Part shown: positions 1 through 64,000 of the stretch, piece by piece | Position numbering within the stretch: position 1 is the stretch's first letter | Layout of the letters: each line of letters starts with the position of its first letter | NCBI RefSeq assembly: GCF_943912325.1 | Contig: NZ_CALTTX010000006.1 | Span: 11,737-75,736, forward strand | DNA: 64,000 bases | Reading direction: 5' to 3' | Origin: an uncultured Microbacterium sp. | GTDB taxonomy: Bacteria; Actinomycetota; Actinomycetes; Actinomycetales; Microbacteriaceae | Translations under genes and position numbers: made by a program | The notes under the pieces: model-generated | What the model was told of the DNA's origin: nothing | Database searches by the model: none | What the model saw: only the letters and a program-made list of their open reading frames with translations

Positions 1-822
1 GCCGACCTTGAAGCGGGCGAAGTCGGTGACCGTGATGCCGGCGTCCTTCGCGACCTGGGCGACCGACAACTTGTTGTCTTTCGCGTAGTCCTGGTCGAGC
101 AGGGCGACCTGCTTGAAGAACGCGTTGACGCGGCCCTCGACGATCTTCGGCAGTGCTGCCTCGGGCTTGCCCTCGTTGCGCGAGATCTCGGTGACGATCT
201 CGCGCTCCTTCTCGACCTCGGCCGCGGGAACATCGTCGCGCGTGAGGTACGAGGGGTTCGCGAACGAGATGTGCTGCGCGATCGAGCGAGCCGTCTCGGC
301 GTCGGAGCCCGTGTAAGCAACGACGACACCGATCTGCGGCGGCAGGTCCTTGCTGGTCTTGTGCAGGTAGATCTCGAACGCGTCGCCCGAGAGCGTACGC
401 ACACGACGCAGCTCGATCTTCTCGCCGAGGATCGCGGCCTCGTCGTTGATAAGCTGCTCGACGGTCTGACCCGCGGCGTCGGCCGCGAGGGCCTGCTCGA
501 CCGAGTCCGCGTCAACGGCCGCGGCAGCGCCGAGCACCTTGTCGGCGAGCGCGATGAACTTGTCGTTCTTGGCGACGAAGTCGGTCTCGGTGTTGAGCTC
601 GAGGATCGTGACCTTGCCATCGTGCTCGCTCGCCGCGACGAGGCCTTCGCTCGTCGAGCGGTCAGCGCGCTTCGCGTTGCCCTTCGCGCCCTTCAGGCGC
701 AGGATCTCAACGGCCTTTTCGAGGTCGCCGTCGGCCTCCTCGAGCGCCTTCTTGGTGTCGACCATTCCCGTGCCCAGCTGCTCGCGCAGGGTCTTGATGT
801 CAGCGATGGTGAAGTTAGCCAT
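1..822 (-). CDS. tsf: Elongation factor Ts, partial (C-terminus runs off the window start)
   Basis: The reverse-complement translation from the ATG (complement of 820-822) reads MANFTIADIKTLREQLGTGMVDTKKALEEADGDLEKAVEILRLKGAKGN.., a typical EF-Ts N-terminal UBA-like region. An AGGAG RBS lies upstream. It sits downstream of rpsB, as is universally conserved. Confidence 0.85.
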   Translation of the reverse strand, partial: MANFTIADIKTLREQLGTGMVDTKKALEEADGDLEKAVEILRLKGAKGNAKRADRSTSEGLVAASEHDGKVTILELNTETDFVAKNDKFIALADKVLGAAAAVDADSVEQALAADAAGQTVEQLINDEAAILGEKIELRRVRTLSGDAFEIYLHKTSKDLPPQIGVVVAYTGSDAETARSIAQHISFANPSYLTRDDVPAAEVEKEREIVTEISRNEGKPEAALPKIVEGRVNAFFKQVALLDQDYAKDNKLSVAQVAKDAGITVTDFARFKVG

Positions 823-917
823 GTGAGGGCTCCTTGATCGTGGGGATCGTAAACGTGATGGTGAGGTGGCACCGGACCCGCCGAAGCGAGCGCCGATGCC
901 ACCTCACACGGGGTCTC

Positions 918-1829
918 TTAGGCGCTGGCGGTCTCTTCGGCGGCGGCGACCTCGGTCGCCTCCGTGCCGGCCTCGTCGGCGACGGCGGCGTCGTGAGCTG
1001 CGGCAGCGGCCTCGTCAGCGGGCGTCTCGGCGCTCGCCTCGGAAACGGCGGCGTCGCCCTCGACGACGGGGCTCTGCTCGAGCAGCTCGCGCTCCCACTC
1101 GGCGAGGGGCTCGGCTGCTTCGGCCTCGCCCGCGGGCTGGTGGCGCTGGATCAGGCCCTCGGCCGCTGCGTCGGCGATGATGCGCGTGAGCAGGCCCACC
1201 GAGCGGATCGCGTCGTCGTTGCCGGGGATCGGGTACTGGAACTCGTCGGGGTCGGCGTTCGTGTCGAGGATGCCGATGACGGGGATGCCGAGCTTCTTGG
1301 CCTCATCCACCGCCAGGTGCTCGCGCTTGGCGTCGACGACCCAGATGGCCGACGGCGTCTTCTGCAGGTTGCGGATACCGCCGAGCGACTTGTGCAGCTT
1401 GTCGAGCTCGCGCTTCTTGATCAGCAGTTCCTTCTTGGTGAAGCCGCTGGCCGAGGGGTTCTCGTAGTCGAGCTCCTCGAGCTCCTTCATGCGCGCGAGG
1501 CGCTTCGAGACCGTCGAGAAGTTCGTCAGCAGACCGCCGAGCCAGCGCTGGTTGACGTAGGGCTGGCCGACGCGCGTCGACTGCTCGGCGATGACTTCCT
1601 GAGCCTGCTTCTTGGTGCCGACGAAGAGGATCGTGCCGCCGTGGGCGACCGTCTCTTTGACGAAGTCGTACGCCTTGTCGATGTACGACAGCGACTGCTG
1701 CAGGTCGATGATGTGAATGCCCGAGCGCTCGGTGAGGATGAAGCGTTTCACTTTCGGGTTCCAGCGGCGGGTCTGGTGTCCGAAGTGCACGCCCGAATCG
1801 AGCAGCTGGCGAATGGTGACGACGGCCAT
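918..1829 (-). CDS. rpsB: 30S ribosomal protein S2
   Basis: An internal start [31 protein letters not shown].. within the 918..2024 ORF matches the S2 signature. There is an acidic Ala/Glu-rich C-terminal tail, as in actinobacteria. Confidence 0.9.
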
Positions 1830-2158
1830 GGCCGTTCTCCTTGTCGTTGCGGTTGTCTGCGCCGTCGGGTTCGACGGCACGCCTGGCGCCCGGCACACTC
1901 CCGCTCTCCGCTCTTTCGAGCGGCAAGACCGTGGGGGTATGTGCCACGCTCCACCGGACCCTTGGGTCGACGAGCAAACTGATTTACTCAATCTCGGTGG
2001 CGCGCTCTGGGCACGCGAAGTCATCTCTTTACGAGATGCCCTCCGAGTGTATCAGTGCGCCGCGCCGCATCGCCCTCCACATTCGCTCAATTTTCGCGGT
2101 GTCCACTGATTCGCTGCGCGTTGACCCGTCGATCGTGTCTCGGCGGCAGTGTCGAAGA

Positions 2159-2797
2159 ATGGATGCTTCACACTCGGCGCGGCCCGCAGGCGCGCGCACG
2201 CGCGCTCTCGCCGTCCTGCTCCTCCTGCTCACGACGGGGTTGGCGCTCTCCCCGCCCGCCGCGGCCGCCGCCCTCGTTTCCCCGCGAGAGCCCGCGGTAG
2301 TCGAGCCCGACGATCGCGCGGACGCTGACGGCGAAGCATCCACTCCCCGCTGGGATTGGCCGCTTCCCGCGCCACATCGAGTTGCCACGGCGTACGAGGC
2401 GCCAGCGCATGACTACGGCCCCGGTCACCGCGGTATCGACATTGAGGCGCCCAGCAGCAGGGGGCCCAGCAGCGGCGCGCCGGGCGAGTCGGCAGAAGCC
2501 GAGGTGACGGCTCCGGATGCCGGCACGGTAGCGTTCGCGGGCTCGGTCGCGGGCCGGGGTGTCGTGACGATCGATCATGGCGGCGGCCTCGTCTCGACGC
2601 TCGAGCCCGTCGTACCTCTCGTTGCCGCCGGGGATGTCGTCGCACGCGGCGAGGCGATCGGGACTCTGTCGACTGGGGGGCACGCTCCCCCGGGTCAGCT
2701 TCACCTCGGGGCGCGCCTCGACGGCGAGTACATCAATCCTCTGCGCTTGCTCGGGGACCTGCCGTGGGCCGTGCTCTTGCCGTGTTGCACGGGGTGA
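2159..2797 (+). CDS. M23 family metallopeptidase (secreted)
   Basis: The start MDASHSARPAG.. is followed by a signal peptide (ALAVLLLLLTTGLALSPPAAAAA). HRGIDI and GxLHLGARLDGEYINP motifs are typical of the M23/LytM fold. Its position between rpsB and xerC matches mycobacterial synteny. Confidence 0.75.
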   Translation: MDASHSARPAGARTRALAVLLLLLTTGLALSPPAAAAALVSPREPAVVEPDDRADADGEASTPRWDWPLPAPHRVATAYEAPAHDYGPGHRGIDIEAPSSRGPSSGAPGESAEAEVTAPDAGTVAFAGSVAGRGVVTIDHGGGLVSTLEPVVPLVAAGDVVARGEAIGTLSTGGHAPPGQLHLGARLDGEYINPLRLLGDLPWAVLLPCCTG

Positions 2798-2818
2798 CGG
2801 AACGACCGCGCACACGGA

Positions 2819-3838
2819 TCAGGCGCGGGGGTGCGCCTGACGATAGGCCGCGGTGAGTCGCTCGCTCGAGACGTGCGTGTAGATCTGGGTCGTACCGAGG
2901 CTCGCGTGCCCGAGCATCTCTTGCACGCTACGCAGGTCGGCGCCGCCATCGAGCAGGTGTGTCGCGGCGGTGTGCCGCAGCGCGTGGGGGCCGACGCGCT
3001 CGACGCCGAGCGCGGGGGCGAGCCGTGCCGAGACGAGCGTGTAGACGGTGCGCGGGCTCAGTCGGCTACCGCGTGCGCCCACGAAAACAGCAGCGCCCGT
3101 TGCCGCGGTTTCGAGTGCGGGGCGGCCCTCGTCGAGCCACCGTTGCAGGGCGGCACGCGCGGGGGCGCCGATCGGCACCACACGCTCTTTCGATCCCTTG
3201 CCCAACACTCGGACGGTGCCCTGCGCGAGGTCGAGATCGCCGAGGTCGAGGCCGCAGAGCTCCGAGACGCGCAGCGCTCCCGCATAGAGCAGTTCGAGCA
3301 CGGCGCGATCCCGCAGGGCGACTGCGCGAGCGGGATCGTCGCCGTCGCTGTGTGCGCCGTGTCTGCGCTCAGCGCCGCGCTCGTCGTCAGGGTGCTCCTC
3401 ACGACCGTCGGGCATCGCATCGAAGAGGGCGCTCATCGCGTCGCGCGTCGCGACGACCGGGAGTGTGCGCAGCCGACGGGGTGTGGCGAGCCGCACACTC
3501 GGATCGACCTGAACTCGGCCCTCGTCGATGGCCCAGCGAAAGAACGTTCGCGCCGACGCGGTTCGCCGCGCCAGGGTCGAGCGGGCGACGCCGGCATCGA
3601 CGGCGCGCCCGAGCCACTCGCGCAGCACCTCGATGTCGGTCGCGGCGGGCGTGCCGGCCCCCAGCGACGCTGCCGTCACCCCGAGATCGCGCAGGTCACT
3701 GCCGTAGCCGCGGACGGTCGCGGGCGAAAGGCGACGCACAAGCGCCAGGTGATGGTCGAAGTCGGCGATCGCGCTCGCCCACGCCGCGGTCAGCGCACCC
3801 GAGGGGATCGGTTGGGCTGGCGGGCGAGAAGCAGTCAC
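2819..3838 (-). CDS. xerC: Site-specific tyrosine recombinase XerC
   Basis: The C-terminal catalytic motifs HALRHTAATHLLDGGADLRSVQEMLGHASLGTTQIYTHV (RHxxxTH..GH..Y) are present. It lies adjacent to dprA, as in the actinobacterial xerC-dprA-comM cluster. Confidence 0.85.
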   Translation of the reverse strand: MTASRPPAQPIPSGALTAAWASAIADFDHHLALVRRLSPATVRGYGSDLRDLGVTAASLGAGTPAATDIEVLREWLGRAVDAGVARSTLARRTASARTFFRWAIDEGRVQVDPSVRLATPRRLRTLPVVATRDAMSALFDAMPDGREEHPDDERGAERRHGAHSDGDDPARAVALRDRAVLELLYAGALRVSELCGLDLGDLDLAQGTVRVLGKGSKERVVPIGAPARAALQRWLDEGRPALETAATGAAVFVGARGSRLSPRTVYTLVSARLAPALGVERVGPHALRHTAATHLLDGGADLRSVQEMLGHASLGTTQIYTHVSSERLTAAYRQAHPRA

Positions 3839-3893
3839 ATCTCGAGGATGCCGCGTTCTCGCGCCGCGGGCGCGCGGCTCGCCGTCTCGCGCC

Positions 3894-4676
3894 TCAGCGT
3901 CGCGTGGGGACGGCGCGCCATCCGGCGTCGTCGCGCGTCGCTTCGCCCTCGAGTTCGAGCAGGCCGAGCCGCTGTTCGACCGACGCGCGCGTCATGCCGG
4001 CGCGCCGCGCGATCTCCTCGACCGAGCGTGCCGCACGCGTGCTCAGGGCGTCGTGAACGCGCGAGGCGTCGTCGGTGCGCTCGGCGAGGCCCGGCGACGA
4101 TGCCGTAGCACCGGACGACTTCCGCACCGGTCCCGCGTCTGACGACTCCCCACCCACGAGTTCCGCGACGTCGTCGGGCGAGGTGATGCAGATCGCAGCT
4201 CCCTCGCGCAGCAATCGGTGGCACCCGAGCGATGCCGCCGACGTCACCGGTCCGGGCACCGCTCCCAGCGCCCGTCCGAGCGTCGCGGCGTGCGCCGCGG
4301 TGTTGAGCGACCCGCTGCGCGAGCCCGCCTCGACGACGACCGTCCCCGCGCTACTTGCGGCGATGAGCCGGTTTCGCGCCAAGAATCGCCATTTCGTCGG
4401 TGCCGATCCGGGCGGGACCTCAGAGTAGACCGCGCCGCTCGCGGCGATCCGCTCGATCATCGCCGCGTGTCCCGCGGGGTACGACCGGTCGGCGCCACCG
4501 GCCAAGAAGGCCACGGTCGGAGCGCCCGTGCCGAGGCTCGCGCGGTGTGCAGCTCCATCGATCCCATAAGCCGCACCCGACACCACGGTGAGACCGCGAC
4601 GCCCGGCACCCGCAGCGAGGTCTGCCGCAACATACTCGCCGTACGCGGTCGCCGCGCGCGCTCCCACGATCGCGAC
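3894..4676 (-). pseudogene. dprA: DprA (DNA processing protein A/Smf), C-terminal fragment. The gene is interrupted by an inserted element.
   Basis: The translation ..ALVAIVGARAATAYGEYVAADLAAGAGRRGLTVVSGAAYGIDGAAHRASL.. is the DprA Rossmann-fold core plus its C-terminal winged helix. The N-terminal ~150 aa are absent here and are found 12.5 kb away, at 17260..17697. Confidence 0.8.
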
Positions 4677-4690
4677 AAGCGCGCCCTTTT
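4651..4690. repeat. Left junction (attL-like) of the integrative element. The core tcgcgac lies at 4670-4676.
   Basis: A 7-bp identity with the right junction (17260-17266), with imperfectly matching flanks (cgctcc-cacga vs cgctccgcgaacac). Host dprA sequence resumes immediately to the left. Confidence 0.5.
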
Positions 4691-4850
4691 GCGTCTGATG
4701 CAGGTTCCTTCGGGGTTCCAGGTGTCGTTGATCGTACAGGGAGCCTCGTTGGTGCCATCTCCTGACTGGCGACGACTTGCGCTCGGTCCGTTGTTTCGCG
4801 TTAGATGCGTATTGTCTGCGTTTGATGGGAGTAAACGGGTGGTTTCAGGG

Positions 4851-5954
4851 ATGACGGCGCATGGTGTTGCGGGGCTGTATCTGGCCTCGGGCGTGTCGTT
4901 GTTGCGTGCCGAGGAGTCCGTGTTCGAGGCGATGGTGACGGGTTGGCGGGCACAGCAGATGGGCGGGCGCGGTCTGCGCGAGGACTACGTGACCGGGACG
5001 GTGCGCGCGGTCCGGCAGTTCCATACGCACGCGGGCACGTGGCCGTGGTTGTGGTCGGCGGGCCTGTTCGATGAGTGGATGATGGATCTGGTGTCGGTGC
5101 GGCAGTTGGCGCCGTCGACGATCCGCGGCTATCAGTTGGCGGTGCGGCAGTTCTGCGACTACCTCACCTCGGAGCACTACGGGTGGGTGGCAGAGTGCGA
5201 GCTGCGGTTCGGAACGCACCCGGTGCAGGTCTGCCACGACTGGAACACGACCCGGCATCTGCAGGACTACGAGGGCCGGCCGGGGCGGCGACCGTTGACG
5301 CGAGACGAGTTGCAGGCGCTGTTCGACCGCGCCGACGCGGAGGTCGAGCGGTGCCTGGAGAGTGGCCGCAAGGGCGCGTTGCCAGCGTATCGGGACGCGG
5401 TGCTGCTGCGAGTGGCGTATGCGTGGGGGTTGCGGGCGAACGAGGCGGTTCATCTGGATGTGACCGACTTCTACCGCAACGCGCACGCCCCGGAGTTCGG
5501 CGAGTTCGGGATGCTTCACGTCCGCCACGGAAAGTCGTCGCGGGGCGGCCCACCCAAGCGGCGATCAGTGGTGACGCTGCGGGACTGGGCGGTGGAGGCG
5601 GTGCAGGACTATCTGGAGAACGTCTGGCCGCTGATGCGGCCGGACGGTGAGCGGGCGCTGTGGTTCTCGGAGCGCGGCACCCGGCTGCGGACGAGGGAGC
5701 TGTCGGACCGGTTCGCCGCCTACCGGGACGACCTCGGGTTCGACCGGGTGCTGTCTCCGCACGCGCTGCGGCACAGCTACGTGACGCATCTGATCGAGGA
5801 GGGCGTGGATCCGGTGTTCGTGCAGCGGCAGGTCGGGCATCAGCACCAGTCCACGACGTCGATCTACACCGGGGTCAGCGGCGACTTCGCGAACAAGATG
5901 ATGCGGGATGCGTTGGAGCGGCTGCGGCCGCAGGAGGAAGGAGCGGGCCGATGA
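4851..5954 (+). CDS. Tyrosine-type site-specific integrase of the inserted element
   Basis: The start is MTAHGVAGLYL... It has a core-binding N-terminal domain. The catalytic box HALRHSYVTHLIEEGVDPVFVQRQVGHQHQSTTSIYTGV contains R-H-x-x-R...H...Y. It is the first gene inside the element, next to the left junction. Confidence 0.85.
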   Translation: MTAHGVAGLYLASGVSLLRAEESVFEAMVTGWRAQQMGGRGLREDYVTGTVRAVRQFHTHAGTWPWLWSAGLFDEWMMDLVSVRQLAPSTIRGYQLAVRQFCDYLTSEHYGWVAECELRFGTHPVQVCHDWNTTRHLQDYEGRPGRRPLTRDELQALFDRADAEVERCLESGRKGALPAYRDAVLLRVAYAWGLRANEAVHLDVTDFYRNAHAPEFGEFGMLHVRHGKSSRGGPPKRRSVVTLRDWAVEAVQDYLENVWPLMRPDGERALWFSERGTRLRTRELSDRFAAYRDDLGFDRVLSPHALRHSYVTHLIEEGVDPVFVQRQVGHQHQSTTSIYTGVSGDFANKMMRDALERLRPQEEGAGR

Positions 5955-6301
5955 AGGTGATCGGGTACGAGTGGCGGTTGCGGGAGGTGATGGCGGCGTC
6001 GGGGATCTTCGCGACGTCGAAGCTGGTGCCGTTGTTGCGTGAGCGCGGGATCGAGTTGTCGGCGAGCCAGATCTACCGGTTAGCGACGGAGAAGCCGGAA
6101 CGGCTGAACATGCACGTGCTGGTCGCGCTGATGGACATCTTCGAGTGCAGCGCGGACGACCTGGTCCGCAAGGTCGACCTGGGCGCCTCGGCGGCGGCGA
6201 CCGGCACCGACGGCGAGGACCGGTCCGCGGGCGGCGCGGCGACGTTGCGGGAGAAGGGCCTGCGTCCGCCGCGGGCGCGCGTGATCCCGACGGATGGGTG
6301 A
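5951..6301 (+). CDS. Small helix-turn-helix DNA-binding protein (XRE/excisionase-like accessory protein)
   Basis: Its ATG overlaps the integrase stop (ATGA), indicating coupling. The 116-aa product contains an HTH (LSASQIYRLATEKPERLNMHVLVALMDIFECSADDL). It lies between the two recombinase genes. Confidence 0.65.
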   Translation: MKVIGYEWRLREVMAASGIFATSKLVPLLRERGIELSASQIYRLATEKPERLNMHVLVALMDIFECSADDLVRKVDLGASAAATGTDGEDRSAGGAATLREKGLRPPRARVIPTDG

Positions 6302-8843
6302 CGAGGTCCGCGACGTCCTGGTCGCGGTCATCGCCGAGGTCGAGACGACCGTCACGCGAGATGTCATCCGTCAGATCGTGAACCGCACGATCGTCCGGGA
6401 ACCCGCAGAGCGGCGTCTGCTCGCACAGCTGACCAAGGATCCGGGGATGCTGGTGTCGGGGTCGACGCGGATCCCGCGATTGCTGGATCGCATCCTGCTC
6501 GATCTCGCCGACGCCGGCGGCAGCACGGTTCGCCCGCCGGGCTGCGCACGCTGCGGCCGGGTGGAGTTGCTGGTCTGCCGGGACGGTGAGGATCGGATCT
6601 GCGCGGCCTGCGGGCGGGCGCGCCTGGACGTGCTGATCGACTGCGTCGAATGCGAGCGGAGCGGGCAGCTGCGGCACGCGCAAGTGGGCGACCGGGCCTA
6701 CTGCCGCTCCTGCTGGCGGGCGCTGCAGGACGTCGCCGACGAGCGCCTGGACAGGTTCGTCGCCGAGCGGATTCCCGGCGGGACTCTCTACATGATGCTG
6801 ACCGCGACCGAGGGACTGAAGGCGGATCGCACGTTGCGACTCGCGCTGGAATGCGAGCTGTTCGGCGCCGACTGGATCGCCGACCCGCCGGCATCGTCGG
6901 TCCTGTTTGCCACGTTCTACGAGCGGCTGCGTGAGCTCGGCGCCCAGCTGCCAGCCCTGACCTGCGGGCACTGCGGCCGGGTCCGGAAGCTCCCGGACCG
7001 ACTCGAGGGGCGGATCTGCTGCGGCGCCTGCTACAAAGCCGCGCACCGGGCGGTCTGCGACGGATGCGGCAACACGGCCCATTTGGAGCTACGCCGCCCC
7101 AACGGTGACAGGCTCTGCCAGGCCTGCACGAACCAGCTGCCCGAATCCTCCGCGGAGTGCATCGGCTGCGGGAACCACCGGCTGATCGCGGTGCGCACTT
7201 CGGACGGGCCGATGTGTTCCGGCTGCCGGACCGCGCCCGGCACCGATGTCTGCACGGTGTGCGGCACCTCGGGTCCGTGTCGGTTCCCCGGCACCGAGAA
7301 GGCGATCTGCCTGACCTGCTACGCCGCCGCCCGGGTGGACATCTGTCACCGCTGCGGGCGAGAGCGGGAATGCCGGTTCGCGGGCACACCCAAGGCGATC
7401 TGCACGCCTTGCGCGCTCCCCCGCAAACCGTGCTCGGTCTGCGCCCGGGTGGTGCTCCCGATCCGGCACACCCCGGACGGGGAGCCGCTCTGCTGGAACT
7501 GCGCCCCGCACATCGTGGAGGCATGCATCGGCTGCGGCCGCGAAGCGCGGGTCAACGCACGCACTGACCAGGGGCCGCTCTGCCAGCGTTGCGCCCGGAC
7601 CAGCCCGCTGATGTTCCGCGATTGCCGTCGCTGCGGGACTCACGGACGGCTGCACCACCGCCGCTGGTGTGATCGCTGCTACGCCGACGACAAGATCCGC
7701 GAACTGCTCCCGGACGATGTCGTGGCAGCCGATCCGATGCTCGCGACACTGCGCGAGCGGTTCCTGGCCGCGGACGAGCGACGCACCCTGGACGCCTTCC
7801 GCCGCAACACGACGGTCGCGATCCTGCGGGAGGCCGTCTCCGGCACGGAGCCGCTGAGCCACGCGCTGCTGGACCGGCTGGGTACGCCTGGGTCGACTGC
7901 CCCCGTCCGGGCGCTGCTGGCCGAGTATGGCTTGCTCCCTGCGCGGGACGAGCAGTTGGTCCGGTTCGAGACCTGGTGCCAGGACCGGTCGGCGCAGATC
8001 CTCGACCCGGACCATCGCCGCCTGTTCGACCGATTCGTCCGCTGGCGTCATCTTCGGCAGCTGCGCGAGCAGGACCGCCAGACCGGGCGGCGGCAATCAG
8101 ACGGGCGACGGCAGGAACTGACCCAGGTCCTCGGCCTGCTGGGCTGGCTCACCGCACGCTCGGAATCGCTGACGATGCTCGACCAGGCGCGGCTGGATCT
8201 CTGGCTGCTCGAGGGCCCAAGGCTTCGCCGACGCGTCGCGGCGTTCCTGGAGTGGGCCGCCCGCGACGGCACCTGCCCCCGCCTGCGCGTCCCTTCCCTG
8301 ACCAGCACCCCCAACACGCCGACCGGCGCCAGCGTCGACGAACGCTGGGAACTGCTGGGCAGGGTGCTCAGCGCGCACGACGACGACCCCCGCACCCGAC
8401 TCGCGGGCGCACTGCTGCTGCTGTTCGGGATCCCGGTGGCCCGGCTGCATCTGCTGCGCGTGACCGACATCACCTCCACCGACACAGTCACGATCCGTCT
8501 CGGCGCGGACCCGCTGGAGCTCCCCGACGCGATCGGGCAGCTCGCGATCACCGCCCGTGAGCACCGCGACGCGCCACGCCTGCTCACCGACGCCGGAGAA
8601 TCCGATTGGCTGTTCCCGGGCCAGCATCACGGCGCTCCGCTCTCCCGCGACGCGCTCACCGACCGGCTGGCCAGGTTCGGCATCCGTGCCCGCCATGCCC
8701 GCGCCGGCGCGCTGGCCTCCCTCGCCCAGGAGCTGCCCGCCCCGGTGATCGCACGACTGACCGGCCTTCACGTGACCGCGGCCACCCGCTGGGCCGAAGC
8801 CGTCGTAGCCAGCAACGCCCGCTACAGCGCGCTCACACGCTGA
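6294..8843 (+). CDS. Large (849 aa) zinc-ribbon-repeat protein with a C-terminal tyrosine-recombinase-like domain
   Basis: Residues ~85-470 carry about ten tandem CxxCG...C(x2)C zinc-ribbon repeats (CARCGRV..CAACGRA; CVECERS..CRSCW; CGHCGRV..CGACY; CDGCGNT..CQACT; CIGCGNH..CSGCR; CTVCGTS..CLTCY; CHRCGRE..CTPCA; CSVCARV..CWNCA; CIGCGRE..CQRCA; CRRCGTH..CDRCY). The C-terminal ~330 aa resemble an integrase SAM-like domain plus a catalytic domain (ARLHLLRVTDI ... LFPGQHHGAPLS ... RHARAG ... GLHVTAATRW ... ARYSAL). Confidence 0.7.
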   Translation: MGDEVRDVLVAVIAEVETTVTRDVIRQIVNRTIVREPAERRLLAQLTKDPGMLVSGSTRIPRLLDRILLDLADAGGSTVRPPGCARCGRVELLVCRDGEDRICAACGRARLDVLIDCVECERSGQLRHAQVGDRAYCRSCWRALQDVADERLDRFVAERIPGGTLYMMLTATEGLKADRTLRLALECELFGADWIADPPASSVLFATFYERLRELGAQLPALTCGHCGRVRKLPDRLEGRICCGACYKAAHRAVCDGCGNTAHLELRRPNGDRLCQACTNQLPESSAECIGCGNHRLIAVRTSDGPMCSGCRTAPGTDVCTVCGTSGPCRFPGTEKAICLTCYAAARVDICHRCGRERECRFAGTPKAICTPCALPRKPCSVCARVVLPIRHTPDGEPLCWNCAPHIVEACIGCGREARVNARTDQGPLCQRCARTSPLMFRDCRRCGTHGRLHHRRWCDRCYADDKIRELLPDDVVAADPMLATLRERFLAADERRTLDAFRRNTTVAILREAVSGTEPLSHALLDRLGTPGSTAPVRALLAEYGLLPARDEQLVRFETWCQDRSAQILDPDHRRLFDRFVRWRHLRQLREQDRQTGRRQSDGRRQELTQVLGLLGWLTARSESLTMLDQARLDLWLLEGPRLRRRVAAFLEWAARDGTCPRLRVPSLTSTPNTPTGASVDERWELLGRVLSAHDDDPRTRLAGALLLLFGIPVARLHLLRVTDITSTDTVTIRLGADPLELPDAIGQLAITAREHRDAPRLLTDAGESDWLFPGQHHGAPLSRDALTDRLARFGIRARHARAGALASLAQELPAPVIARLTGLHVTAATRWAEAVVASNARYSALTR

Positions 8844-8869
8844 TCGGCGGCCACGGCAGACTCGACAGC

Positions 8870-9256
8870 ATGAACGATGAGCTTCCCCCGCAGATCCGGA
8901 CGATCGCCGACCGCATCGCGGACGGCTGGGCGGACACCATCGACATCGGCCCGGGATGGTTCGACCTTCTCGCCCGGCTGGACCAACAGCTCGCCGAGAT
9001 CTCGCCCGGCTACGTCATCGAGCAATGCAAGACGAAGTTCGGCACCCTCCGCTACTACGCGCGCCCCGAAGACGCCGACCACACCGACGCGGCCCGGTTC
9101 TCGGACATCATCCGGGATGCCGAGGACGAAAGCGCGACCGTCTGCGAGGACTGCGGCCAGCCCGCCCAGTAGGTCACGAGCCGCGGGTGGGTCTGGACCC
9201 TCTGCACCGCGCACGCACAGCAGCGGACGAACCCCTCCGAGATGTCGGCTGGCTGA
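8870..9256 (+). pseudogene. Hypothetical small protein interrupted by an in-frame TAG at 9170-9172. The translation continues into a second half zinc-knuckle.
   Basis: The ATG at 8870 follows the large recombinase stop. The 100-aa ORF ends ..VCEDCGQPAQ*. The same frame stays open for 28 more codons (VTSRGWVWTLCTAHAQQRTNPSEMSAG*), which would complete a C-x2-C...C-x2-H metal-binding pair. This suggests a nonsense mutation or read-through. Confidence 0.4.
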
Positions 9257-9262
9257 TCCATC

Positions 9263-10012
9263 ATGGATGACATGACCGATCTGGACGCGCTCGTCCCGCC
9301 CCACGAACCCGCCGAGGACACGCTCGCCTTCGCCGGCAAGGCCGCGCTCTCGCTGGTTCCCGTCGTCGGCCCCCTCGCCGCCGAGACGCTCGCGCACGCG
9401 CTGGAGACGAGGCAGGCCGAGCGACAGCACGAGTTCAACGTCGCGATCGCGCAGGCACTCACCGACGCGATCTCGCGGCTGGATGAGGCTGCGACGATCG
9501 AGGACATCGTCGGGTCGGACGAGTTCATCGCCGCGGTCACCCGGGCGCAACGCGCCGCGGCCGAGACCGCCAGCCACCACAAGCGACAGCGTCTGGCCGC
9601 CGCGGTCGCCAACGGCGGGTCCTGGGCGCCGTTCTCGGCCAGTGAGCGTGAGCAGTTCACCCGGCTGGTCGACGAGTTCGACGAGCTGCACGTCTGGCTG
9701 CTGCACTACTTCGCCGACCCCACCGGCTGGCTGCAGTCCCGAGACCTCTACGCCCAGCACGCGAACCTCATGATGGGCGGCATCGACGGGCCGCTGGGCA
9801 CCGCTCTCGGCGTCCCGCAGAATGTCTGGCGCGGACCCGTCGGTCAGGCCGCCTCGGACCTAGACCGGACAGGGCTTGCCTCGATTCCGCTGACCACGAT
9901 GATGACCCCGCAGGGCGTGTTCGCACCGCGCACGTCCGAGAAGGGACGACGATTCCTCGCGTTCATCAATGAACCCGACTCTCTGTCCGCGAATCCGCCG
10001 GCGTCCCTATGA
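9263..10012 (+). CDS. Hypothetical protein (249 aa), no recognisable domain
   Basis: An ORF with good GC3 bias. Its stop overlaps the start of the downstream small ORF (ATGA). It is element cargo of unknown function. Confidence 0.55.
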   Translation: MDDMTDLDALVPPHEPAEDTLAFAGKAALSLVPVVGPLAAETLAHALETRQAERQHEFNVAIAQALTDAISRLDEAATIEDIVGSDEFIAAVTRAQRAAAETASHHKRQRLAAAVANGGSWAPFSASEREQFTRLVDEFDELHVWLLHYFADPTGWLQSRDLYAQHANLMMGGIDGPLGTALGVPQNVWRGPVGQAASDLDRTGLASIPLTTMMTPQGVFAPRTSEKGRRFLAFINEPDSLSANPPASL

Positions 10013-10179
10013 TTCCGATCGACCCCGTCGACATCGACGGCTTGCCACCCGGCCGGAACTGCCCGGCTTGCGGTGAGCCGCTCGAGCCTGGTCACATCGA
10101 CGACTCGCTGCAGTTGGTCTGGCTCTGCCCCTCCCACGGCGTTGTCGACCGCACCATCGACCCGCTCCGAGGCCTGTGA
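10009..10179 (+). CDS. Small zinc-ribbon protein (56 aa)
   Basis: The product is MIPIDPVDIDGLPPGRNCPACGEPLEPGHIDDSLQLVWLCPSHGVVDRTIDPLRGL, with C-x2-C ...(18)... C-x2-H. Its start is coupled to the upstream ORF stop. It is too short for the ORF track. Confidence 0.4.
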   Translation: MIPIDPVDIDGLPPGRNCPACGEPLEPGHIDDSLQLVWLCPSHGVVDRTIDPLRGL

Positions 10180-10198
10180 CAGTCACACGCAAGGATGT

Positions 10199-10870
10199 CT
10201 AGTTGTACTGACCGGGGACATTAGTTGACGCGGGCGGAGGCGGTGGGAGCACTCGCGTCAAGGCTCCCGCATCACCAGCGACCTGCACACCTCGTGCGAT
10301 AGCAGCGGGTAGGGGCATCGCGCCTTGCAGGAGTGCCACCAGGATCGGCCCCGGCCCCGTGACCGTCGCCAGGGGGCTGGTGTCGCGTTGGCAGGGGTTC
10401 ACCGTGATGGTGCCGCTGGCTGCGGTGAGGTCAAAGCCGTCGACGAAGGTGCCGAACCGGATGACGACCGCGGGATCGTCCGGTCGGTGATCTTTGAGGA
10501 GGAATCTAGCTGGTTGGCTGAGCCAATGCATCTGGAAGATCGCGTCGCTCGGTGCATCCGGAACTGTCGGGGCACCCCATTTGAGAAGCTCACGCAGCAC
10601 TCCATCTAGGGCCCGGCCGCGGTCGGTGAGCTGGTATGTCGGTGTGCCCGAGGTGCCCGATGAGGGCTCGCGGACGACGACCCCGTTCGTCTCGAGGTCG
10701 CGCAGGCGCTGGGTGAGCAGGTTCGTCGCAATACTAGGCAGGCCCCGTTGCAATTCACCAAAGCGCAGTTCACCCTCGATCAGGAGCTCCCGCACGATCA
10801 GGAGAGTCCAGCGATCGCCGACGATATCCAGCGCGCGGGCGATTGAACAAAGCTGACCGTAGGACTTCAC
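10199..10870 (-). CDS. HxlR-family winged-helix transcriptional regulator with a C-terminal extension
   Basis: The N-terminus CSIARALDIVGDRWTLLIVRELLIEGELRFGELQRGLPSIATNLLTQRLRDLETNGVV is the HxlR DNA-binding signature. It is divergently oriented to the NTF2/TfoX pair. Confidence 0.8.
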   Translation of the reverse strand: MKSYGQLCSIARALDIVGDRWTLLIVRELLIEGELRFGELQRGLPSIATNLLTQRLRDLETNGVVVREPSSGTSGTPTYQLTDRGRALDGVLRELLKWGAPTVPDAPSDAIFQMHWLSQPARFLLKDHRPDDPAVVIRFGTFVDGFDLTAASGTITVNPCQRDTSPLATVTGPGPILVALLQGAMPLPAAIARGVQVAGDAGALTRVLPPPPPASTNVPGQYN

Positions 10871-10939
10871 GTGACCCTCTTGACTTTATCAAGTATCTGC
10901 TTGAAAGTATCAAGCACTATTCTCACATCAAGGAGAGTC

Positions 10940-11326
10940 ATGCCTGCCACCTTGTCTTCAGACGCGCCACAGGTCCTCAAGGTCTACTACCGGGTCCTCG
11001 AGTCCGGCATCGACGACTACCAGGACGGGGCGACCCTGCGATCCCTGCTGGGCGACCACCTCGACTTCACCGGCTCCCTCGCTGGTCATCTCCCCGATGC
11101 GACCGAGGGCTTCCTGGTCGGCGTAGCCGGCTTCATCGGGACGGTCCAGCAGATCGAGATCATCCACGACGTGCACAGTCCTCACGGGTCGGCCGTGCTC
11201 TACACCGCAACCATGCCCGGCGGCCCGATGACCTTCGCGGAGTTCTTCACGTTCGACGGCGGGCGCATCACGTCATTGAACCTGCACTACAGCGGTCCCG
11301 AGTACATCGAGAAGGGCGGGCGATGA
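10940..11326 (+). CDS. NTF2-like/SnoaL-like small protein
   Basis: The start MPATLSS.. follows an AGGAG RBS. The 128-aa product has a nuclear-transport-factor-2-like composition (..VLKVYYRVLESGIDDY..FDGGRITSLNLHYS). Its stop overlaps the next start. Confidence 0.55.
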   Translation: MPATLSSDAPQVLKVYYRVLESGIDDYQDGATLRSLLGDHLDFTGSLAGHLPDATEGFLVGVAGFIGTVQQIEIIHDVHSPHGSAVLYTATMPGGPMTFAEFFTFDGGRITSLNLHYSGPEYIEKGGR

Positions 11327-11655
11327 CGGACCAGGAGGACCTCATCGAGCGGGTACGTGAAGCGCTAAGTGACCGCAGCCCTCGTGAAGTGTCCATGTTC
11401 GGCGGCGTGTCCTTCATGATCGAGGGACGCATGGTCGTCGCCGCGCGCCGAGAGGGAGAACTCCTGCTGCGCATCGACCCCATGGCCGCGAAGGACCTTC
11501 TCGCCCGCCCCGGTGCCCACCCCGCGCTGATGGGAGCAGACCGCCCCATGGGCGACGGCTGGATCAGCATTGAACAGGCTGCCCTCCAGGGGGCCGGGCT
11601 CGACGCCTGGCTCGAACCCGCACTGTCCTTCCACACGGCGCAAGGCGCCCAATAG
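11323..11655 (+). CDS. TfoX/Sxy N-terminal domain protein
   Basis: The sequence ..REVSMFGGVSFMIEGRMVVAARREGELLLRIDP..PGAHPALMGADRPMGDGWISI matches the TfoX_N fold (MFGG..G.MF....d.L.lK). It is translationally coupled (ATGA) to the NTF2-like gene. Confidence 0.7.
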   Translation: MTDQEDLIERVREALSDRSPREVSMFGGVSFMIEGRMVVAARREGELLLRIDPMAAKDLLARPGAHPALMGADRPMGDGWISIEQAALQGAGLDAWLEPALSFHTAQGAQ

Positions 11656-11676
11656 ACCACTCTCCGTACCCGCATT

Positions 11677-11712
11677 CATCAGTGGCCGGCCGCAAACGTG
11701 GCCGGCCACTGA
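11677..11712 (+). terminator. Perfect GC-rich hairpin (cagtggccggcc / loop gcaaacgt / ggccggccactg) followed by ctgtttc
   Basis: A 12-bp perfect inverted repeat sits directly after the TfoX_N gene stop, followed by a short T-containing tract. It could alternatively belong to the IS481 left end. Confidence 0.45.
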
Positions 11713-12722
11713 TCTGTTTCAGGAGGCACTATGAGCCATCGCAATGCCGCGCTGACCCCACGCCATCGTCTGCGAGTCGCTCGACTCGTCATCGAGGACG
11801 GGTGGCCGATCAGCGAAGTCGCCGCCCGCTTCCAGGTGTCGTGGCCCACCGTGAAGCGGTGGGTCGATCGCTACGTTGCTGGTGAGCCGATGCAGGATCG
11901 GTCGTCGCGCCCGAGATCCTCGCCAAACAAGACGAGCACGAAGATAACGAAGCGGTGCGTGAGTCTACGAATGCGCCTGAGGGAAGGGCCCGTCCAACTC
12001 GCCTCCAGGCTCGGCATCGCCCCGTCCACGGTCCACCGCATCCTCAAAGGTGCCCGCATGAACCGGCTCTCCTACGTCGACCGTGCCACCGGCGAGACGA
12101 TCCGCCGGTACGAACACGACCATCCTGGCTCTCTTGTGCACGTCGACGTGAAGAAGCTCGGGAACATCCCCGACGGCGGTGGCTAGCGCTACGTCGGCCG
12201 GCTCCAAGGAGAACGAAACAGAGCTGCCACTCCTGGGAGGTCGAAGAACAAGTGGCGCAATCCGAAGCTCGGGTACGCGTTCGTGCACACGGTCATTGAC
12301 GATTATTCCCGCATCGCCTACACCGAGGTTCACGACGACGAGACCGCTGCCACTGCCATCGGGGTCCTGCACCGAGCATTCGAGTGGTTCGCCGACCGCG
12401 GCGTCACGATCGAGCGGGTCCTGTCCGACAATGGTGGCGCCTACCGATCCAACCTGTGGCGAGACACGTGCGAGGCGCTATCGATCGCTCCAAAGCGAAC
12501 ACGGCCGTACCGACCGCAGACCAACGGCAAAGTGGAGCGCTTCCACCGGACTATGGCCGACGGGTGGGCGTACGCACGGTGCTACACCAGCGAGCACGAA
12601 CGCCGCGACGCTCTCACCAACTGGCTCCACCACTACAACCAGCACAGGCCCCACACCGCCTGCGACAATCGACCACCCTTCTCACGATTGATCAACGTCT
12701 CCGATCAGTACATCTAGTTGCC
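11700..12722 (+). mobile_element. IS481-family insertion sequence (about 1.0 kb). Its transposase is inactivated.
   Basis: The IS481 transposase N-terminal HTH (11731..12186) and DDE domain (12283..12717) are in the same frame. They are separated only by a TAG at 12184-12186 in the motif GGG*RYVGR (expected GGGWR). The terminal sequences at ~11716-11735 and the reverse complement of ~12706-12722 are similar (aggcactatgag vs aggcaactagatg). Confidence 0.7.
11731..12717 (+). pseudogene. IS481-family DDE transposase with an in-frame amber stop
   Basis: Typical motifs include HVDVKKLGNIPDGGG, then after the TAG KWRNPKLGYAFVHTVIDDYSRIAYTE ... DNGGAYRS ... YRPQTNGKVERFHRT. Confidence 0.8.
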
Positions 12723-15047
12723 TCACGACGCCGAGAATGTCTTGACTAGCGACTCGAGGTCTTCGTGAGGGAGCGCGCGTAGGGCCTGGCCGCTGCCGAG
12801 CTCCCACATCGAGAAGCCGTCCTGGCCGTCGGGCGTGCCGTCGGTCTTCCACGTTCCCTCGGTCACGAACTTCACCTGGACCGTCGTGGAGACATCCTTG
12901 TGCGGCTGGATCGACAGCAGCTTGCGTCGGGCGTCGCCCTCGACGAGATGGTCGCCCTTCGTGTCGACACAGATGACCGTGTCGCCGGACCACACGAGGA
13001 AGTCCGGGAAGAACCAGATCGTCTGCCCGAGCGACACGAGCTGTATCCGGTAGCCGGTCTGCGAGCGGTTCCTCGCCCACGTGAGGCCCGTGTCGTCGAG
13101 AGCGCGGGCGAAGCGCCGCTCGAAGTCGTTGAGGCCGTCGTAGCCCTCGTGAAGCGCGTTCTTGAACGTTTCCATGGATCCGCGGCGTACGAGCGTGCTG
13201 CCGATCTCGTATGGCTTGGGCTTGAGCTGCTTCAGCACCGCGTGGCGGAGGTACTCGTCGACGGCCTCGGCAGCGTTGTCGGCGAGGCTCGCGTACGCCC
13301 GACTGCCGACGCCGACCTTCGCGTCGAACTTCTGGCCATCGGTATCCATGACTGTCAGCGCGAGCCGATAGCGCCGGGAGACCTCGCGCTGGAAAACCCA
13401 TCGAGCGTTGACACGGTTGGACTGCTCAAAGTCCTCCCAGTCGGAGTCGGTCGCGTCGCCCGCGCCGATCGCCTGGACGACGGTGCGTCGCCGACCTTGG
13501 CCGCGGGTGTTCACCGCGTCCTGGGTGTAGTCGAGAACCTTGTCGAGCACCTTCTGCACCGGCTTCACTGTCGCCTCGTTGTCGACACCAGTACGGGGTA
13601 TGTGGCGCGATTCCTTCGGCTCGAGATTCACCGGCGTCTCCGTGCCGGGCGGGGAGGTAAGGATCCGCACCTCAGGGGCATCGCCACCGAGGCCCCGCCG
13701 CACGTCTTCCACGATGTCTTTGAACACGTCGTTGCGGTCGACTCGCACGTAAAAGTGCGCAGTGTTGAGCCTGTCCGCCTCATAGTGCATCGCCCCTGGC
13801 TGGCGTAGCACGCGCCCGACCACCTGAGTGATCTGGACCGTCGACTCCATCGTCTTGTCGACGTACGCGAAATACACGGCCGGGTCGTCCCAGCCTTCCT
13901 GGAGCGTCTGATTGAAGATGATGTGCCGGTAGTCGCCTGCCACGAAGTCGTCGTAGTCGCTCTCGCCGCCGCTGAAGAGCACGAAGTCCGCCGGTAGCGG
14001 GAAGTCCTTGTCGGTCTTGAGATTCGCGTACACAGCGACCTCGTCGGCCGGGATCCCGCACTGCTCGGTGAGATACCGCCAGATCTGGATCGGCGGGGCC
14101 TGTCGCTGGTCGAAGAGTTGCTTCGGGTCGTCCGTGCGGCTCGCGTCGTCCGCGAGGATGTTCGTGTTGCAGACGTAGATCGCCTTCGGCGCAAAGCGGA
14201 GGCCCTCCGCCTGCGCGGCCGCCTCGGCTTCGCGCATGTCGGTGAGCATCTCGGAGACGGTCTCCTCCATCGGCGCGTTGAGCCCGTCGAGCGAAATCAT
14301 CCCTTTGACGAGGCCAGAGGCGACGACCGTCGAGGATTTCACCGACGTGATGAGCGCTTCATCTGTGTAGCCGGCTTGCAACCGCAGAGGCTGGATGACC
14401 TCCGTATCAAATTGCGCCGGGAACCGAAGCGTCGCGCTCGCGAGCAGGAACACACCGGGCTGCTGCTCGAGGAGGAGGTGCGTCTGCTGATCGGAGAGGT
14501 TCTGCGCTTCGTCGTAGACCACGACAAGCGGCCGGCGCTGGCCGTCAGCGGTCTCGCGAACCTTGAGGGCCTCCCACCGTGTGGTCTCGATGCCGTCGAT
14601 GTCGTTCGAGAAGATCTTCAGGTTGCTCTTCTCGCGATCCTTCTGGTTGAACGTGCCGACCGTGGCGAAGTAGAGCAGAGCCTCCTTCGCATCGGCGACG
14701 TCGGCCGGGTCGTACTCACTGAGCAGGCGCACCGTGATGCCCGGGAGGAGGTGACTGTACTTGCCGCCGTTCTCGAGGTTCGCGAAGCTCTGCTGGACGA
14801 CGACCTTGCCCTTGGACAGCCACAGGATTACGGGCGGGATCTCCGACATCGCCACGATCTCGCTGACGGCCTGCGCCAGGATTGCGGTCTTCCCGGATCC
14901 CGTGATCGAGCTCAACGCCTGGTAGAACGGCACCTCGCGCTTGCTGTCGCGGCGTCCCATGACGACAGGATCGGCGTCGTATTCGAAGTACCGGTCGGCC
15001 ATCTGCGAGGCCGCGTCCTGCTGGAACTGGAAGAGCTCGAGCGCCAT
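12723..15047 (-). CDS. res: Type III restriction enzyme Res subunit (SF2 helicase-like ATPase plus endonuclease)
   Basis: A Walker A motif (GSGKTA) and a DEAQN box are present. It has typical Type III Res length and organisation. It lies immediately downstream of mod, with the mod stop and res start 4 bp apart. Confidence 0.85.
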   Translation of the reverse strand: MALELFQFQQDAASQMADRYFEYDADPVVMGRRDSKREVPFYQALSSITGSGKTAILAQAVSEIVAMSEIPPVILWLSKGKVVVQQSFANLENGGKYSHLLPGITVRLLSEYDPADVADAKEALLYFATVGTFNQKDREKSNLKIFSNDIDGIETTRWEALKVRETADGQRRPLVVVYDEAQNLSDQQTHLLLEQQPGVFLLASATLRFPAQFDTEVIQPLRLQAGYTDEALITSVKSSTVVASGLVKGMISLDGLNAPMEETVSEMLTDMREAEAAAQAEGLRFAPKAIYVCNTNILADDASRTDDPKQLFDQRQAPPIQIWRYLTEQCGIPADEVAVYANLKTDKDFPLPADFVLFSGGESDYDDFVAGDYRHIIFNQTLQEGWDDPAVYFAYVDKTMESTVQITQVVGRVLRQPGAMHYEADRLNTAHFYVRVDRNDVFKDIVEDVRRGLGGDAPEVRILTSPPGTETPVNLEPKESRHIPRTGVDNEATVKPVQKVLDKVLDYTQDAVNTRGQGRRRTVVQAIGAGDATDSDWEDFEQSNRVNARWVFQREVSRRYRLALTVMDTDGQKFDAKVGVGSRAYASLADNAAEAVDEYLRHAVLKQLKPKPYEIGSTLVRRGSMETFKNALHEGYDGLNDFERRFARALDDTGLTWARNRSQTGYRIQLVSLGQTIWFFPDFLVWSGDTVICVDTKGDHLVEGDARRKLLSIQPHKDVSTTVQVKFVTEGTWKTDGTPDGQDGFSMWELGSGQALRALPHEDLESLVKTFSAS

Positions 15048-15049
15048 GA

Positions 15050-16993
15050 TCAGCCCTCCTCGGTGAACGATTCGGTGCGGACATCCAGCCCGAAGTCGGA
15101 CAGGATCCGGTCGGGGATCTGGTACCACGTCACGTCATCGGTGACGAGAAGATTGCGACGGCTGTACACGTGGTAGTGGTCCGCCAACCCGGCCGCATCG
15201 GCTTCCTCGGTGATCGTCTCGTACACATTCTCGGTGAGGTCGGGGCTGGAGTTCGGTCCCGACCAGACGAGGAAGATGCCCTCGTTCGCAGCGTTCTTCG
15301 CGACCAAGTACGCGTACGGCTCACTGTGACGCTCGACCGGAATGAGCACAGCCGCGCGACGGCTGCCGGTGCTCGAGTGCGAGGCGATGACAGTGTCGAC
15401 CATCTCGTCGCGCTCCATGAGCAGCAACGTCTTGGCGTCGACCTTCTTCTCAAGCAGCTTGAAAGTGAAGCCGCCTCCAAGCGGCTTTCCCTGCCCGTTC
15501 GCCCAATCACCGTTGACCACGCGAGCAAGACGATCGGCTGTGAGCGTCTTGGCGTAGGAGTCACCCCGTTCTGGGCGTCCCTGCTCGATGAGAATGAACC
15601 GCCGGTCGCTACCCGACATCTCGTTGAGCGCGAGGACAGCGTGGCCCGTCGTCCCCGACCCACCGAACGGGTCGAGGACAGCGCCACCATCCGGGGCCCA
15701 GAGCTGGATGATCTTCATCATGAGCTTGAGCGGCTTGACTGTCGTGAACCCGTGCCCCTTGCCGACGATCGCAGTGAGCTCGGCCGCGCCGTCGCTACTC
15801 CTGCCAGACTCCTCGAAGTCCCAGGACGTCGAGCCGAGTTCGTCGGGGAGATCCATCTCCTCATCGGCCCAATAGGTGATCGGAACCTTCCCCTTCCTGA
15901 TCCTCTCAAGGTATGTCTTCGTCCGAGGACGCCCCTGCCCGTCGCGGCCAAACCAGATGAAGGGCCACGCCGGCTCCGCCAACCGCGCCTCGGCCCGCTT
16001 GGCGACCTCGGGGCCGTAGCCGTCGACAAGCAGAAGTGCCTTGGCTTTGCCGTCGCCGATGGCCTGCTCGTGGTACAGGGAGCCCCACTGCTCGAGCCAC
16101 GCCTGGATGTTCCGCTTTGGGTGCCGCCACGCGCCCTCACCAGCGGGGTAATGCAGCTCACCTGTGAAAGGCGACTGGATGGCGTAGTCGCCGCTGTGGG
16201 CCCACGTTCGCGCCGTGAGGTTGCCCTCGCGCCACAATCCGATGGGGTCGGAGTCCGGGTTGCCGTAGCGTCGGTTGTCGGCGTCAGTACGGTCCATCGA
16301 TGCAGTCTTGGCGCGGGCGAGGTCGCGTGCGTAGACGAGCACATACTCCGTCGTAGCCGTCACGCCGCCCTTGTCCGAGCGTGGGGCGGCCGTCTTCTGC
16401 CAGTTGATGATTGCGAGCCGGTTCTCCTCGCCGAACAACTCGTCGAGCATCTGGCCGAGATGGAACAGCTCGCGGCTGTCGATGCAGATCGCGAGCACAC
16501 CAGACGGCTTCAGCATCGCTCGCATCATCTGCAGGCGCGGATACATGAACTTCATCCACTTGGTGTGCTTCGCGGGGTCGTCGCTGCCCACGAACTCGCC
16601 CATGTCGGGGTCGTTGGGGTCTGTGTCCCACTTGTCGTTGTAGCGGAAGTCGTCGCCCGTGTTGTACGGCGGATCGGTGAGGATCAGGTCGACGTGGCCC
16701 CGCTCGCGGTACAGGGAGGCCAGCGCCTGCAGGTTGTCGCCCTCAATCAGGAGGTTCCGCGCGCGGCCGTGCTCGTCGCCCGCGCTGTACTTCTGGATCG
16801 TCCGCTGGTTGCGCGGGCGCACTCGGCGGCCGAGCTGCCGGGCAAGGACCTTGCCGGGGAACGAGAGGTTCACGCCAGCTCCGGTCTTCTCGCGGATCAT
16901 CTCGATCAGTTGCTCGACGGGCAGATCTTCCAGAGCAAGCGAATCGTCCACGATGTGTCCTTTGGTTGGGGGCGGCGCAGGTCGTTCTGGCAT
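15050..16993 (-). CDS. mod: Type III restriction-modification methyltransferase Mod (N6-adenine)
   Basis: The DPPY catalytic motif (LILTDPPYNTGDDF) and the AdoMet-binding FGGSGTT motif (VLDPFGGSGTTGHAV) are present. It is the first gene of the mod-res operon. Confidence 0.85.
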   Translation of the reverse strand: MPERPAPPPTKGHIVDDSLALEDLPVEQLIEMIREKTGAGVNLSFPGKVLARQLGRRVRPRNQRTIQKYSAGDEHGRARNLLIEGDNLQALASLYRERGHVDLILTDPPYNTGDDFRYNDKWDTDPNDPDMGEFVGSDDPAKHTKWMKFMYPRLQMMRAMLKPSGVLAICIDSRELFHLGQMLDELFGEENRLAIINWQKTAAPRSDKGGVTATTEYVLVYARDLARAKTASMDRTDADNRRYGNPDSDPIGLWREGNLTARTWAHSGDYAIQSPFTGELHYPAGEGAWRHPKRNIQAWLEQWGSLYHEQAIGDGKAKALLLVDGYGPEVAKRAEARLAEPAWPFIWFGRDGQGRPRTKTYLERIRKGKVPITYWADEEMDLPDELGSTSWDFEESGRSSDGAAELTAIVGKGHGFTTVKPLKLMMKIIQLWAPDGGAVLDPFGGSGTTGHAVLALNEMSGSDRRFILIEQGRPERGDSYAKTLTADRLARVVNGDWANGQGKPLGGGFTFKLLEKKVDAKTLLLMERDEMVDTVIASHSSTGSRRAAVLIPVERHSEPYAYLVAKNAANEGIFLVWSGPNSSPDLTENVYETITEEADAAGLADHYHVYSRRNLLVTDDVTWYQIPDRILSDFGLDVRTESFTEEG

Positions 16994-17240
16994 GTTCCGC
17001 TCATGCCAACCACACGTCTACATCCTACGAGCGGGGGCAGACGTTGGTCGGATCCGAAGGGCGCCGGCAAGGCAGAACACACCTGCCAGCACGCAGCGAA
17101 GTCGGACTACTTCAAGCCCTCACGCGCCGAACCGATGACTGCGCAACCATACTCAACAGGCGCGGGCACGCCAGTGATCGAGATCAGCACCCGCATCGAC
17201 ACTCCCGCCGGCTAAAGCGCGAGGTTCAACTCCGCGACAT

Positions 17241-17275
17241 GCCAATCGCTCCGCGAACACTCGCGACCCCGCCCG
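17241..17275. repeat. Right junction (attR-like) of the integrative element. The core tcgcgac lies at 17260-17266.
   Basis: The same 7-bp core is found at 4670-4676, with imperfectly repeated flanks. The host dprA N-terminal coding sequence begins immediately to the right. Confidence 0.5.
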
Positions 17276-17697
17276 TCAGCACCGAGGGCCGAGTCAGCCG
17301 AAGCGCCCCGCCGCCACAGGCAGAACGGCGCATGGTTCTCGAGATCGTCGAGCCCATCGGGCCAGGCCACATCCCCGGGGATGATGACACGGAGTCCCGC
17401 CCGGTCCGTCAGTTCGAGCGCTTCGTTGAGCGCGCGCCGCGTCGCGCGCGGGCGCCACCGCCGAAGCCCTTCGCCGACCTCCCTGTGGTTCATGAGAGCC
17501 GGCGCCGGCTCTCGCGCGGTGATCGCCTCGAGCGCGGCAACCGCTCCGAGCTCGGCCACGAGCGCTCCCGCGACCCCGTCGCCGGGTTCGGTCACGATCG
17601 CCCAGGCGATACGCGCACAGCGCTCGGCGTCCACATGATCGGCCCGCACGGCACCCAGGAGCATCGGCTCGCACGGCGGAACCTCGCGGGCGCTCAC
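17260..17697 (-). pseudogene. dprA: DprA N-terminal fragment (SAM-like N-domain and start of Rossmann domain). It is separated from its C-terminal part by the 12.6-kb insertion, and also carries an internal frameshift.
   Basis: The translation ..VIIPGDVAWPDGLDDLENHAPFCLWRRG, then (in the +1 frame) ALRLTRPSVLTGGVA, joins perfectly to AIVGARAATAYGE at 4676 when the intervening element is removed. Its start overlaps the comM stop. Confidence 0.8.
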
Positions 17698-19208
17698 AGC
17701 GCCATCCCCTTGCGGTGAAACAGCGCGCCGCCGATCTCATCGAGCCCCGGGCGATCGACACCCGCGAGGTCGCTCAACGTCCACGCGAGCCGCAGGGTGC
17801 GGTCATAACCCCGCAGCGACAGCACGCCGCGTTCGAGCGCGCGATCGAGCGGGGCGCGCACGCCGGGCGGTGGCAAGAACCGCGGGGATCGCACGACGGA
17901 TCCGGGGACAGCGGCGTTGAGTGCGCTTCTCCCCCACCGGTCTGCCGCTCGAAGACGGGCCTCGGCAACCCGTGCGCGGGCGCTCGCGGAGTCAATCGCC
18001 CCGCGCCCCGCCGGCGCGTGCGACATCCGCCGCACGCCGAACTGGATGTCGATGCGGTCCATGAGCGGCCCCGAGAGCTTGCCGAGATAGCGCCTGACCG
18101 TATTGGGCGCGCAGGAACAGACGGCTTCGCTGCTGCCATAGTTGCCGCACGGGCACGGGTTCGTCGCGAGGACGAGTTGAAACCGCGCGGGAAACTGCGC
18201 CGTCGCGCCCGCGCGGTGAATCGTGATGTGCCCCTTTTCGAGGGGTTGGCGAAGCGAATCGAGCGCTTGCGAGCCGAACTCAGCGGCCTCGTCGAGAAAC
18301 AGCACGCCGTTGCTGGCTCGGGCGATCGCGCCCGGCCCGATCACGCGCGAGCCTCCGCCAACGAGTGCCGCCATCGTGGCGGAATGGTGCGGCGCTTCGA
18401 ACGGGGGCACGCGGCTGAGCGAATCGACGCCGGCGCCCGAGAGCGAACGGATCGCGGCAACCTCGAGCGCGGCGTCGTCATCGAGCGGCGGCAGGATGCT
18501 GGGAAGTCGCTCCGCAAGCATCGTCTTGCCGACCCCGGGCGGGCCCGAGAGCAGCATGTTGTGCCCGCCCGCGGCAGCGAGCAGCAGCGCGCCGATCGCA
18601 TCGTCCTGACCGACGACGTCGCTGAGATCGGGAACGGCCGCAGGCTCAACGGCGCTGCTCTCGGCGAGAACCGGGGCGAGATCGAGCGGCTCGACCTCGC
18701 TGCCGTGAGCGATCGCGACGTCGGCGAGTGTCGTCGCCCCGATCACTTCGGCCCCGGCGACGAGCTGCGCCTCGCGGACGCTCGCGTGCGGCACGATGAC
18801 GCGGGGCTTGCCGGCGCGCACGGCGGCAAGCACGGCGGGGAGCACCCCGCGGACCGGGCGTAGCCGACCATCGAGCCCGAGCTCGCCGATGTGCACCGTG
18901 CGGGCGACCGAGGAGGCATCCATTCCTCCGCTCGTCGCCAGCGACGCAATGGCGATCGCAACGTCGAAGCCCGACCCCTGCTTCGGCAGGCTCGCGGGCG
19001 AGAGATTGACGGTGAGGCGTCGATCGGGCAGGGGCATGCCGCAGTTCTCGGTCGCGTTCCTCACCCGCTGCTGCGCCTCGCCGAGAGCTTTATCGGGGAG
19101 TCCGATGATCGAAAAGCTCGGCACGTGCGGCGAGACGTCGGCTTCGACCTCGACGAGCGCACCATCGATCCCGGTGAGGGCGATCCCCCACGTGCGCGCG
19201 ACGGTCAT
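17694..19208 (-). CDS. comM: YifB/ComM family Mg-chelatase-like AAA+ ATPase
   Basis: It has an N-terminal Lon-like domain and a Walker A motif (LLSGPPGVGKTMLA). The Cys cluster CPCGNYGSSEAVCSC is typical of ComM/YifB. Its synteny with dprA and yraN is conserved. Confidence 0.9.
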   Translation of the reverse strand: MTVARTWGIALTGIDGALVEVEADVSPHVPSFSIIGLPDKALGEAQQRVRNATENCGMPLPDRRLTVNLSPASLPKQGSGFDVAIAIASLATSGGMDASSVARTVHIGELGLDGRLRPVRGVLPAVLAAVRAGKPRVIVPHASVREAQLVAGAEVIGATTLADVAIAHGSEVEPLDLAPVLAESSAVEPAAVPDLSDVVGQDDAIGALLLAAAGGHNMLLSGPPGVGKTMLAERLPSILPPLDDDAALEVAAIRSLSGAGVDSLSRVPPFEAPHHSATMAALVGGGSRVIGPGAIARASNGVLFLDEAAEFGSQALDSLRQPLEKGHITIHRAGATAQFPARFQLVLATNPCPCGNYGSSEAVCSCAPNTVRRYLGKLSGPLMDRIDIQFGVRRMSHAPAGRGAIDSASARARVAEARLRAADRWGRSALNAAVPGSVVRSPRFLPPPGVRAPLDRALERGVLSLRGYDRTLRLAWTLSDLAGVDRPGLDEIGGALFHRKGMAL

Positions 19209-19567
19209 GACAGACCCTCGAGGTGCTCGATCGAAGCCGACTGCGGCTCGCGCCCGATGATCGCGACGGCATCGACACGCAGCGCTCGACCACGAGCGCG
19301 GTCGGGGTGCTCTTTCGCCCAGAGCCGCGCGAGCTCGTGAAGGCGGCGCAGCTTGAGCGCCGTGACCGCCTCGAAGGGGTGACCGAAGCCGCGCCCCGAC
19401 CTCGTCTTGACCTCGATCGCGACGATCGCGTCACCGTCGAGCGCGACGATATCGATCTCGCCGTGTCGACATCGCCAATTGCGGTCGAGAATCACCCACC
19501 CGCGCTGCCGCAGGTGTTCGCTCGCGCGCTCTTCGCCCGCGCGCCCCAGGTCGTCTTTCGCTGCCAT
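19205..19567 (-). CDS. yraN: YraN family (UPF0102) endonuclease-like protein
   Basis: The sequence ..GEERASEHLRQRGWVILDRNWRCRHGEIDIVALDGDAIVAIEVKTR.. is the YraN signature. Its start overlaps the comM stop. Confidence 0.8.
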   Translation of the reverse strand: MAAKDDLGRAGEERASEHLRQRGWVILDRNWRCRHGEIDIVALDGDAIVAIEVKTRSGRGFGHPFEAVTALKLRRLHELARLWAKEHPDRARGRALRVDAVAIIGREPQSASIEHLEGLS

Positions 19568-19694
19568 TCGAGCCTCTCCGCCCGGGCAACGCCCGGGTCA
19601 CGAGACCAGCGTGACAAGACCCTCATCGCCGCCGTCGCGCGTGCGGCGCATCCGTGGAAAGCGACGAAAACCGGGGTCTGTGGAGGACGCGAGG

Positions 19695-20018
19695 TTACTC
19701 GTCGAGCGAGAGCTCTTGCGGCAGTTCGAAGTCGCGGCGCGAGAGCTCCTCGACGTTGACGTCTTTGAAGGTCAGCACCCGCACGGACTTCACAAAACGA
19801 TCGGCGCGGTAGATGTCCCACACCCAGACGTCTTGCATCGTGATCTCGAAATAGAAATCGTGCTCGGTGTCGCGCCGAACGACGTTGACCTCGTTCGCCA
19901 GATAGAAGCGTCGCTCGGTCTCGATCACGTACTGGAACTGCGAGACAACGTCGCGGTACTCGCGAAACAGAGCCACCTCGAGCTCGCGGTCGTAATCCTC
20001 GAAGACATCGTCATCCAT
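19695..20018 (-). CDS. DUF2469-like conserved actinobacterial protein
   Basis: A 107-aa conserved acidic protein at the expected position between rnhB and yraN, as in mycobacteria. Confidence 0.65.
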   Translation of the reverse strand: MDDDVFEDYDRELEVALFREYRDVVSQFQYVIETERRFYLANEVNVVRRDTEHDFYFEITMQDVWVWDIYRADRFVKSVRVLTFKDVNVEELSRRDFELPQELSLDE

Positions 20019-20084
20019 GGTGCATCCATCCTAAGCCGATGAGCCCGCAGGCCCGCGCGGCCGAAGCGGCCACAGTAGCCGCGC

Positions 20085-20789
20085 TCAGAACAGCGCGACC
20101 GCCGACGCATCGCCGATCGCCCACGATGCTCGGTGAAGCGGGCTGAGCCCGTGCTCGCGGATCGCCGCGCGGTGATCCGCACTCGCATAACCCTTGTTTC
20201 GGTCCCAGCCGTACGCCGGAACATCATCGTGCACGATCCGCATGAGATCGTCGCGCGCGACTTTGGCGATGACGGATGCCGCGGCGGCGCTCGCACAATC
20301 GCGGTCGGCCTTCACGACCGGTTGCACACGCAAACCGGGCGATCCGTGGCGCGTGATGTAGTCGTGGTTGCCGTCGAGGATGACGAGCGCTTCCTCGATC
20401 GGTACCCCGTGCGCCTTCAGGTCGGCGAGCGCGCGGCGCGCAGCGAGTCCGAGTGCGGGGATGATGCCGATCTCATCGACCTCATCGGCGCTCGCCCACC
20501 CCACGGCGCTCTGCGCGACCCACGCGGCCGCCGCGCGCGCGAGCGCCGCCCGACGCTTCTCGGGGACGAGCTTCGAGTCGCGCAGGCCCTCGGGAATCCG
20601 GCGCCGCCCGGCGGAAGCATCCAGAAACGATGCCTCCATCGCGACGGCGCCCACGGCGACCGGCCCGGCAAGCGCTCCCCGGCCGACCTCGTCGCACGCG
20701 ATGATCAGCGGGTATCGCGCGAGTTCGGCGCGCTCGCGCTCGAGGGTGGGTTCGATCACACGAGGCCCCGGCGCATGGGCAAGAGCCAC
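20085..20789 (-). CDS. rnhB: Ribonuclease HII
   Basis: The sequence IACDEVGRGALAGPVAVGAVAM ... DSKLV ... contains the RNase HII catalytic DE..D..D motifs. Confidence 0.85.
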   Translation of the reverse strand: MALAHAPGPRVIEPTLERERAELARYPLIIACDEVGRGALAGPVAVGAVAMEASFLDASAGRRRIPEGLRDSKLVPEKRRAALARAAAAWVAQSAVGWASADEVDEIGIIPALGLAARRALADLKAHGVPIEEALVILDGNHDYITRHGSPGLRVQPVVKADRDCASAAAASVIAKVARDDLMRIVHDDVPAYGWDRNKGYASADHRAAIREHGLSPLHRASWAIGDASAVALF

Positions 20790-21715
20790 GGCGGATCGGC
20801 CGAGGCCGCGGGCGGCGACGCCGGAACGCCCGAGAAGACGTCGTGGTGGAAATCGAGCATCCCGAATCGCGAGAACGGATACGTGATGACGAAAGCGCGG
20901 CCTACGACGTTGTCGATCGGCACGAAACCCTTGCCCGGCTGGTCCTGGTGGTAGCGGGAGTCCTCGGAGTTGTAGCGGTTATCGCCCATGACCCACAGGC
21001 TCCCGGCGGGAACCGTGACATCGAACGACACGCTCGACGCGGGCGCATCGGGCGTCGGGCGCACGATGTAGCGGGTTTCATCGATCGGGGTGCCATTGAC
21101 CTCGACCTGACCGAGAGCGTTGCAACACGTCACGTGATCACCGGGCACACCGATGACGCGCTTGATGAGGTGATCGTCGCTATCGGGCGCGGCAAGACCG
21201 ACGAGCGAGAGCACCCATTCCCATGCTGCGACGAGCGGCGGCGGGTCGGCGGTCGCCGGCACGTTGTTGAGCCAGCCGCCCGGGTCGCGGAATACGACGA
21301 TGTCGCCGCGCGCGTAGCCGCCGAAGCGCGGAGTGATCTCGTCGACGAGAATCCGGTCTTGCACCTGGAGCGTATTCATCATCGACCCCGAGGGGATGTA
21401 GAACGAGCGCACGAGGAACGTCTTCACCAGGAACGACACCAGAAGCGCGATCAGCACGATCACGACGATGTCGCGCACCAACGCGAGAAAGCCGCGGCCC
21501 CTCGACGGGCGAGCCGGTGACGTGGATGCCTCGGATCCGGTCGATTCCGGATCATCGGCGTCCCCCGACGGCGCGGCTCGCAATGCCCGGCGGGTGGGAA
21601 ATACGGCCTCCGGCAGTCCCGTCGTGGGGCCGGTGGCGTCGGAAGAAGCAGACACGAACACTCTCTCGCGGAACGCACCCTCGGCGCTCTGCCCGACAAG
21701 CGTCGCACATCGCAC
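20756..21715 (-). CDS. lepB: Signal peptidase I (start codon uncertain)
   Basis: The sequence has a TM helix followed by YIPSGSMMNTLQVQDRILV (the catalytic Ser box), ...LIKRVIGVPGD..., and GDNRYNSEDSRY (the catalytic Lys/Ser boxes B-E). Confidence 0.8.
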   Translation of the reverse strand: MRCATLVGQSAEGAFRERVFVSASSDATGPTTGLPEAVFPTRRALRAAPSGDADDPESTGSEASTSPARPSRGRGFLALVRDIVVIVLIALLVSFLVKTFLVRSFYIPSGSMMNTLQVQDRILVDEITPRFGGYARGDIVVFRDPGGWLNNVPATADPPPLVAAWEWVLSLVGLAAPDSDDHLIKRVIGVPGDHVTCCNALGQVEVNGTPIDETRYIVRPTPDAPASSVSFDVTVPAGSLWVMGDNRYNSEDSRYHQDQPGKGFVPIDNVVGRAFVITYPFSRFGMLDFHHDVFSGVPASPPAASADPPWLLPMRRGLV

Positions 21716-21841
21716 GAGCCGTTCCGCGCACGACGCGGCGGCAGTCCCGACGACGCGGCTGATCCGAGTGCGGCAAGTCCCGAAAACGACGAACGGCCCC
21801 GGCGCAATGCCGGAGCCGTTCGTTCGAAGAACGGCGATCGC

Positions 21842-22189
21842 TCAGCGGTCGCGCTTCTCCTTGATCTTGGCCTTCTTGCCACGGAGGTTGCGCAGGTAGT
21901 AGAGCTTCGCGCGACGCACGTCACCGCGCGTGACGACCTCGATGTGGTCGATCGCGGGGCTGTGGACCGGGAAGGTGCGCTCGACGCCAACCTGGAAGCT
22001 GATCTTGCGGACCGTGAAGGTCTCGCGCACGCCATCGCCCGAGCGGCCGATGACGACGCCCTGGAAGACCTGCACGCGCGAGCGGTTTCCCTCGGTGATG
22101 TTGACGTGCACCTTGACGGTGTCACCGGGGTGGAACTCGGGGATGTCCGAGCGGAGCGAGGCCTTGTCGACCGCGTCGAGGATCTGCAT
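21842..22189 (-). CDS. rplS: 50S ribosomal protein L19
   Basis: The sequence [47 protein letters not shown].. is the L19 signature. Confidence 0.9.
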
Positions 22190-22351
22190 GATCGTCTCTT
22201 CCTGCGACCGCCTCAGGTAGGCCGCACGTCAGTGATGAATGTTGGTGGGTGTGTGCTTATCGTCGAAGGCGCCGATCCGGCGCTCGCGCGGACTCCCCTG
22301 AGGCAGAGCCGCTGACGGCACAAGCATCCATTCTGCCACAGATCGACGCGT

Positions 22352-22873
22352 TCAGCGGCCTTCGCGCACCTCGTGGAGCACGATGACCTCGGAATCGCGC
22401 TGCTGCTGACGGTCAGGGAAGAGTGCGGGATCGGCGTAGGCCCGGGTCATGCGCACCTGTTCGCGTACCGCGCCGCGCGCCTCGGCCCACAGCTCACGCA
22501 CGCTCACGACGACCGCCGCCACGAATGCGATGACGGCCGCGAGCACGCTGAGGCCCCACACGGGCTGGACGATGAGAGCGACGAACACCGTCAGCGCTTG
22601 CCAGGCACCGATGACTCCGACATCGAGCCACGAGACGGCCCGCCCGAGGCGCACGCTCGGCCGGCTGCGCACGAGCATGGCCAGCGCGAGCTGCGCGATG
22701 AAAACGCACGGCATCGAGATGAAGACCCAGAAGATCATCCAGCCGCTGGTATTCGACACGAGCCAGCCGATCATCATCCAGGCGGGCAACACGAGAGCCG
22801 CCGGAAAGAGCCAGTGAAAGAAGCCTCGGCGCACGGCGACCGAAGCACGGGCGGCAAGGGAATCACGCGACAT
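22352..22873 (-). CDS. Hypothetical integral membrane protein
   Basis: A 173-aa ORF with four hydrophobic segments. It has no recognised domain. Confidence 0.5.
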   Translation of the reverse strand: MSRDSLAARASVAVRRGFFHWLFPAALVLPAWMMIGWLVSNTSGWMIFWVFISMPCVFIAQLALAMLVRSRPSVRLGRAVSWLDVGVIGAWQALTVFVALIVQPVWGLSVLAAVIAFVAAVVVSVRELWAEARGAVREQVRMTRAYADPALFPDRQQQRDSEVIVLHEVREGR

Positions 22874-23019
22874 ATCTCGATGCTACGCGCGAGATGGATG
22901 CTGCGGAACGGCGCCGCCCGCGACACCGGCATCCTCACAGGGATCACAGAGCGTGAGAACAGTGCGCACGGCACTCACCACGGCGCGTGAGAGAGAATGG
23001 ACAGGACGAGAGGACTTCG

Positions 23020-23802
23020 ATGATCGAGTTGCGCACCCCGGCCGAGATCGAGCAGATGCGACCGGCCGGCCGCTTCGTGGCTGAGACGCTGGCGACGCTG
23101 CGCGACGAGACGAAGGTCGGCACGAACCTGCTCGACATCGATCGCCGGGCGCACGCGATGATCCGCGCAGCGGGTGCCGAGTCGTGCTACATCGACTACC
23201 ACCCCTCGTTCGGCGCGAGCCCGTTCGGCAAGGTCATCTGCACCTCGATCAACGACGCGGTGCTGCACGGACTCCCCCACGACTACGTGCTACGCGATGG
23301 CGACCTCGTGAGCCTCGACTTCGCGGTGTCGATCGATGGCTGGGTCGCCGATTCGGCCGTCTCGTTCGTCGTCGGCACACCGCGCGACGAGGATCTGCGC
23401 ATCATCGACACGACCGAACGCGCGCTCGCCGCCGCGATTGAGGTCGCCCAGGTCGGCGGGCGCATCGGCGACATTTCGGCCGCGATCGCCGACGTCGCGC
23501 ACGCCGAGGGTTACGCGATCAACACCGATTTCGGCGGCCACGGCGTCGGGCGCATCATGCACGGCGACCCGCACGTGCCGAACGACGGGCGCGCCGGCCG
23601 CGGCTATCCGCTGCGTCCCGGGCTCGTCATCGCGATCGAACCGTGGTTCCTCGAGACGACCGACGTGCTCCGCACCGACGTCGACGGCTGGACGTTGCGC
23701 AGCGCCGACGGCTCGCGCGGTGCACACTCCGAGCACACGATCGCGATCACCGATGACGGCCCGATCGTGCTGACCGACCGATCGTTCCTCGGCGTCGCCT
23801 GA
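23020..23802 (+). CDS. map: Type I methionine aminopeptidase
   Basis: The start is MIELRTPAEIEQMRPAGRFVA.. It has the pita-bread fold, and its metal ligands (D..D..H..E..E) are conserved. Confidence 0.85.
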   Translation: MIELRTPAEIEQMRPAGRFVAETLATLRDETKVGTNLLDIDRRAHAMIRAAGAESCYIDYHPSFGASPFGKVICTSINDAVLHGLPHDYVLRDGDLVSLDFAVSIDGWVADSAVSFVVGTPRDEDLRIIDTTERALAAAIEVAQVGGRIGDISAAIADVAHAEGYAINTDFGGHGVGRIMHGDPHVPNDGRAGRGYPLRPGLVIAIEPWFLETTDVLRTDVDGWTLRSADGSRGAHSEHTIAITDDGPIVLTDRSFLGVA

Positions 23803-23859
23803 CCGCTCTACTCGAGCAAGTCGAGTCGACGCCCTACTCGAGCACGTCGGGACGACGCT

Positions 23860-24555
23860 CTATGACAGTAAGTCGGGCCGACGCAGGCGCGTGCGCTCGA
23901 TCTGCTGCTCGCGTCGCCACTCCGCGACGCGACCGTGGTGGCCGCTCAGCAGCACGTCGGGCACGGCTCGGCCGCGCCAGAGCGCGGGCTTCGTGTACGA
24001 CGGGTACTCGAGCAGGCCGTCTTCGTGCGACTCCTCGACGAGTGACTCGGGATTGCCCACGACGCCGGGCACGAGCCTGCCGATCGCCTCGATCATCGCC
24101 ATCACGGCCACTTCACCACCGTTGAGCACATAGTCGCCGAGGCTGATCAGCCGCATGCGTCCGAGCGAGCCCGCCTCATCGAAGACGCGCTCGTCGATTC
24201 CCTCATAGCGCCCGCAGCCGAAAATCAGTCGGTCCTCGAGCGCCAACTCACGCGCGGTCGCCTGCGTGAAAACTTCGCCCGCGGGCGACGGGAAAATGAT
24301 GACGGGAGCGGATGCTTCACCCGAGGCATCCCCCACGATCTCATCGAGCGCCTCGCCCCACGGCTCGGGCTTCATGACCATGCCGGCTCCGCCGCCATAC
24401 GGGGTGTCATCGACCGTGCGATGCCGATCGTGCGTGTAGTCGCGCAGGTCGTGCACCCGCATGTCGAGGATGCCAGCGCCGCGTGCGCGCCCGAGAAGAG
24501 AAACCTCGAGGGCGTCGAAGATCGCGGGAAAGATCGTGACGATATCGACGCGCAC
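23860..24555 (-). CDS. trmD: tRNA (guanine37-N1)-methyltransferase
   Basis: The sequence [14 protein letters not shown] ... SPAG.. ... [10 protein letters not shown] is the TrmD SPOUT signature. Confidence 0.9.
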
Positions 24556-24556
24556 G

Positions 24557-25246
24557 TCAGTGCTCGCGGGGCGCCGCGTCGTCAGCCTGATCGTCGGCCG
24601 TGATCACCGGGCCAACGGAAGCGTCGGATTCGACGTCGAGCTCGACCACAGCAGCGTCGTCCGTCCCCAGCTCATCCCCCGCGGCCGCATCCTCGACCGC
24701 GACGTCGAAGAGCCCGGCGGGAGGAGTGACGGTGACGGTTCCCGCGTCGATGTCGACCTCGGGAACGATCGCCGAGACGAAGGGCACGAGCACTTCGGCA
24801 TCCGCCGTCTTCACGACGAGCAGATCCTGCGCGGGAAAGTGATCCACGCGCACGATGCGGCCGACGCGCTCACCATCGACGACAACGGCAAGTCCCGCGA
24901 GCTGGTGGTCGTACCAGGCATCGGGCTCGGCGGGGCGTTCCTGCGCGTCGGCGTCGACCCAGAGGATCGCTCGCACGAGCTCTTCGGCGGCCGTGCGGTC
25001 ATCGACGCCTTCGAAGAAGACCACGGGGTGGGAATTCATCCAGCGAAACTCGCGCACCGTCAAGGTCTTGCCGTGCCACGGCGAAGCCTCGGGCACCTGC
25101 AGCGTGAACGAGGCCCCGGGAACGAAACGGCCATCGGGGTCATCGGTGTAGAGCTCGAGCTTGAACGCGCCCTTCAGGCCGTGCGCTTTGACGAGGCGCC
25201 CGACGCGCAACTGCGTTCGCGGGCTTGCGGGGCGAGCGTTCATCAC
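24557..25246 (-). CDS. rimM: Ribosome maturation factor RimM
   Basis: The sequence [26 protein letters not shown] is the RimM N-terminal signature. It has an acidic C-terminal tail. It is in the trmD-rimM-KH-rpsP operon. Confidence 0.8.
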
Positions 25247-25473
25247 GCGTCGGCGATGTCGACGCGAACGCGCTTGCCGTCGGCGAGAGCCGCCAGCAGG
25301 GTGCGCAGTGCTTTGGCGTTGCGCCCGCCGCGCCCGATCACCCGACCGCGATCGTCGGGGTGCACGTGCACCTCGAGCACCTCGCCCCGGGGGGACGAGG
25401 ATGCGTCGATCCGAACATCGTCGGGGTTATCGACGATGCCCTTGACCAGGTGTTCGAGAGCGGCGGACAGCAA
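25243..25473 (-). CDS. KH-domain RNA-binding protein (YlqC/UPF0109 family)
   Basis: The sequence ..GRVIGRGGRNAKALRTLL.. has the GxxG KH motif. It lies between rpsP and rimM. Confidence 0.75.
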   Translation of the reverse strand: MLSAALEHLVKGIVDNPDDVRIDASSSPRGEVLEVHVHPDDRGRVIGRGGRNAKALRTLLAALADGKRVRVDIADA

Positions 25474-25478
25474 CGGAA

Positions 25479-25916
25479 TTACTCAGCCGATTCGGTCTCG
25501 GCGGCCTCGTCGGCCGCAGCCTCGTCAGCCGGCGCCTCGGCAGCAGCCTTGGCTTCGGCCTTCTTGTCGGCCTTGGGGACGAGCACGGGCTTCTTGTCGG
25601 CCTCGGCCTCGAAGACCTTCTTCGACTTCGGGGGCTGAACGGTCGAAGCCGCGTCAGCGTCGCCCTGGAACTTGCCCCAGTCGCCCGTGAGCTTGAGGAT
25701 CGCGAGCACCTGCTCGGTCGGCTGTGCGCCGACGCCGAGCCAGTACTGCGCGCGCTCCGAGTCGACCTCGATGAACGAGGGCTGCTCGATGGGGTGGTAC
25801 TTGCCAATCTCTTCGATGACACGACCGTCGCGCTTGGTGCGCGAGTCGGCGACGACGATGCGGTAATAGGGCGCGCGGATCTTACCGAGACGCTTGAGAC
25901 GGATCTTGACGGCCAC
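25479..25916 (-). CDS. rpsP: 30S ribosomal protein S16 (GTG start)
   Basis: The translation [42 protein letters not shown].. begins with an AGGAG RBS and a GTG start (complement of 25914-25916). It has a Lys/Ala-rich tail. Confidence 0.85.
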
Positions 25917-26097
25917 GATTCTCCTGAAAAGTGAGGTGTTGGAAAAAGCAAGGCTCAGGCGCGTGGGGTGCACACCCGGCAGAAGCTCGAGGGTGGACAG
26001 AGCGCCGGGTAGAGGGTCGGGCCGTGTCCAAACGTCTATTCTGCCAGACCGCGCGGCCCGCCGCGACCGTGACACGACGTGTCGGCGCGTTCGCGGC

Positions 26098-27285
26098 ATG
26101 ACCCGGCTCCCGTGCCAGACTGACCGCGTGAGTGTCTCTTTCGCCCCGTCGGCACGGTCGAGCGTCGGTCTCGAGTGGGAGATCATGCTGGCGGATGCCG
26201 AAACGGGCGCCCTTTCGCCGCGTGCGCCCGAGGTGCTCGAACGAGTCGAGAGCGCGACGGAGTTCGAGCGCTACACCGTGACGGGTGAGCTGCTCACGAA
26301 CACGATCGAGGTCACGAGCGGCGTCGGCGACACGGTGCAGGCGGCGGTCGAAGACGTCGAAGACGCTATCGGCGCGGTTCGGGGAGCAACCGACCCGCTC
26401 GGCCTGGAACTCCTCTCGGCCGGCAGCCACCCGTTCGCGCAGTGGTATGACCAGACCGTGACCGACAAGACCCGGTACCACACGCTCGTCGAGCGCACGC
26501 AGTGGTGGGGGCGCAACATGATGATCTGGGGCATCCACGTCCACGTGGGTGTCGAAGACGTCACGAAGGTCATGCCGCTCGTGCGTGCCCTCTGCACGTA
26601 CCTGCCGCACCTGCAGGCGCTCGCCGCGTCGAGCCCGTTCTGGGCGGGTGATCGCACGGGCTATGCATCCAATCGCGCTCTCGTCTTTCAACAACTGCCG
26701 ACCGCCGGCCTGCCCTGGTATCTCGATGACTGGGCGGCGTACGAGCGCTTTCTCGACGACATGGCTCGCACGGGAGTCATGGCAGATGCGACCGAAGTGC
26801 GCTGGGACATCCGCCCCGCTCCCCGCTGGGGAACAATCGAGGTGCGAGCGTGCGATGGCATGTCGACACTGGCGGAACTCGCCGCGATCGGCGCGCTGAC
26901 GCAGACCCTCGTCGAATCGCTCTCGCGGCGGCTCGACGAGGGCGAGACACTGCCCGAGCTGCAGCCGTGGTTCGTGCGCGAGAACAAGTGGCGCGCCGCG
27001 CGTTATGGTCTCGACGCAAAGGTGATCGTGGATGCCTCGGGTACGCAACGCCCACTCCGCGAGCACATCCCCGAACTGCTCGCCGACCTTGCGCCCGTCG
27101 CGGCAGACCTGAAGTGCGCCCGCGAGTTCGCGCGGGTCGGGACGATGCTCGAGGTCGGCGCGGGTTACGAGCGTCAGCTCGCGATCGCGGATGCGACCGG
27201 CGGCGACCTGGGCGCCGTCGCGCGGCACCTGATTCACGAGTTCCGGAGTGGCCCCGGCGTGCGTGAGGCTCTCGGCGAACTCTGA
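26098..27285 (+). CDS. Glutamate--cysteine ligase family 2 / carboxylate-amine ligase (YbdK-like)
   Basis: The sequence [20 protein letters not shown] ... NTIEVTSGV ... [20 protein letters not shown] is the YbdK/GCS2 signature. The start could be the ATG at 26098 or the GTG at 26129. Confidence 0.8.
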
Positions 27286-27330
27286 AGCCGCGCGGCGATC
27301 GGCCGGCGCCCACCGGGTTACCGTGAAGGG

Positions 27331-28101
27331 GTGGGACTCTTCTCGCATCGCCCCCGGCGCGCACGCACCGTCGGTGCGCTCTGCGCGTTCTCGGTGGGCG
27401 TGGTCCTCGCGATCAGCGCGTGTTCGTCGCTCAGCGCGCTCGACGATGCGCCGGCGACTCGCGCCGCGAGCGATGCTCCATTGATCACGGCGCCGACCCC
27501 CGCGCACGAGATCGTCATGATCGGCGATTCCGTCATGTCGGGCTACGGTCTGGATGACGGCACGAATTGGCCCGCAATCCTCGCGGATCGTTCGGGCGAA
27601 GACATCGTCAACCTCGCCTGCCCCGGAGCGGGTTTCACCTCGATCGGAGACTGCGACGACGACTTTGCCGGAATCGCCGCCGAGGCGATCACGCTCGATC
27701 CCGCGACGGTCATCATCCAGTCCTCGGATAACGACTTCGGAAGCGACCCCGACGAACTCGATCGAACGACGCTCGACACCGTGAGGCTGCTGCACGCGGC
27801 CTTGCCCCACACCCAGATCGTCGGTCTCAGCACCGTCCGCTACATCACGGAGGGTTCCGAAGACGAGCTCGCCGCGACCGCGGGGGCACTCTCAGACGCG
27901 ATCGCCGACGTCGGCGGCACGTACGTCGACGTCGGCCAGCCGCTCGCAGGCCAGCCAGACCTCGTGCAAGACGACGAAGAGCATCCGACCGAAGACGGCC
28001 AAGTAGCGCTCGCTCGCGCCATGCAGAGCGCGCTCGAAGACGCAGGGGTGATTCCCGGCATAGACCGACAGCGCATCATCGCCGGGTTCACGCGCCTCTG
28101 A
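27331..28101 (+). CDS. SGNH/GDSL-family hydrolase lipoprotein
   Basis: It has a signal peptide with a lipobox-like LAISAC. The GDS block is IVMIGDSVMSGYG and the catalytic DxxH is HPTEDG. Confidence 0.65.
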   Translation: MGLFSHRPRRARTVGALCAFSVGVVLAISACSSLSALDDAPATRAASDAPLITAPTPAHEIVMIGDSVMSGYGLDDGTNWPAILADRSGEDIVNLACPGAGFTSIGDCDDDFAGIAAEAITLDPATVIIQSSDNDFGSDPDELDRTTLDTVRLLHAALPHTQIVGLSTVRYITEGSEDELAATAGALSDAIADVGGTYVDVGQPLAGQPDLVQDDEEHPTEDGQVALARAMQSALEDAGVIPGIDRQRIIAGFTRL

Positions 28102-28131
28102 GGCCACGAACCACGGCTTCAGCCGACAGGC

Positions 28132-29682
28132 TTAGCCGCGGCCGAACAGTTTCTGGATCTCGGCGAGGTCGGCTTCGGACGGCTCGCTCCCGCCCGGTCG
28201 CGCTCCGAGCCCGAACCCCGAGCCCGTCGCGGGAGCCGCGGTTGCAATGCCGGCGGCCTCGGCGGCGCGCTTCGCGGGATTCCCCGAACGCGGCGCCTTA
28301 CCCTTGCTCTGCTTTGCTCGCTTGCCGCCACCGTGAGCGCCGGGGATCGGCCCCATACCGGGAACGTTCGGCACACCGCCGCGGGCGACCGTGCGCATCA
28401 TCTTCGCCGCCTGCTCGAAGCGCTGCACGAGCTGGTTGACATCGGTGACCGTCATGCCCGAACCGCGCGCGATGCGCAGACGGCGAGAGCCGTTCAGCAC
28501 CTTGGGGTTCTGGCGCTCCCCGGGCGTCATCGAACGGATGATCGCCTCGGTGCGGTCGATCTCGCGCTCGTCGAAGTTCTCGAGCTGTTGCTTCATCTGG
28601 CCCATACCCGGAAGCATCCCGAGCATCTTCTTCATCGAGCCCATCTTGCGCATCTGCTGCAGCTGCTCGAGGAAGTCCTCGAGCGTGAACTGATCCTTTG
28701 CGATCTTCTCGGCGACCTTGCGCGCTTCGTCTTCGTCGAAGGCCTGCTGCGCCTGCTCGATGAGCGTGAGGATGTCGCCGAGGTCGAGGATGCGGCTCGC
28801 CATGCGGTCGGGGTGGAACGGCTCGAGGTCGTCGAGCCCCTCGCCCGTGGACGCGTAGATGATGGGGCGCCCCGTGACGCTCGCGACACTTAGGGCCGCG
28901 CCGCCTCGCGCGTCGCCGTCGAGCTTCGACAGCACGACTCCCGTGAAATCGACGCCCTCTTGGAAGGCCTTCGCCGTGTTGACCGCGTCTTGACCGATCA
29001 TCGCGTCGATGACGAAGAGAACCTCATCGGGGTCTGTCGCGCGGCGGATGTCGGAGGCCTGCTTCATCAGGTCGGCGTCGACGCCAAGGCGCCCCGCCGT
29101 ATCGATGATGACGACGTCGTGCTGCTTCTGCTTCGCGTACGCAACACCGTCGCGCGACACGCGCACGGGGTCACCCTGGCCGTTGCCGGGCTCGGGAGCG
29201 AAGATAGCCGCACCCGCACGCTCCGCGACGACCTGCAGCTGGTTCACGGCATTGGGTCGCTGCAGGTCCGCCGCGACGAGGAGCGGCGTGTGCCCCTCCT
29301 TTTCCAACTGACGGGCGAGCTTGCCGGCGAATGTCGTCTTTCCCGAGCCCTGCAGGCCCGCGAGCATGATGACGGTCGGCGGGGTCTTGGCGAACTCGAG
29401 GCGACGCTGCTGCCCGCCGAGGATCCCGATGAGCTCTTCGTTGACGATCTGCACGACCTGCTGAGCAGGGTTGAGCGCCTTGTTGACCTCATCGCTGAGC
29501 GCACGCTCGCGCACGGCCGCGGTGAAGTCCTTCACGACGGGCAGCGCGACGTCGGCGTCGAGCAGCGCCCGGCGGATCTCACGCACGGTGCCGTCGACGT
29601 CGGCGGGCGTGAGCTTGCCCTTCGTGCGGAGATTCCGGAAGGTCTCGGTCAGCCGGTCAGAGAGTGTGCCGAAGGTCGCCAT
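28132..29682 (-). CDS. ffh: Signal recognition particle protein Ffh
   Basis: It has the N, G and M domains (GLQGSGKTT ... DTAGR ...) and a Met-rich M domain (MKKMLGMLPGMGQM). Confidence 0.9.
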   Translation of the reverse strand: MATFGTLSDRLTETFRNLRTKGKLTPADVDGTVREIRRALLDADVALPVVKDFTAAVRERALSDEVNKALNPAQQVVQIVNEELIGILGGQQRRLEFAKTPPTVIMLAGLQGSGKTTFAGKLARQLEKEGHTPLLVAADLQRPNAVNQLQVVAERAGAAIFAPEPGNGQGDPVRVSRDGVAYAKQKQHDVVIIDTAGRLGVDADLMKQASDIRRATDPDEVLFVIDAMIGQDAVNTAKAFQEGVDFTGVVLSKLDGDARGGAALSVASVTGRPIIYASTGEGLDDLEPFHPDRMASRILDLGDILTLIEQAQQAFDEDEARKVAEKIAKDQFTLEDFLEQLQQMRKMGSMKKMLGMLPGMGQMKQQLENFDEREIDRTEAIIRSMTPGERQNPKVLNGSRRLRIARGSGMTVTDVNQLVQRFEQAAKMMRTVARGGVPNVPGMGPIPGAHGGGKRAKQSKGKAPRSGNPAKRAAEAAGIATAAPATGSGFGLGARPGGSEPSEADLAEIQKLFGRG

Positions 29683-29744
29683 GATGATTGCGAGTTTACG
29701 CGAGTGGATGCCTCAGCCGCCGCCGTCCGCCGGGCGAACCCGTC

Positions 29745-30756
29745 TCAGGCGCCCGAGCCGAACGCGTCGTACAGGCGCAGGGCCATCGCCACCGCGAGCT
29801 GGTCTTTGGGCTGCCCGGCGATCGTCATGGACCCCAGCCGACGCCGCACGGTGTTCCGATGGACACCGAGCGTCTGAGCCGTGAGCGTCACGTTCGAACC
29901 GCTCTCGATGTAGGCCCGGAAGGTCTCGCGCTGCGCGGCGGCGTCGTCATCGGCGCGAGCGAGCGGTCCGAGAACCGAACGCATCCACCGCTGTGACGTC
30001 GGAAGGTCACGGGCGAACATCGCCAGCAACGACACGGCAGGGTCACCGTGGCTGAGCACGGGCTCGTTCTGATGTTGTAGCGAGGTCAGCGCGACCATGC
30101 GAGTGTCGACGGCTTCAGCGTGCGACGAGCGAAAGCCCGGCAGGCCCGCCCCCCGGCGTGCCGAGCACCGCACGCATCCGTCCCGCCTGCTCGAGGTCCA
30201 CGCGGACATCGGCACTCGAGGGCGCGGCTCCCGACGCGATCGGCACCCAGACCCAGAACGTCTTGGGGTCCTCGGGCACGACGAGCGGCGCTCGCGGTCC
30301 GCGCCAGCGCACGGCAAGACGTTGCGCGAGGGCGGAGACAGCCGGAGCCACGCCCGGACCCTCTTCAGCGCTCCAAACGATGAGAGCGACGAAGCGGCCG
30401 ACCTCGTACGAGAATCCGGTCTCGACTTCGAAGCGAACGGGATCGTTCGTTTCGCCACGCAAAAGCCTCGTGACCGCGTTCGCCCGCGCGGCCGAACGGC
30501 CGCCACCCCACCGCCGCCGCTCCGCTTCGTGCACGTCGGAGACGTACTGCAGGATCCAGTCGATGTAGCGATGGACGACGTCGGCAACCGCGCGAACGAG
30601 CTCGATCCGCTGCTCTTGCCCCACCGACATCTCTTCGACCGAGTCGATGCCGAGCCGGATGAACATACTCTGGCCGAGGCACGTCGAGGCCACCCAGCAG
30701 CTCGATCGCGCCTTCGACCGCCGCCGCGATGCTCGCCTCATCAGAGACATCACCAT
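29745..30756 (-). pseudogene. PucR-family transcriptional regulator split across two frames at a C6/G6 homopolymer (~30148-30153)
   Basis: The N-terminal/middle part is in frame B (..ELVRAVADVVHRYIDWILQYV.., ending at 30115). The C-terminal PucR HTH is in frame A (..AQTLGVHRNTVRRRLGSM.., 29745..). Both frames are open across ~30115-30180. Confidence 0.55.
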
Positions 30757-30925
30757 TCGACGTACCGACCGCGCCGAGCCGAGCCGCCGTCTTCTCGGCC
30801 AGCTCTGCGTCGATGTCGCTGATGACTACGGATGCGCCGCGCGCAATGGCCAGTTCAACGATCGCGGCACCAATGCCCTGTCCCGAACCGGTGATGAAGA
30901 TCCTCTTGCCCTCAAGCGTGGTCAT
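30686..30925 (-). pseudogene. Short-chain dehydrogenase/reductase N-terminal remnant (~80 codons)
   Basis: The translation MTTLEGKRIFITGSGQGIGAAIVELAIARGASVVISDIDAELAEKTAARLG..AIELLGGLD is a clean SDR Rossmann N-terminus (TGxxxGIG). It then loses all similarity and overlaps the PucR ORF. Confidence 0.4.
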
Positions 30926-31160
30926 GAGATGTCCCTTTCTGGTCAGCCTCGTTGCCGACAGAAGTGAACGCTATGGGCGAGGGAAAATGAGTGTTGTCAC
31001 CGATGTGCCTCACTTCCGCAACTCAGATGGTGCAGTGTGCACCACATCCGCATCCTCTCGATCCGGCGACTCGCTGCACGGCGGGCACAACGCTCACAGC
31101 GCGCACTCAGCGGAGCCGGTCAGCGATCCTGCGAGGACGCCAGACGGATCCCCTGCGGAG

Positions 31161-31748
31161 CTACGAGCGAGCGGCCGCGAGCGCCGCCTCGAGCACATTC
31201 GCGAGCGATTCTGAAGCCGCCGCTCGATCGGCCCACAGCCAGACCGCCGCGAGCACCGCGGCGGCGTAGGCACCCGCTGCCGCCTCGGCCTCCAGCCGAG
31301 CGCGCACGGCGTCCAGCCCCATCGCTGTGCCCTCGACGGCGAGGCGGGGCGCGATCGCGCGCTGCAAGCGACCGAGGCGCAACGAGCGCTCGCGGTCGAG
31401 CTCGTCGCCGAGCCCCATGGCTTGGGCGTTCGTGATGGCGAGCGCGAGGGCGTCTGGTGCGAATTCGTCGGCAATCGGACGTAACGCGGACTCGACCCCC
31501 GAGCGGCCGTCCGCATCGACGAGCCGCGTTTCGGCCGCGACGAGCCGTTCGTCGAGCCCCGACCACAACACGTCGGATTTGGAGGCGAAGTAGTTGAAGA
31601 AGCTCGAGCGCGACACGCCGGCGCGCTGGGCGATCTCGGCGACCTGGGTGCGGACGAAACCCTGCTCGAGAAAGAGCTCGCACGCAGCTTCGGCGATCGT
31701 CTCGCGCGACGAGACGCGCGGGCGGCCGGCACCCCGTGCATCCGTCAT
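31161..31748 (-). CDS. TetR-family transcriptional regulator
   Basis: It has the N-terminal TetR HTH (SRETIAEAACELFLEQGFVRTQVAEIAQRAGVSRSSFFNYFASK). It is divergent from lipB. Confidence 0.8.
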   Translation of the reverse strand: MTDARGAGRPRVSSRETIAEAACELFLEQGFVRTQVAEIAQRAGVSRSSFFNYFASKSDVLWSGLDERLVAAETRLVDADGRSGVESALRPIADEFAPDALALAITNAQAMGLGDELDRERSLRLGRLQRAIAPRLAVEGTAMGLDAVRARLEAEAAAGAYAAAVLAAVWLWADRAAASESLANVLEAALAAARS

Positions 31749-31842
31749 TCCCCCAGCCTACGGCGCCACCCACACGGCCGACGCGGGCGTATTGTTGTAC
31801 GCAGTCCAGCAACCCGGATCCGCAAAGAACGAGGAGCGTCAC

Positions 31843-32523
31843 ATGCTCGATATTCGCGTCGTGGGGCTCTCCCCCGACCTGATCCCCTATCGCGACGGCT
31901 GGGACCTGCAACGCGAGGTGCATGCGGGGGTTGTCGCGGGAGCGCGCCCCGACGCCCTGCTGCTGCTCGAGCACGAGGCCGTTTATACCGCGGGCAAGCG
32001 CACCGAAGCGCACGAGCGACCGCAAGACGGCACTCCCGTCGTCGACGTCGACCGCGGTGGCAAGATCACCTGGCACGGCCCCGGTCAGCTCGTCGGCTAC
32101 CCCATCGTGCGCTTGCACGACCCGATCGACGTCGTCGCACACGTGCGGCGGATCGAGACGCTGCTCATCGAGGCGCTCCGTACCTTCGGCGTCGAGGGAT
32201 ACCAGGTCGAGGGCCGAAGTGGCGTCTGGGTGCGCCGGCCGCTGTCCGAAGACAAGGTCGCGGCGATCGGCGTGCGAGTCGAGCGCGGCGTCACGATGCA
32301 CGGGTTCGCGGTCAATTGCGACAACTCGCTCGCGGGCTTCCGTCAGATCGTGCCCTGTGGCATCGCCGACGCGGGCGTCACAACGGTGAGTGAGGTCGCC
32401 GGCGCCGAGATCTCGCCCGTCGAGGTCGCCGCGGTCGTGGCATCCGTCTTCCGCCGATCCTTCAACGCCGACGACACGGCGTCGAGCAATCTCCTGACGC
32501 GAGAGAAGGTGGCACAGTCGTGA
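31843..32523 (+). CDS. lipB: Lipoyl(octanoyl) transferase
   Basis: A GAGGAG RBS precedes [23 protein letters not shown].. The motifs [18 protein letters not shown] and [21 protein letters not shown] are LipB signatures. Confidence 0.85.
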
Positions 32524-33560
32524 GCTGCGGAGCACCTGTCGGAACGGATGCCGACGCGAAGGCTTCGCCCGAAGGGCGCAAGCTGCTGCGCCTCGAGGTG
32601 CGCAACGCCCAGACCCCCATCGAGCGCAAGCCCGAGTGGATCAAGACGCGCGCGAAGCTCGGGCCCGAGTATCGCGAGCTGCACGCTCTCGTGAAAGACG
32701 AGGGCCTGCACACGGTCTGCCAAGAGGCGGGGTGCCCCAACATCTTCGAGTGCTGGGAAGACCGCGAGGCGACGTTCCTCATCGGCGGCTCCCAGTGCAC
32801 CCGCCGGTGCGACTTCTGCCAGATCGACACGGGCAAGCCCTCCGCATACGACACCGACGAGCCGCGGCGCGTCGCCGAGAGCGTCACGCGCATGCGCCTG
32901 CGATACGCGACCGTGACGTGCGTTGCGCGCGATGACCTGCCCGACGGCGGCTCGTGGCTCAACGCCGAGACGGTCAGGCGCATTCACGCGGCGAACCCCG
33001 GCACGGGCGTCGAACTTCTCGCGACCGACTTCAACGGCGAGCCGGCCTTGCTGGATGAGATCTTCGACGCCGCTCCCGAGGTCTTCGCCCACAACGTCGA
33101 GACGGTGCCGCGCATCTTCAAGCGCATCCGCCCCGCGTTCCGCTACGAGCGTTCGCTCGGCGTGCTGACCCGCGCGCACGAGGCCGGCATGATCACGAAG
33201 TCGAACCTCATCCTCGGCATGGGCGAAGAGCCCGAAGAGGTCGTGCAGGCGCTCCACGACCTGCACGACGCGGGGTGCGACATCATCACGATCACGCAGT
33301 ACTTGCGCCCCACACCCCGCCACCTGCCGGTCGCGCGGTGGGTCAAGCCGCAGGAGTTCGTCGAGTTCAAGACGACCGCCGAAGAGATCGGCTTTCTCGG
33401 TGTGCTCGCCGGTCCGCTCGTGCGTTCGTCGTATCGCGCGGGGCGGCTGTGGGCGCAATCGATGCGGGCGAAGGGCCGCCAGATCCCCGAGCACCTCGCA
33501 CACCTCGCCAAGCAGATCGATCAGGGGGCTCCCGCCGAGCGCTTCGCGCAGGCGGTGTAG
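32520..33560 (+). CDS. lipA: Lipoyl synthase
   Basis: It has the radical-SAM CxxxCxxC motif (CTRRCDFC) and the auxiliary cluster cysteines ([12 protein letters not shown]). It overlaps the lipB stop. Confidence 0.9.
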
Positions 33561-33584
33561 CCCCAGGCCGACGGCGCGGTCGCG

Positions 33585-34607
33585 TCACAGTTCGCTGCAG
33601 AGGTCGTCGATGACGGATGCCGCGGGCACGGCTCGCGCCGAGCGGAAGCCCGTGCCCGCCCAGAGGTGAACGCGGTTCGCGTCTCCCGAACGCACCGCAG
33701 CCTGCCGGAGCGGCCGCGTGAGGTGGTGTACTTCGGGGTAGGCATCCGGCGCGTCGGGATGGGCATCGGTGAAGCGCGATCGCAACGCGCGCGCCGAGCG
33801 ACCCGTGTAGGCGCGCGTCATGACGGTCTCGGTGAACTCGGGCGCCGCGAGGGCCGCCCGGTGCACGGGATTCGTGCCCGCCTCGTCGGTTCGTAGAAGT
33901 GCGGTGCCGACCGCCACGGCCTCGGCCCCGGCGTGGATGATCTCGAGGACATCGGCCGCGGTTCCGACCCCACCCGCGCCGATGATCGGCAGGGTCGTGA
34001 CCGCCCGCACGGCCGCGACGACCGAGCCGGTGGGCACATCGGACACGACTCCGTCGCGCGTGAACGTCGCCGAATGTCCACCGGCGCGCGGGCCCTGCAC
34101 CCAGAGTCCGTCGACGCCCGTCTCGGCCGCAGCGCGCGCCTCGGCTGGTGACGTGACGGAAGCGAGCACGATCGAACCGACGGCACGCAAGCGACGGACC
34201 GCCTCGGCGGACGGCAGGCCGAACGTGAATGAGACGGCCGCCGGCGCGGCTTCGACGACGAGGTCGAGCTTGTCGTCGAAGGCGTCGTCGTCCCACACGG
34301 GCGCGCCGAGTTCGACACCAAGATCACGCGCGTCGCCCGCGATGGCGGCGGCATAGCGGGCTATCGCCCCGTCGCGTGCCGCGCGGTCGGCGCCGCTCGG
34401 GCGCGACCCCGGAACGAAGAGGTTCACCCCGATGGGCTGGCCCGCCCTGGCGTCACGGATGAGGTCATCCAAGGCGCTCACCGAGAGGTATCCCGCGGCG
34501 ACGAACGCGAAAGCGCCGGCCGCCCGCGCGGCGTGGGCAAGCGCGGGGGTGGAGGGGCCGCCCGCCATCGGCGCGGCGACGATCGGGAGCGGAGCAGGAA
34601 GAAGCAT
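33585..34607 (-). CDS. Nitronate monooxygenase (NMO / 2-nitropropane dioxygenase family, FMN-dependent)
   Basis: The sequence PIVAAPMAGGPSTPALAHAARAAGAFAFVAAGY ... IIGAGGVGTAADV... is the NMO TIM-barrel signature. Confidence 0.75.
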   Translation of the reverse strand: MLLPAPLPIVAAPMAGGPSTPALAHAARAAGAFAFVAAGYLSVSALDDLIRDARAGQPIGVNLFVPGSRPSGADRAARDGAIARYAAAIAGDARDLGVELGAPVWDDDAFDDKLDLVVEAAPAAVSFTFGLPSAEAVRRLRAVGSIVLASVTSPAEARAAAETGVDGLWVQGPRAGGHSATFTRDGVVSDVPTGSVVAAVRAVTTLPIIGAGGVGTAADVLEIIHAGAEAVAVGTALLRTDEAGTNPVHRAALAAPEFTETVMTRAYTGRSARALRSRFTDAHPDAPDAYPEVHHLTRPLRQAAVRSGDANRVHLWAGTGFRSARAVPAASVIDDLCSEL

Positions 34608-34627
34608 CCCGCAATCGCGCTCTCGCG

Positions 34628-35128
34628 CTACTCCGCGCTCGTGACCGAAATGACGGTCGCGCCACTGTCGAGATTCACGAGCAGCACGTCTTCGGCGTCG
34701 TCGGAGTCGAGCGCATACTCGAGCACGGCGAAGGGTTCGCCCGTGCCGAGCTCGTCGGCGAGGATCGTGACGCTGACGAGATCGAGCGAGCGAATGATGT
34801 CGACGGCGGCGTCGCCCGAAACGTCTACGAGGAGCGATTCGAGCTCGTCGCCCCAGTGCGCCTGCTGCTGCAGGATGTATTCGGTCACTTCGCTCGTGCG
34901 GTCATCGACCTGCGCCAGCATCGCTTCGCGCGCGCGACGGTCAATCTCTTCGAGTGACGACACCATCGCCGCGGCGACATCGAGTGAGGCAGACGTGACG
35001 TCGTTCTCGTCGGGGGCGGTCAGGTCGATCGTGACCTGCTGGTCGCCGAGTTCGACGTTCTCGGACCAGAAGAGCGAGCCGTCGGGGCCCGACTCGAGAA
35101 GTCCGAAGAAGTCGTGTTCGATCGCCAT
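34628..35128 (-). CDS. Hypothetical acidic protein (DUF2004-like)
   Basis: A 166-aa highly acidic ORF with good codon bias. It has no confident family assignment. Confidence 0.45.
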   Translation of the reverse strand: MAIEHDFFGLLESGPDGSLFWSENVELGDQQVTIDLTAPDENDVTSASLDVAAAMVSSLEEIDRRAREAMLAQVDDRTSEVTEYILQQQAHWGDELESLLVDVSGDAAVDIIRSLDLVSVTILADELGTGEPFAVLEYALDSDDAEDVLLVNLDSGATVISVTSAE

Positions 35129-35189
35129 GTGTTCATGTAATCAGGTGTTCCGGCAACCAGCAAAGGTCGCCGTCGGCGCGCCGACCGGG

Positions 35190-36062
35190 TTACTCGATGA
35201 GCTGCTCGACGAAGGCGTGCGGCGTGAAGCCCGTCAGGTCGCCGATGCCCTCGCCCTGGCCGAGCAGCTTGACCGGAATGCCCGTGCGCTCTTGCACGGC
35301 CAGCACGAACCCGCCCTTCGCGGAGCCATCGAGCTTGGTGATGACAAGGCCCGTGACCCCCGCGTGCTCGAGGAACGCTTCGGCCTGCATGACACCGTTC
35401 TGCCCCGTCGTCGCATCGAGCACGAGCAGCACCTCGCTGATCGGCGCCTGCTTCTCGACGACGCGGCGGATCTTGCCGAGCTCGTCCATGAGCCCGCCCT
35501 TCGTGTGCAATCGCCCGGCCGTGTCGACGAGCACGATCTCAGTTCCCGTGCGTTTGGCGTATTCGATCGTCTGGAAGGCGACGGATGCCGGGTCTTGCCC
35601 TTCGTGCTGAGGTCTGACGATCGCCGCCCCACCGCGCTCGGCCCACGTCGCGAGCTGGTCGACGGCGGCAGCGCGGAACGTGTCGGCGCCGCCAACGACG
35701 ACCGAGCGGCCATACCGCTGCAGGAACTTCGCGAACTTGCCGATCGTCGTCGTCTTACCGACGCCGTTTACCCCGACGACCAGCACGACGGCGGGGCGTT
35801 CGGTGAGCCGCAGCGTCGTGTCAAACTTCGCGAAGCGCTCTTCGAGCCCTTCCTTCAACATCCGTTGCAGGTCGCGGGGGTCGGTCGTGCGGTAGCGGTC
35901 GACCTTCTCGCGCAGATCATCGATGATCGCTTCCGTGATCGCGGGGCCGAAGTCCGCCGTGATGAGCGCGGTTTCGAGGTCGTCCCACGTGTCGTCGTCG
36001 ATGACCGGTTTGACGAACATGCCGCGCAGGGCGCGACCGAGAGACCACGAGCGTTCCGCCAT
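35190..36062 (-). CDS. ftsY: Signal recognition particle receptor FtsY (NG domain only)
   Basis: The sequence VVLVVGVNGVGKTTTIGK ... DTAGR ... TKLDGSAKGG places the SRP GTPase motifs G1-G5. Confidence 0.85.
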   Translation of the reverse strand: MAERSWSLGRALRGMFVKPVIDDDTWDDLETALITADFGPAITEAIIDDLREKVDRYRTTDPRDLQRMLKEGLEERFAKFDTTLRLTERPAVVLVVGVNGVGKTTTIGKFAKFLQRYGRSVVVGGADTFRAAAVDQLATWAERGGAAIVRPQHEGQDPASVAFQTIEYAKRTGTEIVLVDTAGRLHTKGGLMDELGKIRRVVEKQAPISEVLLVLDATTGQNGVMQAEAFLEHAGVTGLVITKLDGSAKGGFVLAVQERTGIPVKLLGQGEGIGDLTGFTPHAFVEQLIE

Positions 36063-36097
36063 GACCCCAGCCTAAACGGGCGCTCCGTTCGGCGGGA

Positions 36098-39000
36098 TCA
36101 GACCGCGGCGCGCTCCGCCGCGCGATCGCCGACGCGCTGACCGACGACCGCCGACACACCGTCTTGCCTCATCGAAACACCGTAGAGCGCATCGGCGATC
36201 TCCATCGTGCGCTTCTGGTGCGTGATGACGATGAGCTGCGAGTTCTCGCGGAGGTGCTCGAACACCGCGAGCAAGCGCCCGAGGTTCGCATCATCGAGCG
36301 CCGCCTCGACCTCGTCGAGGATGTAAAAGGGGCTCGGGCGTGCCTTGAAGATCGCGACGAGCAGCGCTACGGCCGCCAGCGAGCGCTCGCCACCCGAGAG
36401 CAGCGAAAGCCGTTCGATCTTCTTACCGACGGGTCGCACCGAGACCTCGATGCCCGTCGTCAGCAAGTGCTCGGGATCGGTCAACGAGATCGTGCCCGTG
36501 CCGCCCGGGAAGAGCGTCGGGAAGACCTCATCGAACGCGCGACGCGTGTCTTCGAATGCGGCGGCGAAGATCGCCTGCATGCGCTCGTCGAGCTCCTCGA
36601 TGATCGTCAGCAGGTCTTTGCGGGTCTGCGTCAGGTCAGCGAGTTGCTCGGTGAGGAACGCGTGCCGCTGCTCGAGGGCGGCGAACTCCTCGAGCGCGAG
36701 CGGATTGATGCGCCCGAGTTGGGCGAGCTTCGCCTCGGCAGATTGCAGGCGGGAACGCTGGTGGGCACGATCGAACGGGATGCCGGAAGCTTCGGCATCC
36801 GCGTCGCGCGAAGGGTCCACGGGAACGAGCTGATCGGGCCCATATTCCGAAACGAGAATATCGGGCGTGAGCCCCAATTCGGACTCCGCGCGCTCGATGA
36901 GCCCCTGCACGTGAAGGCGCTTCTCGTGGATCTGAAGTTCGACCGAATGCACGCTTTGTGTGAGGCCCGTGAGGCGCTCGCGTAGCTCGGATTCTTCGCG
37001 GCGCAGCGCCGTGAGCTCGGCGTTCTGTGCGGCGCGCTGCTCTTCGGCCGCGGCGAGCGCCGCCCGCGCTTCGGCCGTCGAACGCGCGATGGATTCGAGA
37101 ACGCGCGGCACCTCGGCGATGACGCTCGCCGCCGCTTCGCGCTGCGCCCGACGAGCGATCGCGCGGCGCGCAGCCGCCTCTTCGGCCTGCCGCTCGGCCT
37201 CGCGCTGGCGCACGAGCCCCGCGACCCGCGCTTCTTGCGCGCGGATCCGCTCGCGCAGCGTCTCGATATCGAGCCGCGCCCGCATCTCGCCCTCACGAAC
37301 GCGGTCGAGCTCGTCGAGCAGCCCGTCACGCGCGCTCGCGTCGAGCATGGGTCGCGGCTTCTCGGCGGCCTGGTCGTACTCGTGTTGCGCGGCACGCGCG
37401 ATGCGTTCGGCATCCGAGACGGATGCTTCGGCCTGAGCGAGCCCCGCACGCAAGCGCTCACACTCGGCAACCGCAGCCTCGAAGCGCACCGTCACGCGGT
37501 TGACGTGCTCGGCGCGCGCGGCAAGGGCCGCATCGTGCTCGCGGAGGGCGCGCAGCGACTCCTGCGCGCGCGTGCGAGCGGCTTGTTGGCGAGTGGATGC
37601 CTCGCCGTGAGCTTCGCGGAGCGAGTCCACGATGACCCGCACTTCGTCGAGACGCAGGGTCGCGGCATCCCGCTCGTTCTGCAGCGCCAGACGCGATCCA
37701 CCCGAGTCGCCGCCCGCGCGGAGCACGGCGTCTGTCACGACATCACCCTCACGCGTCACGATCGTGAAGATGCCGACGGTTGTTTCCGCGCGCAGCATCG
37801 CGGCAGCGGCACGCGCCGCGTCGAGATCCTCGGCGATCACGACGGACGCGAGAATGCGCAACACACCCGGCGGGGCACTCACCACCGTCCTCGCCGCGAC
37901 GACGCCGTCGGCAGCAGGAAGCACCGACGCCGGCTCCGCCGCGGACGCGTCGGCAATAACGATCTGCACTCCGCCGAGGCCCGCCTCTCGCGCGTCACGC
38001 AGCGCGACGAATGCGGCGTCGTCGTCATCCGCGAGAACGCCCTCGACGAGTCCGTCGAGCACCGCCGCGATCGCCGCTTCGTACCCGGGAGTGACCGAGA
38101 TCGCATCGCCGACGAGCCCGCGAAGCCCCGCGGAGCCCCCAGCGAGGAGCTCGACGGCGCCGCCCGACGACTGCAGTGCGCGCCCGAGTGCGGCGGTCTG
38201 TGCCGTGAGCGCCTCGGCCTCGCGTTCGGCAGCGTGCAGCCGCTCACGCAGCCCCGCGAGATCGGATTCGGCATCCTGCTGCTCCCGCTGCGCGAGGTCG
38301 TAGCGCGCTTGGTGGTCATCGAGGTGCGTCGCCGTGTCGGCGGGTTCGAGCCCCGCTTTTGCGCGCTCCGCGTCGGCGAGGCGTTCTTCGGCCTGCTCGA
38401 GCGCGTTCTGCTGGCGCAAAACCGCACCGCGCACCGCCGCGAGCGCCTGCGCCTTGGCGTCCGCCGTGCCGCGAAGCGCCTGCAGAGCCATGTCGTGCTC
38501 GGACACGAGTGCGCTTTGCGCCGCGATGTCGACATCCAGGGCGTCGAGCTCCGCACGAGCCGACAGCACGTCGCGCGAGGCTTCAGCCGCAGCATCCTGG
38601 GCCTGTCCCAACTCTTCCGCGATGATCGAGATCTCGGCGCGCGCCCGATCGATGTCTTCCGGTGAGACGCTGACGCCCCCGATACGGTCGTCCTCATCAG
38701 CCGCCCCGAGCAGCGAGAGCCGCTGGTTCGCGAGGGTGAACAGCCCCCGCATCCGCTCCTGCACCTGTTCGAGCGCGAACGCGACGCGACGGGCGTCGTC
38801 GACCGACTCGCCGCCACGCGCCTGATCGAGCAACTCACCGCGCGCGCGCACGTGGTCGAGGCGCTCTTGCACGACGACGCGCTCGGTCTGCGATTGCGCT
38901 TCGCTCTCGGCGTGCGCGGCAAGCGCCTGCCGGAGCGACACGAGCTCGTCCGCGAGCAGCCGCGCCGTGGCGTCGCGCACGATCGCGGCGATGCCCTGCG

Positions 39001-39643
39001 CCTCGCGCGCGATGTCGGCCTGCCGCCCGAGGGGCTTGAGCTGGCGTCGCACTTCGCCCGCAAGGTCGCTCAAGCGTTGCAGGTTCTGCTCCATCGCGTC
39101 GAGCTTGCGCACCGTCTTGTCTTTGCGGCGCCGGTGCTTCAGGATTCCGGCGGCCTCTTCGATGAAGCCGCGACGATCCTCGGGCGACGCCTGCAGCACC
39201 GTGTCTAGGCGCCCCTGGCCGACGATGACGTGCATCTCTCGCCCGAGACCCGAATCCGACAGCAGCTCCTGCAGGTCGAGCAGCCGGCATCCCTCACCGT
39301 TGATCGCGTACTCGCTCTGCCCGTTGCGAAAGAGCGTGCGGCTGATCGTGACCTCGGCGTACTCGATCGGCAGGGCGCCGTCGGTGTTGTCGATCGTGAG
39401 CGTCACTTCGGCGCGGCCGAGCGGCCCTCGCGTCGACGTACCGGCGAAGATGACGTCTTCCATCTTGCCGCCGCGGAGTGTCTTGGCGCCCTGCTCCCCC
39501 ATGACCCAGGCAAGCGCGTCGACGACGTTGGACTTGCCCGAACCGTTCGGCCCCACGATGGCGGTGACGCCGGGTTCGAAGGCAAACGTGGTCGGCTGGG
39601 CGAACGACTTGAACCCCTTGAGCGTCAAGCTCTTCAGGTGCAT
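36098..39643 (-). CDS. smc: Chromosome partition protein SMC
   Basis: The start is [43 protein letters not shown] (Walker A). It has long coiled coils and a hinge. The C-terminal signature [36 protein letters not shown] is present. Confidence 0.9.
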   Translation of the reverse strand: [1181 protein letters not shown]

Positions 39644-39852
39644 TCGCGTTGCCTTTCGCCGGTCTGGTGCGGAATCACGGTACCGGATGCCGGGGGTCGG
39701 GCCCGCGCGCATCGCCGCTCTCCGCCTCCTTCTGCCCCTGCTCGAGGTGCCAGCCCCGCCCGGCGACACGCCGCGACACGCCCGGCATGTTGACGAGCCA
39801 CGCATCCATTCGCTACGGTCATCAAGCACCCGAGACCGAAAGGAGGTCAGTC

Positions 39853-39948
39853 ATGATGATGTTCACTCTCACCACCGCGACCGGCGGCATTGCGCCCCGT
39901 CTGCGTGGATTCGTGGCGACCCCCGGCTCGGGATTCCGCGGCTGCTGA
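39853..39948 (+). CDS. Candidate small ORF / leader peptide (31 aa: MMMFTLTTATGGIAPRLRGFVATPGSGFRGC)
   Basis: A near-perfect RBS GAAAGGAGG lies 6 nt upstream of a triple ATG. It is divergent from the smc promoter region and is followed by a structured, pyrimidine-rich leader. Confidence 0.3.
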   Translation: MMMFTLTTATGGIAPRLRGFVATPGSGFRGC

Positions 39949-40184
39949 GGCTGCCGCCGAGCCGGCGCTGACGCCTTCCGCGTCAGGTGCCCGTCGCTGC
40001 ATCGCGCCGCATTCGCTCGTGCGATGCGCTGATCGGCCCGTGCCGACAGCCCCGTCGCTGGGGCAGGGTCACCGCCTTCCCCACGGCGGCACCCTCACCG
40101 CCTCTCTCACGGCGCCACCATCGTGGCGCGTCTCCGACGCAACCCGCGTCCTCCCCTTCTTCCCTTCTCTCCAGGACTCTCTCG

Positions 40185-40486
40185 TGAACACTCTCACCAC
40201 CTCCGCTCCCGCACAGGCGACGCGCCCGCGCGCCGCTCACCCGCCCCATCCGCAACGCCGCACGGGTCTGCTCGATCGCGCTGCCATGCGGCTCGGTCTC
40301 TGGCTGCTTCTCTGGAGCCGCCGCCCCGCACAACCCCGCGAGACCGCGGCGGCAGACGCACGCACCCGCGCCGCGCACGATGCGCAGACGCGGCACGACG
40401 CACTGCGCCTCGCACACGGGCTGCCTTCGCACGCACGGCACCAGCACCACAACCAGCACCACAACCAGAACGGACACCGCTCATGA
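40185..40486 (+). CDS. Candidate small protein with a His-rich C-terminus (..HARHQHHNQHHNQNGHRS)
   Basis: An open frame with actinobacterial GC3 bias. Its stop overlaps the ATG of the downstream GNAT gene (ATGA), implying coupling. Its start is uncertain (GTG at 40185 or ATG at 40289). Confidence 0.3.
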
Positions 40487-41586
40487 CCGCGCAGCACGAC
40501 GCGATCGCCTCCGGCATTCCCGGCATTACCTTCCGCCCGCTCGGCTTCCCGACGACCCTCGGGGAGCCGGGCGGCGCCGACATCGCGGCCCTGACCGAGG
40601 TGCGCAACCGCATGTATCGCGAGATCAACGGCACCGACGACGAAGACATCACGCCCGAGTACCTGCTGGCCCTCTACCAGCCGAGCCCCGACGAGGATCG
40701 CCTCGTCTGGATCGTCGAAGATGGCGGCTCAGCGATCGGCCGCATCGGCGTCGACATCCCGCACGAAGATGGCTCGCGCTCGGCATATGCGCTGATCGAG
40801 CTGCTGCGCTCCGCGCAAGGGCGTGGCATCGGCCGGGCCGCACACGCTCTCATCGAGAGCGCCGTGCGCGAAGCGGGGCGTAGCGTCATTCAGACGTGGG
40901 CGCAGCACAACGATGCACCCGGCGAGCGCCTCGACGCTCCGACGGGTTTCGGCAGCATCCCTCGCGATCGCGACGCGCGGTTCCTCGAGCAAGCGGGCTA
41001 CAGCCTCGAGCAGATCGAACGCCGAAGCGCCCTCGACCCGCGCGCGAGCGCGGCCCATGTCGACGCGCTTCTCACCGAGGCACGAGCCGCAGCCCCGGAC
41101 TACCGGGTCGTGACGTGGACCCTGCCGACGCCGGCCGAGCACGTCGCGGGCTACGCGCACATGAAGGAACGCATGTCGACCGATGTGCCGACAGCGGAGC
41201 TCGAAGTGGATGCCGAGACGTGGGACGCCGAGCGCGTCGCACGCCACGACGCACGCTACCTCGAGGGCGGTCAGACGTGTCAGGTCACCGCCGCGCAGCA
41301 CGTCGAATCGGGCGAGCTCGTCGCTTACAACGAGCTCGTGATCAGCGAGGACCGCACGCGCCCGACGAGCCAAGAGGACACCCTCGTGATCGCGGAGCAC
41401 CGTGGTCACCGTCTCGGCCAGCTCGTCAAGTGCGCCGGGCTCGTCGCGTGGCGCGACATCGCACCCGAAACACGCAAGATCATCACGTACAACGCGGAGG
41501 AGAACCGCCCCATGCTCGACATCAACGAGCGCATCGGTTTCACACCCGAGGTCTACATCGGCGCGTGGAAGAAGGTGCTCGCATGA
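40483..41586 (+). CDS. GNAT-family N-acetyltransferase (two GNAT-like halves)
   Basis: The start is MTAQHDAIASGIPGITFRPLG... A GNAT motif A-like segment (AEHRGHRLGQLVKCAGL) is present, and the C-terminal ITYNAEENRPMLDINERIGF is conserved with the downstream paralogue. Confidence 0.7.
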   Translation: MTAQHDAIASGIPGITFRPLGFPTTLGEPGGADIAALTEVRNRMYREINGTDDEDITPEYLLALYQPSPDEDRLVWIVEDGGSAIGRIGVDIPHEDGSRSAYALIELLRSAQGRGIGRAAHALIESAVREAGRSVIQTWAQHNDAPGERLDAPTGFGSIPRDRDARFLEQAGYSLEQIERRSALDPRASAAHVDALLTEARAAAPDYRVVTWTLPTPAEHVAGYAHMKERMSTDVPTAELEVDAETWDAERVARHDARYLEGGQTCQVTAAQHVESGELVAYNELVISEDRTRPTSQEDTLVIAEHRGHRLGQLVKCAGLVAWRDIAPETRKIITYNAEENRPMLDINERIGFTPEVYIGAWKKVLA

Positions 41587-42656
41587 GTTCCGTCGTCACG
41601 ACGGCCGTCGTCGTTCCCGAGAGCATCGATGCGCCGAACGCACAAGACATGTTCGACATCGCGACGCTCCGCAACGAGCAGCTCGCGCGCCTCCTGGGCA
41701 GCGACGAGTACGCGATGACCCCCGCGCAGGTGTTGGCGGCGTGGCAGGACGACGCCGACGAGCGAACGCACGGCCGTCTGCGGCGCGCTGACAGGCGACT
41801 CGTCGCTTCGGCATCCGTCGGCCTGCCCCGCCAACCCGGCACGACGATCGCGTACGGCAACATCCGCACGCGCGCCGCCGACGCCGGCCAGGGGCACGGT
41901 AGCGCGCTCGCGGAAGAGATCGAGCGGATCGCGCGCGATGACGGCCGCACCGTGATGCAGGGCTGGAGCGAGCACGGGCCCGAGGGCAAAGAGCGTCATG
42001 CCGCTCGCACAGGGCACGGCTCGGTGCCGCTCGATGACACCGCCCGCTTCTTGCTCGGGCGCGGCTACACGCTCGAGCAGGTCTACCGCAATAGCGTGCT
42101 GACCGCCGAGACGGCGCGAGCGCGCATCCCCGCGTTGCTCGACGAGGCCCTGCCGCACACCGAGGGTTACGTCTTCGAGTCGTGGGAAATGCCGACGCCG
42201 CCCGAGCACCTCGCCGGGGTCGCCTACATCCGCAACCGCATGTCGACGGACGCTCCGAGCGGCGATGCGGAAACTGAAGAGGAGCAGTGGGATGCCGAGC
42301 GCGAGGCCCGCCACGAGCAGGTCGCTCTCGACAGCGGCTACCGCTCGATCTTCGGGGTCATGCGGCACGCAGAGAGCGGGGCGATCGCCGCGCTCAACGA
42401 GCTGTTCCTCGATCCCGCGCACCCGAGCGTCACTCATCAGGAGTACACGCTCGTGCTCAGTGAGCATCGCGGCCGCCGGCTCGGCATGGCCGTGAAGTGC
42501 CTCACTTTGCTCGAGTGGCTCGAGCTCGTTCCCGAAACGGAGCGCATCGAGACGTACAACGCCGAAGAGAACCGGCCCATGCTCGCGATCAACGAGGCGA
42601 TGGGCTTCACTCCCCTGCGCTACTCGGGGATGTGGCAGAAGAAGCTCGTGCCGTGA
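41583..42656 (+). CDS. GNAT-family N-acetyltransferase, paralogue of the upstream gene
   Basis: Its start overlaps the upstream stop (ATGA). The motifs SEHRGRRLGMAVKCLTLLEWL and IETYNAEENRPMLAINEAMGF parallel those of the upstream copy. Confidence 0.7.
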   Translation: MSSVVTTAVVVPESIDAPNAQDMFDIATLRNEQLARLLGSDEYAMTPAQVLAAWQDDADERTHGRLRRADRRLVASASVGLPRQPGTTIAYGNIRTRAADAGQGHGSALAEEIERIARDDGRTVMQGWSEHGPEGKERHAARTGHGSVPLDDTARFLLGRGYTLEQVYRNSVLTAETARARIPALLDEALPHTEGYVFESWEMPTPPEHLAGVAYIRNRMSTDAPSGDAETEEEQWDAEREARHEQVALDSGYRSIFGVMRHAESGAIAALNELFLDPAHPSVTHQEYTLVLSEHRGRRLGMAVKCLTLLEWLELVPETERIETYNAEENRPMLAINEAMGFTPLRYSGMWQKKLVP

Positions 42657-42711
42657 GACGACGGACGCCGCGGGGAACGCTCCCCCGCGGCATCCATTCG
42701 CTCACGTGCTC

Positions 42712-44052
42712 TCAGCTGAGCTTGGGCTTCACCTGGCTCGTGTAGATGCCCTCGAGCGTCGACTGCAGCGCGGTGAGCGTCGACTTGACGTCGGCCTGCT
42801 GTGTCACGATCGAGGCGACCGACTTGGCGATCTCTTGGTCGGCCCCCGGAAGGAAGACGCGCGCCCAGTCCTGCGTGTGCGTCACGTCGAGCTGCTTGAT
42901 CGCGGTGCCGATGAGCGGGTTCTTCTGCAGGAGCGAGGCCGTGTCGGCGTCGTTCTGGACGGGCAGGTAGCCCGTCGCGCCCGAGAAGGTGACCGTGTTC
43001 TCGGCGTTCGTGAGGAACCCGATGAACTGCGCGGCGGCGAGCTGGTTCTCTTTCGAGATGCCCTTAGGGATGCCGACGCCCGCGCCGCCCGTGGGGCACA
43101 CGTTGGTCTTCGCCTCGGGACCGCCCGGCAAGAAGCCGACTCCGACGTCGAACTTGCCCGCGACGGCCTTCTGCACGCCGACGAGCGAACCCGTCGACGA
43201 CAGCGTCGACGACGTAGCCCCGGCCGCGAGGTCATCGCTGCCCGACTTGCTCGCGACGGTCGCCCACTTGCCGGTGTAAACCGAGTCCTGCACGTACTGC
43301 AGCGCCTTGACCGAGGCGTCGGAGTCGGTCGTCAGGTCGAACGAGTCCGACTTCGACCAACCACCGCCGTAGCCCCACAGGATGTTCTGCAGCGTCCAGC
43401 CCGCGTAGTCCGCGAGGGCCGGGTGCTCGTAGGCCGGCAGGCCCGTTGCGGCCGTGAGCTTCGGCGCCCACTGGGCGAACTCTTCCCACGTCTCGGGAGC
43501 ACGGTCGGGCAGACCCGCCTGCTGCCAGTGCGCCTTGTTGTAGTAGAACAGCGGCGTCGAGCGCGCCCACGGCACGGCCCACTGCTCGCCCTTGTAGGCG
43601 TAGTCGTTGAAGAGGCCCGGGCGGTAGCCCGCAGCATCCACATCCGCCGCCTTCAGCGCGTTGCCGAGCGGAATGATCGAGTCCTGCAGGTAGTAACGGA
43701 ACCACCAGACGTCGGAGAACACGACGATGTCGGGGAGCGTGCCGCCCTGCTGCGCGGTCTGGAACTTTTGCGCGACCTCTTCGTAGTTCTTACCGGCCGT
43801 GACGAGCTCGACCTCGATGCCCGTCTTGGCGGTGAACGCCTGGATGATCTGCTGCGTGACGTCTTGCGAGCTACCGGGGTGGTTCGACCAGAAAGTGATC
43901 TTCTTCGCGGGGGTGACGCCCGTGAAGTCGGGGCCACCGACGGGTGCCGTGCTGGCGCCCGTTCCGCCGCCGAGCGAGGGGCCGGAGCAAGCGGTCAGCA
44001 GCACCGCCGCCGCACCGAGCGACGAGAGCGAGAGGAATTGACGACGATCCAT
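42712..44052 (-). CDS. Sugar ABC transporter substrate-binding lipoprotein
   Basis: It has a Tat/lipoprotein signal (MDRRQFLSLSSLGAAAVLLTACSG) and the family-1 SBP fold typical of carbohydrate uptake systems. Confidence 0.85.
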   Translation of the reverse strand: MDRRQFLSLSSLGAAAVLLTACSGPSLGGGTGASTAPVGGPDFTGVTPAKKITFWSNHPGSSQDVTQQIIQAFTAKTGIEVELVTAGKNYEEVAQKFQTAQQGGTLPDIVVFSDVWWFRYYLQDSIIPLGNALKAADVDAAGYRPGLFNDYAYKGEQWAVPWARSTPLFYYNKAHWQQAGLPDRAPETWEEFAQWAPKLTAATGLPAYEHPALADYAGWTLQNILWGYGGGWSKSDSFDLTTDSDASVKALQYVQDSVYTGKWATVASKSGSDDLAAGATSSTLSSTGSLVGVQKAVAGKFDVGVGFLPGGPEAKTNVCPTGGAGVGIPKGISKENQLAAAQFIGFLTNAENTVTFSGATGYLPVQNDADTASLLQKNPLIGTAIKQLDVTHTQDWARVFLPGADQEIAKSVASIVTQQADVKSTLTALQSTLEGIYTSQVKPKLS

Positions 44053-44119
44053 GGGTGTGGGACCTTTCAGGGTGTGGATCTGAGGGGCACTTATCGGGGG
44101 TGGAACGGATTTCGGTGGA

Positions 44120-45043
44120 CTACTTCACGGCGCCCTGGGTCAGGCCCGCGACGATGTAACGCTGGAGGAAAGCGAAAACGATGAGGACGGGAACGATCAC
44201 GAGCACGGCACCGGCCATCAGCACGGGGTAGGCGCTCGCGTCGCCCTCGATGTTCTGCAGCAGAGTGAGACCGACGGGAAGAGTCATCATGCGGTCATCC
44301 GTCGTGATGACGAGCGGCCAGATGTACTCGTTCCACTCGTTCACGATCGTGACGAGCGCGACGGTCGCGATCGTCGGCACAGTGATCGGCGCGACGATGC
44401 GGAACAGGCGACGCGCGTGCGAGGCGCCGTCGAGCTCGGCGGCTTCGAGGATCTCGGGCGGGAGCGCGAGGAACTGCTGGCGGAGCAGGAACGTGCCGAA
44501 CGCGGTGCCGAGGCCGGGCAGGATGATGCCCCAGTACGTGTTGATGCCGCCGAGCGACGCGATGAGCGTGAAGTTCGGCAGCAGCGACACCTGGGGCGGC
44601 ACCATGAGAGCGACGAGGATGCCGACGAAGACGACGTTCTTGAACGGGAACCGCACGAACACGAGGGCGTACGCCGTCGTGAGCGCGAGCAGCACCTTGA
44701 TGCTCGCTCCGACGACCGTCACGATGAGCGAGTTGCGGAAGAGCGTCACGAAATCGACGCGCTCCGACGCGCTCACATAGGCGTCGAACGAGGGGCTCGC
44801 GGGAAAGACGACGAGCTCGTTCGTCACGATCTCGCCCGGCTGTTTGAGCGAGCCGAGTAGCATCCAAATCAGCGGCAGGCCGACGATGAGCGTCGCGATG
44901 ATGAGGGGCAGATACCCCGTGAGGATCGTGTTCGCGACGTGGCGCGGAGCGTTCCGGCGGCGGCGAGGCGAAGCATCCCGAATCGTGTTCTTTTCGATGA
45001 CGGATGCCTCATCGCGAGCGACGTGATCGACGAGCGCGCTCAT
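44120..45043 (-). CDS. Carbohydrate ABC transporter permease (MalG-like)
   Basis: It has six TM segments and the EAA loop (..EAAELDGASHARRLFRIVAP..). Confidence 0.85.
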   Translation of the reverse strand: MSALVDHVARDEASVIEKNTIRDASPRRRRNAPRHVANTILTGYLPLIIATLIVGLPLIWMLLGSLKQPGEIVTNELVVFPASPSFDAYVSASERVDFVTLFRNSLIVTVVGASIKVLLALTTAYALVFVRFPFKNVVFVGILVALMVPPQVSLLPNFTLIASLGGINTYWGIILPGLGTAFGTFLLRQQFLALPPEILEAAELDGASHARRLFRIVAPITVPTIATVALVTIVNEWNEYIWPLVITTDDRMMTLPVGLTLLQNIEGDASAYPVLMAGAVLVIVPVLIVFAFLQRYIVAGLTQGAVK

Positions 45044-46026
45044 GCGTAGTGCACCCGTCGCTCGACGAACCGCAATTGCACGACCGTGATGATGAGCAGA
45101 ATGACGAACAGGATCGTCGAGATCATCGCCGAGTAGCCGGCGCGGTTGTAGCCGCCGAACGCCTGCAGATACGCGTCGTACATGAGCGTCGTCGTGCCGT
45201 TACCGAGGGGCGTCATGATGCGGATGAGGTCAAAGGCCTGCAGCGAGTTGAGGATCGTCGTGATCACGAGGAAGAACGTCGTGGGCGAGAGCAGCGGGAG
45301 CACGACCGAGAAGAAGCGCTTGATGGGCCCCGCACCATCGAGCGACGCCGCATCGAGCAGGTCGGGTGAAACCGACTGCATGGCAGCGAGATAGATGACG
45401 GCGCAGTAGCCGAGGTTCTTCCAGACGAAGACGAGAATGACCATCGTCAGCGACAGCCCCGGCTGCAAGAACCACTGCGGGACGGGGAGCGAGAAGCTCC
45501 GCAGAATGGCCGAGAGCACGCCCGTCACGGGGTCGAAGATGAACACCCAGACGAGACCGACACCGACACCCGAAAGCACGTAGGGCGCGAAGACCGTGCT
45601 GCGCGCGAACACCGTGCCGCGTAGCTTGCGGTTGAGCACGGTCGCGAACGCGAGACCCAGCACGAGCGAGCCGCCGACCGTCGCGATCGTGAAAATCGCC
45701 GTCGTTCCGAGCACGGCGCCCGCTTCGCCCTTCGAGAAGAACTCGACGTAGTTGCCGAGTCCGATGAAGTTCGCCGTCGGGCTGCCGAGGGTCCAATCGA
45801 GTAGCGAGTACTGGATGTTCTGGAGCACGGGGCGGTAGCTGAAGAGCAAAATCAGGGCGATGTTGGGCCCGGCGAACGCGAGAAATATCCAGAAGTCACG
45901 GCGACCGCGGTGGGTCCGAAGGATGCCGAGCCCGGTGTCGGTGCGGCGCACTTTTGCCGGTCGCTTCGGACTATCAAGGCCCACACTCGGGCGCGCCGGA
46001 TCGGCGAGTACTGCAGTCGGGGGCAC
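45040..46026 (-). CDS. Carbohydrate ABC transporter permease (MalF-like); the start is uncertain
   Basis: It has the EAA motif (DAASLDGAGPIKRFFSVVLPLL) and multiple TM helices. Its stop overlaps the next permease start. Confidence 0.8.
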   Translation of the reverse strand: MPPTAVLADPARPSVGLDSPKRPAKVRRTDTGLGILRTHRGRRDFWIFLAFAGPNIALILLFSYRPVLQNIQYSLLDWTLGSPTANFIGLGNYVEFFSKGEAGAVLGTTAIFTIATVGGSLVLGLAFATVLNRKLRGTVFARSTVFAPYVLSGVGVGLVWVFIFDPVTGVLSAILRSFSLPVPQWFLQPGLSLTMVILVFVWKNLGYCAVIYLAAMQSVSPDLLDAASLDGAGPIKRFFSVVLPLLSPTTFFLVITTILNSLQAFDLIRIMTPLGNGTTTLMYDAYLQAFGGYNRAGYSAMISTILFVILLIITVVQLRFVERRVHYA

Positions 46027-46198
46027 GTCACGACGCTAGGAACCGATCGCGAATTCGCGGGGCTTCTCTCCTTACAGCGCACCGAACGCCAGGTGAACGT
46101 CGAGTGACTCGAGCATCAGAAATGTCGGTTCGGATCCATCCGCTCGCGGCGGGTCCGAATCAACTCGATGCCGTCAGACCGTGCAATGCTCGACTCGG

Positions 46199-47137
46199 TC
46201 ATGCCCTTCGCTGGCAGCGCGGGCAGAAGTGCGAGGAACGGTTCGTGAAGGCTTCGCGGCGGATCGGCGTGCCGCAGCGGGGACACGGCTTGCCACCACG
46301 GCCGTACGCGTTGAGCGAGTGCGCGAAGTAGCCCGCCTGGCCGTTGACGTTGACGTATTGCGCATCGAAGCTCGTGCCGCCTTCGGCGAGCGCCTTCAGC
46401 AGCACCGCGCGTACCTCGCTCAACAGCCGCCGCGCGGCGCGGCCGCTGAGTACGCGCGCGGGGGTCTCGGGGTGAATGCGCGCCGCCCACAGCGCTTCGT
46501 CCGCGTAGATATTACCGATGCCGCTCACGACCCGCTGGTCGAGCAGCACGCGCTTGACCGCGCTCGCGGGGCGCGCGAGCGCGCGAACGAATCCATCGTC
46601 GTCGAACGCGGGGTCGAGCGGGTCGCGCGCGATGTGCGCCGCCTGCGAGGGCACGGCCGCGGCATCCGTCCCCCATCCGCCCGCCGCACCGTCGGGCGTC
46701 GCCACGAGCGCATCGACGGCGAGTGAGCCGAAGGTGCGCTGGTCGGCGAAGACGACATCGATCGCGCCATGAGACGGATGCTCGAGGTGCAGCCGCACGC
46801 GTTCGTGTCGTTCGAGGGGGGCACCCGGCGCGCGCAACAAGAGCTGGCCACTCATGCCGAGGTGCGCGAGGATCGCGTCGGTCTGGTCGGTCGGGTGCAG
46901 TTCTTCACGGCGCGGCTTCAGCGGCAGCCAGAGAAATTTTCCGCGCCGAGCTGCTCCGAGAATCGAGCGACCGGCGAGACGGTTCTCGAAGTCGGCCGCG
47001 ACGTCGAGGCCATTCGGGGTCGCCAGATGGCGTGTCAGCGCGCGATGGTCGCGCGCGTCGACACCCGCAACGAGAGCACCCGTAACGGCCGGCTCGAGGC
47101 CCGCACGCACGACCTCGGCTTCAGGAAGCTCGGGCAT
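46199..47137 (-). CDS. mutM: Formamidopyrimidine-DNA glycosylase
   Basis: The N-terminus MPELPEAEVVR contains the catalytic Pro2 and Glu3. The C-terminal zinc finger is CPRCGTPIRREAFTNRSSHFCPRCQ. Confidence 0.85.
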   Translation of the reverse strand: MPELPEAEVVRAGLEPAVTGALVAGVDARDHRALTRHLATPNGLDVAADFENRLAGRSILGAARRGKFLWLPLKPRREELHPTDQTDAILAHLGMSGQLLLRAPGAPLERHERVRLHLEHPSHGAIDVVFADQRTFGSLAVDALVATPDGAAGGWGTDAAAVPSQAAHIARDPLDPAFDDDGFVRALARPASAVKRVLLDQRVVSGIGNIYADEALWAARIHPETPARVLSGRAARRLLSEVRAVLLKALAEGGTSFDAQYVNVNGQAGYFAHSLNAYGRGGKPCPRCGTPIRREAFTNRSSHFCPRCQRRA

Positions 47138-47172
47138 GGTTCAGCGGCCAGTCACTCGCGGTCACACGCAGC

Positions 47173-47922
47173 TCAGGCGCCGCGACCGGTGACGCGACGC
47201 CACGCGTCGAGCGCCGCTGCCATTTCGGCTTGCTTCTTGCTCGTACCCTCACCGTGGCCTTCGATCTCGCCAGCCGAAACGGTCGCGGCGAAACGCCGCT
47301 GATGATCGGGGCCCGACGCGGTCACCTCATAGACGGGGGCCGGCAACGAGGCAGCTGCGGCGGCCTCTTGCAGCGACGTCTTGGGATCCATCGCCGCTCC
47401 GTAACGATCGGGATCGGCGAGCAACGGCTCGACGAGCCGCAACACGAGCGCCGTCGCCTGGTCGTTGCCACACGACAGGTAGGTCGCACCGATGAGCGCC
47501 TCGGTCGTGTCGGCAAGGATCGAGTCCTTATCGGCCCCACCCGTGCGCTGCTCGCCCACGCCGAGCCGGATGAACGCACCGAGACCCAGGCCGCGCGCGA
47601 CCTCGGCGAGCGCCAGGGTCGACACGACGCTCGCGCGTCGCTTCGCGAGGTCACCCTCGTCGAGCGCGGGAAAGCGCCGGTAGAGCATCGACGTCACGGC
47701 GAGGCCGAGCACCGAGTCGCCAAGGAACTCGAGGCGCTCGTTGTGCGCAATACCGCCGTGCTCGTACGCAAACGAGCGATGTGTCAGGGCGACGGCAAGA
47801 AGCTCGGGGTCGATTTCGACCCCGAGCTTTGCACTCAGATCCTGAGGTTCGTGAGACTGCGCCGGGTGACCGTGGTCGACGCGGGCGCTTCCGTCAGCGG
47901 TGACCGCTGGGATGTCGCTCAC
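47173..47922 (-). CDS. rnc: Ribonuclease III (GTG start)
   Basis: It has the RNase III signature ERLEFLGDSVLGL and a C-terminal dsRBD. Its start is immediately downstream of rpmF. Confidence 0.85.
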   Translation of the reverse strand: MSDIPAVTADGSARVDHGHPAQSHEPQDLSAKLGVEIDPELLAVALTHRSFAYEHGGIAHNERLEFLGDSVLGLAVTSMLYRRFPALDEGDLAKRRASVVSTLALAEVARGLGLGAFIRLGVGEQRTGGADKDSILADTTEALIGATYLSCGNDQATALVLRLVEPLLADPDRYGAAMDPKTSLQEAAAAASLPAPVYEVTASGPDHQRRFAATVSAGEIEGHGEGTSKKQAEMAAALDAWRRVTGRGA

Positions 47923-47929
47923 GACCTGA

Positions 47930-48139
47930 TCAGACGTCGGCGACCTTGCGGCCCTTGTACTCGAGGAACAGCTCGGTGCCCTGCGAGTCGGTGACGACCT
48001 TGGCCTGGTGAGGACGGCTGTAGACGACCTTGCCGTTCTCGATCGTCTTGACAAGCGTGGGCGCTTCGGCCTTCCACTGCGCGCGGCGCGAGCGGGTGTT
48101 CGAGCGCGAGACCTTGCGCTTCGGGGGGTTACCAGCCAT
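47930..48139 (-). CDS. rpmF: 50S ribosomal protein L32
   Basis: The sequence [23 protein letters not shown] is the L32 signature. Confidence 0.85.
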
Positions 48140-48172
48140 GACTGTCTTCCGTTCTGTCGTGCTCTTCGCGGA

Positions 48173-48736
48173 TCAGGCGCGCGGTGCGCCGTCGTGATCC
48201 GACGGGATGTCTTCGGTGCTCTCCAGCTCAGACGACAGCCCCGCGAGAGCTGCCCAGCGGGGGTCAGCGGGTGCGGTGCTGGTCTCGCCGTCTGCCAGCC
48301 TTCTGCCCGTTTCGGGATCGAGTCCCGGGCAGTCCGGCCGACAGACCGGCTGGAAAGGAAGCGCCAGGACGAGGCCGTCCCTGACCAGAGTTTCAAGATC
48401 CACGTGGTCGTCTTGAACTTCGAAGTCGTTCGCTTCCGATCCAGGATACGCGAAAAGCTCCTGGAACTCGACTTCGACGCGCTCCGCGATCTCGGTCAGG
48501 CAGCGGCCGCACTCGCCTTCGTACGTTGCTTCGGCGTCTCCGGTGACGAGAATCCCCTCGTGCACCGACTCGAGTCGGACGTCGATCGCGATCGGCGAGT
48601 TCGCGGGAATGGTGACGAGACCCTCGCCCCAACGCTCGCGAATCGTCACGTCGAACGATTTCTCACGCATCTCGCCGGGGCGATGCTCGATGTCTCGGAC
48701 ACCCACAGAAAAGGGGCCGGGGCGGAACTTGCTCAT
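48173..48736 (-). CDS. YceD/DUF177 family protein
   Basis: It has the Cys pair ..CGRCL.. / ..CRPDCPGL.. and sits upstream of rpmF, as is conserved. Confidence 0.8.
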   Translation of the reverse strand: MSKFRPGPFSVGVRDIEHRPGEMREKSFDVTIRERWGEGLVTIPANSPIAIDVRLESVHEGILVTGDAEATYEGECGRCLTEIAERVEVEFQELFAYPGSEANDFEVQDDHVDLETLVRDGLVLALPFQPVCRPDCPGLDPETGRRLADGETSTAPADPRWAALAGLSSELESTEDIPSDHDGAPRA

Positions 48737-48823
48737 CCCCCGATTCTACCGGCGGCGGGGCCGCACCGCTCCGGCGGGGAGCCCGGTGAGCAGCGCACGG
48801 GCTCGATCAGCGGGCGGGCTCGA

Positions 48824-49336
48824 TCAGCGCAGCGGTTCGATCCCGCGCGACCCGGTGTCGAGGAACCGCGCGACCGCGTCGGGTACGTACGGCGAGACGT
48901 CGCCACCCAACGAAGCAACCTGGCGCACGAGCGAGCTCGAGACGAGCGTGTGCGCAGGATCGGGCAGCAAGAAGACGGTCTCGACCTCGGCGAGATGGCG
49001 ATTGACGATCACCATCGGCGTCTCGTAGGCAACGTCGACCTGCGAACGGATGCCCTTGACGAGCACGCCCGCGCCGACGTCGGTGACGTAGTCCACCAGC
49101 AGGCCCATGCTCCACGAGGCGATCACGATGTCGGCATCCGACGCCGTGGACTCGGCGATCGACTGCTCGAGCAACGTCAGGCGCTGCGCGATCGGCAGCA
49201 TGGCCTCTTTGCCGGGGTTATGCACGACGACGACGTGCACCGTGTCGTAGAGGCGCGCAGCGCGCTGGATGACGTCGAGATGCCCGAGGGTCGGGGGGTC
49301 GAACGAACCCGGAACCACGGCGATGCGGTTGCTCAC
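48824..49336 (-). CDS. coaD: Phosphopantetheine adenylyltransferase
   Basis: The sequence [22 protein letters not shown] has the H/TxGH nucleotidyltransferase motif. Confidence 0.9.
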
Positions 49337-49410
49337 GATTCCAGACTACCCGCCAGCATCCACCGCGGTGCGACTCAGTTTCAGACGGCGTCTCACGCGG
49401 CCCGCGCCGA

Positions 49411-51579
49411 TCACGACTTTGCGAGCGCGGCCCACGAATCGGGGTCGAGGCGCGCGTTGATCGCCTGAGCGAGGGCGGGATGCTTCGTGAGTGCCGGATC
49501 GTCGGCGAGCAGCCGCTCGGCGGCGTCGCGCGCTCGCTCGATGATGTCGCCATCGTCGATCACGCGCAAGAGACGAAGCGAGGAACGCGCGCCGGACTGG
49601 ATGTCGCCGAGCACATCGCCTTCGCCGCGAAACTCGACGTCCATCCTCGCCAGCTCGAACCCATCGAGCGTCGACGCGACCGCTTCGACGCGCTGACGCG
49701 CGGGCGTGTCTTCCATCGCCTCGGTCACGAGCAGGCAGAGGCCGGGGATCGAGCCGCGACCGACCCGCCCACGCAACTGGTGCAGTTGCGAGACCCCGAA
49801 ACGGTCGGCGTCGAGGATGATCATGGTCGACGCTCCCGGCACGTCGACGCCGACTTCGATGACGGTCGTCGCGATGAGCATGTCGATCTCGCCCGCAGCG
49901 ACCGCGCGCATGATCGCGTCTTTCTCGTCGGCCGGCATCTTGCCATGCAGCACCGCGCGACGAATGGGAGCGGTGAGTGGATGCTGGGCGAGCATCTGCT
50001 CGACCTGCACAACCCCCCACCGGGGTCTCGCTGGCCCTTCCGCGGACTCCGCACCGGCCGCAGGCGCCGGAGCGTCGTCGCTCGCGTCGGCCGCCTCGGT
50101 GTCGATCGCGGCGCAGACGACGAAGACCTGATTTCCGGCCGCAATCTCTTCGACCGCGCGCGACCAGACGCGCCCGAACCACGCGGGTTTCTCGGCGACC
50201 GGTGCGACGAAAGTCTCGATGCCCGCGCGCCTCGGCGGCAGCGTGCGAATCGTAGAGACGTCGAGATCGCCGAAGACCGTCATCGCAACGGTCCGAGGAA
50301 TGGGCGTCGCCGTCAGCACGAGCGCGTGCGGCGCCGTGCCCTTCGCGCGCAGTCGCTCGCGCTGCTCGACCCCGAAACGGTGCTGCTCGTCGACGACGAC
50401 GAGCCCGAGATCGGCGAACGTGGTCTTCTCGCTCAGCAGGGCGTGCGTGCCGACGACGATGAGCGCCTGCCCCGCGGCAACGCGCAAGGCGGCCTTGCGG
50501 CGATCGGCCGCGGGCATCTGGCCGGTGAGCAGGGTCGGCATGAGTTCGGCGGCGAGCTCGGGGCCCAGCATCCGCGCTATCGAACGCAGATGCTGGCTCG
50601 CAAGCACTTCGGTCGGCGCGATGAGCGCCGCCTGGCCGCCCGACTCGGCGACCTGCAACATGGCACGGAGAGCCACAAGGGTTTTTCCCGACCCCACCTC
50701 GCCCTGAACGAGCCTGTTCATCGGCCAGGGAGCGACGAGGTCGGCCGCGATCTCGGCTCCGACGCTCTGTTGATCGGGCGTGAGCGCGAACGGCAGCGCC
50801 CCGTCGAATCGTTCGAGCAGGCGGCCCGCTTCGCGCTTCGTCCCCGAGAGGGCGCGCACGAACGAACGCTGCTGCAGCAGCGCGGTCTGCAACACGAGCG
50901 CCTCATGCATGCGTAGCGTGCGGACCGCGGCGTCCACTTCTTCGCGGCGGATCGGCCGGTGGATGCGTTCGAGGGCCTCGCGCGCCGTCAGCAGCCCCTC
51001 GTCGTCGCGGATCTCGGCGGGGAGCGGATCATCGATCGGCCCGAGATCGTCGAGCACGGTCTTGATCGCCTTCTGCAGCACCCAGCTCGACACCGTGCTG
51101 GTCGCGGGATAGATCGGAATGGGCGTGCGCGCGGCGTCGCGCGCGGTCTCGACGCCCTCGTCGATGTCGTCGAAGAGCTGATACATCGGATGCGCGAACT
51201 GCAGGCGTCCCCCATAGGCGCCGACCTTGCCCGAGAACATGCCGCGCCTGCCCGGAACGAGCTCGGTGATGCGCCACTTCTGATTGAAGAAGGTCATCGG
51301 CAGTTCGCCCACGCCGTCGGAGATGACGACCTCGAGCAGGTGGCCGCGCCGCCCCCGCATTGACCGCTCACTCACCCGCACGACTTGCGCGACGATCGTC
51401 GCTTGCTCGCCCGGCGTGAGCGAAGTGATCGGCGTCAGCTCGCCGCGTTGCGCATAGCGGCGCGGGTAGTGGCCGAGCAGTTGACCGACCGTCGCGATAC
51501 TGAATGCCCGCTCGATGGCCGCCGCCGTGCGATCAGCGAGCACCTCGGCCAGGGGCGTCGCGAGATCGGAGGTCGGCAT
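49411..51579 (-). CDS. recG: ATP-dependent DNA helicase RecG
   Basis: It has the wedge domain, the SF2 helicase motifs (GEVGSGKT, DEQHRFG) and the C-terminal TRG motif region. Confidence 0.9.
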   Translation of the reverse strand: MPTSDLATPLAEVLADRTAAAIERAFSIATVGQLLGHYPRRYAQRGELTPITSLTPGEQATIVAQVVRVSERSMRGRRGHLLEVVISDGVGELPMTFFNQKWRITELVPGRRGMFSGKVGAYGGRLQFAHPMYQLFDDIDEGVETARDAARTPIPIYPATSTVSSWVLQKAIKTVLDDLGPIDDPLPAEIRDDEGLLTAREALERIHRPIRREEVDAAVRTLRMHEALVLQTALLQQRSFVRALSGTKREAGRLLERFDGALPFALTPDQQSVGAEIAADLVAPWPMNRLVQGEVGSGKTLVALRAMLQVAESGGQAALIAPTEVLASQHLRSIARMLGPELAAELMPTLLTGQMPAADRRKAALRVAAGQALIVVGTHALLSEKTTFADLGLVVVDEQHRFGVEQRERLRAKGTAPHALVLTATPIPRTVAMTVFGDLDVSTIRTLPPRRAGIETFVAPVAEKPAWFGRVWSRAVEEIAAGNQVFVVCAAIDTEAADASDDAPAPAAGAESAEGPARPRWGVVQVEQMLAQHPLTAPIRRAVLHGKMPADEKDAIMRAVAAGEIDMLIATTVIEVGVDVPGASTMIILDADRFGVSQLHQLRGRVGRGSIPGLCLLVTEAMEDTPARQRVEAVASTLDGFELARMDVEFRGEGDVLGDIQSGARSSLRLLRVIDDGDIIERARDAAERLLADDPALTKHPALAQAINARLDPDSWAALAKS

Positions 51580-51662
51580 GATTCGAGTGTACGAGCGGGC
51601 TCCGACACCGAGGCATCCGCCATATTCCGATCGCTTCCCGCACCATGCAATAGCGTGATCGG

Positions 51663-52268
51663 ATGCTTCGTTCCGCCCTCGCCCGCCTGTTCTGGACGTT
51701 CAGCCGGTGGCGCCTCGTTACCGAACCCGCACCGACGCGGCCGACGGTCTTGATCGGTGCCCCGCACACGTCGAACTGGGACTTCGTCGTCATGCTCGCG
51801 ATCGCGTGGCGGCTGCGTGTTCCCATGCGTTGGCTCGGCAAAGACAGCCTCTTCCGCGGCTGGCGTGGCCCGATCATGCGTCGCCTCGGCGGCATTCCCG
51901 TCGATCGGGCGAACCCTGCGGGCATCGTCGACGAAGTCGTCGCGCGCGTGCACTCCGGCGAGGTCTTCGGACTCGTCGTGACCCCCGAGGGGACGCGCGG
52001 CTCGGGAAAGTACTGGAAGTCGGGCTTCTATCGCATCGCGCGCGCGACCGGCATGCCCATCACGCTCGGCTACGTCGACATCACGACGCGCACGGCGGGG
52101 CTCGGGCTGACGTTCGAGCCGACGGGCGATGTGCGCGCCGATATGGACATCGTGCGCGCCTTCTATGCCGACAAGGCGGGCATCAGGCCTGAGTTCCGCA
52201 CCGAGGCGCGCCTGCGCGAAGAGGACGATCCGGGGGCGTCCGACGCGCCCGTTATCGTGGCTGAGTGA
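51663..52268 (+). CDS. Lysophospholipid (PlsC-like) acyltransferase family protein
   Basis: It has the HTSNWD acyltransferase HxxxxD motif and the PEGTR box. Confidence 0.7.
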   Translation: MLRSALARLFWTFSRWRLVTEPAPTRPTVLIGAPHTSNWDFVVMLAIAWRLRVPMRWLGKDSLFRGWRGPIMRRLGGIPVDRANPAGIVDEVVARVHSGEVFGLVVTPEGTRGSGKYWKSGFYRIARATGMPITLGYVDITTRTAGLGLTFEPTGDVRADMDIVRAFYADKAGIRPEFRTEARLREEDDPGASDAPVIVAE

Positions 52269-52828
52269 CTCGGATCATCGCGGGGGCCGCCGGCTCCCTT
52301 CCGCTCGACGTGCCGCCCGCCGGAACGCGACCGACGAGCGATCGTGTGCGGGAGTCGATGTTTGCGGCCCTCGAAGCCGCCGACGCGCTCGACGGCGCGC
52401 GCGTGCTCGATCTGTTCGCCGGTTCGGGAGCGCTCGGGCTCGAGGCGCTGAGCCGCGGCGCGGCGTCGGCGGACCTCGTCGAGAAGGCACCGCGCGCGGC
52501 GCGCGTCGCGGAACGGAACGCGCAGCGCATCGCGCGGGCGACCGGGAGCCCCGCGCGGGTTCACACTCAGGCGGCCGATGCCTTCTTGCGAGGGCGCGGT
52601 GAGGCATCCGTCGCCTTCGATCTCGTCTTTCTCGATCCGCCGTACGAGGTGAGCGACGATGCGTTGCTCGTGACACTCGGGCTGCTCGTTGCGCACCTCG
52701 ACGCGGACGCACTCGTCGTGATCGAACGCGCCGCGCGCTCGGGAGCGCCGACGCTTCCCGCGGGTCTCGAGGCCACGCGCGACAAGAAGTACGGCGACAC
52801 CCACGTCTGGTGGGCCCGCCCGGCGTGA
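52265..52828 (+). CDS. rsmD: 16S rRNA (guanine966-N2)-methyltransferase RsmD
   Basis: The motifs VLDLFAGSGALGLEALSRGA and DLVFLDPPY are present. It is upstream of coaD, as is conserved. Confidence 0.8.
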   Translation: MTRIIAGAAGSLPLDVPPAGTRPTSDRVRESMFAALEAADALDGARVLDLFAGSGALGLEALSRGAASADLVEKAPRAARVAERNAQRIARATGSPARVHTQAADAFLRGRGEASVAFDLVFLDPPYEVSDDALLVTLGLLVAHLDADALVVIERAARSGAPTLPAGLEATRDKKYGDTHVWWARPA

Positions 52829-52846
52829 GCCCGCGTCGCGCCGCGT

Positions 52847-53851
52847 TCAGCCGCGCCGCGCGTCCCAATCGGCATAGGGATCCCAGCCGCCGCGACCGTC
52901 GAACACCGCGCCTCCGACGCTGACGGACCCGGGCTCGCTGGCCGCGATCGTGCCGATCCGGGTAAAACCGGCGGGCACGCGCCCCGGCGCAAAGCTCGCG
53001 AGCAATCCGTGGTCCTCTCCCCCGGTCAGCGCATCGTGCAGCACCTGCGCGTCGCTTCTCCCCGCCGCGCCGGCGCTCCGTCGCGCGAGTGCGAGCACGG
53101 CCTCGGGGTCGAGATCGATCGAGACGCCGGATGCCTCGGCGAGCCGCCGCGCGTCGAGCACGAGGCCGTCCGACACGTCCATCATCGCGTGGGCGCCCGC
53201 ATCGGCCGCCAGCGGCCCGAGCACGACGGGTGGCCGGGGGCGCCGCTGCGCGTCGATGTCAGCGCGCTCTCCCGCACTGAGCGCGGCTTCGTCGACGGGG
53301 ACAGGGTCACCCGCGGCATCCGTGAAGCGCGCGAACATCAGCCCGATCCCCCGCCCGGCAGCCCCGAGCTCACCCGCGAGCGCGAGCTCATCTCCGGGTC
53401 GCGCCCCCGACCGCAGCACGGGCGCGCGGTCGCCGAGCGCTCCGAGTGCCGTCACGGCGATCGTCAGGGTGTCGGACGACGTGAGGTCTCCACCGATCAC
53501 GCCGCACCCGGGGGCGAGCTCGGCGCACGCCTCGCGGAACCCGTCGGCAAGATCGGCGACGAAGTCCGCGCCGAACGCGGGCGGCAGGCAGAGAGCGACG
53601 AGCAGGCCGGTCGGAGTCGCTCCCATCGCGGCGACGTCCGACAGATTGACCGCCGCGGCCTTCCACCCGAGGTCGCCAGGCGACGACCATGCGAGCCGAA
53701 AATCGGGGCCGTGCACGAGCGTGTCGGTCGTCGCGACGGTCGCCCCCGCGGGAGCGAGAACGGCCGCGTCATCGCCCGGACCGACGCTGACTCCGGCAAC
53801 CGACGGCGTGCGAGCAAGGATCGCTGCCAACAGCTCGCGCTCGGACGTCAC
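52847..53851 (-). CDS. thiL: Thiamine-monophosphate kinase
   Basis: It has the AIR-synthase-related fold, with ..GDDAAVL.. and ..TTDTLVHGPDF.. motifs. Confidence 0.8.
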   Translation of the reverse strand: MTSERELLAAILARTPSVAGVSVGPGDDAAVLAPAGATVATTDTLVHGPDFRLAWSSPGDLGWKAAAVNLSDVAAMGATPTGLLVALCLPPAFGADFVADLADGFREACAELAPGCGVIGGDLTSSDTLTIAVTALGALGDRAPVLRSGARPGDELALAGELGAAGRGIGLMFARFTDAAGDPVPVDEAALSAGERADIDAQRRPRPPVVLGPLAADAGAHAMMDVSDGLVLDARRLAEASGVSIDLDPEAVLALARRSAGAAGRSDAQVLHDALTGGEDHGLLASFAPGRVPAGFTRIGTIAASEPGSVSVGGAVFDGRGGWDPYADWDARRG

Positions 53852-53946
53852 CCCGTCAGCCTAACGACCGTGTTGATCAGGGCGCGCGGGCGAGCCGACG
53901 CCAGTGAGCGCTCACAGGAGCGGCGCCGGCGGCGCGTTAGCCTGGG

Positions 53947-54441
53947 GTGGTGATGTCCCGCTCCCGCCCGGCCCGCGCGGGCAGATCCGTTGCAACCCTG
54001 ACAGCCCTTGCCCTGACGGCGACACTGCTCGGCGGCTGTGCCGGCACCGTCAAGCTTCCCGCGGCCGAGAACGCCAATGACCCCGCGTGCGCCGACATCG
54101 GCGTGCGCTACCCGGCCGCCGTCGCGGGTCAAGACCGCCGGTGGACCGACGCGCAATCGACAGCGGCATGGGGCAGCCCGACGGCCGTCATCGTGACGTG
54201 TGGCGTCGCCGTTCCCGGGCCCACCACCCTGCCGTGTCAGACGTTCGATGGCGTCGATTGGGTGATCGATGACTCCCAGGCTCCGCGGTACCTCGCGACG
54301 ACCTTCAATCGCACTCCCGCGGTGCAGATCTATCTCGACGGCGACACCGTCCCGGCATCCGATGTCATGTCGACGCTCTCGGCGATCGTCTCGCGCCTGC
54401 CCGCGAACGACGCGCAGTGCACCAACCGCGTCGACGGCTGA
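53947..54441 (+). CDS. DUF3515-like secreted lipoprotein
   Basis: It has a signal peptide with a lipobox (LLGGCAG) and conserved Cys residues. It lies between thiL and ddl, as in other actinobacteria. Confidence 0.55.
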   Translation: MVMSRSRPARAGRSVATLTALALTATLLGGCAGTVKLPAAENANDPACADIGVRYPAAVAGQDRRWTDAQSTAAWGSPTAVIVTCGVAVPGPTTLPCQTFDGVDWVIDDSQAPRYLATTFNRTPAVQIYLDGDTVPASDVMSTLSAIVSRLPANDAQCTNRVDG

Positions 54442-54474
54442 CGCGCGGCCGCAGCGGCCCTGCCCGCCGAACGC

Positions 54475-55563
54475 TCAGCGCGTGCGGGCGAGTGCGTCGT
54501 CGATCAGCTCCGAGATCAGTTCGGGGTAACTCATGCCCGACGCGATCCAACAGGTCGGGAACATCGACACGGGTGTGAACCCGGGCATCGTGTTCACCTC
54601 GTTGACGAAGAACTCGGTGCCCGTGAAGAAGAAGTCCACGCGCGCAAGCCCCTCACCGCCGAGTGCTTCGAAGGCGCGGGCGGCAATCCGCTGCATTTCG
54701 CCCAGCTCGCCATCGGTGAGATCCGCCGGGCACACGAGCTCGACTCCGCCCGTCGCCTGGTACTTCGCCTCGAAGTCGTAGAACTCGGGCCCGTCGAGCA
54801 CGATCTCACCCGCGACGCTCACGCGCGAGGACGCCCCGTCACGGCCGGGGAGCACACCGCACTCGACCTCGCGACCGATCACCGCCTGCTCGACGAGCAC
54901 GCGGCCGTCCTCGGCGAACGCCGTGTCGAGGGCCGCGTCAAGCGCATCCCACGTCGAGACCTTCGACACGCCGACGCTCGAGCCGGCGCGGGCGGGCTTG
55001 ACGAACACCGGCAGCCCGAGCCCCTGCATCCGTCGCTCCCACAACTCACGATCGGCCGCGAACTCGGCCGCCGTGAACGATACCCACGGCACGACGGGCA
55101 CGCCCGCGCTCTGCAGGATCGACTTGGTGGCGTTCTTGTCCATGCCGAGCGCCGACATCAGCACGCCCGCACCCGCGTAGGGCAGGCCGAACAGTTCGAG
55201 CATGCCCTGCACCGTGCCGTCTTCGCCGAAGCGACCGTGCAGGATCGGCAGCACGACGTCGACGTCACCGAGCGAGCGGATCCCGCCGCCATCGGCGACC
55301 CGCATTTCACGCGTCAGCGTCGAGTCGGGCCACAGCACCCGCGTCCCGTTGTCGCGCACTTCGGGAAGGACCCCGGGAGCGAGCGCGAACTTCTGCGGAT
55401 CGTCGTCTTCGAGCACGAACGCCCCGTCGCGCGTGATGCCGACGGGGATGACGCGAAAGCGATCACGGTCGATCGCGCTCAGGATCCCGCCCGCCGTTGC
55501 GGAGCTGATCGAGTGCTCGCTGGAGCGACCGCCAAAGAGCACCACGACCGCCGGCTTGTCCAT
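54475..55563 (-). CDS. ddl: D-alanine--D-alanine ligase
   Basis: The sequence MDKPAVVVLFGGRSSEHSISSATAGG and the ATP-grasp motifs are present. The start may alternatively be the upstream ATG at 55599. Confidence 0.9.
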   Translation of the reverse strand: MDKPAVVVLFGGRSSEHSISSATAGGILSAIDRDRFRVIPVGITRDGAFVLEDDDPQKFALAPGVLPEVRDNGTRVLWPDSTLTREMRVADGGGIRSLGDVDVVLPILHGRFGEDGTVQGMLELFGLPYAGAGVLMSALGMDKNATKSILQSAGVPVVPWVSFTAAEFAADRELWERRMQGLGLPVFVKPARAGSSVGVSKVSTWDALDAALDTAFAEDGRVLVEQAVIGREVECGVLPGRDGASSRVSVAGEIVLDGPEFYDFEAKYQATGGVELVCPADLTDGELGEMQRIAARAFEALGGEGLARVDFFFTGTEFFVNEVNTMPGFTPVSMFPTCWIASGMSYPELISELIDDALARTR

Positions 55564-56605
55564 TCTGCGTTCTCTCTTCTTGAGGGGTGTCGTCGTCATC
55601 CGTCGTCAAGTGGGGAGCGATCTCACGCGGTGACATCGTGCCGTCGAGCACCCGCTTGACCTGCTGCACGATCGGCATCTGAACCTCGGCCTCGGCCGCG
55701 AGTTGCAAAATGGGCGCGACCGACGCAAGCCCTTCGGCCGTCTGCTCCATGCGCGTCACGACGTCGCTGAAGCTGTAACCCTGGCCGAGCAGGCGGCCGG
55801 CGGTGTTGTTGCGGCTGAGGGGCGACTGGCACGTTGCGATCAGGTCGCCGAGACCCGCGAGCCCCTGCAGAGTCTCGGGCTGCGCGCCGAAAGCGACGGC
55901 GAAATCGGTCATTTCTACGAGCCCCCGCGTGATGATCGAGGCCTTCGTGTTCTCGCCGTAGCCCACGCCATCGACGATTCCGATGGCAACCGCGATGAGG
56001 TTCTTCAGCACGCCGCCGAACTCGGTGCCGATGACGTCGGTGTTGACGAACGAACGAAAGTAGCGGTTGGTCGCGCGACGGGCGACGGCCTCGGCAGTGC
56101 CGAGACTGGATGAGGCGATGACGGCGGCCGTCGGCTGCTCGCGGGCGATTTCGAGAGCGAGATTCGGACCGGATGCCGCGGCGATACGCGACGGGTCGCA
56201 ATCGAGCTCTTCCGCAATGACCTCGCTCATGCGCTTGCCCGACCCGCGTTCGACGCCCTTCATGAGGCTGACGATCGGCGCCTCGCCGAACTCGAGATGC
56301 TTGCGCGCGGCCCGCAGGTTCTCGCGCAACGCCTGACTCGGTACCGACAGGAACACCTGCTCGGCGCCGTCGATCGCGGCCGCGAGATCGGTCGTCGCGG
56401 TCATCGCGGACGGCAGGTTGATTCCCTTGAGGTATTGGCTGTTGCGCTTGGCCTCAGCGATTTCGTTCGCAACCTCGGGGCGGCGGGCCCACATGACGAC
56501 GTCGGCTCCCCCATCGGCCAGGATCTTGCCAAACGTCGTGCCCCAACTACCCGCCCCGATGACGGCGAGGCGAGGGCGATCCGAGACGGAGGGTTTAGGG
56601 CTCAT
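55463..56605 (-). CDS. gpsA: NAD(P)H-dependent glycerol-3-phosphate dehydrogenase
   Basis: The sequence LAVIGAGSWGTTFGKILADGG (Rossmann fold) and the GpsA C-terminal domain are present. The ORF continues ~40 codons past the usual end, into ddl. Confidence 0.85.
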   Translation of the reverse strand: MSPKPSVSDRPRLAVIGAGSWGTTFGKILADGGADVVMWARRPEVANEIAEAKRNSQYLKGINLPSAMTATTDLAAAIDGAEQVFLSVPSQALRENLRAARKHLEFGEAPIVSLMKGVERGSGKRMSEVIAEELDCDPSRIAAASGPNLALEIAREQPTAAVIASSSLGTAEAVARRATNRYFRSFVNTDVIGTEFGGVLKNLIAVAIGIVDGVGYGENTKASIITRGLVEMTDFAVAFGAQPETLQGLAGLGDLIATCQSPLSRNNTAGRLLGQGYSFSDVVTRMEQTAEGLASVAPILQLAAEAEVQMPIVQQVKRVLDGTMSPREIAPHLTTDDDDTPQEERTQNGQAGGRGALWRSLQRALDQLRNGGRDPERDRP

Positions 56606-57365
56606 AGCGGCCCGTCTCGTTCTGCTTGTGTGCCGCCGGGTTCCAGCGCTCGGCGGGCGGCGTCTCGCCGCGCAACTCACCGAGCAGCGCCGCAATCGCG
56701 TCCATCAACCGTCGCGTGCCCTCGACGAGCGCGGCCTGCTCGTGCTCGCGACCGGCGAGATCGCTCAGATCGATGGGGTCACCGACGATGACATCGACGC
56801 GGCGACGCGGCGGCCACAGTCGCAGCTTGCCGTAGCGGGGAAGGATCTGCTGTTCGCCCCAGTGAGCGAGGGGAATCAGCGGGATGCCGGCGGCCAAGGC
56901 GAGCCGCACGGCTCCGGTCTTGCCGCGCATCGGCCACAGCTCGGGGTCGCGCGTCAAGGTGCCTTCGGGGTAGACGATGACGCCCCGCTCATGACGGACG
57001 AGGTCGGTCGCGGCATCCACCGTCGCCTTCGCGGCCCTCGCCGACGTCCCCCGCTGCACGGGCACCATTCCCGTCGCGCGCAACGCCGCGCCCAGCACGG
57101 GCACGCGGAACAGGCTCTCTTTCGCCATGAAGCGCGGGGCGCGCTTCATTCGCCACACCGCGACCGCAACCGTAATCGGGTCGATTTCGGAATGATGGTT
57201 CGGGGCGAGCACGTACGCGCCCGTCTGCGGGAGCTTGTGGGAATCGCGAATGCGGACCTTGGCGAGGAGCCCGGCGATGGGGACGACCACGATCGCGAGC
57301 ACCCAGAAGACGCTCGGTCGGGATTTCTCTGTCGAGCGCTGTTGCTCGGGCGTGCGCGGAGCCAC
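56595..57365 (-). CDS. 1-acyl-sn-glycerol-3-phosphate acyltransferase family protein
   Basis: It has an N-terminal TM segment, the NHHSEID HxxxxD motif, and YPEGT. Confidence 0.75.
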   Translation of the reverse strand: MAPRTPEQQRSTEKSRPSVFWVLAIVVVPIAGLLAKVRIRDSHKLPQTGAYVLAPNHHSEIDPITVAVAVWRMKRAPRFMAKESLFRVPVLGAALRATGMVPVQRGTSARAAKATVDAATDLVRHERGVIVYPEGTLTRDPELWPMRGKTGAVRLALAAGIPLIPLAHWGEQQILPRYGKLRLWPPRRRVDVIVGDPIDLSDLAGREHEQAALVEGTRRLMDAIAALLGELRGETPPAERWNPAAHKQNETGRYEP

Positions 57366-57372
57366 GGGCGTC

Positions 57373-58743
57373 TCAGCCGATGACGTCGACGTCGGCGCCG
57401 AGCGCGATGAGCTTGGCGAGGAAGTTCTCGTAACCGCGGCTGATGATTCCGATGTTGCTGACGGTCGACTCGCCTTCGGCGGTCAGCGCTGCGATGACGT
57501 GCGAGTAACCGCCGCGCAGGTCGGGGACCACGATGTCGGCGCCGTGCAGCGGAGTCGGGCCCTCGATCACGGCCGCCTGCTCGAGCGGGCGACGCGGCAC
57601 GCGCCGGGGTCCTTCTTGCAGGCCATGCGGGTACACCCGGATGTCGGCGCCCATCGTCACGAGGGCCGAGGTGAATCCGAAACGGTTCTCGTACACCGTC
57701 TCGTGCACGATCGACCGTCCGCGCGCTTGCGTGAGCGCGACGATGAGCGGCTGCTGCCAGTCGGTCATGAAGCCCGGGTGCACATCGGTCTCGACCGTGA
57801 CACCGCGGAGCTCGCCGCCGCGGCGGAAGAGGATCCCGTCTTCGTGCACGTCGAAGTCGCCGCCGACCTTGCGCACGACGTTGAGGAACGTCAGCATCTC
57901 TTGCTGCCGCGCGCCCCCGACGAAGATCTCGCCATCGGTCGCGAGCGCCGCCGAGGCCCAGCTCGCGGCTTCGTTGCGATCGAAGATGCAGCGATGGTCG
58001 TAGCCGCGCAGCGAATCGACACCCTCGATGAGGATGACGCGGTTCGGCTCGTACGAGATCAGCGCGCCCATCTTCTGCAGCACCGCGATGAGATCCATGA
58101 TCTCGGGCTCGATCGCGGCGTTGCGCAATTCGGTGACGCCCTCGGCGCGGACGGCCGTGAGAAGCACCTGCTCGGTCGCCCCGACGCTCGGGTACGGCAA
58201 GTGGATGTTCGCGCCGTGCAGACCGCGGGGAGCCGAGAGGCGGATGCCCGTCGGGAGCTTCTCGACGACGGCGCCGAACTTGCGCAGGGCGTCGAGGTGG
58301 AAGTCGATCGGCCGGTCACCGATGCGGCAGCCGCCGAGGTCGGGAATGAAGGCCTGGCCGAGACGGTGCAGCAGCGGACCGCAGAAGAGGATCGGGATGC
58401 GGGATGCTCCCGCGTGCGCGTCGATCTCTTCCATGTGCGCCGATTCGACACCCGCGGTGTCGAAGTGCATCGTGCCCGGCTCGTCGCCGTCGGTGACGCG
58501 CACGCCGTGCACCTCGAGCAGCGAACGCACGACCGCGACGTCGCTGATCGCGGGGATGTCGCGCAACACGCTCGGCGTCTCGCCGAGGAGCGCCGCGACC
58601 ATCGCCTTCGTCGCGAGATTCTTGGCGCCCGTGACCTCGACGCGGCCGGAGAGCGGGCGCCCGCCGCGAATACGGAGCACCTCTCCTGCAGGCATCCCGT
58701 GTCCCGTCTGGCCGTGTGCTCGATCGTTGAGAAGTGACGTCAT
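57373..58743 (-). CDS. murA: UDP-N-acetylglucosamine 1-carboxyvinyltransferase
   Basis: It has the EPSP-synthase-like fold: ..LRIRGGRPLSGRVEVTGAKNLATKAMVAALL... Confidence 0.85.
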   Translation of the reverse strand: MTSLLNDRAHGQTGHGMPAGEVLRIRGGRPLSGRVEVTGAKNLATKAMVAALLGETPSVLRDIPAISDVAVVRSLLEVHGVRVTDGDEPGTMHFDTAGVESAHMEEIDAHAGASRIPILFCGPLLHRLGQAFIPDLGGCRIGDRPIDFHLDALRKFGAVVEKLPTGIRLSAPRGLHGANIHLPYPSVGATEQVLLTAVRAEGVTELRNAAIEPEIMDLIAVLQKMGALISYEPNRVILIEGVDSLRGYDHRCIFDRNEAASWASAALATDGEIFVGGARQQEMLTFLNVVRKVGGDFDVHEDGILFRRGGELRGVTVETDVHPGFMTDWQQPLIVALTQARGRSIVHETVYENRFGFTSALVTMGADIRVYPHGLQEGPRRVPRRPLEQAAVIEGPTPLHGADIVVPDLRGGYSHVIAALTAEGESTVSNIGIISRGYENFLAKLIALGADVDVIG

Positions 58744-58759
58744 GCCGAACCTAACTGCC

Positions 58760-59401
58760 TCAGAGGCGGGGGGAAACGGTGCTCGCCTCCGCCTGCTGCT
58801 CCTCGGAGCGGGCCAGCAAAGTGCGGGGCAACCAGGCCGCTCGACGCTGTTCGAATTCCGTGATGCGGTCTTCGTTGCGCAGGGTCAAGCCGATGTCGTC
58901 GAGGCCCTCGAGCAGTCGCCACCTAGTGTAATCGTCGATGTCGAAAGGCACTCGGAGCTCGCCGAGACGCGCTTCGCGAGCGACCAGATCGATCGTGATC
59001 TCGATGCCGGGATTCGCCGCGATCGCGGCCCACAGCGCCTCGACGTCGGCCTCGGAGATGACGCCGGCGAGCAGCCCCTGCTTGCCCGCGTTTCCGCGGA
59101 AGATGTCGGCGAAGCGCGGGCTCAACACGGTCGTGAAGCCGTAATCGCGCAGCGCCCATACGGCGTGCTCGCGACTCGACCCGGTACCGAAGTCGGGGCC
59201 CGCGATGAGCACGCTCCCCCGCGCGTACGCGGGCTGATTGAGCACGAACTCGGGGTCCTGACGCCAGTTCGCAAACAGGGCGTCATCGAAGCCCGTCTTC
59301 GTCACGCGCTTGAGGTAGACGGCGGGAATGATCTGGTCGGTGTCGACCGCCGAGCGAGTCAGCGGCACGGCGATACCGGTGTGTGTCGTGAAAGCGTCCA
59401 T
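58760..59401 (-). CDS. leuD: 3-isopropylmalate dehydratase small subunit
   Basis: The sequence [40 protein letters not shown] is the LeuD signature. Confidence 0.9.
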
Positions 59402-59402
59402 G

Positions 59403-60923
59403 TCAGGCCTCCACTCCCGCCGTCGATCCCGCGAATCTCGGCGATGCGTCCGCACCATCCTCGAGGTCACCGGGGCTCGCGAGCCGGCCCAGCACGGCCG
59501 TCGCGGCGGCGACGAGGGGCGACACGAGGTGCGTGCGCCCACCCTTGCCTTGGCGGCCCTCGAAGTTGCGGTTGCTCGTCGAGGCGCAGCGCTCGCCCGG
59601 AGCGAGTTGGTCGGGGTTCATGCCGAGGCACATCGAGCAGCCGGCGAAACGCCACTCGGCCCCGAACTCCTCGAAGACCTTGTCGAGCCCCTCGGCTTCG
59701 GCCTCGAGGCGCACTCGCGCCGACCCCGGCACGACCATGACGCGCACGCCGTCTGCCTTCGTGCGGCCCCGCACGATCGATGCGAACGCCCGCAGGTCTT
59801 CGATCCGGCTGTTCGTGCACGAGCCCATGAAGACCGCGTCGACCGCGATGTCTTTCATCGGCGTGCCGGCCTCGAGAGCCATGTACTCCAGCGCACGCTC
59901 GGCGGCTGCGCGCTCGTTGGCGTCCGTGATGTCTGCCGGGTTCGGCACGACGCCGCTCAGCGAGACGCCCTGACCCGGGTTGGTGCCCCACGTCGCGAAG
60001 GGCTCGAGCTCGGCGGCATCCAAAAACACCTCGGCGTCGTAGACGGCACCCTCATCGCTCGGCAGCGTGCGCCAATATTCGACGGCGTCGTCCCAGTCCT
60101 GGCCCTGCGGCGCGTGCGGGCGGCCCTTGACGTACGCGAAGGTCGTCTCGTCGGGCGCGACCATGCCGGCGCGAGCACCGGCCTCGATCGACATGTTGCA
60201 CATCGTCATGCGCCCCTCCATCGAGAGGCCGCGGATCGCGCTGCCGCGGTACTCGAGCACGTAGCCCTGGCCGCCGTTCGCGCCGATCTTGGCGATGACG
60301 GCGAGGATGATGTCTTTCGCCGTGACGCCGGGGCGCAACTCACCCTCGACCGTGATCGCCATCGTCTTGAAAGGCTTCAGCGGTAGCGTCTGGGTCGCCA
60401 TGACGTGCTCGACCTCGCTCGTGCCGATGCCGAAAGCCATGGCACCGAACGCGCCGTGCGTCGAGGTGTGCGAGTCGCCGCAGACGACCGTGATGCCCGG
60501 CATCGTGAGTCCCAGCTGCGGACCGACGACGTGCACGATCCCCTGCTCTTTGTCGCCGAGCGAGTGCAGGCGCACGCCGAACTCTTCGGCATTGCGGCGC
60601 AGCGTCTCGATCTGCGTGCGACTCGTGAGGTCAGCGATCGGCTTGTCGATCGCGAGGGTCGGAGTGTTGTGGTCTTCGGTCGCGATCGTCAGATCGAGGC
60701 GGCGCAACGGACGACCCTCGGTGCGCAGCCCGTCGAAGGCCTGCGGGCTCGTGACCTCGTGTACGAGGTGCAGGTCGATGTAGATCAGGTCGGGTTCGCC
60801 GCTCTCGCCCTTCACGACGAGGTGGTCGTCCCACACCTTCTCGGCGAGGGTGCGCGGGCGGTCCGGAATCGTCGCAGCGATGGCGTCGGCGCTAGGCGCG
60901 GAGGCGGGCGTTTCGGTGCTCAT
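59403..60923 (-). CDS. leuC: 3-isopropylmalate dehydratase large subunit
   Basis: It has [12 protein letters not shown].. and the aconitase-family Cys ligands. It is immediately upstream of leuD. Confidence 0.9.
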
Positions 60924-61119
60924 GTCAATCGTTCTCCAGGATCGGGTTGCGGTCCGATCACGAGCGAGGCTCGCGCAACTCCGCGGCGAGTCAGGACCCT
61001 AGAACGAGGACTCACCGCGGCTGCGAAGAAGGAGCAGGCCGGAGCGCATGGTCCCGAGCCTACCACCGGCGGCCCGGGCGGTCGCCGTCAGCGATCCGCC
61101 CGGGCTCGACCGCGGCCGG

Positions 61120-62298
61120 TCAGCGCCCGTCAGAACCGCCCGACGCTTCTTCCGCGGCCGCAGCCGACACGGTCGGTGGGGTTCCCTGCTGCTCGACGAC
61201 CTCGGCGGCTGCTTCTTCGGGCGTGCCACCGCGTGCCCCGTGGGCCTTAGACGCGAGCGACGGCTCGTCGCCGGAGGCGGCGGAGGCTGCCCCCGAAGCA
61301 TCCGTCAATCCACCGTCTCGACGCTTCTCGATCCCCGACGCGATGAGGCTAGCGCCGGTCGCGACCGCCATCGACACGATGATGACCGTGAGCGACGTCC
61401 AGGTACCGATCTCGGGGCCCCAGTGAACGGGCTCACCGCCGTTGATGAAGGGCAGCTCGTTGACGTGCAGGGCGTGCAGGAACAGCTTCACGCCGATGAA
61501 CGCGAGGATGAACGCGATGCCGTAGTGCAGGTACTTGAGGCGATCGAGCAGCCCGCCGAGCAAGAAGTACAGCTGGCGCAGGCCCATGAGCGCAAAGAGG
61601 TTCGCCGTGAAAACGATGAACGGGTTCTGCGTGATGCCGAAGATCGCCGGGATCGAGTCGATCGCGAACACGAGATCAGTGATGCCGATCGCGATGAACA
61701 CGATGAGCATGGGCGTCCAGACCTTGCGCCCATCGATCGTGGTGCGCAGCTTCGAGCCGTTGAACTCGTCGGTGATGTGCACGAACCGGCGAAGGAAGCG
61801 GACGATGCCCGATTCGGTGTGCTCATCGTTCTCTTCCTTCTCGGGCATCGCCTGGCGGATCGCCGTGAACACCAGGAAGGCGCCGAAGATGTAGAACACG
61901 GCGCTGAAGTTCTCGATGATCGCGACACCGAGCAGGATGAAGATTCCGCGCAGCACGAGCGCGATGATGATGCCCACCATCAGCACTTCTTGCTGATACT
62001 TGCGCGGGACCTTGAACTGCGCCATCAGCAGCACGAAGACGAAGAGGTTATCGATCGAGAGGCTGTACTCGGTCAGCCAGCCGGCGATGAACATGCCGGT
62101 GATCTCGATGTGCTGCGTCACGAGCAAGAGGCTCAGCGCGAAGACGAGCGCGAGCCCGACATAGAAGCCCACCCAGAGCGAGGCCTCTTTCATCGAGGGG
62201 ATGTGGGGACGCTTGAAGATGATGAGCAGATCGGCGATGAGGATGAGCGTCAGCACGACGAGCGCGCCGACCTCGAACCACACGGGAATCTCAGGCAT
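61120..62298 (-). CDS. TerC-family integral membrane protein (putative Mn2+ efflux)
   Basis: It has multi-pass TM segments, the TerC signature DNLFVF ... DSIPAIFGIT, and an acidic C-terminal tail. Confidence 0.8.
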   Translation of the reverse strand: MPEIPVWFEVGALVVLTLILIADLLIIFKRPHIPSMKEASLWVGFYVGLALVFALSLLLVTQHIEITGMFIAGWLTEYSLSIDNLFVFVLLMAQFKVPRKYQQEVLMVGIIIALVLRGIFILLGVAIIENFSAVFYIFGAFLVFTAIRQAMPEKEENDEHTESGIVRFLRRFVHITDEFNGSKLRTTIDGRKVWTPMLIVFIAIGITDLVFAIDSIPAIFGITQNPFIVFTANLFALMGLRQLYFLLGGLLDRLKYLHYGIAFILAFIGVKLFLHALHVNELPFINGGEPVHWGPEIGTWTSLTVIIVSMAVATGASLIASGIEKRRDGGLTDASGAASAASGDEPSLASKAHGARGGTPEEAAAEVVEQQGTPPTVSAAAAEEASGGSDGR

Positions 62299-62470
62299 GG
62301 TGGCCTTTCAGAGGCGAGAGGGTACGGGAAATCCCGAAAGTCTCTCCCCCACGCTTCGTGCGCGGCGCGGGCCCGGAGCCACATAGTTGGGGCTCGTGAT
62401 GACGGGCGCGCGATAACGGGATACTCCCCTTCGCTGCGCATAGTCTACGGGACGACGGATGCCTCGAGAT
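62299..62470 (-). promoter_or_regulatory. Probable yybP-ykoY (Mn2+) riboswitch in the terC leader
   Basis: The transcribed-strand leader contains ..GCGAAGGGGAGUAUCC.., matching the conserved AAAGGGGAGUAG block. Downstream it has ..GGGGGAGAGAC.. The TerC family is the canonical target of this riboswitch. Confidence 0.4.
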
Positions 62471-62518
62471 GCCGCAACGATGAATAGTGGATGCCTCGTG
62501 GTTTCGGCGCCGCGGCGC

Positions 62519-62923
62519 TCAGGCCCGCACGAGCACCGTGCCGGCGGCCTTGTCATGCAGGCCGCGGTGATCCTGGTCCCACACGACGGCGGGGATGACG
62601 ATGATCAGCAGCGCGGTCCGTATGAGCGGACGCCAGGGCCCGACCCAGCCGCCACCGAGACTGGTGAGTCGCAACCCGAACAGGCGGTGCCCCGGGCTCC
62701 CCTGCACGGTCGGGATGAAGGCGATCTGGATGAGCGCGAAGATCGCGAGGATCGCGAGCGAGTTCCACGAGAAGAACCCCGAGATCAGGTACGCCGCGCC
62801 GTAGTCGATGAACAGCGCACCGACGCGCCGGCCCAAGTGCCCGATCGAACCGGGCCCGGCGGCGGGAAGACCGAGGTCGCGCCCGGGATAGTCAGCGTCG
62901 TGCGGCGTGGTCGATCCGGGCAT
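62519..62923 (-). CDS. RDD-family membrane protein
   Basis: The sequence LGRRVGALFIDYGAAYLISGFF... matches the RDD domain layout. Confidence 0.6.
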   Translation of the reverse strand: MPGSTTPHDADYPGRDLGLPAAGPGSIGHLGRRVGALFIDYGAAYLISGFFSWNSLAILAIFALIQIAFIPTVQGSPGHRLFGLRLTSLGGGWVGPWRPLIRTALLIIVIPAVVWDQDHRGLHDKAAGTVLVRA

Positions 62924-63056
62924 ACCCCCAGGCTAACCGCGCCGGCGTAACACTCCCGAAACACGAGAGTTATGCGAGGGCAACGCCTCCTCGGTAGGTT
63001 GCCAGCAAGCCCGTTTTACTCGGGTGAGTTCCCGATGCCCTACCTCTGGAGCCAGA

Positions 63057-64000
63057 ATGTTCACTGATTCATCCGAGGTGCTGAAGTACATCAAGGACGA
63101 GGACATCAAGTTCCTCGACATCCGTTTCACGGATCTCCCGGGTGTGCAGCAGCACTTCAACATCCCCGCGTCGACCGTTGACGAGGAGTTCTTCACGGTC
63201 GGTCAGCTCTTTGACGGCTCCTCGATCCGCGGCTTCGCGAACATCCACGAGTCCGACATGCAGCTGATCCCCGACGTGTCGACGGCTTATGTCGACCCGT
63301 TCCGCGAGGCAAAGACCCTCGTGATGATCTTCGACATCTACAACCCCCGCACGGGCGAGATCTACCACAAGGACCCGCGTCAGGTCGCCAAGAAGGCCGA
63401 GAAGTACCTCGCCTCGACCGGCATCGCCGACACGGCGTTCTTCGCTCCCGAGGCCGAGTTCTACATCTTCGACGACGTGCGCTACGAAGTGAAGCAGAAC
63501 CAGTCGTTCTACTTCGTCGACTCCGAAGAAGGCGCCTGGAACTCGGGTCGCGTCGAAGAGGGCGGCAACCTCGCCAACAAGACTCCGTACAAGGGTGGCT
63601 ACTTCCCCGTTTCGCCCGTCGACAAGACGGCTGACCTGCGCGACGACATCACGCTGCGCCTGATCGACGCGGGCTTCGTGCTCGAGCGCTCGCACCACGA
63701 GGTCGGCACCGGTGGTCAGCAGGAGATCAACTACCGCTTCGACACGATGGTGCACTCGGCGGACGACATCCTGAAGTTCAAGTACATCGTCAAGAACACG
63801 GCCGAGGAATGGGGCAAGGTCGCGACCTTCATGCCGAAGCCCCTCTTCGGCGACAACGGTTCGGGCATGCACACGCACCAGTCGCTGTGGCTCGATGGCA
63901 AGCCCCTCTTCTACGACGAGACCGGCTACGGCGGCCTGTCCGACACGGCCCGCTGGTACATCGGCGGCCTGCTCGCGCACGCCCCCGCCGTGCTCGCGTT
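63057..64000 (+). CDS. glnA: Glutamine synthetase type I, partial (continues beyond the window)
   Basis: The start is [37 protein letters not shown]... It has the GS beta-grasp domain and catalytic-domain motifs (..[18 protein letters not shown]..). Confidence 0.9.

What the first reader, a model, noticed from the sequence alone, without database searches (positions are those of the whole stretch)
3894..17697. A ~12.6-kb integrative element splits the competence gene dprA
Both halves of the dprA reading frame are clearly recognisable, but they lie 12.5 kb apart. The C-terminal part (..ALVAIVGARAATAYGEYVAAD.., 3894-4676) sits next to xerC. The N-terminal part (..GLDDLENHAPFCLWRRG..ALRLTRPSVLTGGVA, 17260-17697) sits next to comM.

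If 4677-17259 is deleted in silico, the two parts join as one continuous reading frame (..RPSVLTGGVAIVGARAATAYGE..). Both junctions carry the same 7-bp core, tcgcgac (4670-4676 and 17260-17266), with imperfectly repeated flanks. A tyrosine integrase gene lies immediately inside the left junction.

This is the signature of site-specific integration into a protein-coding gene without reconstitution of the target. Mobile elements that inactivate competence or DNA-processing genes (comM, comYC, radC) are thought to protect themselves from removal by transformation. Here comM is intact and dprA is the casualty.
Basis: partly seen in the sequence, partly recalled or inferred. Interest (0 to 1): 0.85.

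Follow-up and report, generated by a model that had tools for sequence, protein, structure and literature searches.

The report
Two-recombinase transposon splits the dprA gene

Summary
dprA (minus strand) is split by a 12,571-bp insertion at window 4677-17247. Near-identical contigs (99.4-99.8%) carry the empty site with an intact 410-aa DprA. Deleting 4677-17247 restores a 410-codon ORF that differs from it by two residues.

The 7-bp "core" TCGCGAC (really at 17261-17267) lies 14 nt inside the N-terminal flank and is not an att core. The peptide "ALRLTRPSVLTGGVA" is an out-of-frame reading. The true junctions share at most 1 bp, with no target duplication and no terminal inverted repeats.

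The insert begins with a conserved trio: a short tyrosine recombinase (367 aa), a small HTH protein (116 aa) and an 849-aa protein with a zinc-ribbon array and a C-terminal tyrosine-recombinase fold. This fits the actinobacterial Tn554-related transposons described in 2012.

The same 5.5-kb core, 99.8% identical, sits at the same dprA codon in Microbacterium ginsengisoli, where the flanks are only 66-71% identical. About ten host backgrounds show the same site and orientation. Relatives insert into umuC-like, yhcG-like, comM and other conserved genes. Cargo here is a type III R-M system plus a nested IS481-family element.

Verdict: real, recent and site-specific; a member of a known class. The dprA targeting appears undescribed.

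The parts
3894..4676 (-). dprA 3' fragment. It encodes residues 151-410 (VAIVGARAAT... to the stop codon): Rossmann-fold domain from strand beta1 plus the winged helix.
   Evidence: Pfam DNA_processg_A profile positions 47-210 of 212 (E 9e-54) and DprA_WH. 99.6% identical to residues 151-410 of the intact allele P0001.
4677..17247 (+). The whole inserted element, 12,571 bp, a Tn554-like tyrosine-recombinase transposon. Ends: 5'-AAGCGCGCCCTTTTGCGTCTGATGCAGG ... CTCCGCGACATGCCAATC-3'.
   Evidence: Absent from the 99.4-99.8% identical contigs L001-L004. Both termini recur at other insertions. Its deletion restores a 410-codon dprA.
4689..4702 (+). Imperfect palindrome TTGCGTCTGATGCA, 12 nt from the left terminus. 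Candidate recombinase-binding site.
   Evidence: Found once in the element. A motif of this type lies at the same distance from the left end in most of the 86 related loci, including distant clades. Its function is inferred.
4851..5954 (+). Short tyrosine recombinase, 367 aa, with the full catalytic set R195, H304-x-x-R307, H330 and Y339.
   Evidence: Pfam Phage_integrase E 4e-23. The catalytic residues are invariant in alignment A2. Homologs are 50-99% identical across Actinomycetota.
5951..6301 (+). Small Cro/C1-type HTH protein, 116 aa. Its start codon overlaps the stop codon of the short recombinase gene.
   Evidence: Pfam HTH_26 E 2.8e-10. A match to it follows the short recombinase gene in 79 of the 80 genome loci; the exception (L056) is a contig that ends inside that gene.
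6294..8843 (+). Long tyrosine recombinase, 849 aa. The N-terminal ~520 aa hold a helical region and an array of CxxC zinc ribbons. The C-terminal ~330 aa form a complete core-binding plus catalytic recombinase fold.
9263..10179 (+). Two conserved accessory ORFs of unknown function: 249 aa (9263-10012) and a 56-aa zinc-finger-like ORF (10009-10179).
   Evidence: GC3-supported ORFs. The 249-aa ORF is 92-100% conserved in L011, L016 and L017 and 81% in L038. No significant family hits.
10204..12712 (+). Nested IS481-family element, 2509 bp. It carries an HxlR-type regulator gene (10199-10870, minus strand), a 151-aa ORF (10871-11326) and a transposase split into two ORFs (11731-12186 and 12283-12717). 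A 6-bp target duplication TCTAGT lies at 10198-10203 and 12713-12718.
   Evidence: Absent from the otherwise 99.8% identical L011 copy, which has a single TCTAGT. Terminal inverted repeats are TGTACTGACCGGGGACATT and TGTACTGATCGGAGACGTT. Pfam HxlR, HTH_23/HTH_32, rve/rve_3 and LZ_Tnp_IS481.
12723..16993 (-). Cargo: a type III restriction-modification system. mod is 15050-16993 (647 aa); res is 12723-15128 (801 aa).
   Evidence: PADLOC MTase_III E 7e-71 and REase_III E 4e-9. Pfam N6_N4_Mtase and ResIII. GC is 64%, against 70% for the core and flanks. L011 keeps only the last 129 nt of res.
17210..17247 (+). Right terminal 38 nt, ending ...GACATGCCAATC.
   Evidence: 100% identical in L011, where it ends exactly at that genome's dprA junction. 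Related right ends ending ...CCAAT(A)C occur in L014, L015, L060, L022, L025 and L038; L018 ends ...GCCAGTC.
17248..17697 (-). dprA 5' fragment, residues 1-150, with a GTG start at 17695-17697. The open frame runs on into the element to a stop codon at 17212-17214.
   Evidence: 98.7% identical to residues 1-150 of P0001. The frame reads ...GRGRECSRS then DWHVAELNLAL*.

Best explanation
Window 4677-17247 is a Tn554-like transposon of the actinobacterial class that encodes a short and an 'abnormally long' tyrosine recombinase plus a small third protein.

Shown:
- It inserted recently and precisely between codons 150 and 151 of dprA, directly upstream of the conserved (V/I)AIVG(A/S)RAAT motif.
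- It sits in one fixed orientation and splits the gene.
- It left no target duplication, has no terminal inverted repeats, and shares no core with the target.
- Nearly identical copies sit at the same codon in unrelated host backgrounds.

Inferred, by analogy with Tn554 and from tyrosine-recombinase chemistry:
- The two recombinases, possibly with the HTH protein as regulator or directionality factor, excise the element as a circle.
- They rejoin its ends (...GCCAATC | AAGCGCG...) to a target they recognise mainly through the conserved DNA on the C-terminal side of the site (CCSACGAWNSNRAN|).
- Little or no homology is needed at the crossover.
- The zinc-ribbon array of the long recombinase is a plausible DNA-recognition module.

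The segment between the conserved 5.5-kb core and the right end is exchangeable cargo. Here it is a type III R-M system, later hit by an IS481-family element. dprA is inactivated as a full-length gene. Whether that loss is selected or incidental is open.
For: Empty site and precise restoration:
- L001-L004 are 99.4-99.8% identical to both flanks and carry an intact 410-aa DprA in the same gene order.
- Deleting 4677-17247 restores 410 codons with two substitutions.

Mobility and site specificity:
- The core 4677-10205 is 99.77% identical to M. ginsengisoli DSM 18659 (L011), while dprA, xerC and comM there are 66-71% identical.
- L011 has the same termini, and its in-silico excision also restores dprA (...AAEPS|IAIVGARAAT).
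- The same codon and orientation occur in 13 further loci, representing about 10 distinct flank sequences. These include clades whose short recombinase is only 69-71% identical.

Class features:
- The trio is conserved: the short recombinase gene is followed by a match to the small HTH protein in 79 of the 80 genome loci and to the long protein in 75; the remainder are cut or degraded.
- The long protein has a tyrosine-recombinase fold with invariant R803 and Y844.
- There is no repeat at the junctions and no terminal inverted repeat.
- Several contigs begin at or within a few nt of an element's left end (L041, L055, L068, L069, L074, L075, L089), and L014 also stops exactly at the right end, as expected for a repeated or polymorphic unit.
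- The description matches Van Houdt et al. 2012 (PMC3414803). Tn554-family properties are as summarised in PMC3788773 and the TnCentral preprint.

Cargo varies between copies: type III R-M here, a multicopper oxidase in L011, and a giant surface protein in L005 and L006.
Against: - Nothing here shows that this copy is currently active. No circular junction was found in public metagenome contigs.
- Sequence homology to Tn554 TnpA, TnpB and TnpC themselves was not tested. It rests on a 'data not shown' statement in PMC3414803.
- I could not tie my proteins to that paper's accession list. pRHL3 was not among the listed hits and two other accessions are not held.
- The gene order here (short recombinase, HTH, long recombinase) differs from Tn554 (tnpA, tnpB, tnpC).
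- The first catalytic arginine of the long recombinase is only moderately conserved, so it could be a non-catalytic partner.
- The nested IS and the replaced cargo show that the copy has been remodelled.
Confidence: 0.85

Rival explanations
1. One reading: a classical integrative island whose single integrase recombines attP with attB through an identical 7-bp core (tcgcgac), leaving that core as a direct repeat at both junctions.
For: A tyrosine recombinase gene lies next to one junction. The 7-mer does occur near both junctions.
Against: - The empty-site allele places the crossover 14 nt away from the high-coordinate copy.
- That copy is host sequence and reads TCGAGAC in the empty alleles.
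- Joining at the 7-mer frameshifts the gene.
- The 7-mer is common in this DNA: 46 copies, about 63 expected.
- In L011, L022, L025 and L038 the junctions likewise share no core.
- The element encodes two recombinases, not one.
Confidence: 0.03
2. The choice of dprA is an adaptation. The element family targets genes of DNA uptake and recombination so that the host cannot delete it by transformation-mediated 'chromosomal curing', or to disable host DNA-processing functions that threaten it.
For: - Relatives of the same family sit in comM at the Walker A motif (L050), in umuC-like Y-family polymerase genes, in PDDEXK and GmrSD nuclease genes, and in relaxase and recombinase genes.
- Two transformation genes among roughly ten target classes looks more than random.
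- The concept is established for comM, comYC, comFA, comEC, ssbB and radC (PMC4774983; PMC11472951; PMC12637031).
Against: - Elements that are 99.9% identical to one another occupy both dprA and a yhcG-like gene at a similar 14-nt DNA motif. Recognition is therefore of a sequence, not a function.
- Other targets have no link to transformation: the 3' end of an OmpR-type regulator gene and DUF932.
- Several targets are themselves genes typical of mobile elements.
- Natural transformation is documented in very few Actinobacteria (own knowledge), and no phenotype can be read from sequence.
- Any highly conserved coding motif makes a good portable landing site, as radC does for Tn554.
Confidence: 0.3
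3. Only the conserved 5.5-kb left module is the mobile unit. The R-M region and the 'right end' are unrelated DNA that accumulated beside it.
For: Similarity to most relatives stops after about 10.2 kb. The cargo has a lower GC content.
Against: - The empty site shows the whole 12,571 bp was inserted as one block between adjacent codons.
- The last 38 nt are identical in L011 and abut dprA there too.
- Related right-end motifs (most ending ...CCAAT(A)C) abut the target in L060, L022, L025, L038 and L018.
Confidence: 0.05
4. The arrangement is ancestral, an assembly artefact, or two paralogous DprA remnants, rather than an insertion.
For: None beyond the bare fact of two fragments.
Against: - The two fragments are the two halves of one 410-aa protein, with 408 of 410 residues matching.
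- Four independent contigs carry the uninterrupted gene.
- Independent assemblies of named strains show the same element at the same codon.
Confidence: 0.01

Closest known systems
Actinobacterial Tn554-related transposons (Van Houdt et al. 2012, Mob DNA 3:6, PMC3414803)
   Same: - A ~350-aa tyrosine recombinase lies next to an 'abnormally long' one (611-828 aa) that has an N-terminal extension of more than 400 aa with no recognisable domain and a C-terminal catalytic motif.
- A co-oriented small third gene is present.
- Hosts include Arthrobacter, Micrococcus, Mycobacterium, Rhodococcus and Streptomyces, on plasmids and chromosomes, often in several identical copies.
- All of this matches.
   Different: - That paper defined the class from protein families only. 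The parts I read give no element ends, target sites or cargo.
- Here the ends, the lack of target duplication, the dprA codon and other target classes are defined.
- I could not verify by sequence that my proteins fall in the published Famint families.
Tn554 family of Firmicutes (Tn554, Tn558, Tn559, Tn5406, Tn6188)
   Same: - A three-gene transposition module sits at one end, with two tyrosine recombinases.
- There are no terminal inverted repeats and no target duplication.
- Insertion is at the same relative position of a conserved DNA-repair or competence-associated gene, across hosts whose target proteins are only about 45-60% identical.
- A conserved motif lies on one side of the site.
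- Cargo is variable.
   Different: - The target is dprA (also umuC-like, yhcG-like, comM and others), not radC.
- Hosts are high-GC Actinomycetota.
- The gene order is short recombinase, HTH, long recombinase.
- The long recombinase is 849 aa with a zinc-ribbon array.
- Protein homology to TnpA, TnpB and TnpC was not tested here.
- TnCentral describes the Tn554 family as restricted to Firmicutes.
Mobile elements that interrupt competence genes: AbaR/Tn7-like islands in comM, prophages in comYC, comFA and ssbB, transposons in comEC (PMC4774983, PMC11472951, PMC12637031)
   Same: A mobile element occupies a fixed site inside a gene of the transformation or recombination pathway and inactivates it. 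Cargo often includes defence systems.
   Different: - The recombination machinery differs: two tyrosine recombinases rather than Tn7 TnsABCD or a phage integrase.
- dprA is not among the targets listed in those papers. My searches of the held library found no paper describing a mobile-element insertion in dprA.
Multi-recombinase modules: RIT elements (recombinases in trio) and the gamma-mobile-trio GmtX/Y/Z
   Same: Adjacent, co-oriented tyrosine recombinase genes form a mobile module. The short recombinase gave weak NCBIfam hits to GmtY and GmtZ.
   Different: RIT elements have three recombinases and no HTH or zinc-ribbon protein. The Gmt hits (E 3e-6 and 0.004, far below the cut-offs) cover only the generic catalytic C-terminus.
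Actinomycete integrative and conjugative elements (pSAM2, SLP1)
   Same: Integrative elements of Actinobacteria that carry a tyrosine integrase.
   Different: Those integrate into tRNA genes through an identical att core and carry rep, tra and xis genes (PMC2440964). None of these features is present here.

Membership tests
Tn554 family (sensu stricto) | Transposition module of two tyrosine recombinases plus a small third protein, co-oriented at one end of the element | tested here: met
   Short recombinase 4851-5954, HTH 5951-6301, long recombinase 6294-8843. The small gene lies in the middle, not last as in tnpABC.
Tn554 family (sensu stricto) | No terminal inverted repeats | tested here: met
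   No inverted repeat was found within either terminal region, and none of the 25 longest inverted-repeat pairs reported for 3800-18000 joins the two termini. The termini are AAGCGCGCC... and ...ATGCCAATC.
Tn554 family (sensu stricto) | No target-site duplication | tested here: met
   Empty site GAGCG|TCGCGA compared with the occupied junctions shows at most 1 bp shared. The same holds in L011.
Tn554 family (sensu stricto) | Insertion at one conserved position and in one orientation of a conserved gene, across divergent hosts | tested here: met
   14 insertions (about 10 host backgrounds) lie at the (V/I/T)(A/T)I(V/T)G codon of dprA, all with the short recombinase gene next to the dprA 3' part.
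Tn554 family (sensu stricto) | Target is radC; hosts are Firmicutes | tested here: not met
   The target is dprA and the hosts are Actinomycetota.
Tn554 family (sensu stricto) | Proteins homologous to Tn554 TnpA, TnpB and TnpC | not tested
   No Tn554 sequence was available in the tools. This rests on 'data not shown' in PMC3414803.
Tn554 family (sensu stricto) | Circular excised form | tested here: inconclusive
   A pattern search for the end-to-end joint in metagenome contigs gave only chance matches. Assemblies rarely capture such circles.
Actinobacterial Tn554-related transposons (Van Houdt 2012) | A ~350-aa recombinase adjacent to a long recombinase with an N-terminal extension of more than 400 aa lacking known domains and a C-terminal catalytic motif | tested here: met
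   367 aa and 849 aa. The N-terminal ~520 aa have no family hit. The C-terminal fold is a tyrosine recombinase with invariant R803 and Y844 and nearly invariant W833.
Actinobacterial Tn554-related transposons (Van Houdt 2012) | Co-oriented small third gene; actinobacterial plasmids and chromosomes; multiple copies | tested here: met
   The short recombinase gene is followed, on the same strand, by matches to the small HTH protein in 79 of the 80 genome loci and to the long protein in 75. The long protein has matches in 248 plasmid records. Several contigs begin at an element's left end, and L014 spans exactly one element.
Actinobacterial Tn554-related transposons (Van Houdt 2012) | Sequence membership in the published protein families (Famint27/33/53/62 and others) | not tested
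   Two listed accessions are not held. pRHL3 was not among the listed hits of a Rhodococcus-type query.
Classical integrase-mediated integrative element (lambda or ICE type) | Identical core sequence shared by attP and attB and left as a direct repeat at both junctions | tested here: not met
IS481 family (the nested element 10204-12712) | TGT...ACA terminal inverted repeats, a 6-bp duplication of an NCTAGN target, and a DDE (rve) transposase with an N-terminal HTH | tested here: met
   Inverted repeats and a TCTAGT duplication; the empty site is in L011. Pfam rve/rve_3, HTH and LZ_Tnp_IS481. The NCTAGN preference is from my own knowledge of IS481.
Type III restriction-modification system (cargo) | mod (N6/N4 methyltransferase) followed by res (helicase-nuclease) in one operon | tested here: met
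   PADLOC MTase_III E 7e-71 and REase_III E 4e-9. Pfam N6_N4_Mtase and ResIII. The res match is weak and partial.

The most novel reading that the evidence does not exclude
This family of two-recombinase transposons has repeatedly retargeted itself to the most conserved coding motifs of genes that process incoming or damaged DNA: dprA, comM, umuC-like polymerases, PDDEXK and GmrSD nucleases, relaxases and recombinases. The zinc-ribbon array of the long recombinase would act as an evolvable target-recognition module. Knocking out dprA or comM would be selected because it blocks deletion of the element by transformation. That would make dprA a previously unrecognised battleground in the conflict between mobile elements and transformation, in a phylum where competence is barely studied.
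Probability: 0.2. Interest if true: 0.75.

Novelty: new member of a known kind. Interest (0 to 1): 0.5.

Why it matters
Three things come out of this.

1. It supplies what the 2012 in-silico description of actinobacterial Tn554-like elements lacked in the parts I read: exact ends, the absence of target duplication, a defined and recurrent target (one codon of dprA), several other target classes, and clear evidence of recent transfer between species with exchangeable cargo (R-M system, copper oxidase, surface protein).

2. In the papers I could search, dprA is not listed among the competence and recombination genes known to be hit by mobile elements. A related element also sits in comM.

3. It offers a tractable system. 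Culture-collection strains such as M. ginsengisoli DSM 18659, M. sediminicola JCM 15577 and Haematomicrobium sanguinis DSM 21259 carry such elements. They could be used to study how two tyrosine recombinases insert DNA with almost no homology at the crossover, and what the zinc-ribbon array does.

For genome annotation, a split dprA in Microbacteriaceae or Micrococcaceae should prompt a search for this element.

Tried and rejected
1. Tested and rejected: frameshifted, wrong boundary, and the shared 7-mer is coincidental.
2. My first DprA reconstruction. I assumed a frameshift in the N-terminal part. That was wrong. The 95% identity to P0001 reflected this error; the correct join gives 408 of 410 residues.
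3. Direct and inverted repeat searches across the element and at its ends found nothing meaningful except the inverted repeats of the nested IS.
4. Pfam, NCBIfam, PHROGs, PADLOC and a single-sequence PDB search of the 849-aa protein gave nothing. Only a 40-sequence profile and the structure model revealed the recombinase domain.
6. A search for the circular joint in metagenome contigs returned 50 loci. The six I inspected, including every match with a short gap, were unrelated chance matches.
7. A scan of viral contigs gave one 52% and one 29% relative. The element is not phage-associated.
8. Attempts to link to the accession list of PMC3414803 or to obtain Tn554 sequences failed. NC_008704 and NC_008147 are not held. 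pRHL3 is held but was not among the listed hits. The two original Tn554 papers are not in the library.
9. AICE, RIT and Gmt-trio membership were considered and rejected on gene content.

Full report
**What is at the coordinates**

On the minus strand the gene order is rpsB, an M23 peptidase gene (on the opposite strand), xerC, a dprA 3' fragment, about 12.6 kb of other DNA, a dprA 5' fragment, comM, yraN (UPF0102), DUF2469, rnhB and lepB. The 3' fragment (3894-4676) matches Pfam DNA_processg_A from profile position 47 to 210, plus the DprA winged helix. The 5' fragment (17248-17697) has no Pfam hit on its own. comM is full length at 504 aa.

**The empty site and the true junctions**

A search with a reconstructed DprA found a 410-aa protein (P0001). 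It is encoded on four public contigs (L001-L004) in exactly the same gene order, with dprA uninterrupted.

L001 aligns to the window at 99.84% over 10.4 kb on the comM side, ending at window 17247. It aligns at 99.44% over 4.7 kb on the xerC side, starting at window 4676. The sequences, in dprA sense, are:

- Empty site: ...GGGGTCTCGAGTGTTCGCGGAGCG|TCGCGATCGTGGGAGCG...
- Window, N-terminal side: ...GTTCGCGGAGCG|ATTGGCATGTCGCGG...
- Window, C-terminal side: ...GGGCGCGCTTG|TCGCGATCGTGGG...

The insert is therefore 4677-17247 (12,571 bp). One base (G/C) could belong to either side. Comparison with other insertions assigns it as written.

Deleting 4677-17247 gives 1233 nt = 410 codons, with 408 of 410 residues identical to P0001. 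The insertion lies exactly between codon 150 (S) and codon 151 (V of VAIVGARAAT).

- The shared 7-mer is at 17261-17267, not 17260-17266. It lies 14 nt inside the N-terminal flank. It reads TCGAGAC in the empty-site alleles. It is a common word in this DNA: 46 copies, about 63 expected.
- 'ALRLTRPSVLTGGVA' is a +1-frame translation of what really encodes ...ASADSALGADGRGRECSRS.
- Joining at the 7-mer gives 1213 nt, with the two halves in different frames.
- I initially made the same error and 'corrected' a non-existent frameshift. That is why one search reported only 95% identity to P0001.
- There is no direct repeat at the junctions and no terminal inverted repeat.

**Anatomy of the insert**

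- *Left end.* The terminus AAGCGCGCCCTT is followed by an imperfect palindrome, TTGCGTCTGATGCA, at 4689-4702.
- *Short recombinase.* 367 aa, 4851-5954, with all catalytic residues.
- *Small HTH protein.* 116 aa, Cro/C1-type, 5951-6301, overlapping the recombinase stop codon.
- *Long protein.* 849 aa, 6294-8843. It has no hit in Pfam, NCBIfam, PHROGs or PADLOC.
  - It belongs to a large family: 3329 cluster representatives at E no greater than 0.001.
  - A 40-sequence alignment shows invariant or nearly invariant CxxC pairs (about a dozen zinc ribbons) in the first ~460 residues.
  - The same alignment shows invariant R803 and Y844 and nearly invariant W833 near the C-terminus.
  - The profile's best PDB hit is XerD at E 0.0016.
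  - So the element encodes two tyrosine recombinases.
- *Accessory ORFs.* Two conserved ORFs of unknown function, 249 aa and 56 aa, follow.
- *Nested IS.* A 2509-bp IS481-family element lies at 10204-12712. It has inverted repeats and a 6-bp TCTAGT duplication. It carries an HxlR-type regulator gene, a 151-aa ORF and a split transposase. The otherwise identical L011 copy lacks it and shows the unduplicated TCTAGT.
- *Cargo.* A type III R-M operon: mod 15050-16993 and res 12723-15128, on the minus strand.
- *Right end.* ...CTCCGCGACATGCCAATC.
- *Composition.* GC is 69.6% in the core, the same as the flanks. It is 64% in the IS and the R-M part.

**Relatives elsewhere: mobility and site specificity**

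The closest homolog of the short recombinase (P0121, 92% identical) is encoded on contigs where the same trio abuts a truncated dprA (L005, L006, L008, L009) or a yhcG-like gene (L007, L010). These copies are 99.9% identical to each other and 87% identical to the window over 4677-8836.

A scan of one genome per species returned 580 relatives, of which the best 80 were kept. Across those 80, a match to the HTH protein follows the short recombinase gene in 79 and a match to the long protein in 75, all on the same strand; the exceptions are contigs that end early or carry degraded copies. The hosts span Microbacteriaceae and Micrococcaceae through Streptomyces, Mycobacterium, Rhodococcus, Acidimicrobiia and Solirubrobacterales.

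The key case is Microbacterium ginsengisoli DSM 18659 (L011):

- The element core is 99.77% identical to the window over 5.53 kb.
- Its xerC, dprA and comM are only 66-71% identical in DNA and 41-60% in protein.
- Both termini are the same. The last 38 nt are identical and end exactly at that genome's dprA.
- Removing the element restores ...AAEPS|IAIVGARAATAYGE.
- Its cargo differs: a multicopper oxidase and a small SHOCT-like protein. Only the last 129 nt of res are retained.

That is recent horizontal transfer followed by independent insertion at the homologous codon.

The same codon and orientation are seen in L005, L006, L008, L009, L011, L012, L013, L016, L017, L022, L025, L028 and L038. 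In L018, dprA fragments lie on both sides, with extra DNA at the left junction. Together these represent about ten distinct flank sequences. Named strains include M. sediminicola JCM 15577, M. nanhaiense CGMCC 4.7181, Kocuria soli M5W7-7, Haematomicrobium sanguinis DSM 21259 and Agrococcus sp. 1P02AA. They include clades whose recombinase is only 69-71% identical to the window's.

Sequence on the N-terminal side of the site varies: CSRS, AEPS, QETR, AYER, LSDR, CRRS. The C-terminal side is the conserved (V/I/T)(A/T)I(V/T)G(A/S)RAAT-coding DNA. Recognition therefore seems to rest on one side of the crossover.

Several contigs begin at or within a few nt of an element's left end, and L014 also ends exactly at the right end. 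This is typical of repeated or polymorphic units.

**Other targets in the family**

I took the open reading frame abutting each left end and confirmed examples with Pfam. The classes are:

- Y-family polymerase (IMS, umuC-like), just upstream of RSSNYELY: L019, L020, L021, L023, L026, L027, L031.
- YhcG-type PDDEXK nuclease: L007, L010, L056, L060. L014, which retains only 3 nt of flank, is consistent with this class.
- comM at the Walker A motif (AHHLMLTGPPG; Mg_chelatase profile position 23): L050, a Mycobacterium MAG.
- GmrSD-type nuclease: L051, L052, L054.
- Tyrosine recombinase genes at HxLRHT: L063, L064, L066, L071, L073, L078, L086, L088.
- TrwC relaxase N-terminus: L079, L081.
- The last codons of an OmpR-type regulator gene: L087, L090.
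- DUF932: L083.

Within the clade at least 83% identical to the window's recombinase, the dprA and yhcG sites share a DNA motif, CCSACGAWNSNRAN|, next to the crossover. Identical elements use both. The specificity is therefore for DNA sequence.

**What it is and how it probably works**

The combination of features is the signature of Tn554-type transposons:

- two tyrosine recombinases plus a small protein at one end;
- no terminal repeats and no target duplication;
- a fixed site and orientation inside a conserved gene across hosts with divergent target proteins;
- a conserved motif on one side of the site;
- variable cargo.

These properties are summarised for Tn554, Tn558, Tn559 and Tn6188 in radC (PMC3788773; TnCentral preprint). 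Van Houdt et al. [quoted passage not shown] The class has a ~350-aa recombinase, an abnormally long one (611-828 aa) with an unassignable N-terminal extension of more than 400 aa and a C-terminal catalytic motif, and often a TnpC-like third gene, on plasmids and chromosomes of the same genera. The window element fits that description.

What is shown here is the insertion, its precision, its recurrence, its transfer between species and the protein folds. What is inferred is the mechanism. That includes cooperation of the two recombinases, a circular intermediate, strand exchange with little or no homology, any role of the HTH protein as regulator or directionality factor, and any role of the zinc ribbons in DNA recognition.

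**Caveats**

- I could not obtain Tn554 protein sequences or tie my proteins to the published accession list. Membership in the Tn554 superfamily therefore rests on architecture and behaviour plus the 2012 paper's statement.
- No circular joint was found in metagenome contigs. The matches I inspected, including every short-gap one, were chance matches.
- The element is essentially absent from viral contigs.
- It is single-copy in this window.

**Why dprA**

My searches of the held library found no paper reporting a mobile-element insertion in dprA.

The presence of both dprA and comM among the family's targets is suggestive. Three things weaken it:

- the sequence-level specificity;
- the use of a yhcG-like site by identical copies;
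- the many targets unrelated to transformation.

These fit the simpler view that very conserved coding motifs are portable landing sites, with gene inactivation tolerated. I rate the adaptive reading at about 0.2-0.3.

**Verdict**

The finding is real and the insertion is recent. It is a clean example, with a documented empty site and a cross-species twin. The element belongs to a known but poorly characterised class. The target definition, and dprA as a recurrent site, appear to be new information. Interest is moderate.

Noticed in passing
window 10198-12718: A 2.5-kb IS481-family element is nested in the transposon, with inverted repeats starting TGTACTGA and a 6-bp TCTAGT duplication. Besides a split transposase it carries an HxlR-type regulator gene and a 151-aa ORF, so it appears to carry passenger genes. 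The HxlR reading frame runs to a stop codon in the flanking duplication.
   Followed up: partly
L050:9800-14000 (Mycobacterium sp. MAG, JAXLRX010000001.1): A relative of the element (short recombinase 57% identical) is inserted in comM directly before the Walker A motif (AHHLMLTGPPGVGKT). dprA lies just downstream. This is a second transformation-associated gene hit by the same transposon family.
   Followed up: partly
L019, L020, L021, L023, L026, L027, L031 (left flanks): Elements with recombinases 69-72% identical to the window's sit a few codons upstream of the RSSNYELYGDMS motif of a umuC-like Y-family polymerase gene. Copies with identical termini (L022-L027) are found in dprA, in this gene, and at one other unidentified site (L024).
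   Followed up: partly
L063, L064, L066, L071, L073, L078, L086, L088: In Acidimicrobiia, Solirubrobacterales and related genomes, distant family members are inserted right after the HxLRHT catalytic motif of another tyrosine recombinase gene. These may be nested insertions into other mobile elements.
   Followed up: no
L005:2500-7700 and L008: In one host the already interrupted dprA is broken a second time. About 4 kb of unrelated genes (DUF308, META, Abhydrolase_9; in L008 also an IS) separate its winged-helix part from its Rossmann part. This suggests further decay after the first hit.
   Followed up: no
L037, L039, L040, L042, L043, L045-L049 (left flanks): A clade in Arthrobacter and relatives is inserted nine codons into a gene that begins M-G-(Q/T)-N-K-R-Y. 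I did not identify the gene.
   Followed up: no
L011:15500-17400 (M. ginsengisoli) and L005:12537-18915: Cargo differs between nearly identical cores. L011 carries a multicopper oxidase with a small SHOCT-like membrane protein. L005 and L006 carry a gene for a surface protein of more than 2900 aa.
   Followed up: partly
L144:1-5400 (Rhodococcus sp. YL-1 plasmid pYLC1): On this plasmid the trio is annotated as tyrosine-type recombinase, helix-turn-helix regulator and hypothetical protein (848 aa). It lies about 650 bp from the end of another, oppositely oriented recombinase gene (a small hypothetical ORF lies between them).
   Followed up: no
The 'repeat' exists only in the occupied allele.
   Followed up: yes

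What the first reader, a model, noticed from the sequence alone, without database searches (positions are those of the whole stretch)
4851..8843. Unusual recombination module: integrase, small HTH protein, and an 849-aa zinc-ribbon-repeat recombinase
Three translationally coupled genes sit at the left end of the element. The first is a canonical ~367-aa tyrosine integrase. The second is a 116-aa HTH protein. The third is an 849-aa protein whose first ~470 residues consist almost entirely of about ten tandem CxxCG-(x~15)-CxxC zinc-ribbon repeats. Its C-terminal ~330 residues look like an integrase core-binding plus catalytic domain, with candidate R (ARLHLLR), H-x-x-R (RHAR), H (GLHV) and Y (ARYSAL) catalytic residues.

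Two different tyrosine recombinases plus a small accessory protein recall Tn554-type (TnpA/TnpB/TnpC) and Rit-type recombinase trios. Those elements insert site-specifically into housekeeping genes without target duplication. I do not know of a described domain architecture with a zinc-ribbon array of this size fused to a tyrosine recombinase.
Basis: partly seen in the sequence, partly recalled or inferred. Interest (0 to 1): 0.8.

Follow-up and report, generated by a model that had tools for sequence, protein, structure and literature searches.

The report
dprA-targeting transposon with zinc-ribbon recombinase partner
The three genes are the mobility module of a 12.6-kb mobile element inserted precisely into the DNA-uptake gene dprA, and its large zinc-ribbon protein is a widespread but apparently undescribed relative of tyrosine recombinases.

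Summary
Window 4851-8843 encodes three overlapping genes. The first is a canonical 367-aa tyrosine integrase. The second is a 116-aa Cro/C1-type HTH protein. The third is an 849-aa protein with exactly ten Cys4 zinc ribbons.

The trio sits at one end of a 12,571-bp element (4677-17247) that splits dprA. An uninterrupted dprA from the same species shows a clean insertion with no target duplication. A 99.8%-identical copy sits in dprA of a different species.

The trio is conserved in all 20 contexts examined. The family is common in Actinomycetota: 260 plasmid records and at least 1,711 protein clusters.

It behaves like Tn554. It is not homologous to the one 'Tn554-related' actinobacterial long recombinase I tested. 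I rate it a new variant of a known kind.

The parts
4677..17247 (.). Whole mobile element, 12,571 bp, inserted in dprA. Boundaries are exact to +/-1 nt and there is no target-site duplication.
   Evidence: The empty site in L024 equals window 4617-4676 joined to 17248-17307, with one SNP and no gain or loss. The end motifs recur in L001, L002, L005, L007, L008 and L009.
4677..4850 (+). Left, int-proximal end. The terminus reads AAGCGCGCCCTTTTGCGTCTGATGCAGG. Three direct copies of GCGTYWGATG lie at 4691, 4798 and 4818 and are candidate protein-binding sites.
   Evidence: These blocks are conserved across divergent elements. The only three matches to the motif in the 64-kb window are here, but the motif was derived post hoc from these copies.
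4851..5954 (+). Canonical Xer-like tyrosine integrase, 367 aa (R195, H304, R307, H330, Y339).
   Evidence: Pfam PF00589 at 1.3e-23. Partial XerC/XerD hits in NCBIfam. PHROG integrase at 1.9e-30. Catalytic motifs located.
5951..6301 (+). Cro/C1-type HTH protein, 116 aa. Overlaps int by ATGA and the large gene by 8 nt.
   Evidence: Pfam HTH_26 at 2.8e-10. Present between the two larger genes in all 20 contexts.
6294..8843 (+). Large 849-aa protein: a zinc-ribbon array followed by a tyrosine-recombinase-fold domain.
   Evidence: No Pfam, NCBIfam, PHROG or PADLOC hit. AF2 full-length model has pLDDT 83.8.
6543..6713 (+). Zinc ribbons 1-2 (aa 84-140). They follow a helical N-terminal module (aa 1-83).
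6714..6962 (+). Helical insert (aa 141-223). It weakly repeats the N-terminal helical module.
   Evidence: the in-register BLASTP match has E = 0.027 and covers mainly the ribbon part of the two halves
6963..7679 (+). Zinc ribbons 3-10 (aa 224-462).
   Evidence: Weak Pfam DZR/DZR_2 hits in 4 of 19 relatives. Weak LIM-like Foldseek matches.
7680..8264 (+). Helical linker plus core-binding-like domain (aa 463-657).
8334..8843 (+). Catalytic-domain fold (aa 681-849). R717 is variable, WLFPG is at 772-776, and R800, R803, W833 and Y844 follow.
17210..17247 (+). Conserved right-end 38-mer GGCTAAAGCGCGAGGTTCAACTCCGCGACATGCCAATC.
   Evidence: Found at the far end of eight related elements with 0-9 substitutions. 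Their flanks diverge immediately after it.
3894..4676 (-). Target gene dprA, C-terminal 260 codons (VAIVGAR...).
   Evidence: Pfam DNA_processg_A profile positions 51-210 plus DprA_WH. Join test.
17248..17697 (-). Target gene dprA, N-terminal 150 codons (...RECSRS).
   Evidence: Joined to the C-terminal fragment it gives 410 aa, 99% identical over 100% of its length to the intact 410-aa P0180.
12723..16993 (-). Cargo: Type III restriction-modification pair (Res 12723-15128, Mod 15050-16993).
   Evidence: PADLOC MTase_III at 6.7e-71 and REase_III at 4e-9. Pfam N6_N4_Mtase and ResIII.

Best explanation
Window 4851-8843 is the recombination module of a non-conjugative, non-phage, site-specific transposon (4677-17247). 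The element moves between a free form and a roughly 14-bp target in dprA.

Shown:
- The element is bounded exactly and inserted cleanly without target duplication.
- It is absent from the same site in conspecific genomes.
- A nearly identical copy sits in another species.
- It always carries the int-HTH-large trio at one end.
- A roughly 4-kb relative consists of the trio alone.

Inferred: the 367-aa Int supplies canonical tyrosine-recombinase chemistry. The 849-aa protein is its obligate partner in a heteromeric synaptic complex, much as TnpB partners TnpA in Tn554. Its ten zinc ribbons and helical modules would supply DNA or target recognition or scaffolding. Its recombinase-fold domain would occupy two of the four positions in the tetramer. 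Because Tyr844, Arg803 and Trp833 are invariant, I lean towards it still making one pair of strand cleavages. Arg-I may be supplied from a shifted position or in trans. The small HTH protein would act as a regulator or directionality factor, possibly at the repeats next to the int start.
For: Boundaries and empty site.

Site and orientation specificity: the same dprA codon is hit in 7 loci from different hosts. One secondary site, in a yhcG nuclease gene, matches the dprA half-site at 12 of 14 positions (CCCACGAACGCGAA versus CCCACGATCGCGAC).

Recent horizontal transfer: the element core is 99.77% identical to L001 (Microbacterium ginsengisoli), while flanking XerC, DprA and ComM are only 54-60% identical at the protein level.

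Trio conservation: 20 of 20 contexts, including relatives of 27-30% identity. A minimal trio-only element splits a Tn3 transposase gene.

Recombinase fold of the large protein.

Invariant residues: R803 in 176 of 178, W833 in 177 of 178, Y844 in 176 of 176.

The large protein diverges much faster than Int between subfamilies with different targets: 34-46% versus 63-72% identity. This fits a role in specificity.
Against: The large protein lacks a canonical active site. Arg-I is R in only 69% of relatives, and in the HMM alignment to XerA the Arg-I column is Pro714. The beta-hairpin Lys segment is deleted in most members. The His of HxxR is Arg or variable.

No Pfam PF00589 hit reaches threshold.

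Nothing here shows that the proteins interact, that the zinc ribbons bind DNA, or that zinc is bound at all.

I found no shared core sequence and no terminal inverted repeat to define cleavage positions.

No circular junction was recovered. L007 has no terminal overlap.
Confidence: 0.6

Rival explanations
1. Int does all four strand exchanges. The 849-aa protein is a catalytically dead, recombinase-derived accessory factor: a target selector, an architectural protein or a repressor. Precedents are Tfp and GinC in SE and GInt elements, and the recombinase-fold regulators MrpR and SroF of SPbeta-like phages.
Against: Tyr844, Arg803 and Trp833 are conserved in 99-100% of about 180 sequences drawn from 50%-identity clusters. 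That is hard to explain if no chemistry or active-site geometry is retained. P0023 and P0025 still carry a canonical GKGVKE hairpin.
Confidence: 0.3
2. The trio is not the mobility machinery as a unit. Int alone moves the element, and the HTH and large proteins are cargo, for example a regulatory or defence function that happens to be linked.
For: No direct functional data exist. The large protein has no family annotation.
Against: Order and overlap are invariant in 20 of 20 contexts, while all other cargo varies. A trio-only element of about 4 kb is inserted in a Tn3 transposase gene. The genes overlap.
Confidence: 0.07
3. The module is a plasmid or chromosome multimer-resolution or inversion system rather than a transposition system.
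For: Int is Xer-like. Homologues are abundant on plasmids.
Against: Occupied and empty dprA sites exist in one species. The element is found in different genes and hosts with exact ends. Some replicons carry up to 6 copies.
Confidence: 0.03

Closest known systems
Tn554 family (TnpA, TnpB, TnpC) of Staphylococcus and Enterococcus
   Same: One ordinary and one long tyrosine-recombinase-type protein plus a small third protein of about 120 aa. Site- and orientation-specific insertion into a housekeeping, DNA-metabolism gene. No target duplication and no terminal inverted repeats. No conjugation genes. (Tn554 properties are taken from PMC10214605 and PMC3414803; properties of this element.)
   Different: The gene order here is int - small - large, not A-B-C. 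The small protein is a Cro/C1-type HTH. The long protein has a ten-unit zinc-ribbon array and an incomplete catalytic set. I saw no 6-bp footprint or coupling sequence.
Actinobacterial 'Tn554-related' pairs with an abnormally long recombinase (Van Houdt et al. 2012, Famint36/41; exemplar Arthrobacter FB24 plasmid 1)
   Same: Actinobacterial plasmids and chromosomes. A short recombinase gene followed by a roughly 800-aa protein with a C-terminal recombinase domain and a long unannotated N-terminal extension.
   Different: The FB24 long protein (803 aa) has a clear Pfam Phage_integrase domain (7.9e-15) and no intervening HTH gene. It shows no BLASTP similarity to the 849-aa protein (best E 0.06). 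This is a different family.
Strand-biased circularizing integrative elements (SE: IntA-Tfp-IntB-Srap; NCBIfam 'gamma-mobile-trio' GmtX/Y/Z) and GInt elements
   Same: An operon of overlapping genes at the attL end, with an ordinary recombinase, a middle protein and a large recombinase. Target specificity. No mobilisation genes.
   Different: SEs are reported only in Gammaproteobacteria, GInts in Gamma- and Betaproteobacteria. The middle protein there is a large recombinase-like Tfp or GinC, not a 116-aa HTH. Int scores 26.7 bits against GmtY (cut-off 340) and 15.2 against GmtZ (cut-off 600), and the large protein has no hit.
RIT (recombinase-in-trio) elements
   Same: Three adjacent, overlapping genes that include tyrosine recombinases.
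   Different: RITs carry three recombinases. Here the middle gene is an HTH protein and there are no zinc ribbons.

Membership tests
Tyrosine recombinase superfamily (849-aa protein, C-terminal domain) | Core-binding plus catalytic-domain fold | tested here: met
Tyrosine recombinase superfamily (849-aa protein, C-terminal domain) | Pfam PF00589 match at gathering score | tested here: not met
   No hit for the window protein. Four or five relatives hit weakly (best E 2.5e-4).
Tyrosine recombinase superfamily (849-aa protein, C-terminal domain) | Conserved catalytic set R-K-H-R-H/W-Y | tested here: inconclusive
   R803, W833 and Y844 are conserved in 99-100% of relatives. R717 (Arg-I) is R in 69%. 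No hairpin Lys is present. Position 800 is R in 71% rather than His.
Tyrosine recombinase superfamily (367-aa Int) | PF00589 match and R..HxxR..H..Y | tested here: met
   84 bits against a cut-off of 27.1. R195, H304, R307, H330 and Y339 are present.
Tn554 family | Sequence homology to TnpA, TnpB and TnpC | not tested
   No Tn554 protein sequences were available to the tools. Only an actinobacterial 'Tn554-related' exemplar was compared, and it did not match the large protein.
Tn554 family | Site- and orientation-specific insertion without target duplication or terminal inverted repeats | tested here: met
Tn554 family | 6-bp footprint carried from the donor flank | tested here: not met
   Element termini are constant within subtypes and unrelated to donor flanks. 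The empty site plus the element accounts for every base.
RIT elements | Three adjacent tyrosine recombinase genes | tested here: not met
   The middle gene is HTH_26 only.
SE / gamma-mobile-trio | NCBIfam GmtY/GmtZ equivalog scores | tested here: not met
   26.7 bits against 340 and 15.2 against 600 for Int. No hit for the large protein.
Double zinc ribbon (Pfam DZR, DZR_2) | Pfam match | tested here: inconclusive
   No hit for the window protein. Four of 19 relatives hit at 1e-4 to 8e-4. The CxxC-x(10-20)-CxxC spacing and beta-hairpins in the model fit zinc ribbons.

The most novel reading that the evidence does not exclude
The ten-unit zinc-ribbon array is a modular, evolvable DNA-reading head. 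It would set the insertion site (dprA, the umuD-umuC junction, or others) for a recombinase pair that tolerates heterology at the crossover. That would make this a natural family of retargetable site-specific integrases. Targeting of dprA would also be an adaptive strategy that disables transformation-mediated curing of the element.
Probability: 0.15. Interest if true: 0.85.

Novelty: new variant of a known kind. Interest (0 to 1): 0.62.

Why it matters
Multi-recombinase transposons such as Tn554, SEs, GInts and RITs are mechanistically unresolved. No one knows why two recombinases are needed or how targets are chosen without a shared core sequence.

This family is abundant across Actinomycetota, including Streptomyces, Rhodococcus and Mycobacterium plasmids. 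It carries varied cargo: restriction-modification genes here and a metal-transporting ATPase in relatives. Its large subunit gets no Pfam hit at all here and only sub-threshold hits in a few relatives, so surveys that pick recombinases by Pfam threshold would likely miss it.

It offers exact boundaries, a defined short target, a trio-only minimal element and a culturable host strain (M. ginsengisoli DSM 18659). That makes the two-recombinase question directly testable.

It would also add dprA to the competence and recombination genes known to be hit by mobile elements. The 2025 review I read lists comM, ssbB, comK, comGA and others; I saw no dprA insertion in the passages I read.

Tried and rejected
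- The search for related loci with the broad alignments A1 and A2 failed because no stretch was conserved enough. A3 worked.
- The afdb50 fold library was unavailable.
- Searches for direct or inverted repeats between or within the element ends found nothing meaningful. I rejected a classical attP/attB identity core. The CTCCGCGA(C/A)A similarity between the right end and the window's own flank is host-specific and absent from other hosts.
- I considered that the family is the 2012 'Tn554-related long TBSSR' class. I scanned Arthrobacter FB24 plasmid 1 and rejected this by BLASTP and Pfam.
- I considered that L007, a 7,409-bp contig equal to one element, is a circular form. It has no terminal overlap, so this stays unproven.
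- L010's different left flank is an adjacent ISL3-like transposase, not a new target.
- Phage origin was rejected: no hits in IMG/VR or INPHARED.
- The first protein search suggested a rare family of 30 hits. That was an artefact of the word-index cap; an exhaustive search gives thousands.
- Literature searches for this architecture or for dprA-targeting elements found no description.
Full report
**What is in the sequence.**
The window is high-GC actinobacterial DNA. Three co-oriented ORFs occupy 4851-5954, 5951-6301 and 6294-8843. The first two overlap as ATGA and the last two by 8 nt.

The first product (367 aa) is a canonical Xer-like tyrosine recombinase. It scores 84 bits against Pfam PF00589 and carries R195, H304-x-x-R307, H330 and Y339. 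The second (116 aa) is a Cro/C1-type HTH protein (HTH_26, 2.8e-10).

The third (849 aa) hits nothing in Pfam, NCBIfam, PHROGs or PADLOC. It carries 20 CxxC motifs that pair into ten Cys4 units. Forty-five of its 47 cysteines lie before residue 463. The array is not continuous. Residues 1-83 are helical, ribbons 1-2 follow, and residues 141-223 are a second helical module. That module and its ribbons weakly repeat the first, in register, with BLASTP E = 0.027. Ribbons 3-10 then run to residue 462.

**The C-terminal domain.**

The active site is not canonical. I aligned 180 sequences to the domain profile, most of them representatives of 50%-identity clusters.
- R803 (Arg-II) is present in 176 of 178.
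- W833 (the His/Trp position) is present in 177 of 178.
- Y844 is present in 176 of 176.
- The WLFPG motif at 772-776 is nearly invariant.
- The candidate Arg-I (R717) is Arg in only 69%. In the HMM alignment to XerA the true Arg-I column is Pro714.
- The beta-hairpin Lys segment is deleted in most members, although P0023 and P0025 keep GKGVKE.
- The His of HxxR is replaced by R800, which is Arg in 71%.

An invariant nucleophile Tyr argues for retained chemistry. The missing Arg-I and Lys argue against autonomous catalysis. This point is unresolved.

**It is the end of a mobile element, mapped to the base.**
The left neighbours are xerC and a dprA fragment that lacks its first roughly 150 codons. 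About 12.5 kb to the right lie a 150-codon ORF, comM and yraN. This is the conserved actinobacterial order yraN-comM-dprA-xerC.

Joining the two dprA fragments in silico at ...RECSRS|VAIVGAR... gives 410 aa. A 410-aa protein in public assemblies is 99% identical over 100% of that length. Its contigs show yraN-comM-intact dprA-xerC. The empty-site DNA equals window 4617-4676 joined directly to 17248-17307, with one SNP and no base gained or lost.

The element is therefore 4677-17247, 12,571 bp. There is a 1-nt ambiguity (C) at the boundaries, no target duplication, no terminal inverted repeats and no shared core.

**Relatives.**
A scan of one genome per species found 14 loci. All carry the trio in the same order.

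Seven loci including the window are inserted at the same dprA codon and in the same orientation, in hosts whose flanking genes differ. L001 (M. ginsengisoli DSM 18659) has an element 99.77% identical over 5.5 kb, yet its XerC, DprA and ComM are only 54-60% identical to the window's. This indicates recent inter-species transfer.

A conserved right-end 38-mer and a left-end 28-mer delimit elements of 7.4-14.1 kb with different cargo. L005 is inserted cleanly in a yhcG PDDEXK nuclease gene. Its Pfam profile positions are contiguous across the split. The sequence there matches the dprA half-site next to the int-proximal end at 12 of 14 positions. The other side of the target is not conserved.

More distant Arthrobacter-type elements sit immediately downstream of umuD. 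Two relatives of 28-29% identity also show Phage_integrase - HTH_26 - large protein. In one of them the trio alone (about 4 kb) splits a Tn3 transposase gene.

Between the dprA and umuD subfamilies Int stays 63-72% identical, while the large protein falls to 34-46%.

**How common it is.**
The word-indexed search returned only 30 proteins, which was a cap artefact.
- tblastn finds 260 plasmid records, led by Streptomyces (116), Rhodococcus (59) and Arthrobacter (19). Identity is 28-42% in the listed records, and 49 records have a match covering at least 80% of the protein. RefSeq labels them 'hypothetical protein' or 'site-specific integrase'.
- An exhaustive profile search finds 1,711 50%-identity clusters at E <= 1e-30 and 4,598 at E <= 1e-10.
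- Members of 600 aa or more carry 10-22 CxxC motifs.
- No phage or viral contig carries the protein.

**Comparison with what is known.**
Functionally this resembles Tn554. Both have an ordinary plus a long recombinase-type protein, a small third protein, orientation-specific insertion into one gene, no duplication and no conjugation genes (PMC10214605, PMC3414803).

Van Houdt et al. (2012) described actinobacterial 'Tn554-related' pairs with an abnormally long recombinase. I located their exemplar on Arthrobacter FB24 plasmid 1. Its long protein has a clear PF00589 domain, no intervening HTH gene and no detectable similarity to the 849-aa protein. That is a different family.

RIT, SE and GInt membership tests fail. 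Literature searches found no description of the zinc-ribbon architecture or of dprA-targeting elements.

**Mechanism, with confidence levels.**
Shown: the element is mobile, site-specific and precisely bounded, and its only invariant genes are the trio.

Inferred (about 0.6): Int and the large protein form a heteromeric recombinase. Int supplies canonical chemistry. The large protein supplies recognition through its ribbon and helical modules, and possibly one pair of cleavages through Y844.

The main rival (about 0.3) is that the large protein is a dead, recombinase-derived target selector or regulator.

The three GCGTYWGATG repeats at 4691, 4798 and 4818 are the only matches in the 64-kb window and lie in conserved blocks. 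They are candidate binding sites, but the motif was derived post hoc from these same copies.

**Verdict.**
The element is a widespread, apparently undescribed variant of the multi-recombinase site-specific transposons.

Noticed in passing
window 3894-4676 and 17248-17697 (- strand): dprA, which loads RecA during natural transformation, is split by the element. The C-terminal fragment keeps almost the whole Rossmann and winged-helix part, but it has no in-frame start upstream of GTG 4667. Whether the host loses DprA function, and whether that benefits the element, is unknown.
   Followed up: partly
window 12723-16993 (- strand): The element's cargo includes a complete-looking Type III restriction-modification pair (Mod 647 aa, Res 801 aa). 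Related elements carry a P-type metal ATPase instead (L005 13432-15405).
   Followed up: partly
window 11731-12691 (+ strand): Two consecutive ORFs with transposase-type HTH domains (HTH_23, HTH_Tnp_ISL3, LZ_Tnp_IS481 hits). This looks like a broken or frameshifted insertion sequence inside the cargo. It lies where homology to the L001 element is interrupted (10205-12713).
   Followed up: no
window 10199-11326: An HxlR-family regulator (- strand) lies divergent from a 151-aa ORF with no family hit. GC drops to about 0.63 here, against about 0.70 in the recombination module.
   Followed up: no
window 8861-10012: Two ORFs of 103 and 249 aa follow the large gene. They are conserved at 79-100% in L001-L004 but absent from the L005-L010 subtype. 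They have no family hits and are not part of the invariant core.
   Followed up: partly
L013 8400-8500; L014 and L011 equivalents: In Arthrobacter-type elements a perfect 16-bp inverted repeat (TCTCCCGTCTAATGCA ... TGCATTAGACGGGAGA) lies just upstream of int. In the window the same place holds two direct GCGTTWGATG copies instead. This may be an operator for the HTH protein.
   Followed up: no
L013 7960-8367 and 15795-16145; L014 7933-8379; L015 1365-1799: Arthrobacter and Paeniglutamicibacter relatives of the trio sit immediately downstream of umuD (Peptidase_S24). In L013 an IMS/umuC fragment follows the element. This suggests a second DNA-repair target for the family.
   Followed up: partly
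L007 (whole contig, 7,409 bp): A metagenomic contig corresponds to exactly one element plus 3 nt. This fits an assembly break at a polymorphic insertion or a free form. There is no terminal overlap to prove circularity.
   Followed up: partly
L021 4411-8385: A minimal element of about 4 kb consisting only of int-HTH-large is inserted in a Tn3-family transposase gene. Its left end carries TTGCATCCGATGCAAC, which resembles the window's left terminus.
   Followed up: partly
window flanks versus L001: The window's host is not M. ginsengisoli. Its housekeeping proteins are only 54-60% identical to L001's and 53-59% identical to named Microbacterium DprA proteins. The host is probably an unnamed member of the Microbacteriaceae known only from metagenomes (L024-L026).
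   Followed up: partly

What the first reader, a model, noticed from the sequence alone, without database searches (positions are those of the whole stretch)
6540..7700. Tandem array of ~10 CxxCG..CxxC zinc-ribbon units inside a single ORF
Within the large recombinase ORF, 6540-7700 encodes a protein-level periodic repeat of ~25-35 aa. It is visible directly in the translation and is unusually regular. Each unit could bind one Zn. Such arrays may act as DNA- or protein-binding scaffolds, for example for target-site recognition in dprA.

The DNA repeat units are diverged, not identical copies, which suggests an old, selected array rather than recent slippage.
Basis: seen in the sequence. Interest (0 to 1): 0.55.

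Follow-up and report, generated by a model that had tools for sequence, protein, structure and literature searches.

The report
Zinc-finger array of a Tsy-type transposon
The ten cysteine-pair repeats are real: they form the zinc-finger arm of a recombinase-like protein in a three-gene mobile element that has inserted precisely into the competence gene dprA, and this is an expanded actinobacterial version of the recently described 'Tsy' transposons rather than a new kind of system.

Summary
Confirmed. ORF 6294-8843 (849 aa) holds 20 CxxC motifs, forming ten CxxC-x11-16-CxxC units spaced 29-34 aa apart. Shuffled versions of the protein give about 2.5. The units lie in two blocks: two units, an 83-aa helical spacer, then eight. 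The DNA shows no repeat, but every cysteine pair is conserved in homologues down to 28% identity, so the array is old and selected.

The C-terminal 300 aa have a tyrosine-recombinase fold with an atypical active site. The gene is third in an operon after a canonical tyrosine recombinase and a small HTH protein. This trio sits at the left end of a 12.57-kb island (4677-17246). Strains with an intact dprA show that the island split the gene at ...SRS|VAIVG..., with no target duplication and no terminal inverted repeats.

The trio is homologous to ZooTsy (Faure et al. 2023). The large protein matches ZooTsy TnsF at 99.8% probability, and YRec is 33% identical. ZooTsy TnsF, a multi-zinc-finger recombinase-like protein, selects the comM target.

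This is therefore an actinobacterial Tsy variant with ten fingers instead of six, an added N-terminal region, dprA as target, and Trp where ZooTsy has its essential Tyr. What the fingers themselves do is inferred, not shown.

The parts
4677..17246 (+). Whole mobile element, a Tsy-type tyrosine-recombinase transposon or island of about 12.57 kb. One C at the junction is ambiguous.
   Evidence: Contigs encoding the identical ComM protein carry an intact 410-aa dprA (L022-L026). BLAST of that empty site places the breakpoints at window 4676/4677 and 17246/17247, with a 1-nt overlap. There are no terminal inverted repeats.
4677..4850 (+). Left end ('end1'): conserved non-coding DNA before the recombinase gene, starting AAGCGCGCCCTTTTGCGTCTGATGCAGG. 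It contains three direct copies of GCGTYWGATGS, at 4691, 4798 and 4818.
   Evidence: Alignment of 13 related element ends. The motif has exact matches only here in the 64-kb window (the motif was derived from these copies). ZooTsy end1 also starts with AAG and needs 135 bp.
4851..5954 (+). YRec: a canonical tyrosine recombinase. The start is inferred from the homologue alignment.
   Evidence: Pfam PF00589, E 3.9e-23. It is 33% identical to ZooTsy YRec, E 7e-47. It is present upstream in all 14 related loci.
5951..6301 (+). Small Cro/C1-type HTH protein. Its start overlaps the YRec stop, and its stop overlaps the next gene's start.
   Evidence: Pfam HTH_26, E 1.1e-9. Coordinates. The ZooTsy HTH protein belongs to the same Pfam family. 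It is conserved in all related loci.
6294..8843 (+). TnsF-like protein, 849 aa: zinc-finger arrays plus a tyrosine-recombinase-like C-terminal half.
   Evidence: No Pfam or NCBIfam hit. AlphaFold2 mean pLDDT 82.8. hhalign to ZooTsy TnsF gives probability 99.8%, E 4.6e-28, over 540 columns.
6294..6533 (+). N-terminal helical domain (aa 1-80), absent from ZooTsy TnsF.
   Evidence: Helices 2-73 in the model. The ZooTsy protein starts directly with a finger at residue 9.
6543..6713 (+). Zinc-finger units 1-2 (aa 84-106 and 117-140).
   Evidence: The Cys are invariant in alignment A2.
6714..6962 (+). Helical spacer between the two finger blocks (aa 141-223).
   Evidence: Helices 138-214 in the model. 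It is missing, together with units 2-3, in homologues P0021-P0028.
6963..7679 (+). Zinc-finger units 3-10 (aa 224-246, 255-278, 289-311, 320-342, 351-373, 380-403, 411-433 and 444-462). This is the main array.
   Evidence: Units 4, 5, 7, 8, 9 and 10 align with the six units of ZooTsy TnsF. The block carries +17 of the protein's +18 net charge.
7683..8093 (+). Middle helical region (aa 464-600).
   Evidence: Helices 460-592 in the model. It aligns with ZooTsy TnsF.
8094..8840 (+). Tyrosine-recombinase-like core-binding and catalytic domains (aa about 601-849). Conserved residues are R717 (67%), R803 (96%), W833 (99%) and Y844 (95%).
   Evidence: Foldseek matches to XerA, XerH, Cre and lambda Int. 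XerD profile hit. Residue conservation in 181 sequences. W833 aligns with ZooTsy Tyr584.
8870..9172 (+). Conserved 100-aa ORF downstream of the trio, function unknown. It is not a GIY-YIG nuclease.
   Evidence: Shared with L001-L004. No Pfam hit.
9263..10012 (+). Conserved 249-aa ORF, function unknown.
   Evidence: 92-100% identical in L001-L004. No Pfam hit.
10199..16993 (-). Variable cargo: an HxlR-type regulator (10199-10870), IS-like HTH/transposase remnants (11731-12691, + strand), and a Type III restriction-modification pair (Res-like 12723-15128, Mod 15050-16993).
   Evidence: Pfam hits. Gene calls in L021. Related elements share only the left 5.5 kb and the right tip.
17210..17246 (+). 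Right end ('end2'): ...AAAGCGCGAGGTTCAACTCCGCGACATGCCAATC.
   Evidence: 100% identical in L001. The consensus recurs at the right ends of L002, L005, L008, L009 and L010. L002's version ends in ATCCCAGTC, the same 9-mer as ZooTsy end2.
3894..4676 (-). dprA, C-terminal fragment. It starts at the VAIVGARAATAYG motif.
   Evidence: Pfam DNA_processg_A, profile positions 51-210 of 212. Translation. Comparison with the empty site.
17247..17697 (-). dprA, N-terminal fragment. It ends ...GRGRECSRS and then reads into element DNA up to a stop codon.
   Evidence: Translation. Comparison with the empty site. ComM lies immediately upstream at 17694-19208.

Best explanation
The repeat is the multi-zinc-finger region of a TnsF-like protein. 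This is the large, recombinase-derived third component of a Tsy-type transposon, whose operon is YRec, small HTH protein, then TnsF-like.

By analogy with ZooTsy, which has been reconstituted experimentally, the expected mechanism is as follows. YRec excises the element as a circle. The TnsF-like protein binds a conserved stretch of the target gene next to the insertion point. Here that stretch is the DNA encoding the DprA motif VAIVGxRxxTxYG, which abuts the YRec-side end. The complex then integrates the circle at one fixed phosphodiester, with no target duplication.

The ten Cys4 fingers most likely extend the DNA-contact or assembly surface of this target selector. They are basic, conserved and of variable copy number across the family.

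Shown here: the array, the domain architecture, homology to Tsy, the exact insertion site, and recent horizontal transfer.
Inferred: zinc binding, DNA binding by the fingers, and the catalytic role of the large protein.
For: - Array: 20 CxxC in ten regular units, against 2.5 expected. The Cys are invariant in homologues. Family members have 3-11 units, with a mode of 9.
- Fold: the C-terminal half matches XerA, XerH, Cre and lambda Int and an XerD profile. The fingers match LIM/GATA-type fingers, as Faure et al. reported for TnsF.
- Trio: the three-gene arrangement is conserved in all 14 genome loci and in the plasmid and metagenome loci examined.
- Homology to a verified ZooTsy copy. L029 matches the published end1 at 135/135 nt and has Tyr at residue 584. 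TnsF aligns at hhalign probability 99.8%, E 4.6e-28. YRec is 33% identical, E 7e-47. The HTH proteins share a Pfam family. The terminal sequence features are shared.
- Behaviour: empty sites exist in the same species. The junctions are precise, with no duplication and no inverted repeats. The same codon position is hit in seven hosts whose DprA is only about 60-67% identical to the window's. The element is 97.6% identical to L001's over about 6 kb, while the flanking host proteins are 54-60% identical.
- A secondary site, in a YhcG nuclease gene, shares TCGCGnTCGTGGG with dprA on the same flank.
- Published experiments on ZooTsy: YRec, HTH and TnsF are all required, TnsF binds target dsDNA, and the attachment site lies within 40 bp on one side of the insertion point.
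Against: - No experiment, here or in the papers read, assigns DNA recognition to the fingers rather than to the recombinase-like core-binding and catalytic domains.
- The array evolves at the same rate as the other domains. In elements with the same target and in elements with different targets there is no sign of a specificity-bearing module: non-Cys identity is 41% against 31-50% elsewhere in a dprA-targeting homologue, and 28-30% against 27-47% in elements next to umuD.
- The positive charge of the array (+17) would be largely cancelled if each Zn(Cys)4 centre carries -2.
- The active site is atypical: no beta-hairpin Lys, no HxxR His, the first Arg is only 67% conserved, and Trp sits at the position of ZooTsy Tyr584. 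The two-catalytic-subunit mechanism of ZooTsy may therefore not carry over.
Confidence: 0.7

Rival explanations
1. The fingers are a protein-protein scaffold (LIM-like) and not a DNA reader. They hold YRec, the HTH protein or further copies of the large protein together in the synaptic complex, and the recombinase-like core-binding and catalytic domains do all the target recognition.
For: The best sequence and structure matches of the finger region are LIM domains of PINCH, LMO2 and CRP, which bind proteins. Faure et al. attribute DNA contacts of Tn6022 TnsF to the CB1/CB2 domains. The array shows no extra divergence between elements with different targets. A short 468-aa version with only about 3 fingers is widespread on plasmids and keeps the trio.
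Against: GATA-type and ribosomal C4 fingers, which bind nucleic acids, also appear among the weak matches. Units 3-10 and the ZooTsy finger region are strongly basic, at +17 and +26. A LIM-type two-residue link between fingers is absent, since the linkers are 6-10 aa.
Confidence: 0.3
2. The large protein is a catalytically dead target selector, as Tn6022 TnsF is. YRec alone performs all strand exchanges. The conserved Arg, Trp and Tyr serve DNA binding or folding.
For: W833 (99% conserved) occupies the position of ZooTsy Tyr584. The beta-hairpin Lys is deleted except in two distant homologues. The first Arg is replaced in a third of family representatives. There is a precedent: Tn6022 TnsF has an inactivated recombinase domain.
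Against: Tyr844 is 95% conserved and Arg803 96% conserved across 181 diverse sequences. Tyr844 is kept even in the short plasmid clade, where position 833 is His (by eye). In ZooTsy the TnsF tyrosine is required. The recombinase-like fold is complete: about 300-350 aligned columns against XerH and Cre.
Confidence: 0.4
3. The protein belongs to the 'abnormally long' tyrosine recombinases of the actinobacterial Tn554-like elements described by Van Houdt et al. 2012.
For: There is a superficial fit. That paper describes actinobacterial plasmids and chromosomes with a short recombinase next to a 611-828 aa one, which has an unexplained N-terminal extension of more than 400 aa. This element also shows Tn554-like behaviour: site-specific insertion, no repeats and no duplication.
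Against: The listed example that was fetched is the Arthrobacter FB24 plasmid 1 long recombinase, 803 aa. It has 7 Cys, one CxxC, canonical HxxR/H/Y motifs and no significant similarity to this protein; the best BLASTP E-value is 0.09. None of that paper's plasmids appears among the best 60 plasmid hits.
Confidence: 0.03
4. The Cys4 units are rubredoxin-like iron or redox sensors that gate transposition, not nucleic-acid or protein binding modules.
For: CxxCG...CxxC knuckles also occur in rubredoxins. Nothing here identifies the metal.
Against: No rubredoxin family hit appeared. The matches are to structural zinc fingers. The homologous TnsF acts as a DNA-binding target selector.
Confidence: 0.04

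Closest known systems
Tsy transposon (ZooTsy, Zoogloea sp. LCSB751) and its TnsF-like protein; Faure et al. 2023, Mol Cell (PMC10293859)
   Same: The operon is the same: YRec, small HTH_26 protein, then a large protein with N-terminal CxxC..CxxC fingers and a C-terminal recombinase-like half. All three proteins are related in sequence. There are no inverted repeats. The end next to YRec is long and the other end is short, finishing in ...AT(C/G)CCA(A/G)TC. Both elements insert site-specifically into a conserved motif of a natural-transformation gene, and the split gene flanks the element.
   Different: - Ten fingers in two blocks instead of six, plus an 80-aa N-terminal helical domain and an 83-aa spacer; 849 aa against 607 aa.
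- The target is dprA, not comM.
- The host phylum is Actinomycetota.
- No GIY-YIG nuclease was found among the scanned island ORFs.
- Trp is at the position of the essential Tyr584, with a conserved Tyr 11 residues later.
- Actinobacteria and dprA are not mentioned in that paper or in the parts of its supplement that are held.
TnsF of Tn6022-family Tn7-like transposons (AbaR-type islands in comM)
   Same: An N-terminal multi-zinc-finger region with LIM-like matches, followed by recombinase-derived domains. It acts as a target selector for a competence gene.
   Different: Tn6022 TnsF works with TniQ and TnsABC and lacks the catalytic chamber. No Tn7 genes were found among the island ORFs scanned here, and the recombinase fold is complete.
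Tn554 (TnpA, TnpB, TnpC) and the actinobacterial Tn554-like elements of Van Houdt et al. 2012
   Same: There are three genes, including two recombinase-type proteins of unequal size. Insertion is orientation- and site-specific, into a DNA-metabolism gene, without duplication or terminal repeats (the Tn554 properties are from that paper and from general knowledge).
   Different: The long recombinase of that class has no finger array and no detectable similarity.
LIM and GATA-type Cys4 zinc fingers
   Same: C-x2-C-x15-17-C-x2-C spacing, with a hairpin followed by a helix that starts at the second Cys pair. There are weak but consistent profile and fold matches.
   Different: No Pfam LIM or GATA hit. 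All ligands are Cys. The fingers are separated by 6-10 aa rather than fused in pairs.

Membership tests
Tsy-type tyrosine-recombinase transposon (Faure et al. 2023) | Operon of YRec, small HTH protein and TnsF-like protein, all in the same orientation. | tested here: met
   Genes at 4851-5954, 5951-6301 and 6294-8843, with overlapping stops and starts. The arrangement is conserved in all 14 loci.
Tsy-type tyrosine-recombinase transposon (Faure et al. 2023) | The TnsF-like protein has N-terminal multiple zinc fingers followed by recombinase-like CB and CAT domains. | tested here: met
   Ten Cys4 units. Foldseek matches to XerH, XerA and Cre at probability 1.0.
Tsy-type tyrosine-recombinase transposon (Faure et al. 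2023) | Sequence homology to the components of the characterised ZooTsy element. | tested here: met
   L029 is a ZooTsy copy (135/135 nt of end1, Tyr584). TnsF: hhalign probability 99.8%, E 4.6e-28. YRec: E 7e-47. HTH: same Pfam family.
Tsy-type tyrosine-recombinase transposon (Faure et al. 2023) | Site-specific insertion that splits a conserved host gene, with no terminal inverted repeats. | tested here: met
   Empty and filled sites compared. Same position in seven hosts. Inverted-repeat score is at the level of shuffles.
Tsy-type tyrosine-recombinase transposon (Faure et al. 2023) | The target is the Walker B region of comM. | tested here: not met
   The target is dprA, at ...SRS|VAIVG. Relatives lie next to umuD or in umuC-like genes, in a Tn3-family transposase gene and in a YhcG nuclease gene. 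The target gene is a property of ZooTsy rather than of the architecture.
Tsy-type tyrosine-recombinase transposon (Faure et al. 2023) | Catalytic tyrosine in the TnsF-like protein (Tyr584 in ZooTsy). | tested here: inconclusive
   The aligned position is Trp833, 99% conserved. A Tyr (844, 95% conserved) lies 11 residues downstream.
Tsy-type tyrosine-recombinase transposon (Faure et al. 2023) | Excision as a circular intermediate, and dependence on all three proteins. | not testable with these tools
   Needs a transposition assay.
Tn6022-type TnsF (Tn7-like target selector) | Encoded in an operon with tniQ, next to tnsABC. | tested here: not met
   No such genes among the island ORFs scanned.
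Actinobacterial Tn554-like long recombinases (Van Houdt et al. 2012) | Homology of the long recombinase, including its N-terminal extension. | tested here: not met
   The Arthrobacter FB24 plasmid 1 protein (803 aa) has 1 CxxC and a best BLASTP E-value of 0.09. Famint27 and Famint53 members were not fetched.
Canonical tyrosine recombinase (Pfam PF00589) | The R...K...HxxR...H/W...Y catalytic signature and a Pfam hit. | tested here: not met
   No Pfam hit. The Lys hairpin is shortened by 3 aa, the His is absent and the first Arg is 67% conserved. The fold is nevertheless that of the family.
LIM domain | Two fingers joined by a 2-residue link, with the C2HC/C4 ligand pattern. | tested here: not met
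   Linkers are 6-10 aa and all ligands are Cys. No Pfam LIM hit. Only a profile match to PINCH, E 6.7e-5.

The most novel reading that the evidence does not exclude
Actinobacteria may harbour a very large, unstudied radiation of Tsy-like elements: more than 2,000 clusters at 50% identity, on chromosomes and on at least 248 plasmid records. In this reading an expandable zinc-finger array of 3-11 units sets the choice of target (dprA, umuC, a Tn3-family transposase gene and others). The recombinase-like domain would also have been rewired, with the canonical tyrosine replaced by tryptophan and a new conserved tyrosine three helical turns away. That would amount to natural zinc-finger-guided tyrosine recombination with a modular, possibly re-programmable reader.
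Probability: 0.12. Interest if true: 0.8.

Novelty: new variant of a known kind. Interest (0 to 1): 0.45.

Why it matters
- It extends the Tsy/TnsF system, so far described from one reconstituted proteobacterial element and its comM-targeting relatives, to a large actinobacterial family that current databases leave unnamed. There is no Pfam or NCBIfam hit, and annotations read 'hypothetical protein' or 'XerD'.
- These elements also knock out natural-transformation or DNA-repair genes. Here the target is dprA, the neighbour of comM. They move defence cargo (a Type III restriction-modification system) between distantly related hosts.
- The variable number of fingers and the variety of targets make the family a natural test set for asking what the fingers do.
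- The Trp-for-Tyr change raises the question of whether the large subunit is still an enzyme.

Tried and rejected
- The word-indexed homologue search returned only 30 proteins, twice. That suggested a tiny family. The exhaustive HMMER search showed it is large, so the small number was a limit of the search.
- The search for related loci failed on the wide alignment A1 and worked on the narrower A3.
- A 7-nt match (AAGCGCG) and another (CGCGACA) near both junctions looked like crossover cores. The empty site shows that neither is one: only 1 nt is shared at the junction.
- The Tn554-like class of Van Houdt et al. was considered and rejected, after three calls to locate the gene pair on Arthrobacter FB24 plasmid 1.
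- Profile comparison with the window's own XerC and YRec gave only a short or no alignment. Residue equivalences around R800/R803 therefore remain uncertain.
- Per-domain identity was compared between elements with the same and with different targets, to look for a specificity signal in the array. None was found.
- No structure of the array alone was predicted.
- Literature searches for dprA-inserted elements and for zinc-finger tyrosine recombinases in Actinobacteria found nothing specific.
Full report
**Observation**

The window is high-GC actinobacterial DNA. ORF 6294-8843 (+) encodes 849 aa with 47 Cys and 20 CxxC motifs. The motifs pair into ten units of the form C-x2-C-x(11-16)-C-x2-C, joined by linkers of 6-10 aa. 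Start-to-start spacing is 29-34 aa. Eight units have Gly after the first pair. Shuffling the protein 10,000 times gave a mean of 2.5 CxxC and never more than 10.

The array is split. Units 1-2 cover aa 84-140. A helical segment of 83 aa follows. Units 3-10 cover aa 224-462, so the fingers run from nt 6543 to nt 7679.

At the DNA level there is no detectable repeat. Tandem Repeats Finder reports nothing. The units are 59% identical in nucleotides, against 56% for random pieces of the same ORF.

**What the protein is**

Pfam and NCBIfam give no hit for the whole protein. An AlphaFold2 model built on 30 homologues is locally confident (mean pLDDT 82.8). It shows, in order:
- an N-terminal helical domain;
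- the two finger blocks with a helical spacer between them;
- a long helical region;
- a C-terminal half that Foldseek matches to XerA, XerH, Cre and lambda integrase over about 300-350 columns at probability 1.0.

A profile of the family also hits XerD (E 2.7e-4) and the LIM fingers of PINCH (E 6.7e-5) among solved structures. In the model each finger is a hairpin followed by a short helix that starts at the second Cys pair. That is closer to treble-clef/LIM/GATA fingers than to a textbook zinc ribbon.

The recombinase-like active site is unusual:
- The hairpin that normally carries the catalytic Lys is three residues shorter and has no Lys.
- The His of HxxR is missing.
- The first Arg (R717) is kept in only 67% of 181 family sequences.
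- R803 (96%), W833 (99%) and Y844 (95%) are conserved.

**Context**

The gene is the third in an operon with overlapping stop and start codons. The first gene is a canonical tyrosine recombinase (4851-5954; PF00589). The second is a small Cro/C1-type HTH protein (5951-6301). The third is the finger protein.

To the left lies the C-terminal part of dprA on the minus strand, beginning at its VAIVGARAATAYG motif. The N-terminal part of dprA lies 12.6 kb to the right, next to comM.

A look-up of the window's exact ComM protein found contigs of the same organism with an intact 410-aa dprA (L022-L026). Comparison with these fixes the element at 4677-17246. It was inserted between the codons ...SRS and VAIVG.... 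Only one ambiguous base is shared at the junction, so there is no target duplication. The two ends are not inverted repeats.

The element's genes are:
- the trio;
- two conserved ORFs of unknown function;
- variable cargo: an HxlR-type regulator, IS remnants and a Type III restriction-modification pair.

**Relatives**

A genome scan found the same trio in 14 species representatives of Microbacterium, Arthrobacter, Kocuria, Paeniglutamicibacter and several metagenome-assembled actinobacteria.

In six of the 14, as in the window, the truncated dprA sits directly beside the recombinase gene. The host-element boundary falls at the same codon, although the hosts' DprA proteins are only about 60-67% identical to the window's. 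A Pseudonocardia plasmid copy, with a finger protein only 42% identical, also lies next to a truncated dprA.

The copy in Microbacterium ginsengisoli is 97.6% identical in DNA over about 6 kb. The flanking XerC, DprA and ComM proteins are only 54-60% identical, so transfer was recent.

Other lineages sit elsewhere:
- next to a UmuD-like peptidase gene, or inside a Y-family polymerase gene (L011, L013, L014);
- inside a Tn3-family transposase gene, as a cargo-less trio (L030);
- in a YhcG nuclease gene, whose flank shares TCGCGnTCGTGGG with the dprA site.

The exhaustive profile search shows that the family is large. There are 2,076 clusters at 50% identity with E <= 1e-30. The best 150 carry 4-11 finger units, most often nine. 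Homologues occur on 248 actinobacterial plasmid records, including a short 468-aa form with about three fingers, always within the trio where it was examined.

**Identification**

The literature search led to Faure et al. 2023 (PMC10293859). [quoted passage not shown]

They also describe Tsy, a non-Tn7 transposon whose operon encodes YRec, a small HTH protein and a TnsF-like protein. It has no inverted repeats and sits in comM. In their reconstituted ZooTsy:
- circles form in a YRec-dependent manner;
- removing any of the three proteins impairs transposition;
- TnsF binds target dsDNA;
- 135 bp of end1 and 20 bp of end2 suffice.

I recovered a ZooTsy copy from a metagenome using its published end1 sequence (L029). 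It matches at 135/135 nt, and its TnsF-like protein is 607 aa with Tyr at residue 584.

The comparison with the window gives:
- The window's family profile aligns to ZooTsy TnsF with hhalign probability 99.8%, E 4.6e-28, over 540 columns. Our units 4, 5, 7, 8, 9 and 10 pair with its six units.
- The small recombinases are 33% identical, E 7e-47.
- The HTH proteins share a Pfam family.
- The ends resemble each other. The left end starts AAG... in both. The right end finishes ...ATGCCAATC here...ATCCCAGTC in locus L002 and ...ATCCCAGTC in ZooTsy.

The window therefore holds a Tsy-family element.

**Differences from the described system**

- This protein has ten fingers rather than six, plus an extra N-terminal helical domain, two extra fingers and a spacer.
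- The target is dprA.
- No GIY-YIG nuclease was found.
- The residue aligned with ZooTsy's essential Tyr584 is an invariant Trp, with a conserved Tyr 11 residues later in the same predicted helix.
- Actinobacteria and dprA are not mentioned in that paper or in the parts of its supplement that are held. Only one other paper in the library discusses TnsF.
- The actinobacterial 'Tn554-like' long recombinases of Van Houdt et al. 2012 are a different family. Their Arthrobacter FB24 example has one CxxC and no similarity.

**Mechanism**

The step-by-step model is given in the Best explanation section: YRec excises a circle, the finger protein binds the dprA stretch encoding VAIVGxRxxTxYG on the YRec-side flank, and the complex integrates at one fixed position. 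I hold it at about 0.7 overall. Family membership is close to certain. The specific job of the fingers is about even odds.

Evidence that the fingers contact DNA is indirect. The main block carries +17 of the protein's +18 net charge, although Zn(Cys)4 centres would offset much of that. Related fingers include DNA-binding GATA types. The whole protein's homologue binds target DNA.

Against a simple reading code, the array diverges no faster or slower than the other domains between elements with the same target or with different targets. Its closest structural relatives, LIM domains, bind proteins. Whether the large protein is still an enzyme is open.

**Verdict**

The finding is real and correctly located, and its interpretation points the right way. 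The thing itself belongs to a kind described in 2023. It is an expanded, retargeted and so far unannotated actinobacterial variant of that kind.

Noticed in passing
window 8790-8825 (aa 833 and 844 of ORF 6294-8843): The residue aligned with the essential Tyr584 of ZooTsy TnsF is Trp (99% conserved in 181 family sequences). A Tyr 11 residues downstream is 95% conserved. In the short plasmid form (L019) the Trp position is His, while the downstream Tyr is kept.
   Followed up: partly
window 4691-4701, 4798-4808, 4818-4828: There are three direct copies of GCGTYWGATGS in the 174-nt left end, with no other exact match in the 64-kb window. In L013 the two copies nearest the recombinase gene form a perfect 13-bp palindrome with a 7-bp spacer (CCCGTCTAATGCA-GGAATAG-TGCATTAGACGGG). 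ZooTsy end1 carries TGCAGGAAT and GCATTAGA at the equivalent place. These may be operator or recombinase binding sites.
   Followed up: partly
window 17694-19208 and 3894-4676 / 17247-17697: The target dprA lies directly next to comM, which is the target of the proteobacterial Tsy and Tn6022 elements. Both genes serve natural transformation, so different branches of the family disable the same pathway.
   Followed up: no
L015 (Pseudonocardia autotrophica plasmid pPA12743CP) 1-8475: Next to a truncated dprA on a 289-kb plasmid there is one recombinase gene. A complete second trio (recombinase, HTH, 818-aa finger protein) follows, and only then the HTH and 847-aa finger protein that would complete the first trio. 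This looks like one cargo-less element inserted inside another.
   Followed up: partly
L030 3572-7331 (contig of P0021): A trio with no cargo sits between a 698-aa and a 257-aa fragment of a Tn3-family transposase (DDE_Tnp_Tn3). The element appears to have targeted another transposon's transposase gene.
   Followed up: no
L011 3739-4578 and 10001-11701 (Arthrobacter sp. H35-D1): The finger-protein gene is itself interrupted within the array, at the equivalent of aa 282, by about 5.4 kb that contains large minus-strand ORFs. The inserted DNA was not identified.
   Followed up: no
window 4248-10205 versus L001 (Microbacterium ginsengisoli DSM 18659): The left 6 kb of the element is 97.6% identical in DNA between two hosts whose flanking XerC, DprA and ComM proteins are only 54-60% identical. 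The cargo differs. Only a 129-nt piece of the Res gene is shared.
   Followed up: yes
window 12723-16993 (-): The island's cargo includes a Type III restriction-modification pair (Res-like helicase, N6/N4 methyltransferase), plus IS-type HTH/transposase remnants at 11731-12691.
   Followed up: partly
L010 8392-15788: This copy of the element has an ISL3-family transposase gene abutting its left end instead of dprA. Its finger-protein gene appears broken, with two separate matches and a 502-aa ORF.
   Followed up: no
L021, L027, L028 versus L022-L026: Metagenome contigs (L021 and L027 from a human-skin sample) carry the identical ComM protein, some with the island and some with an intact dprA. 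The insertion is therefore polymorphic in natural populations of this organism.
   Followed up: partly
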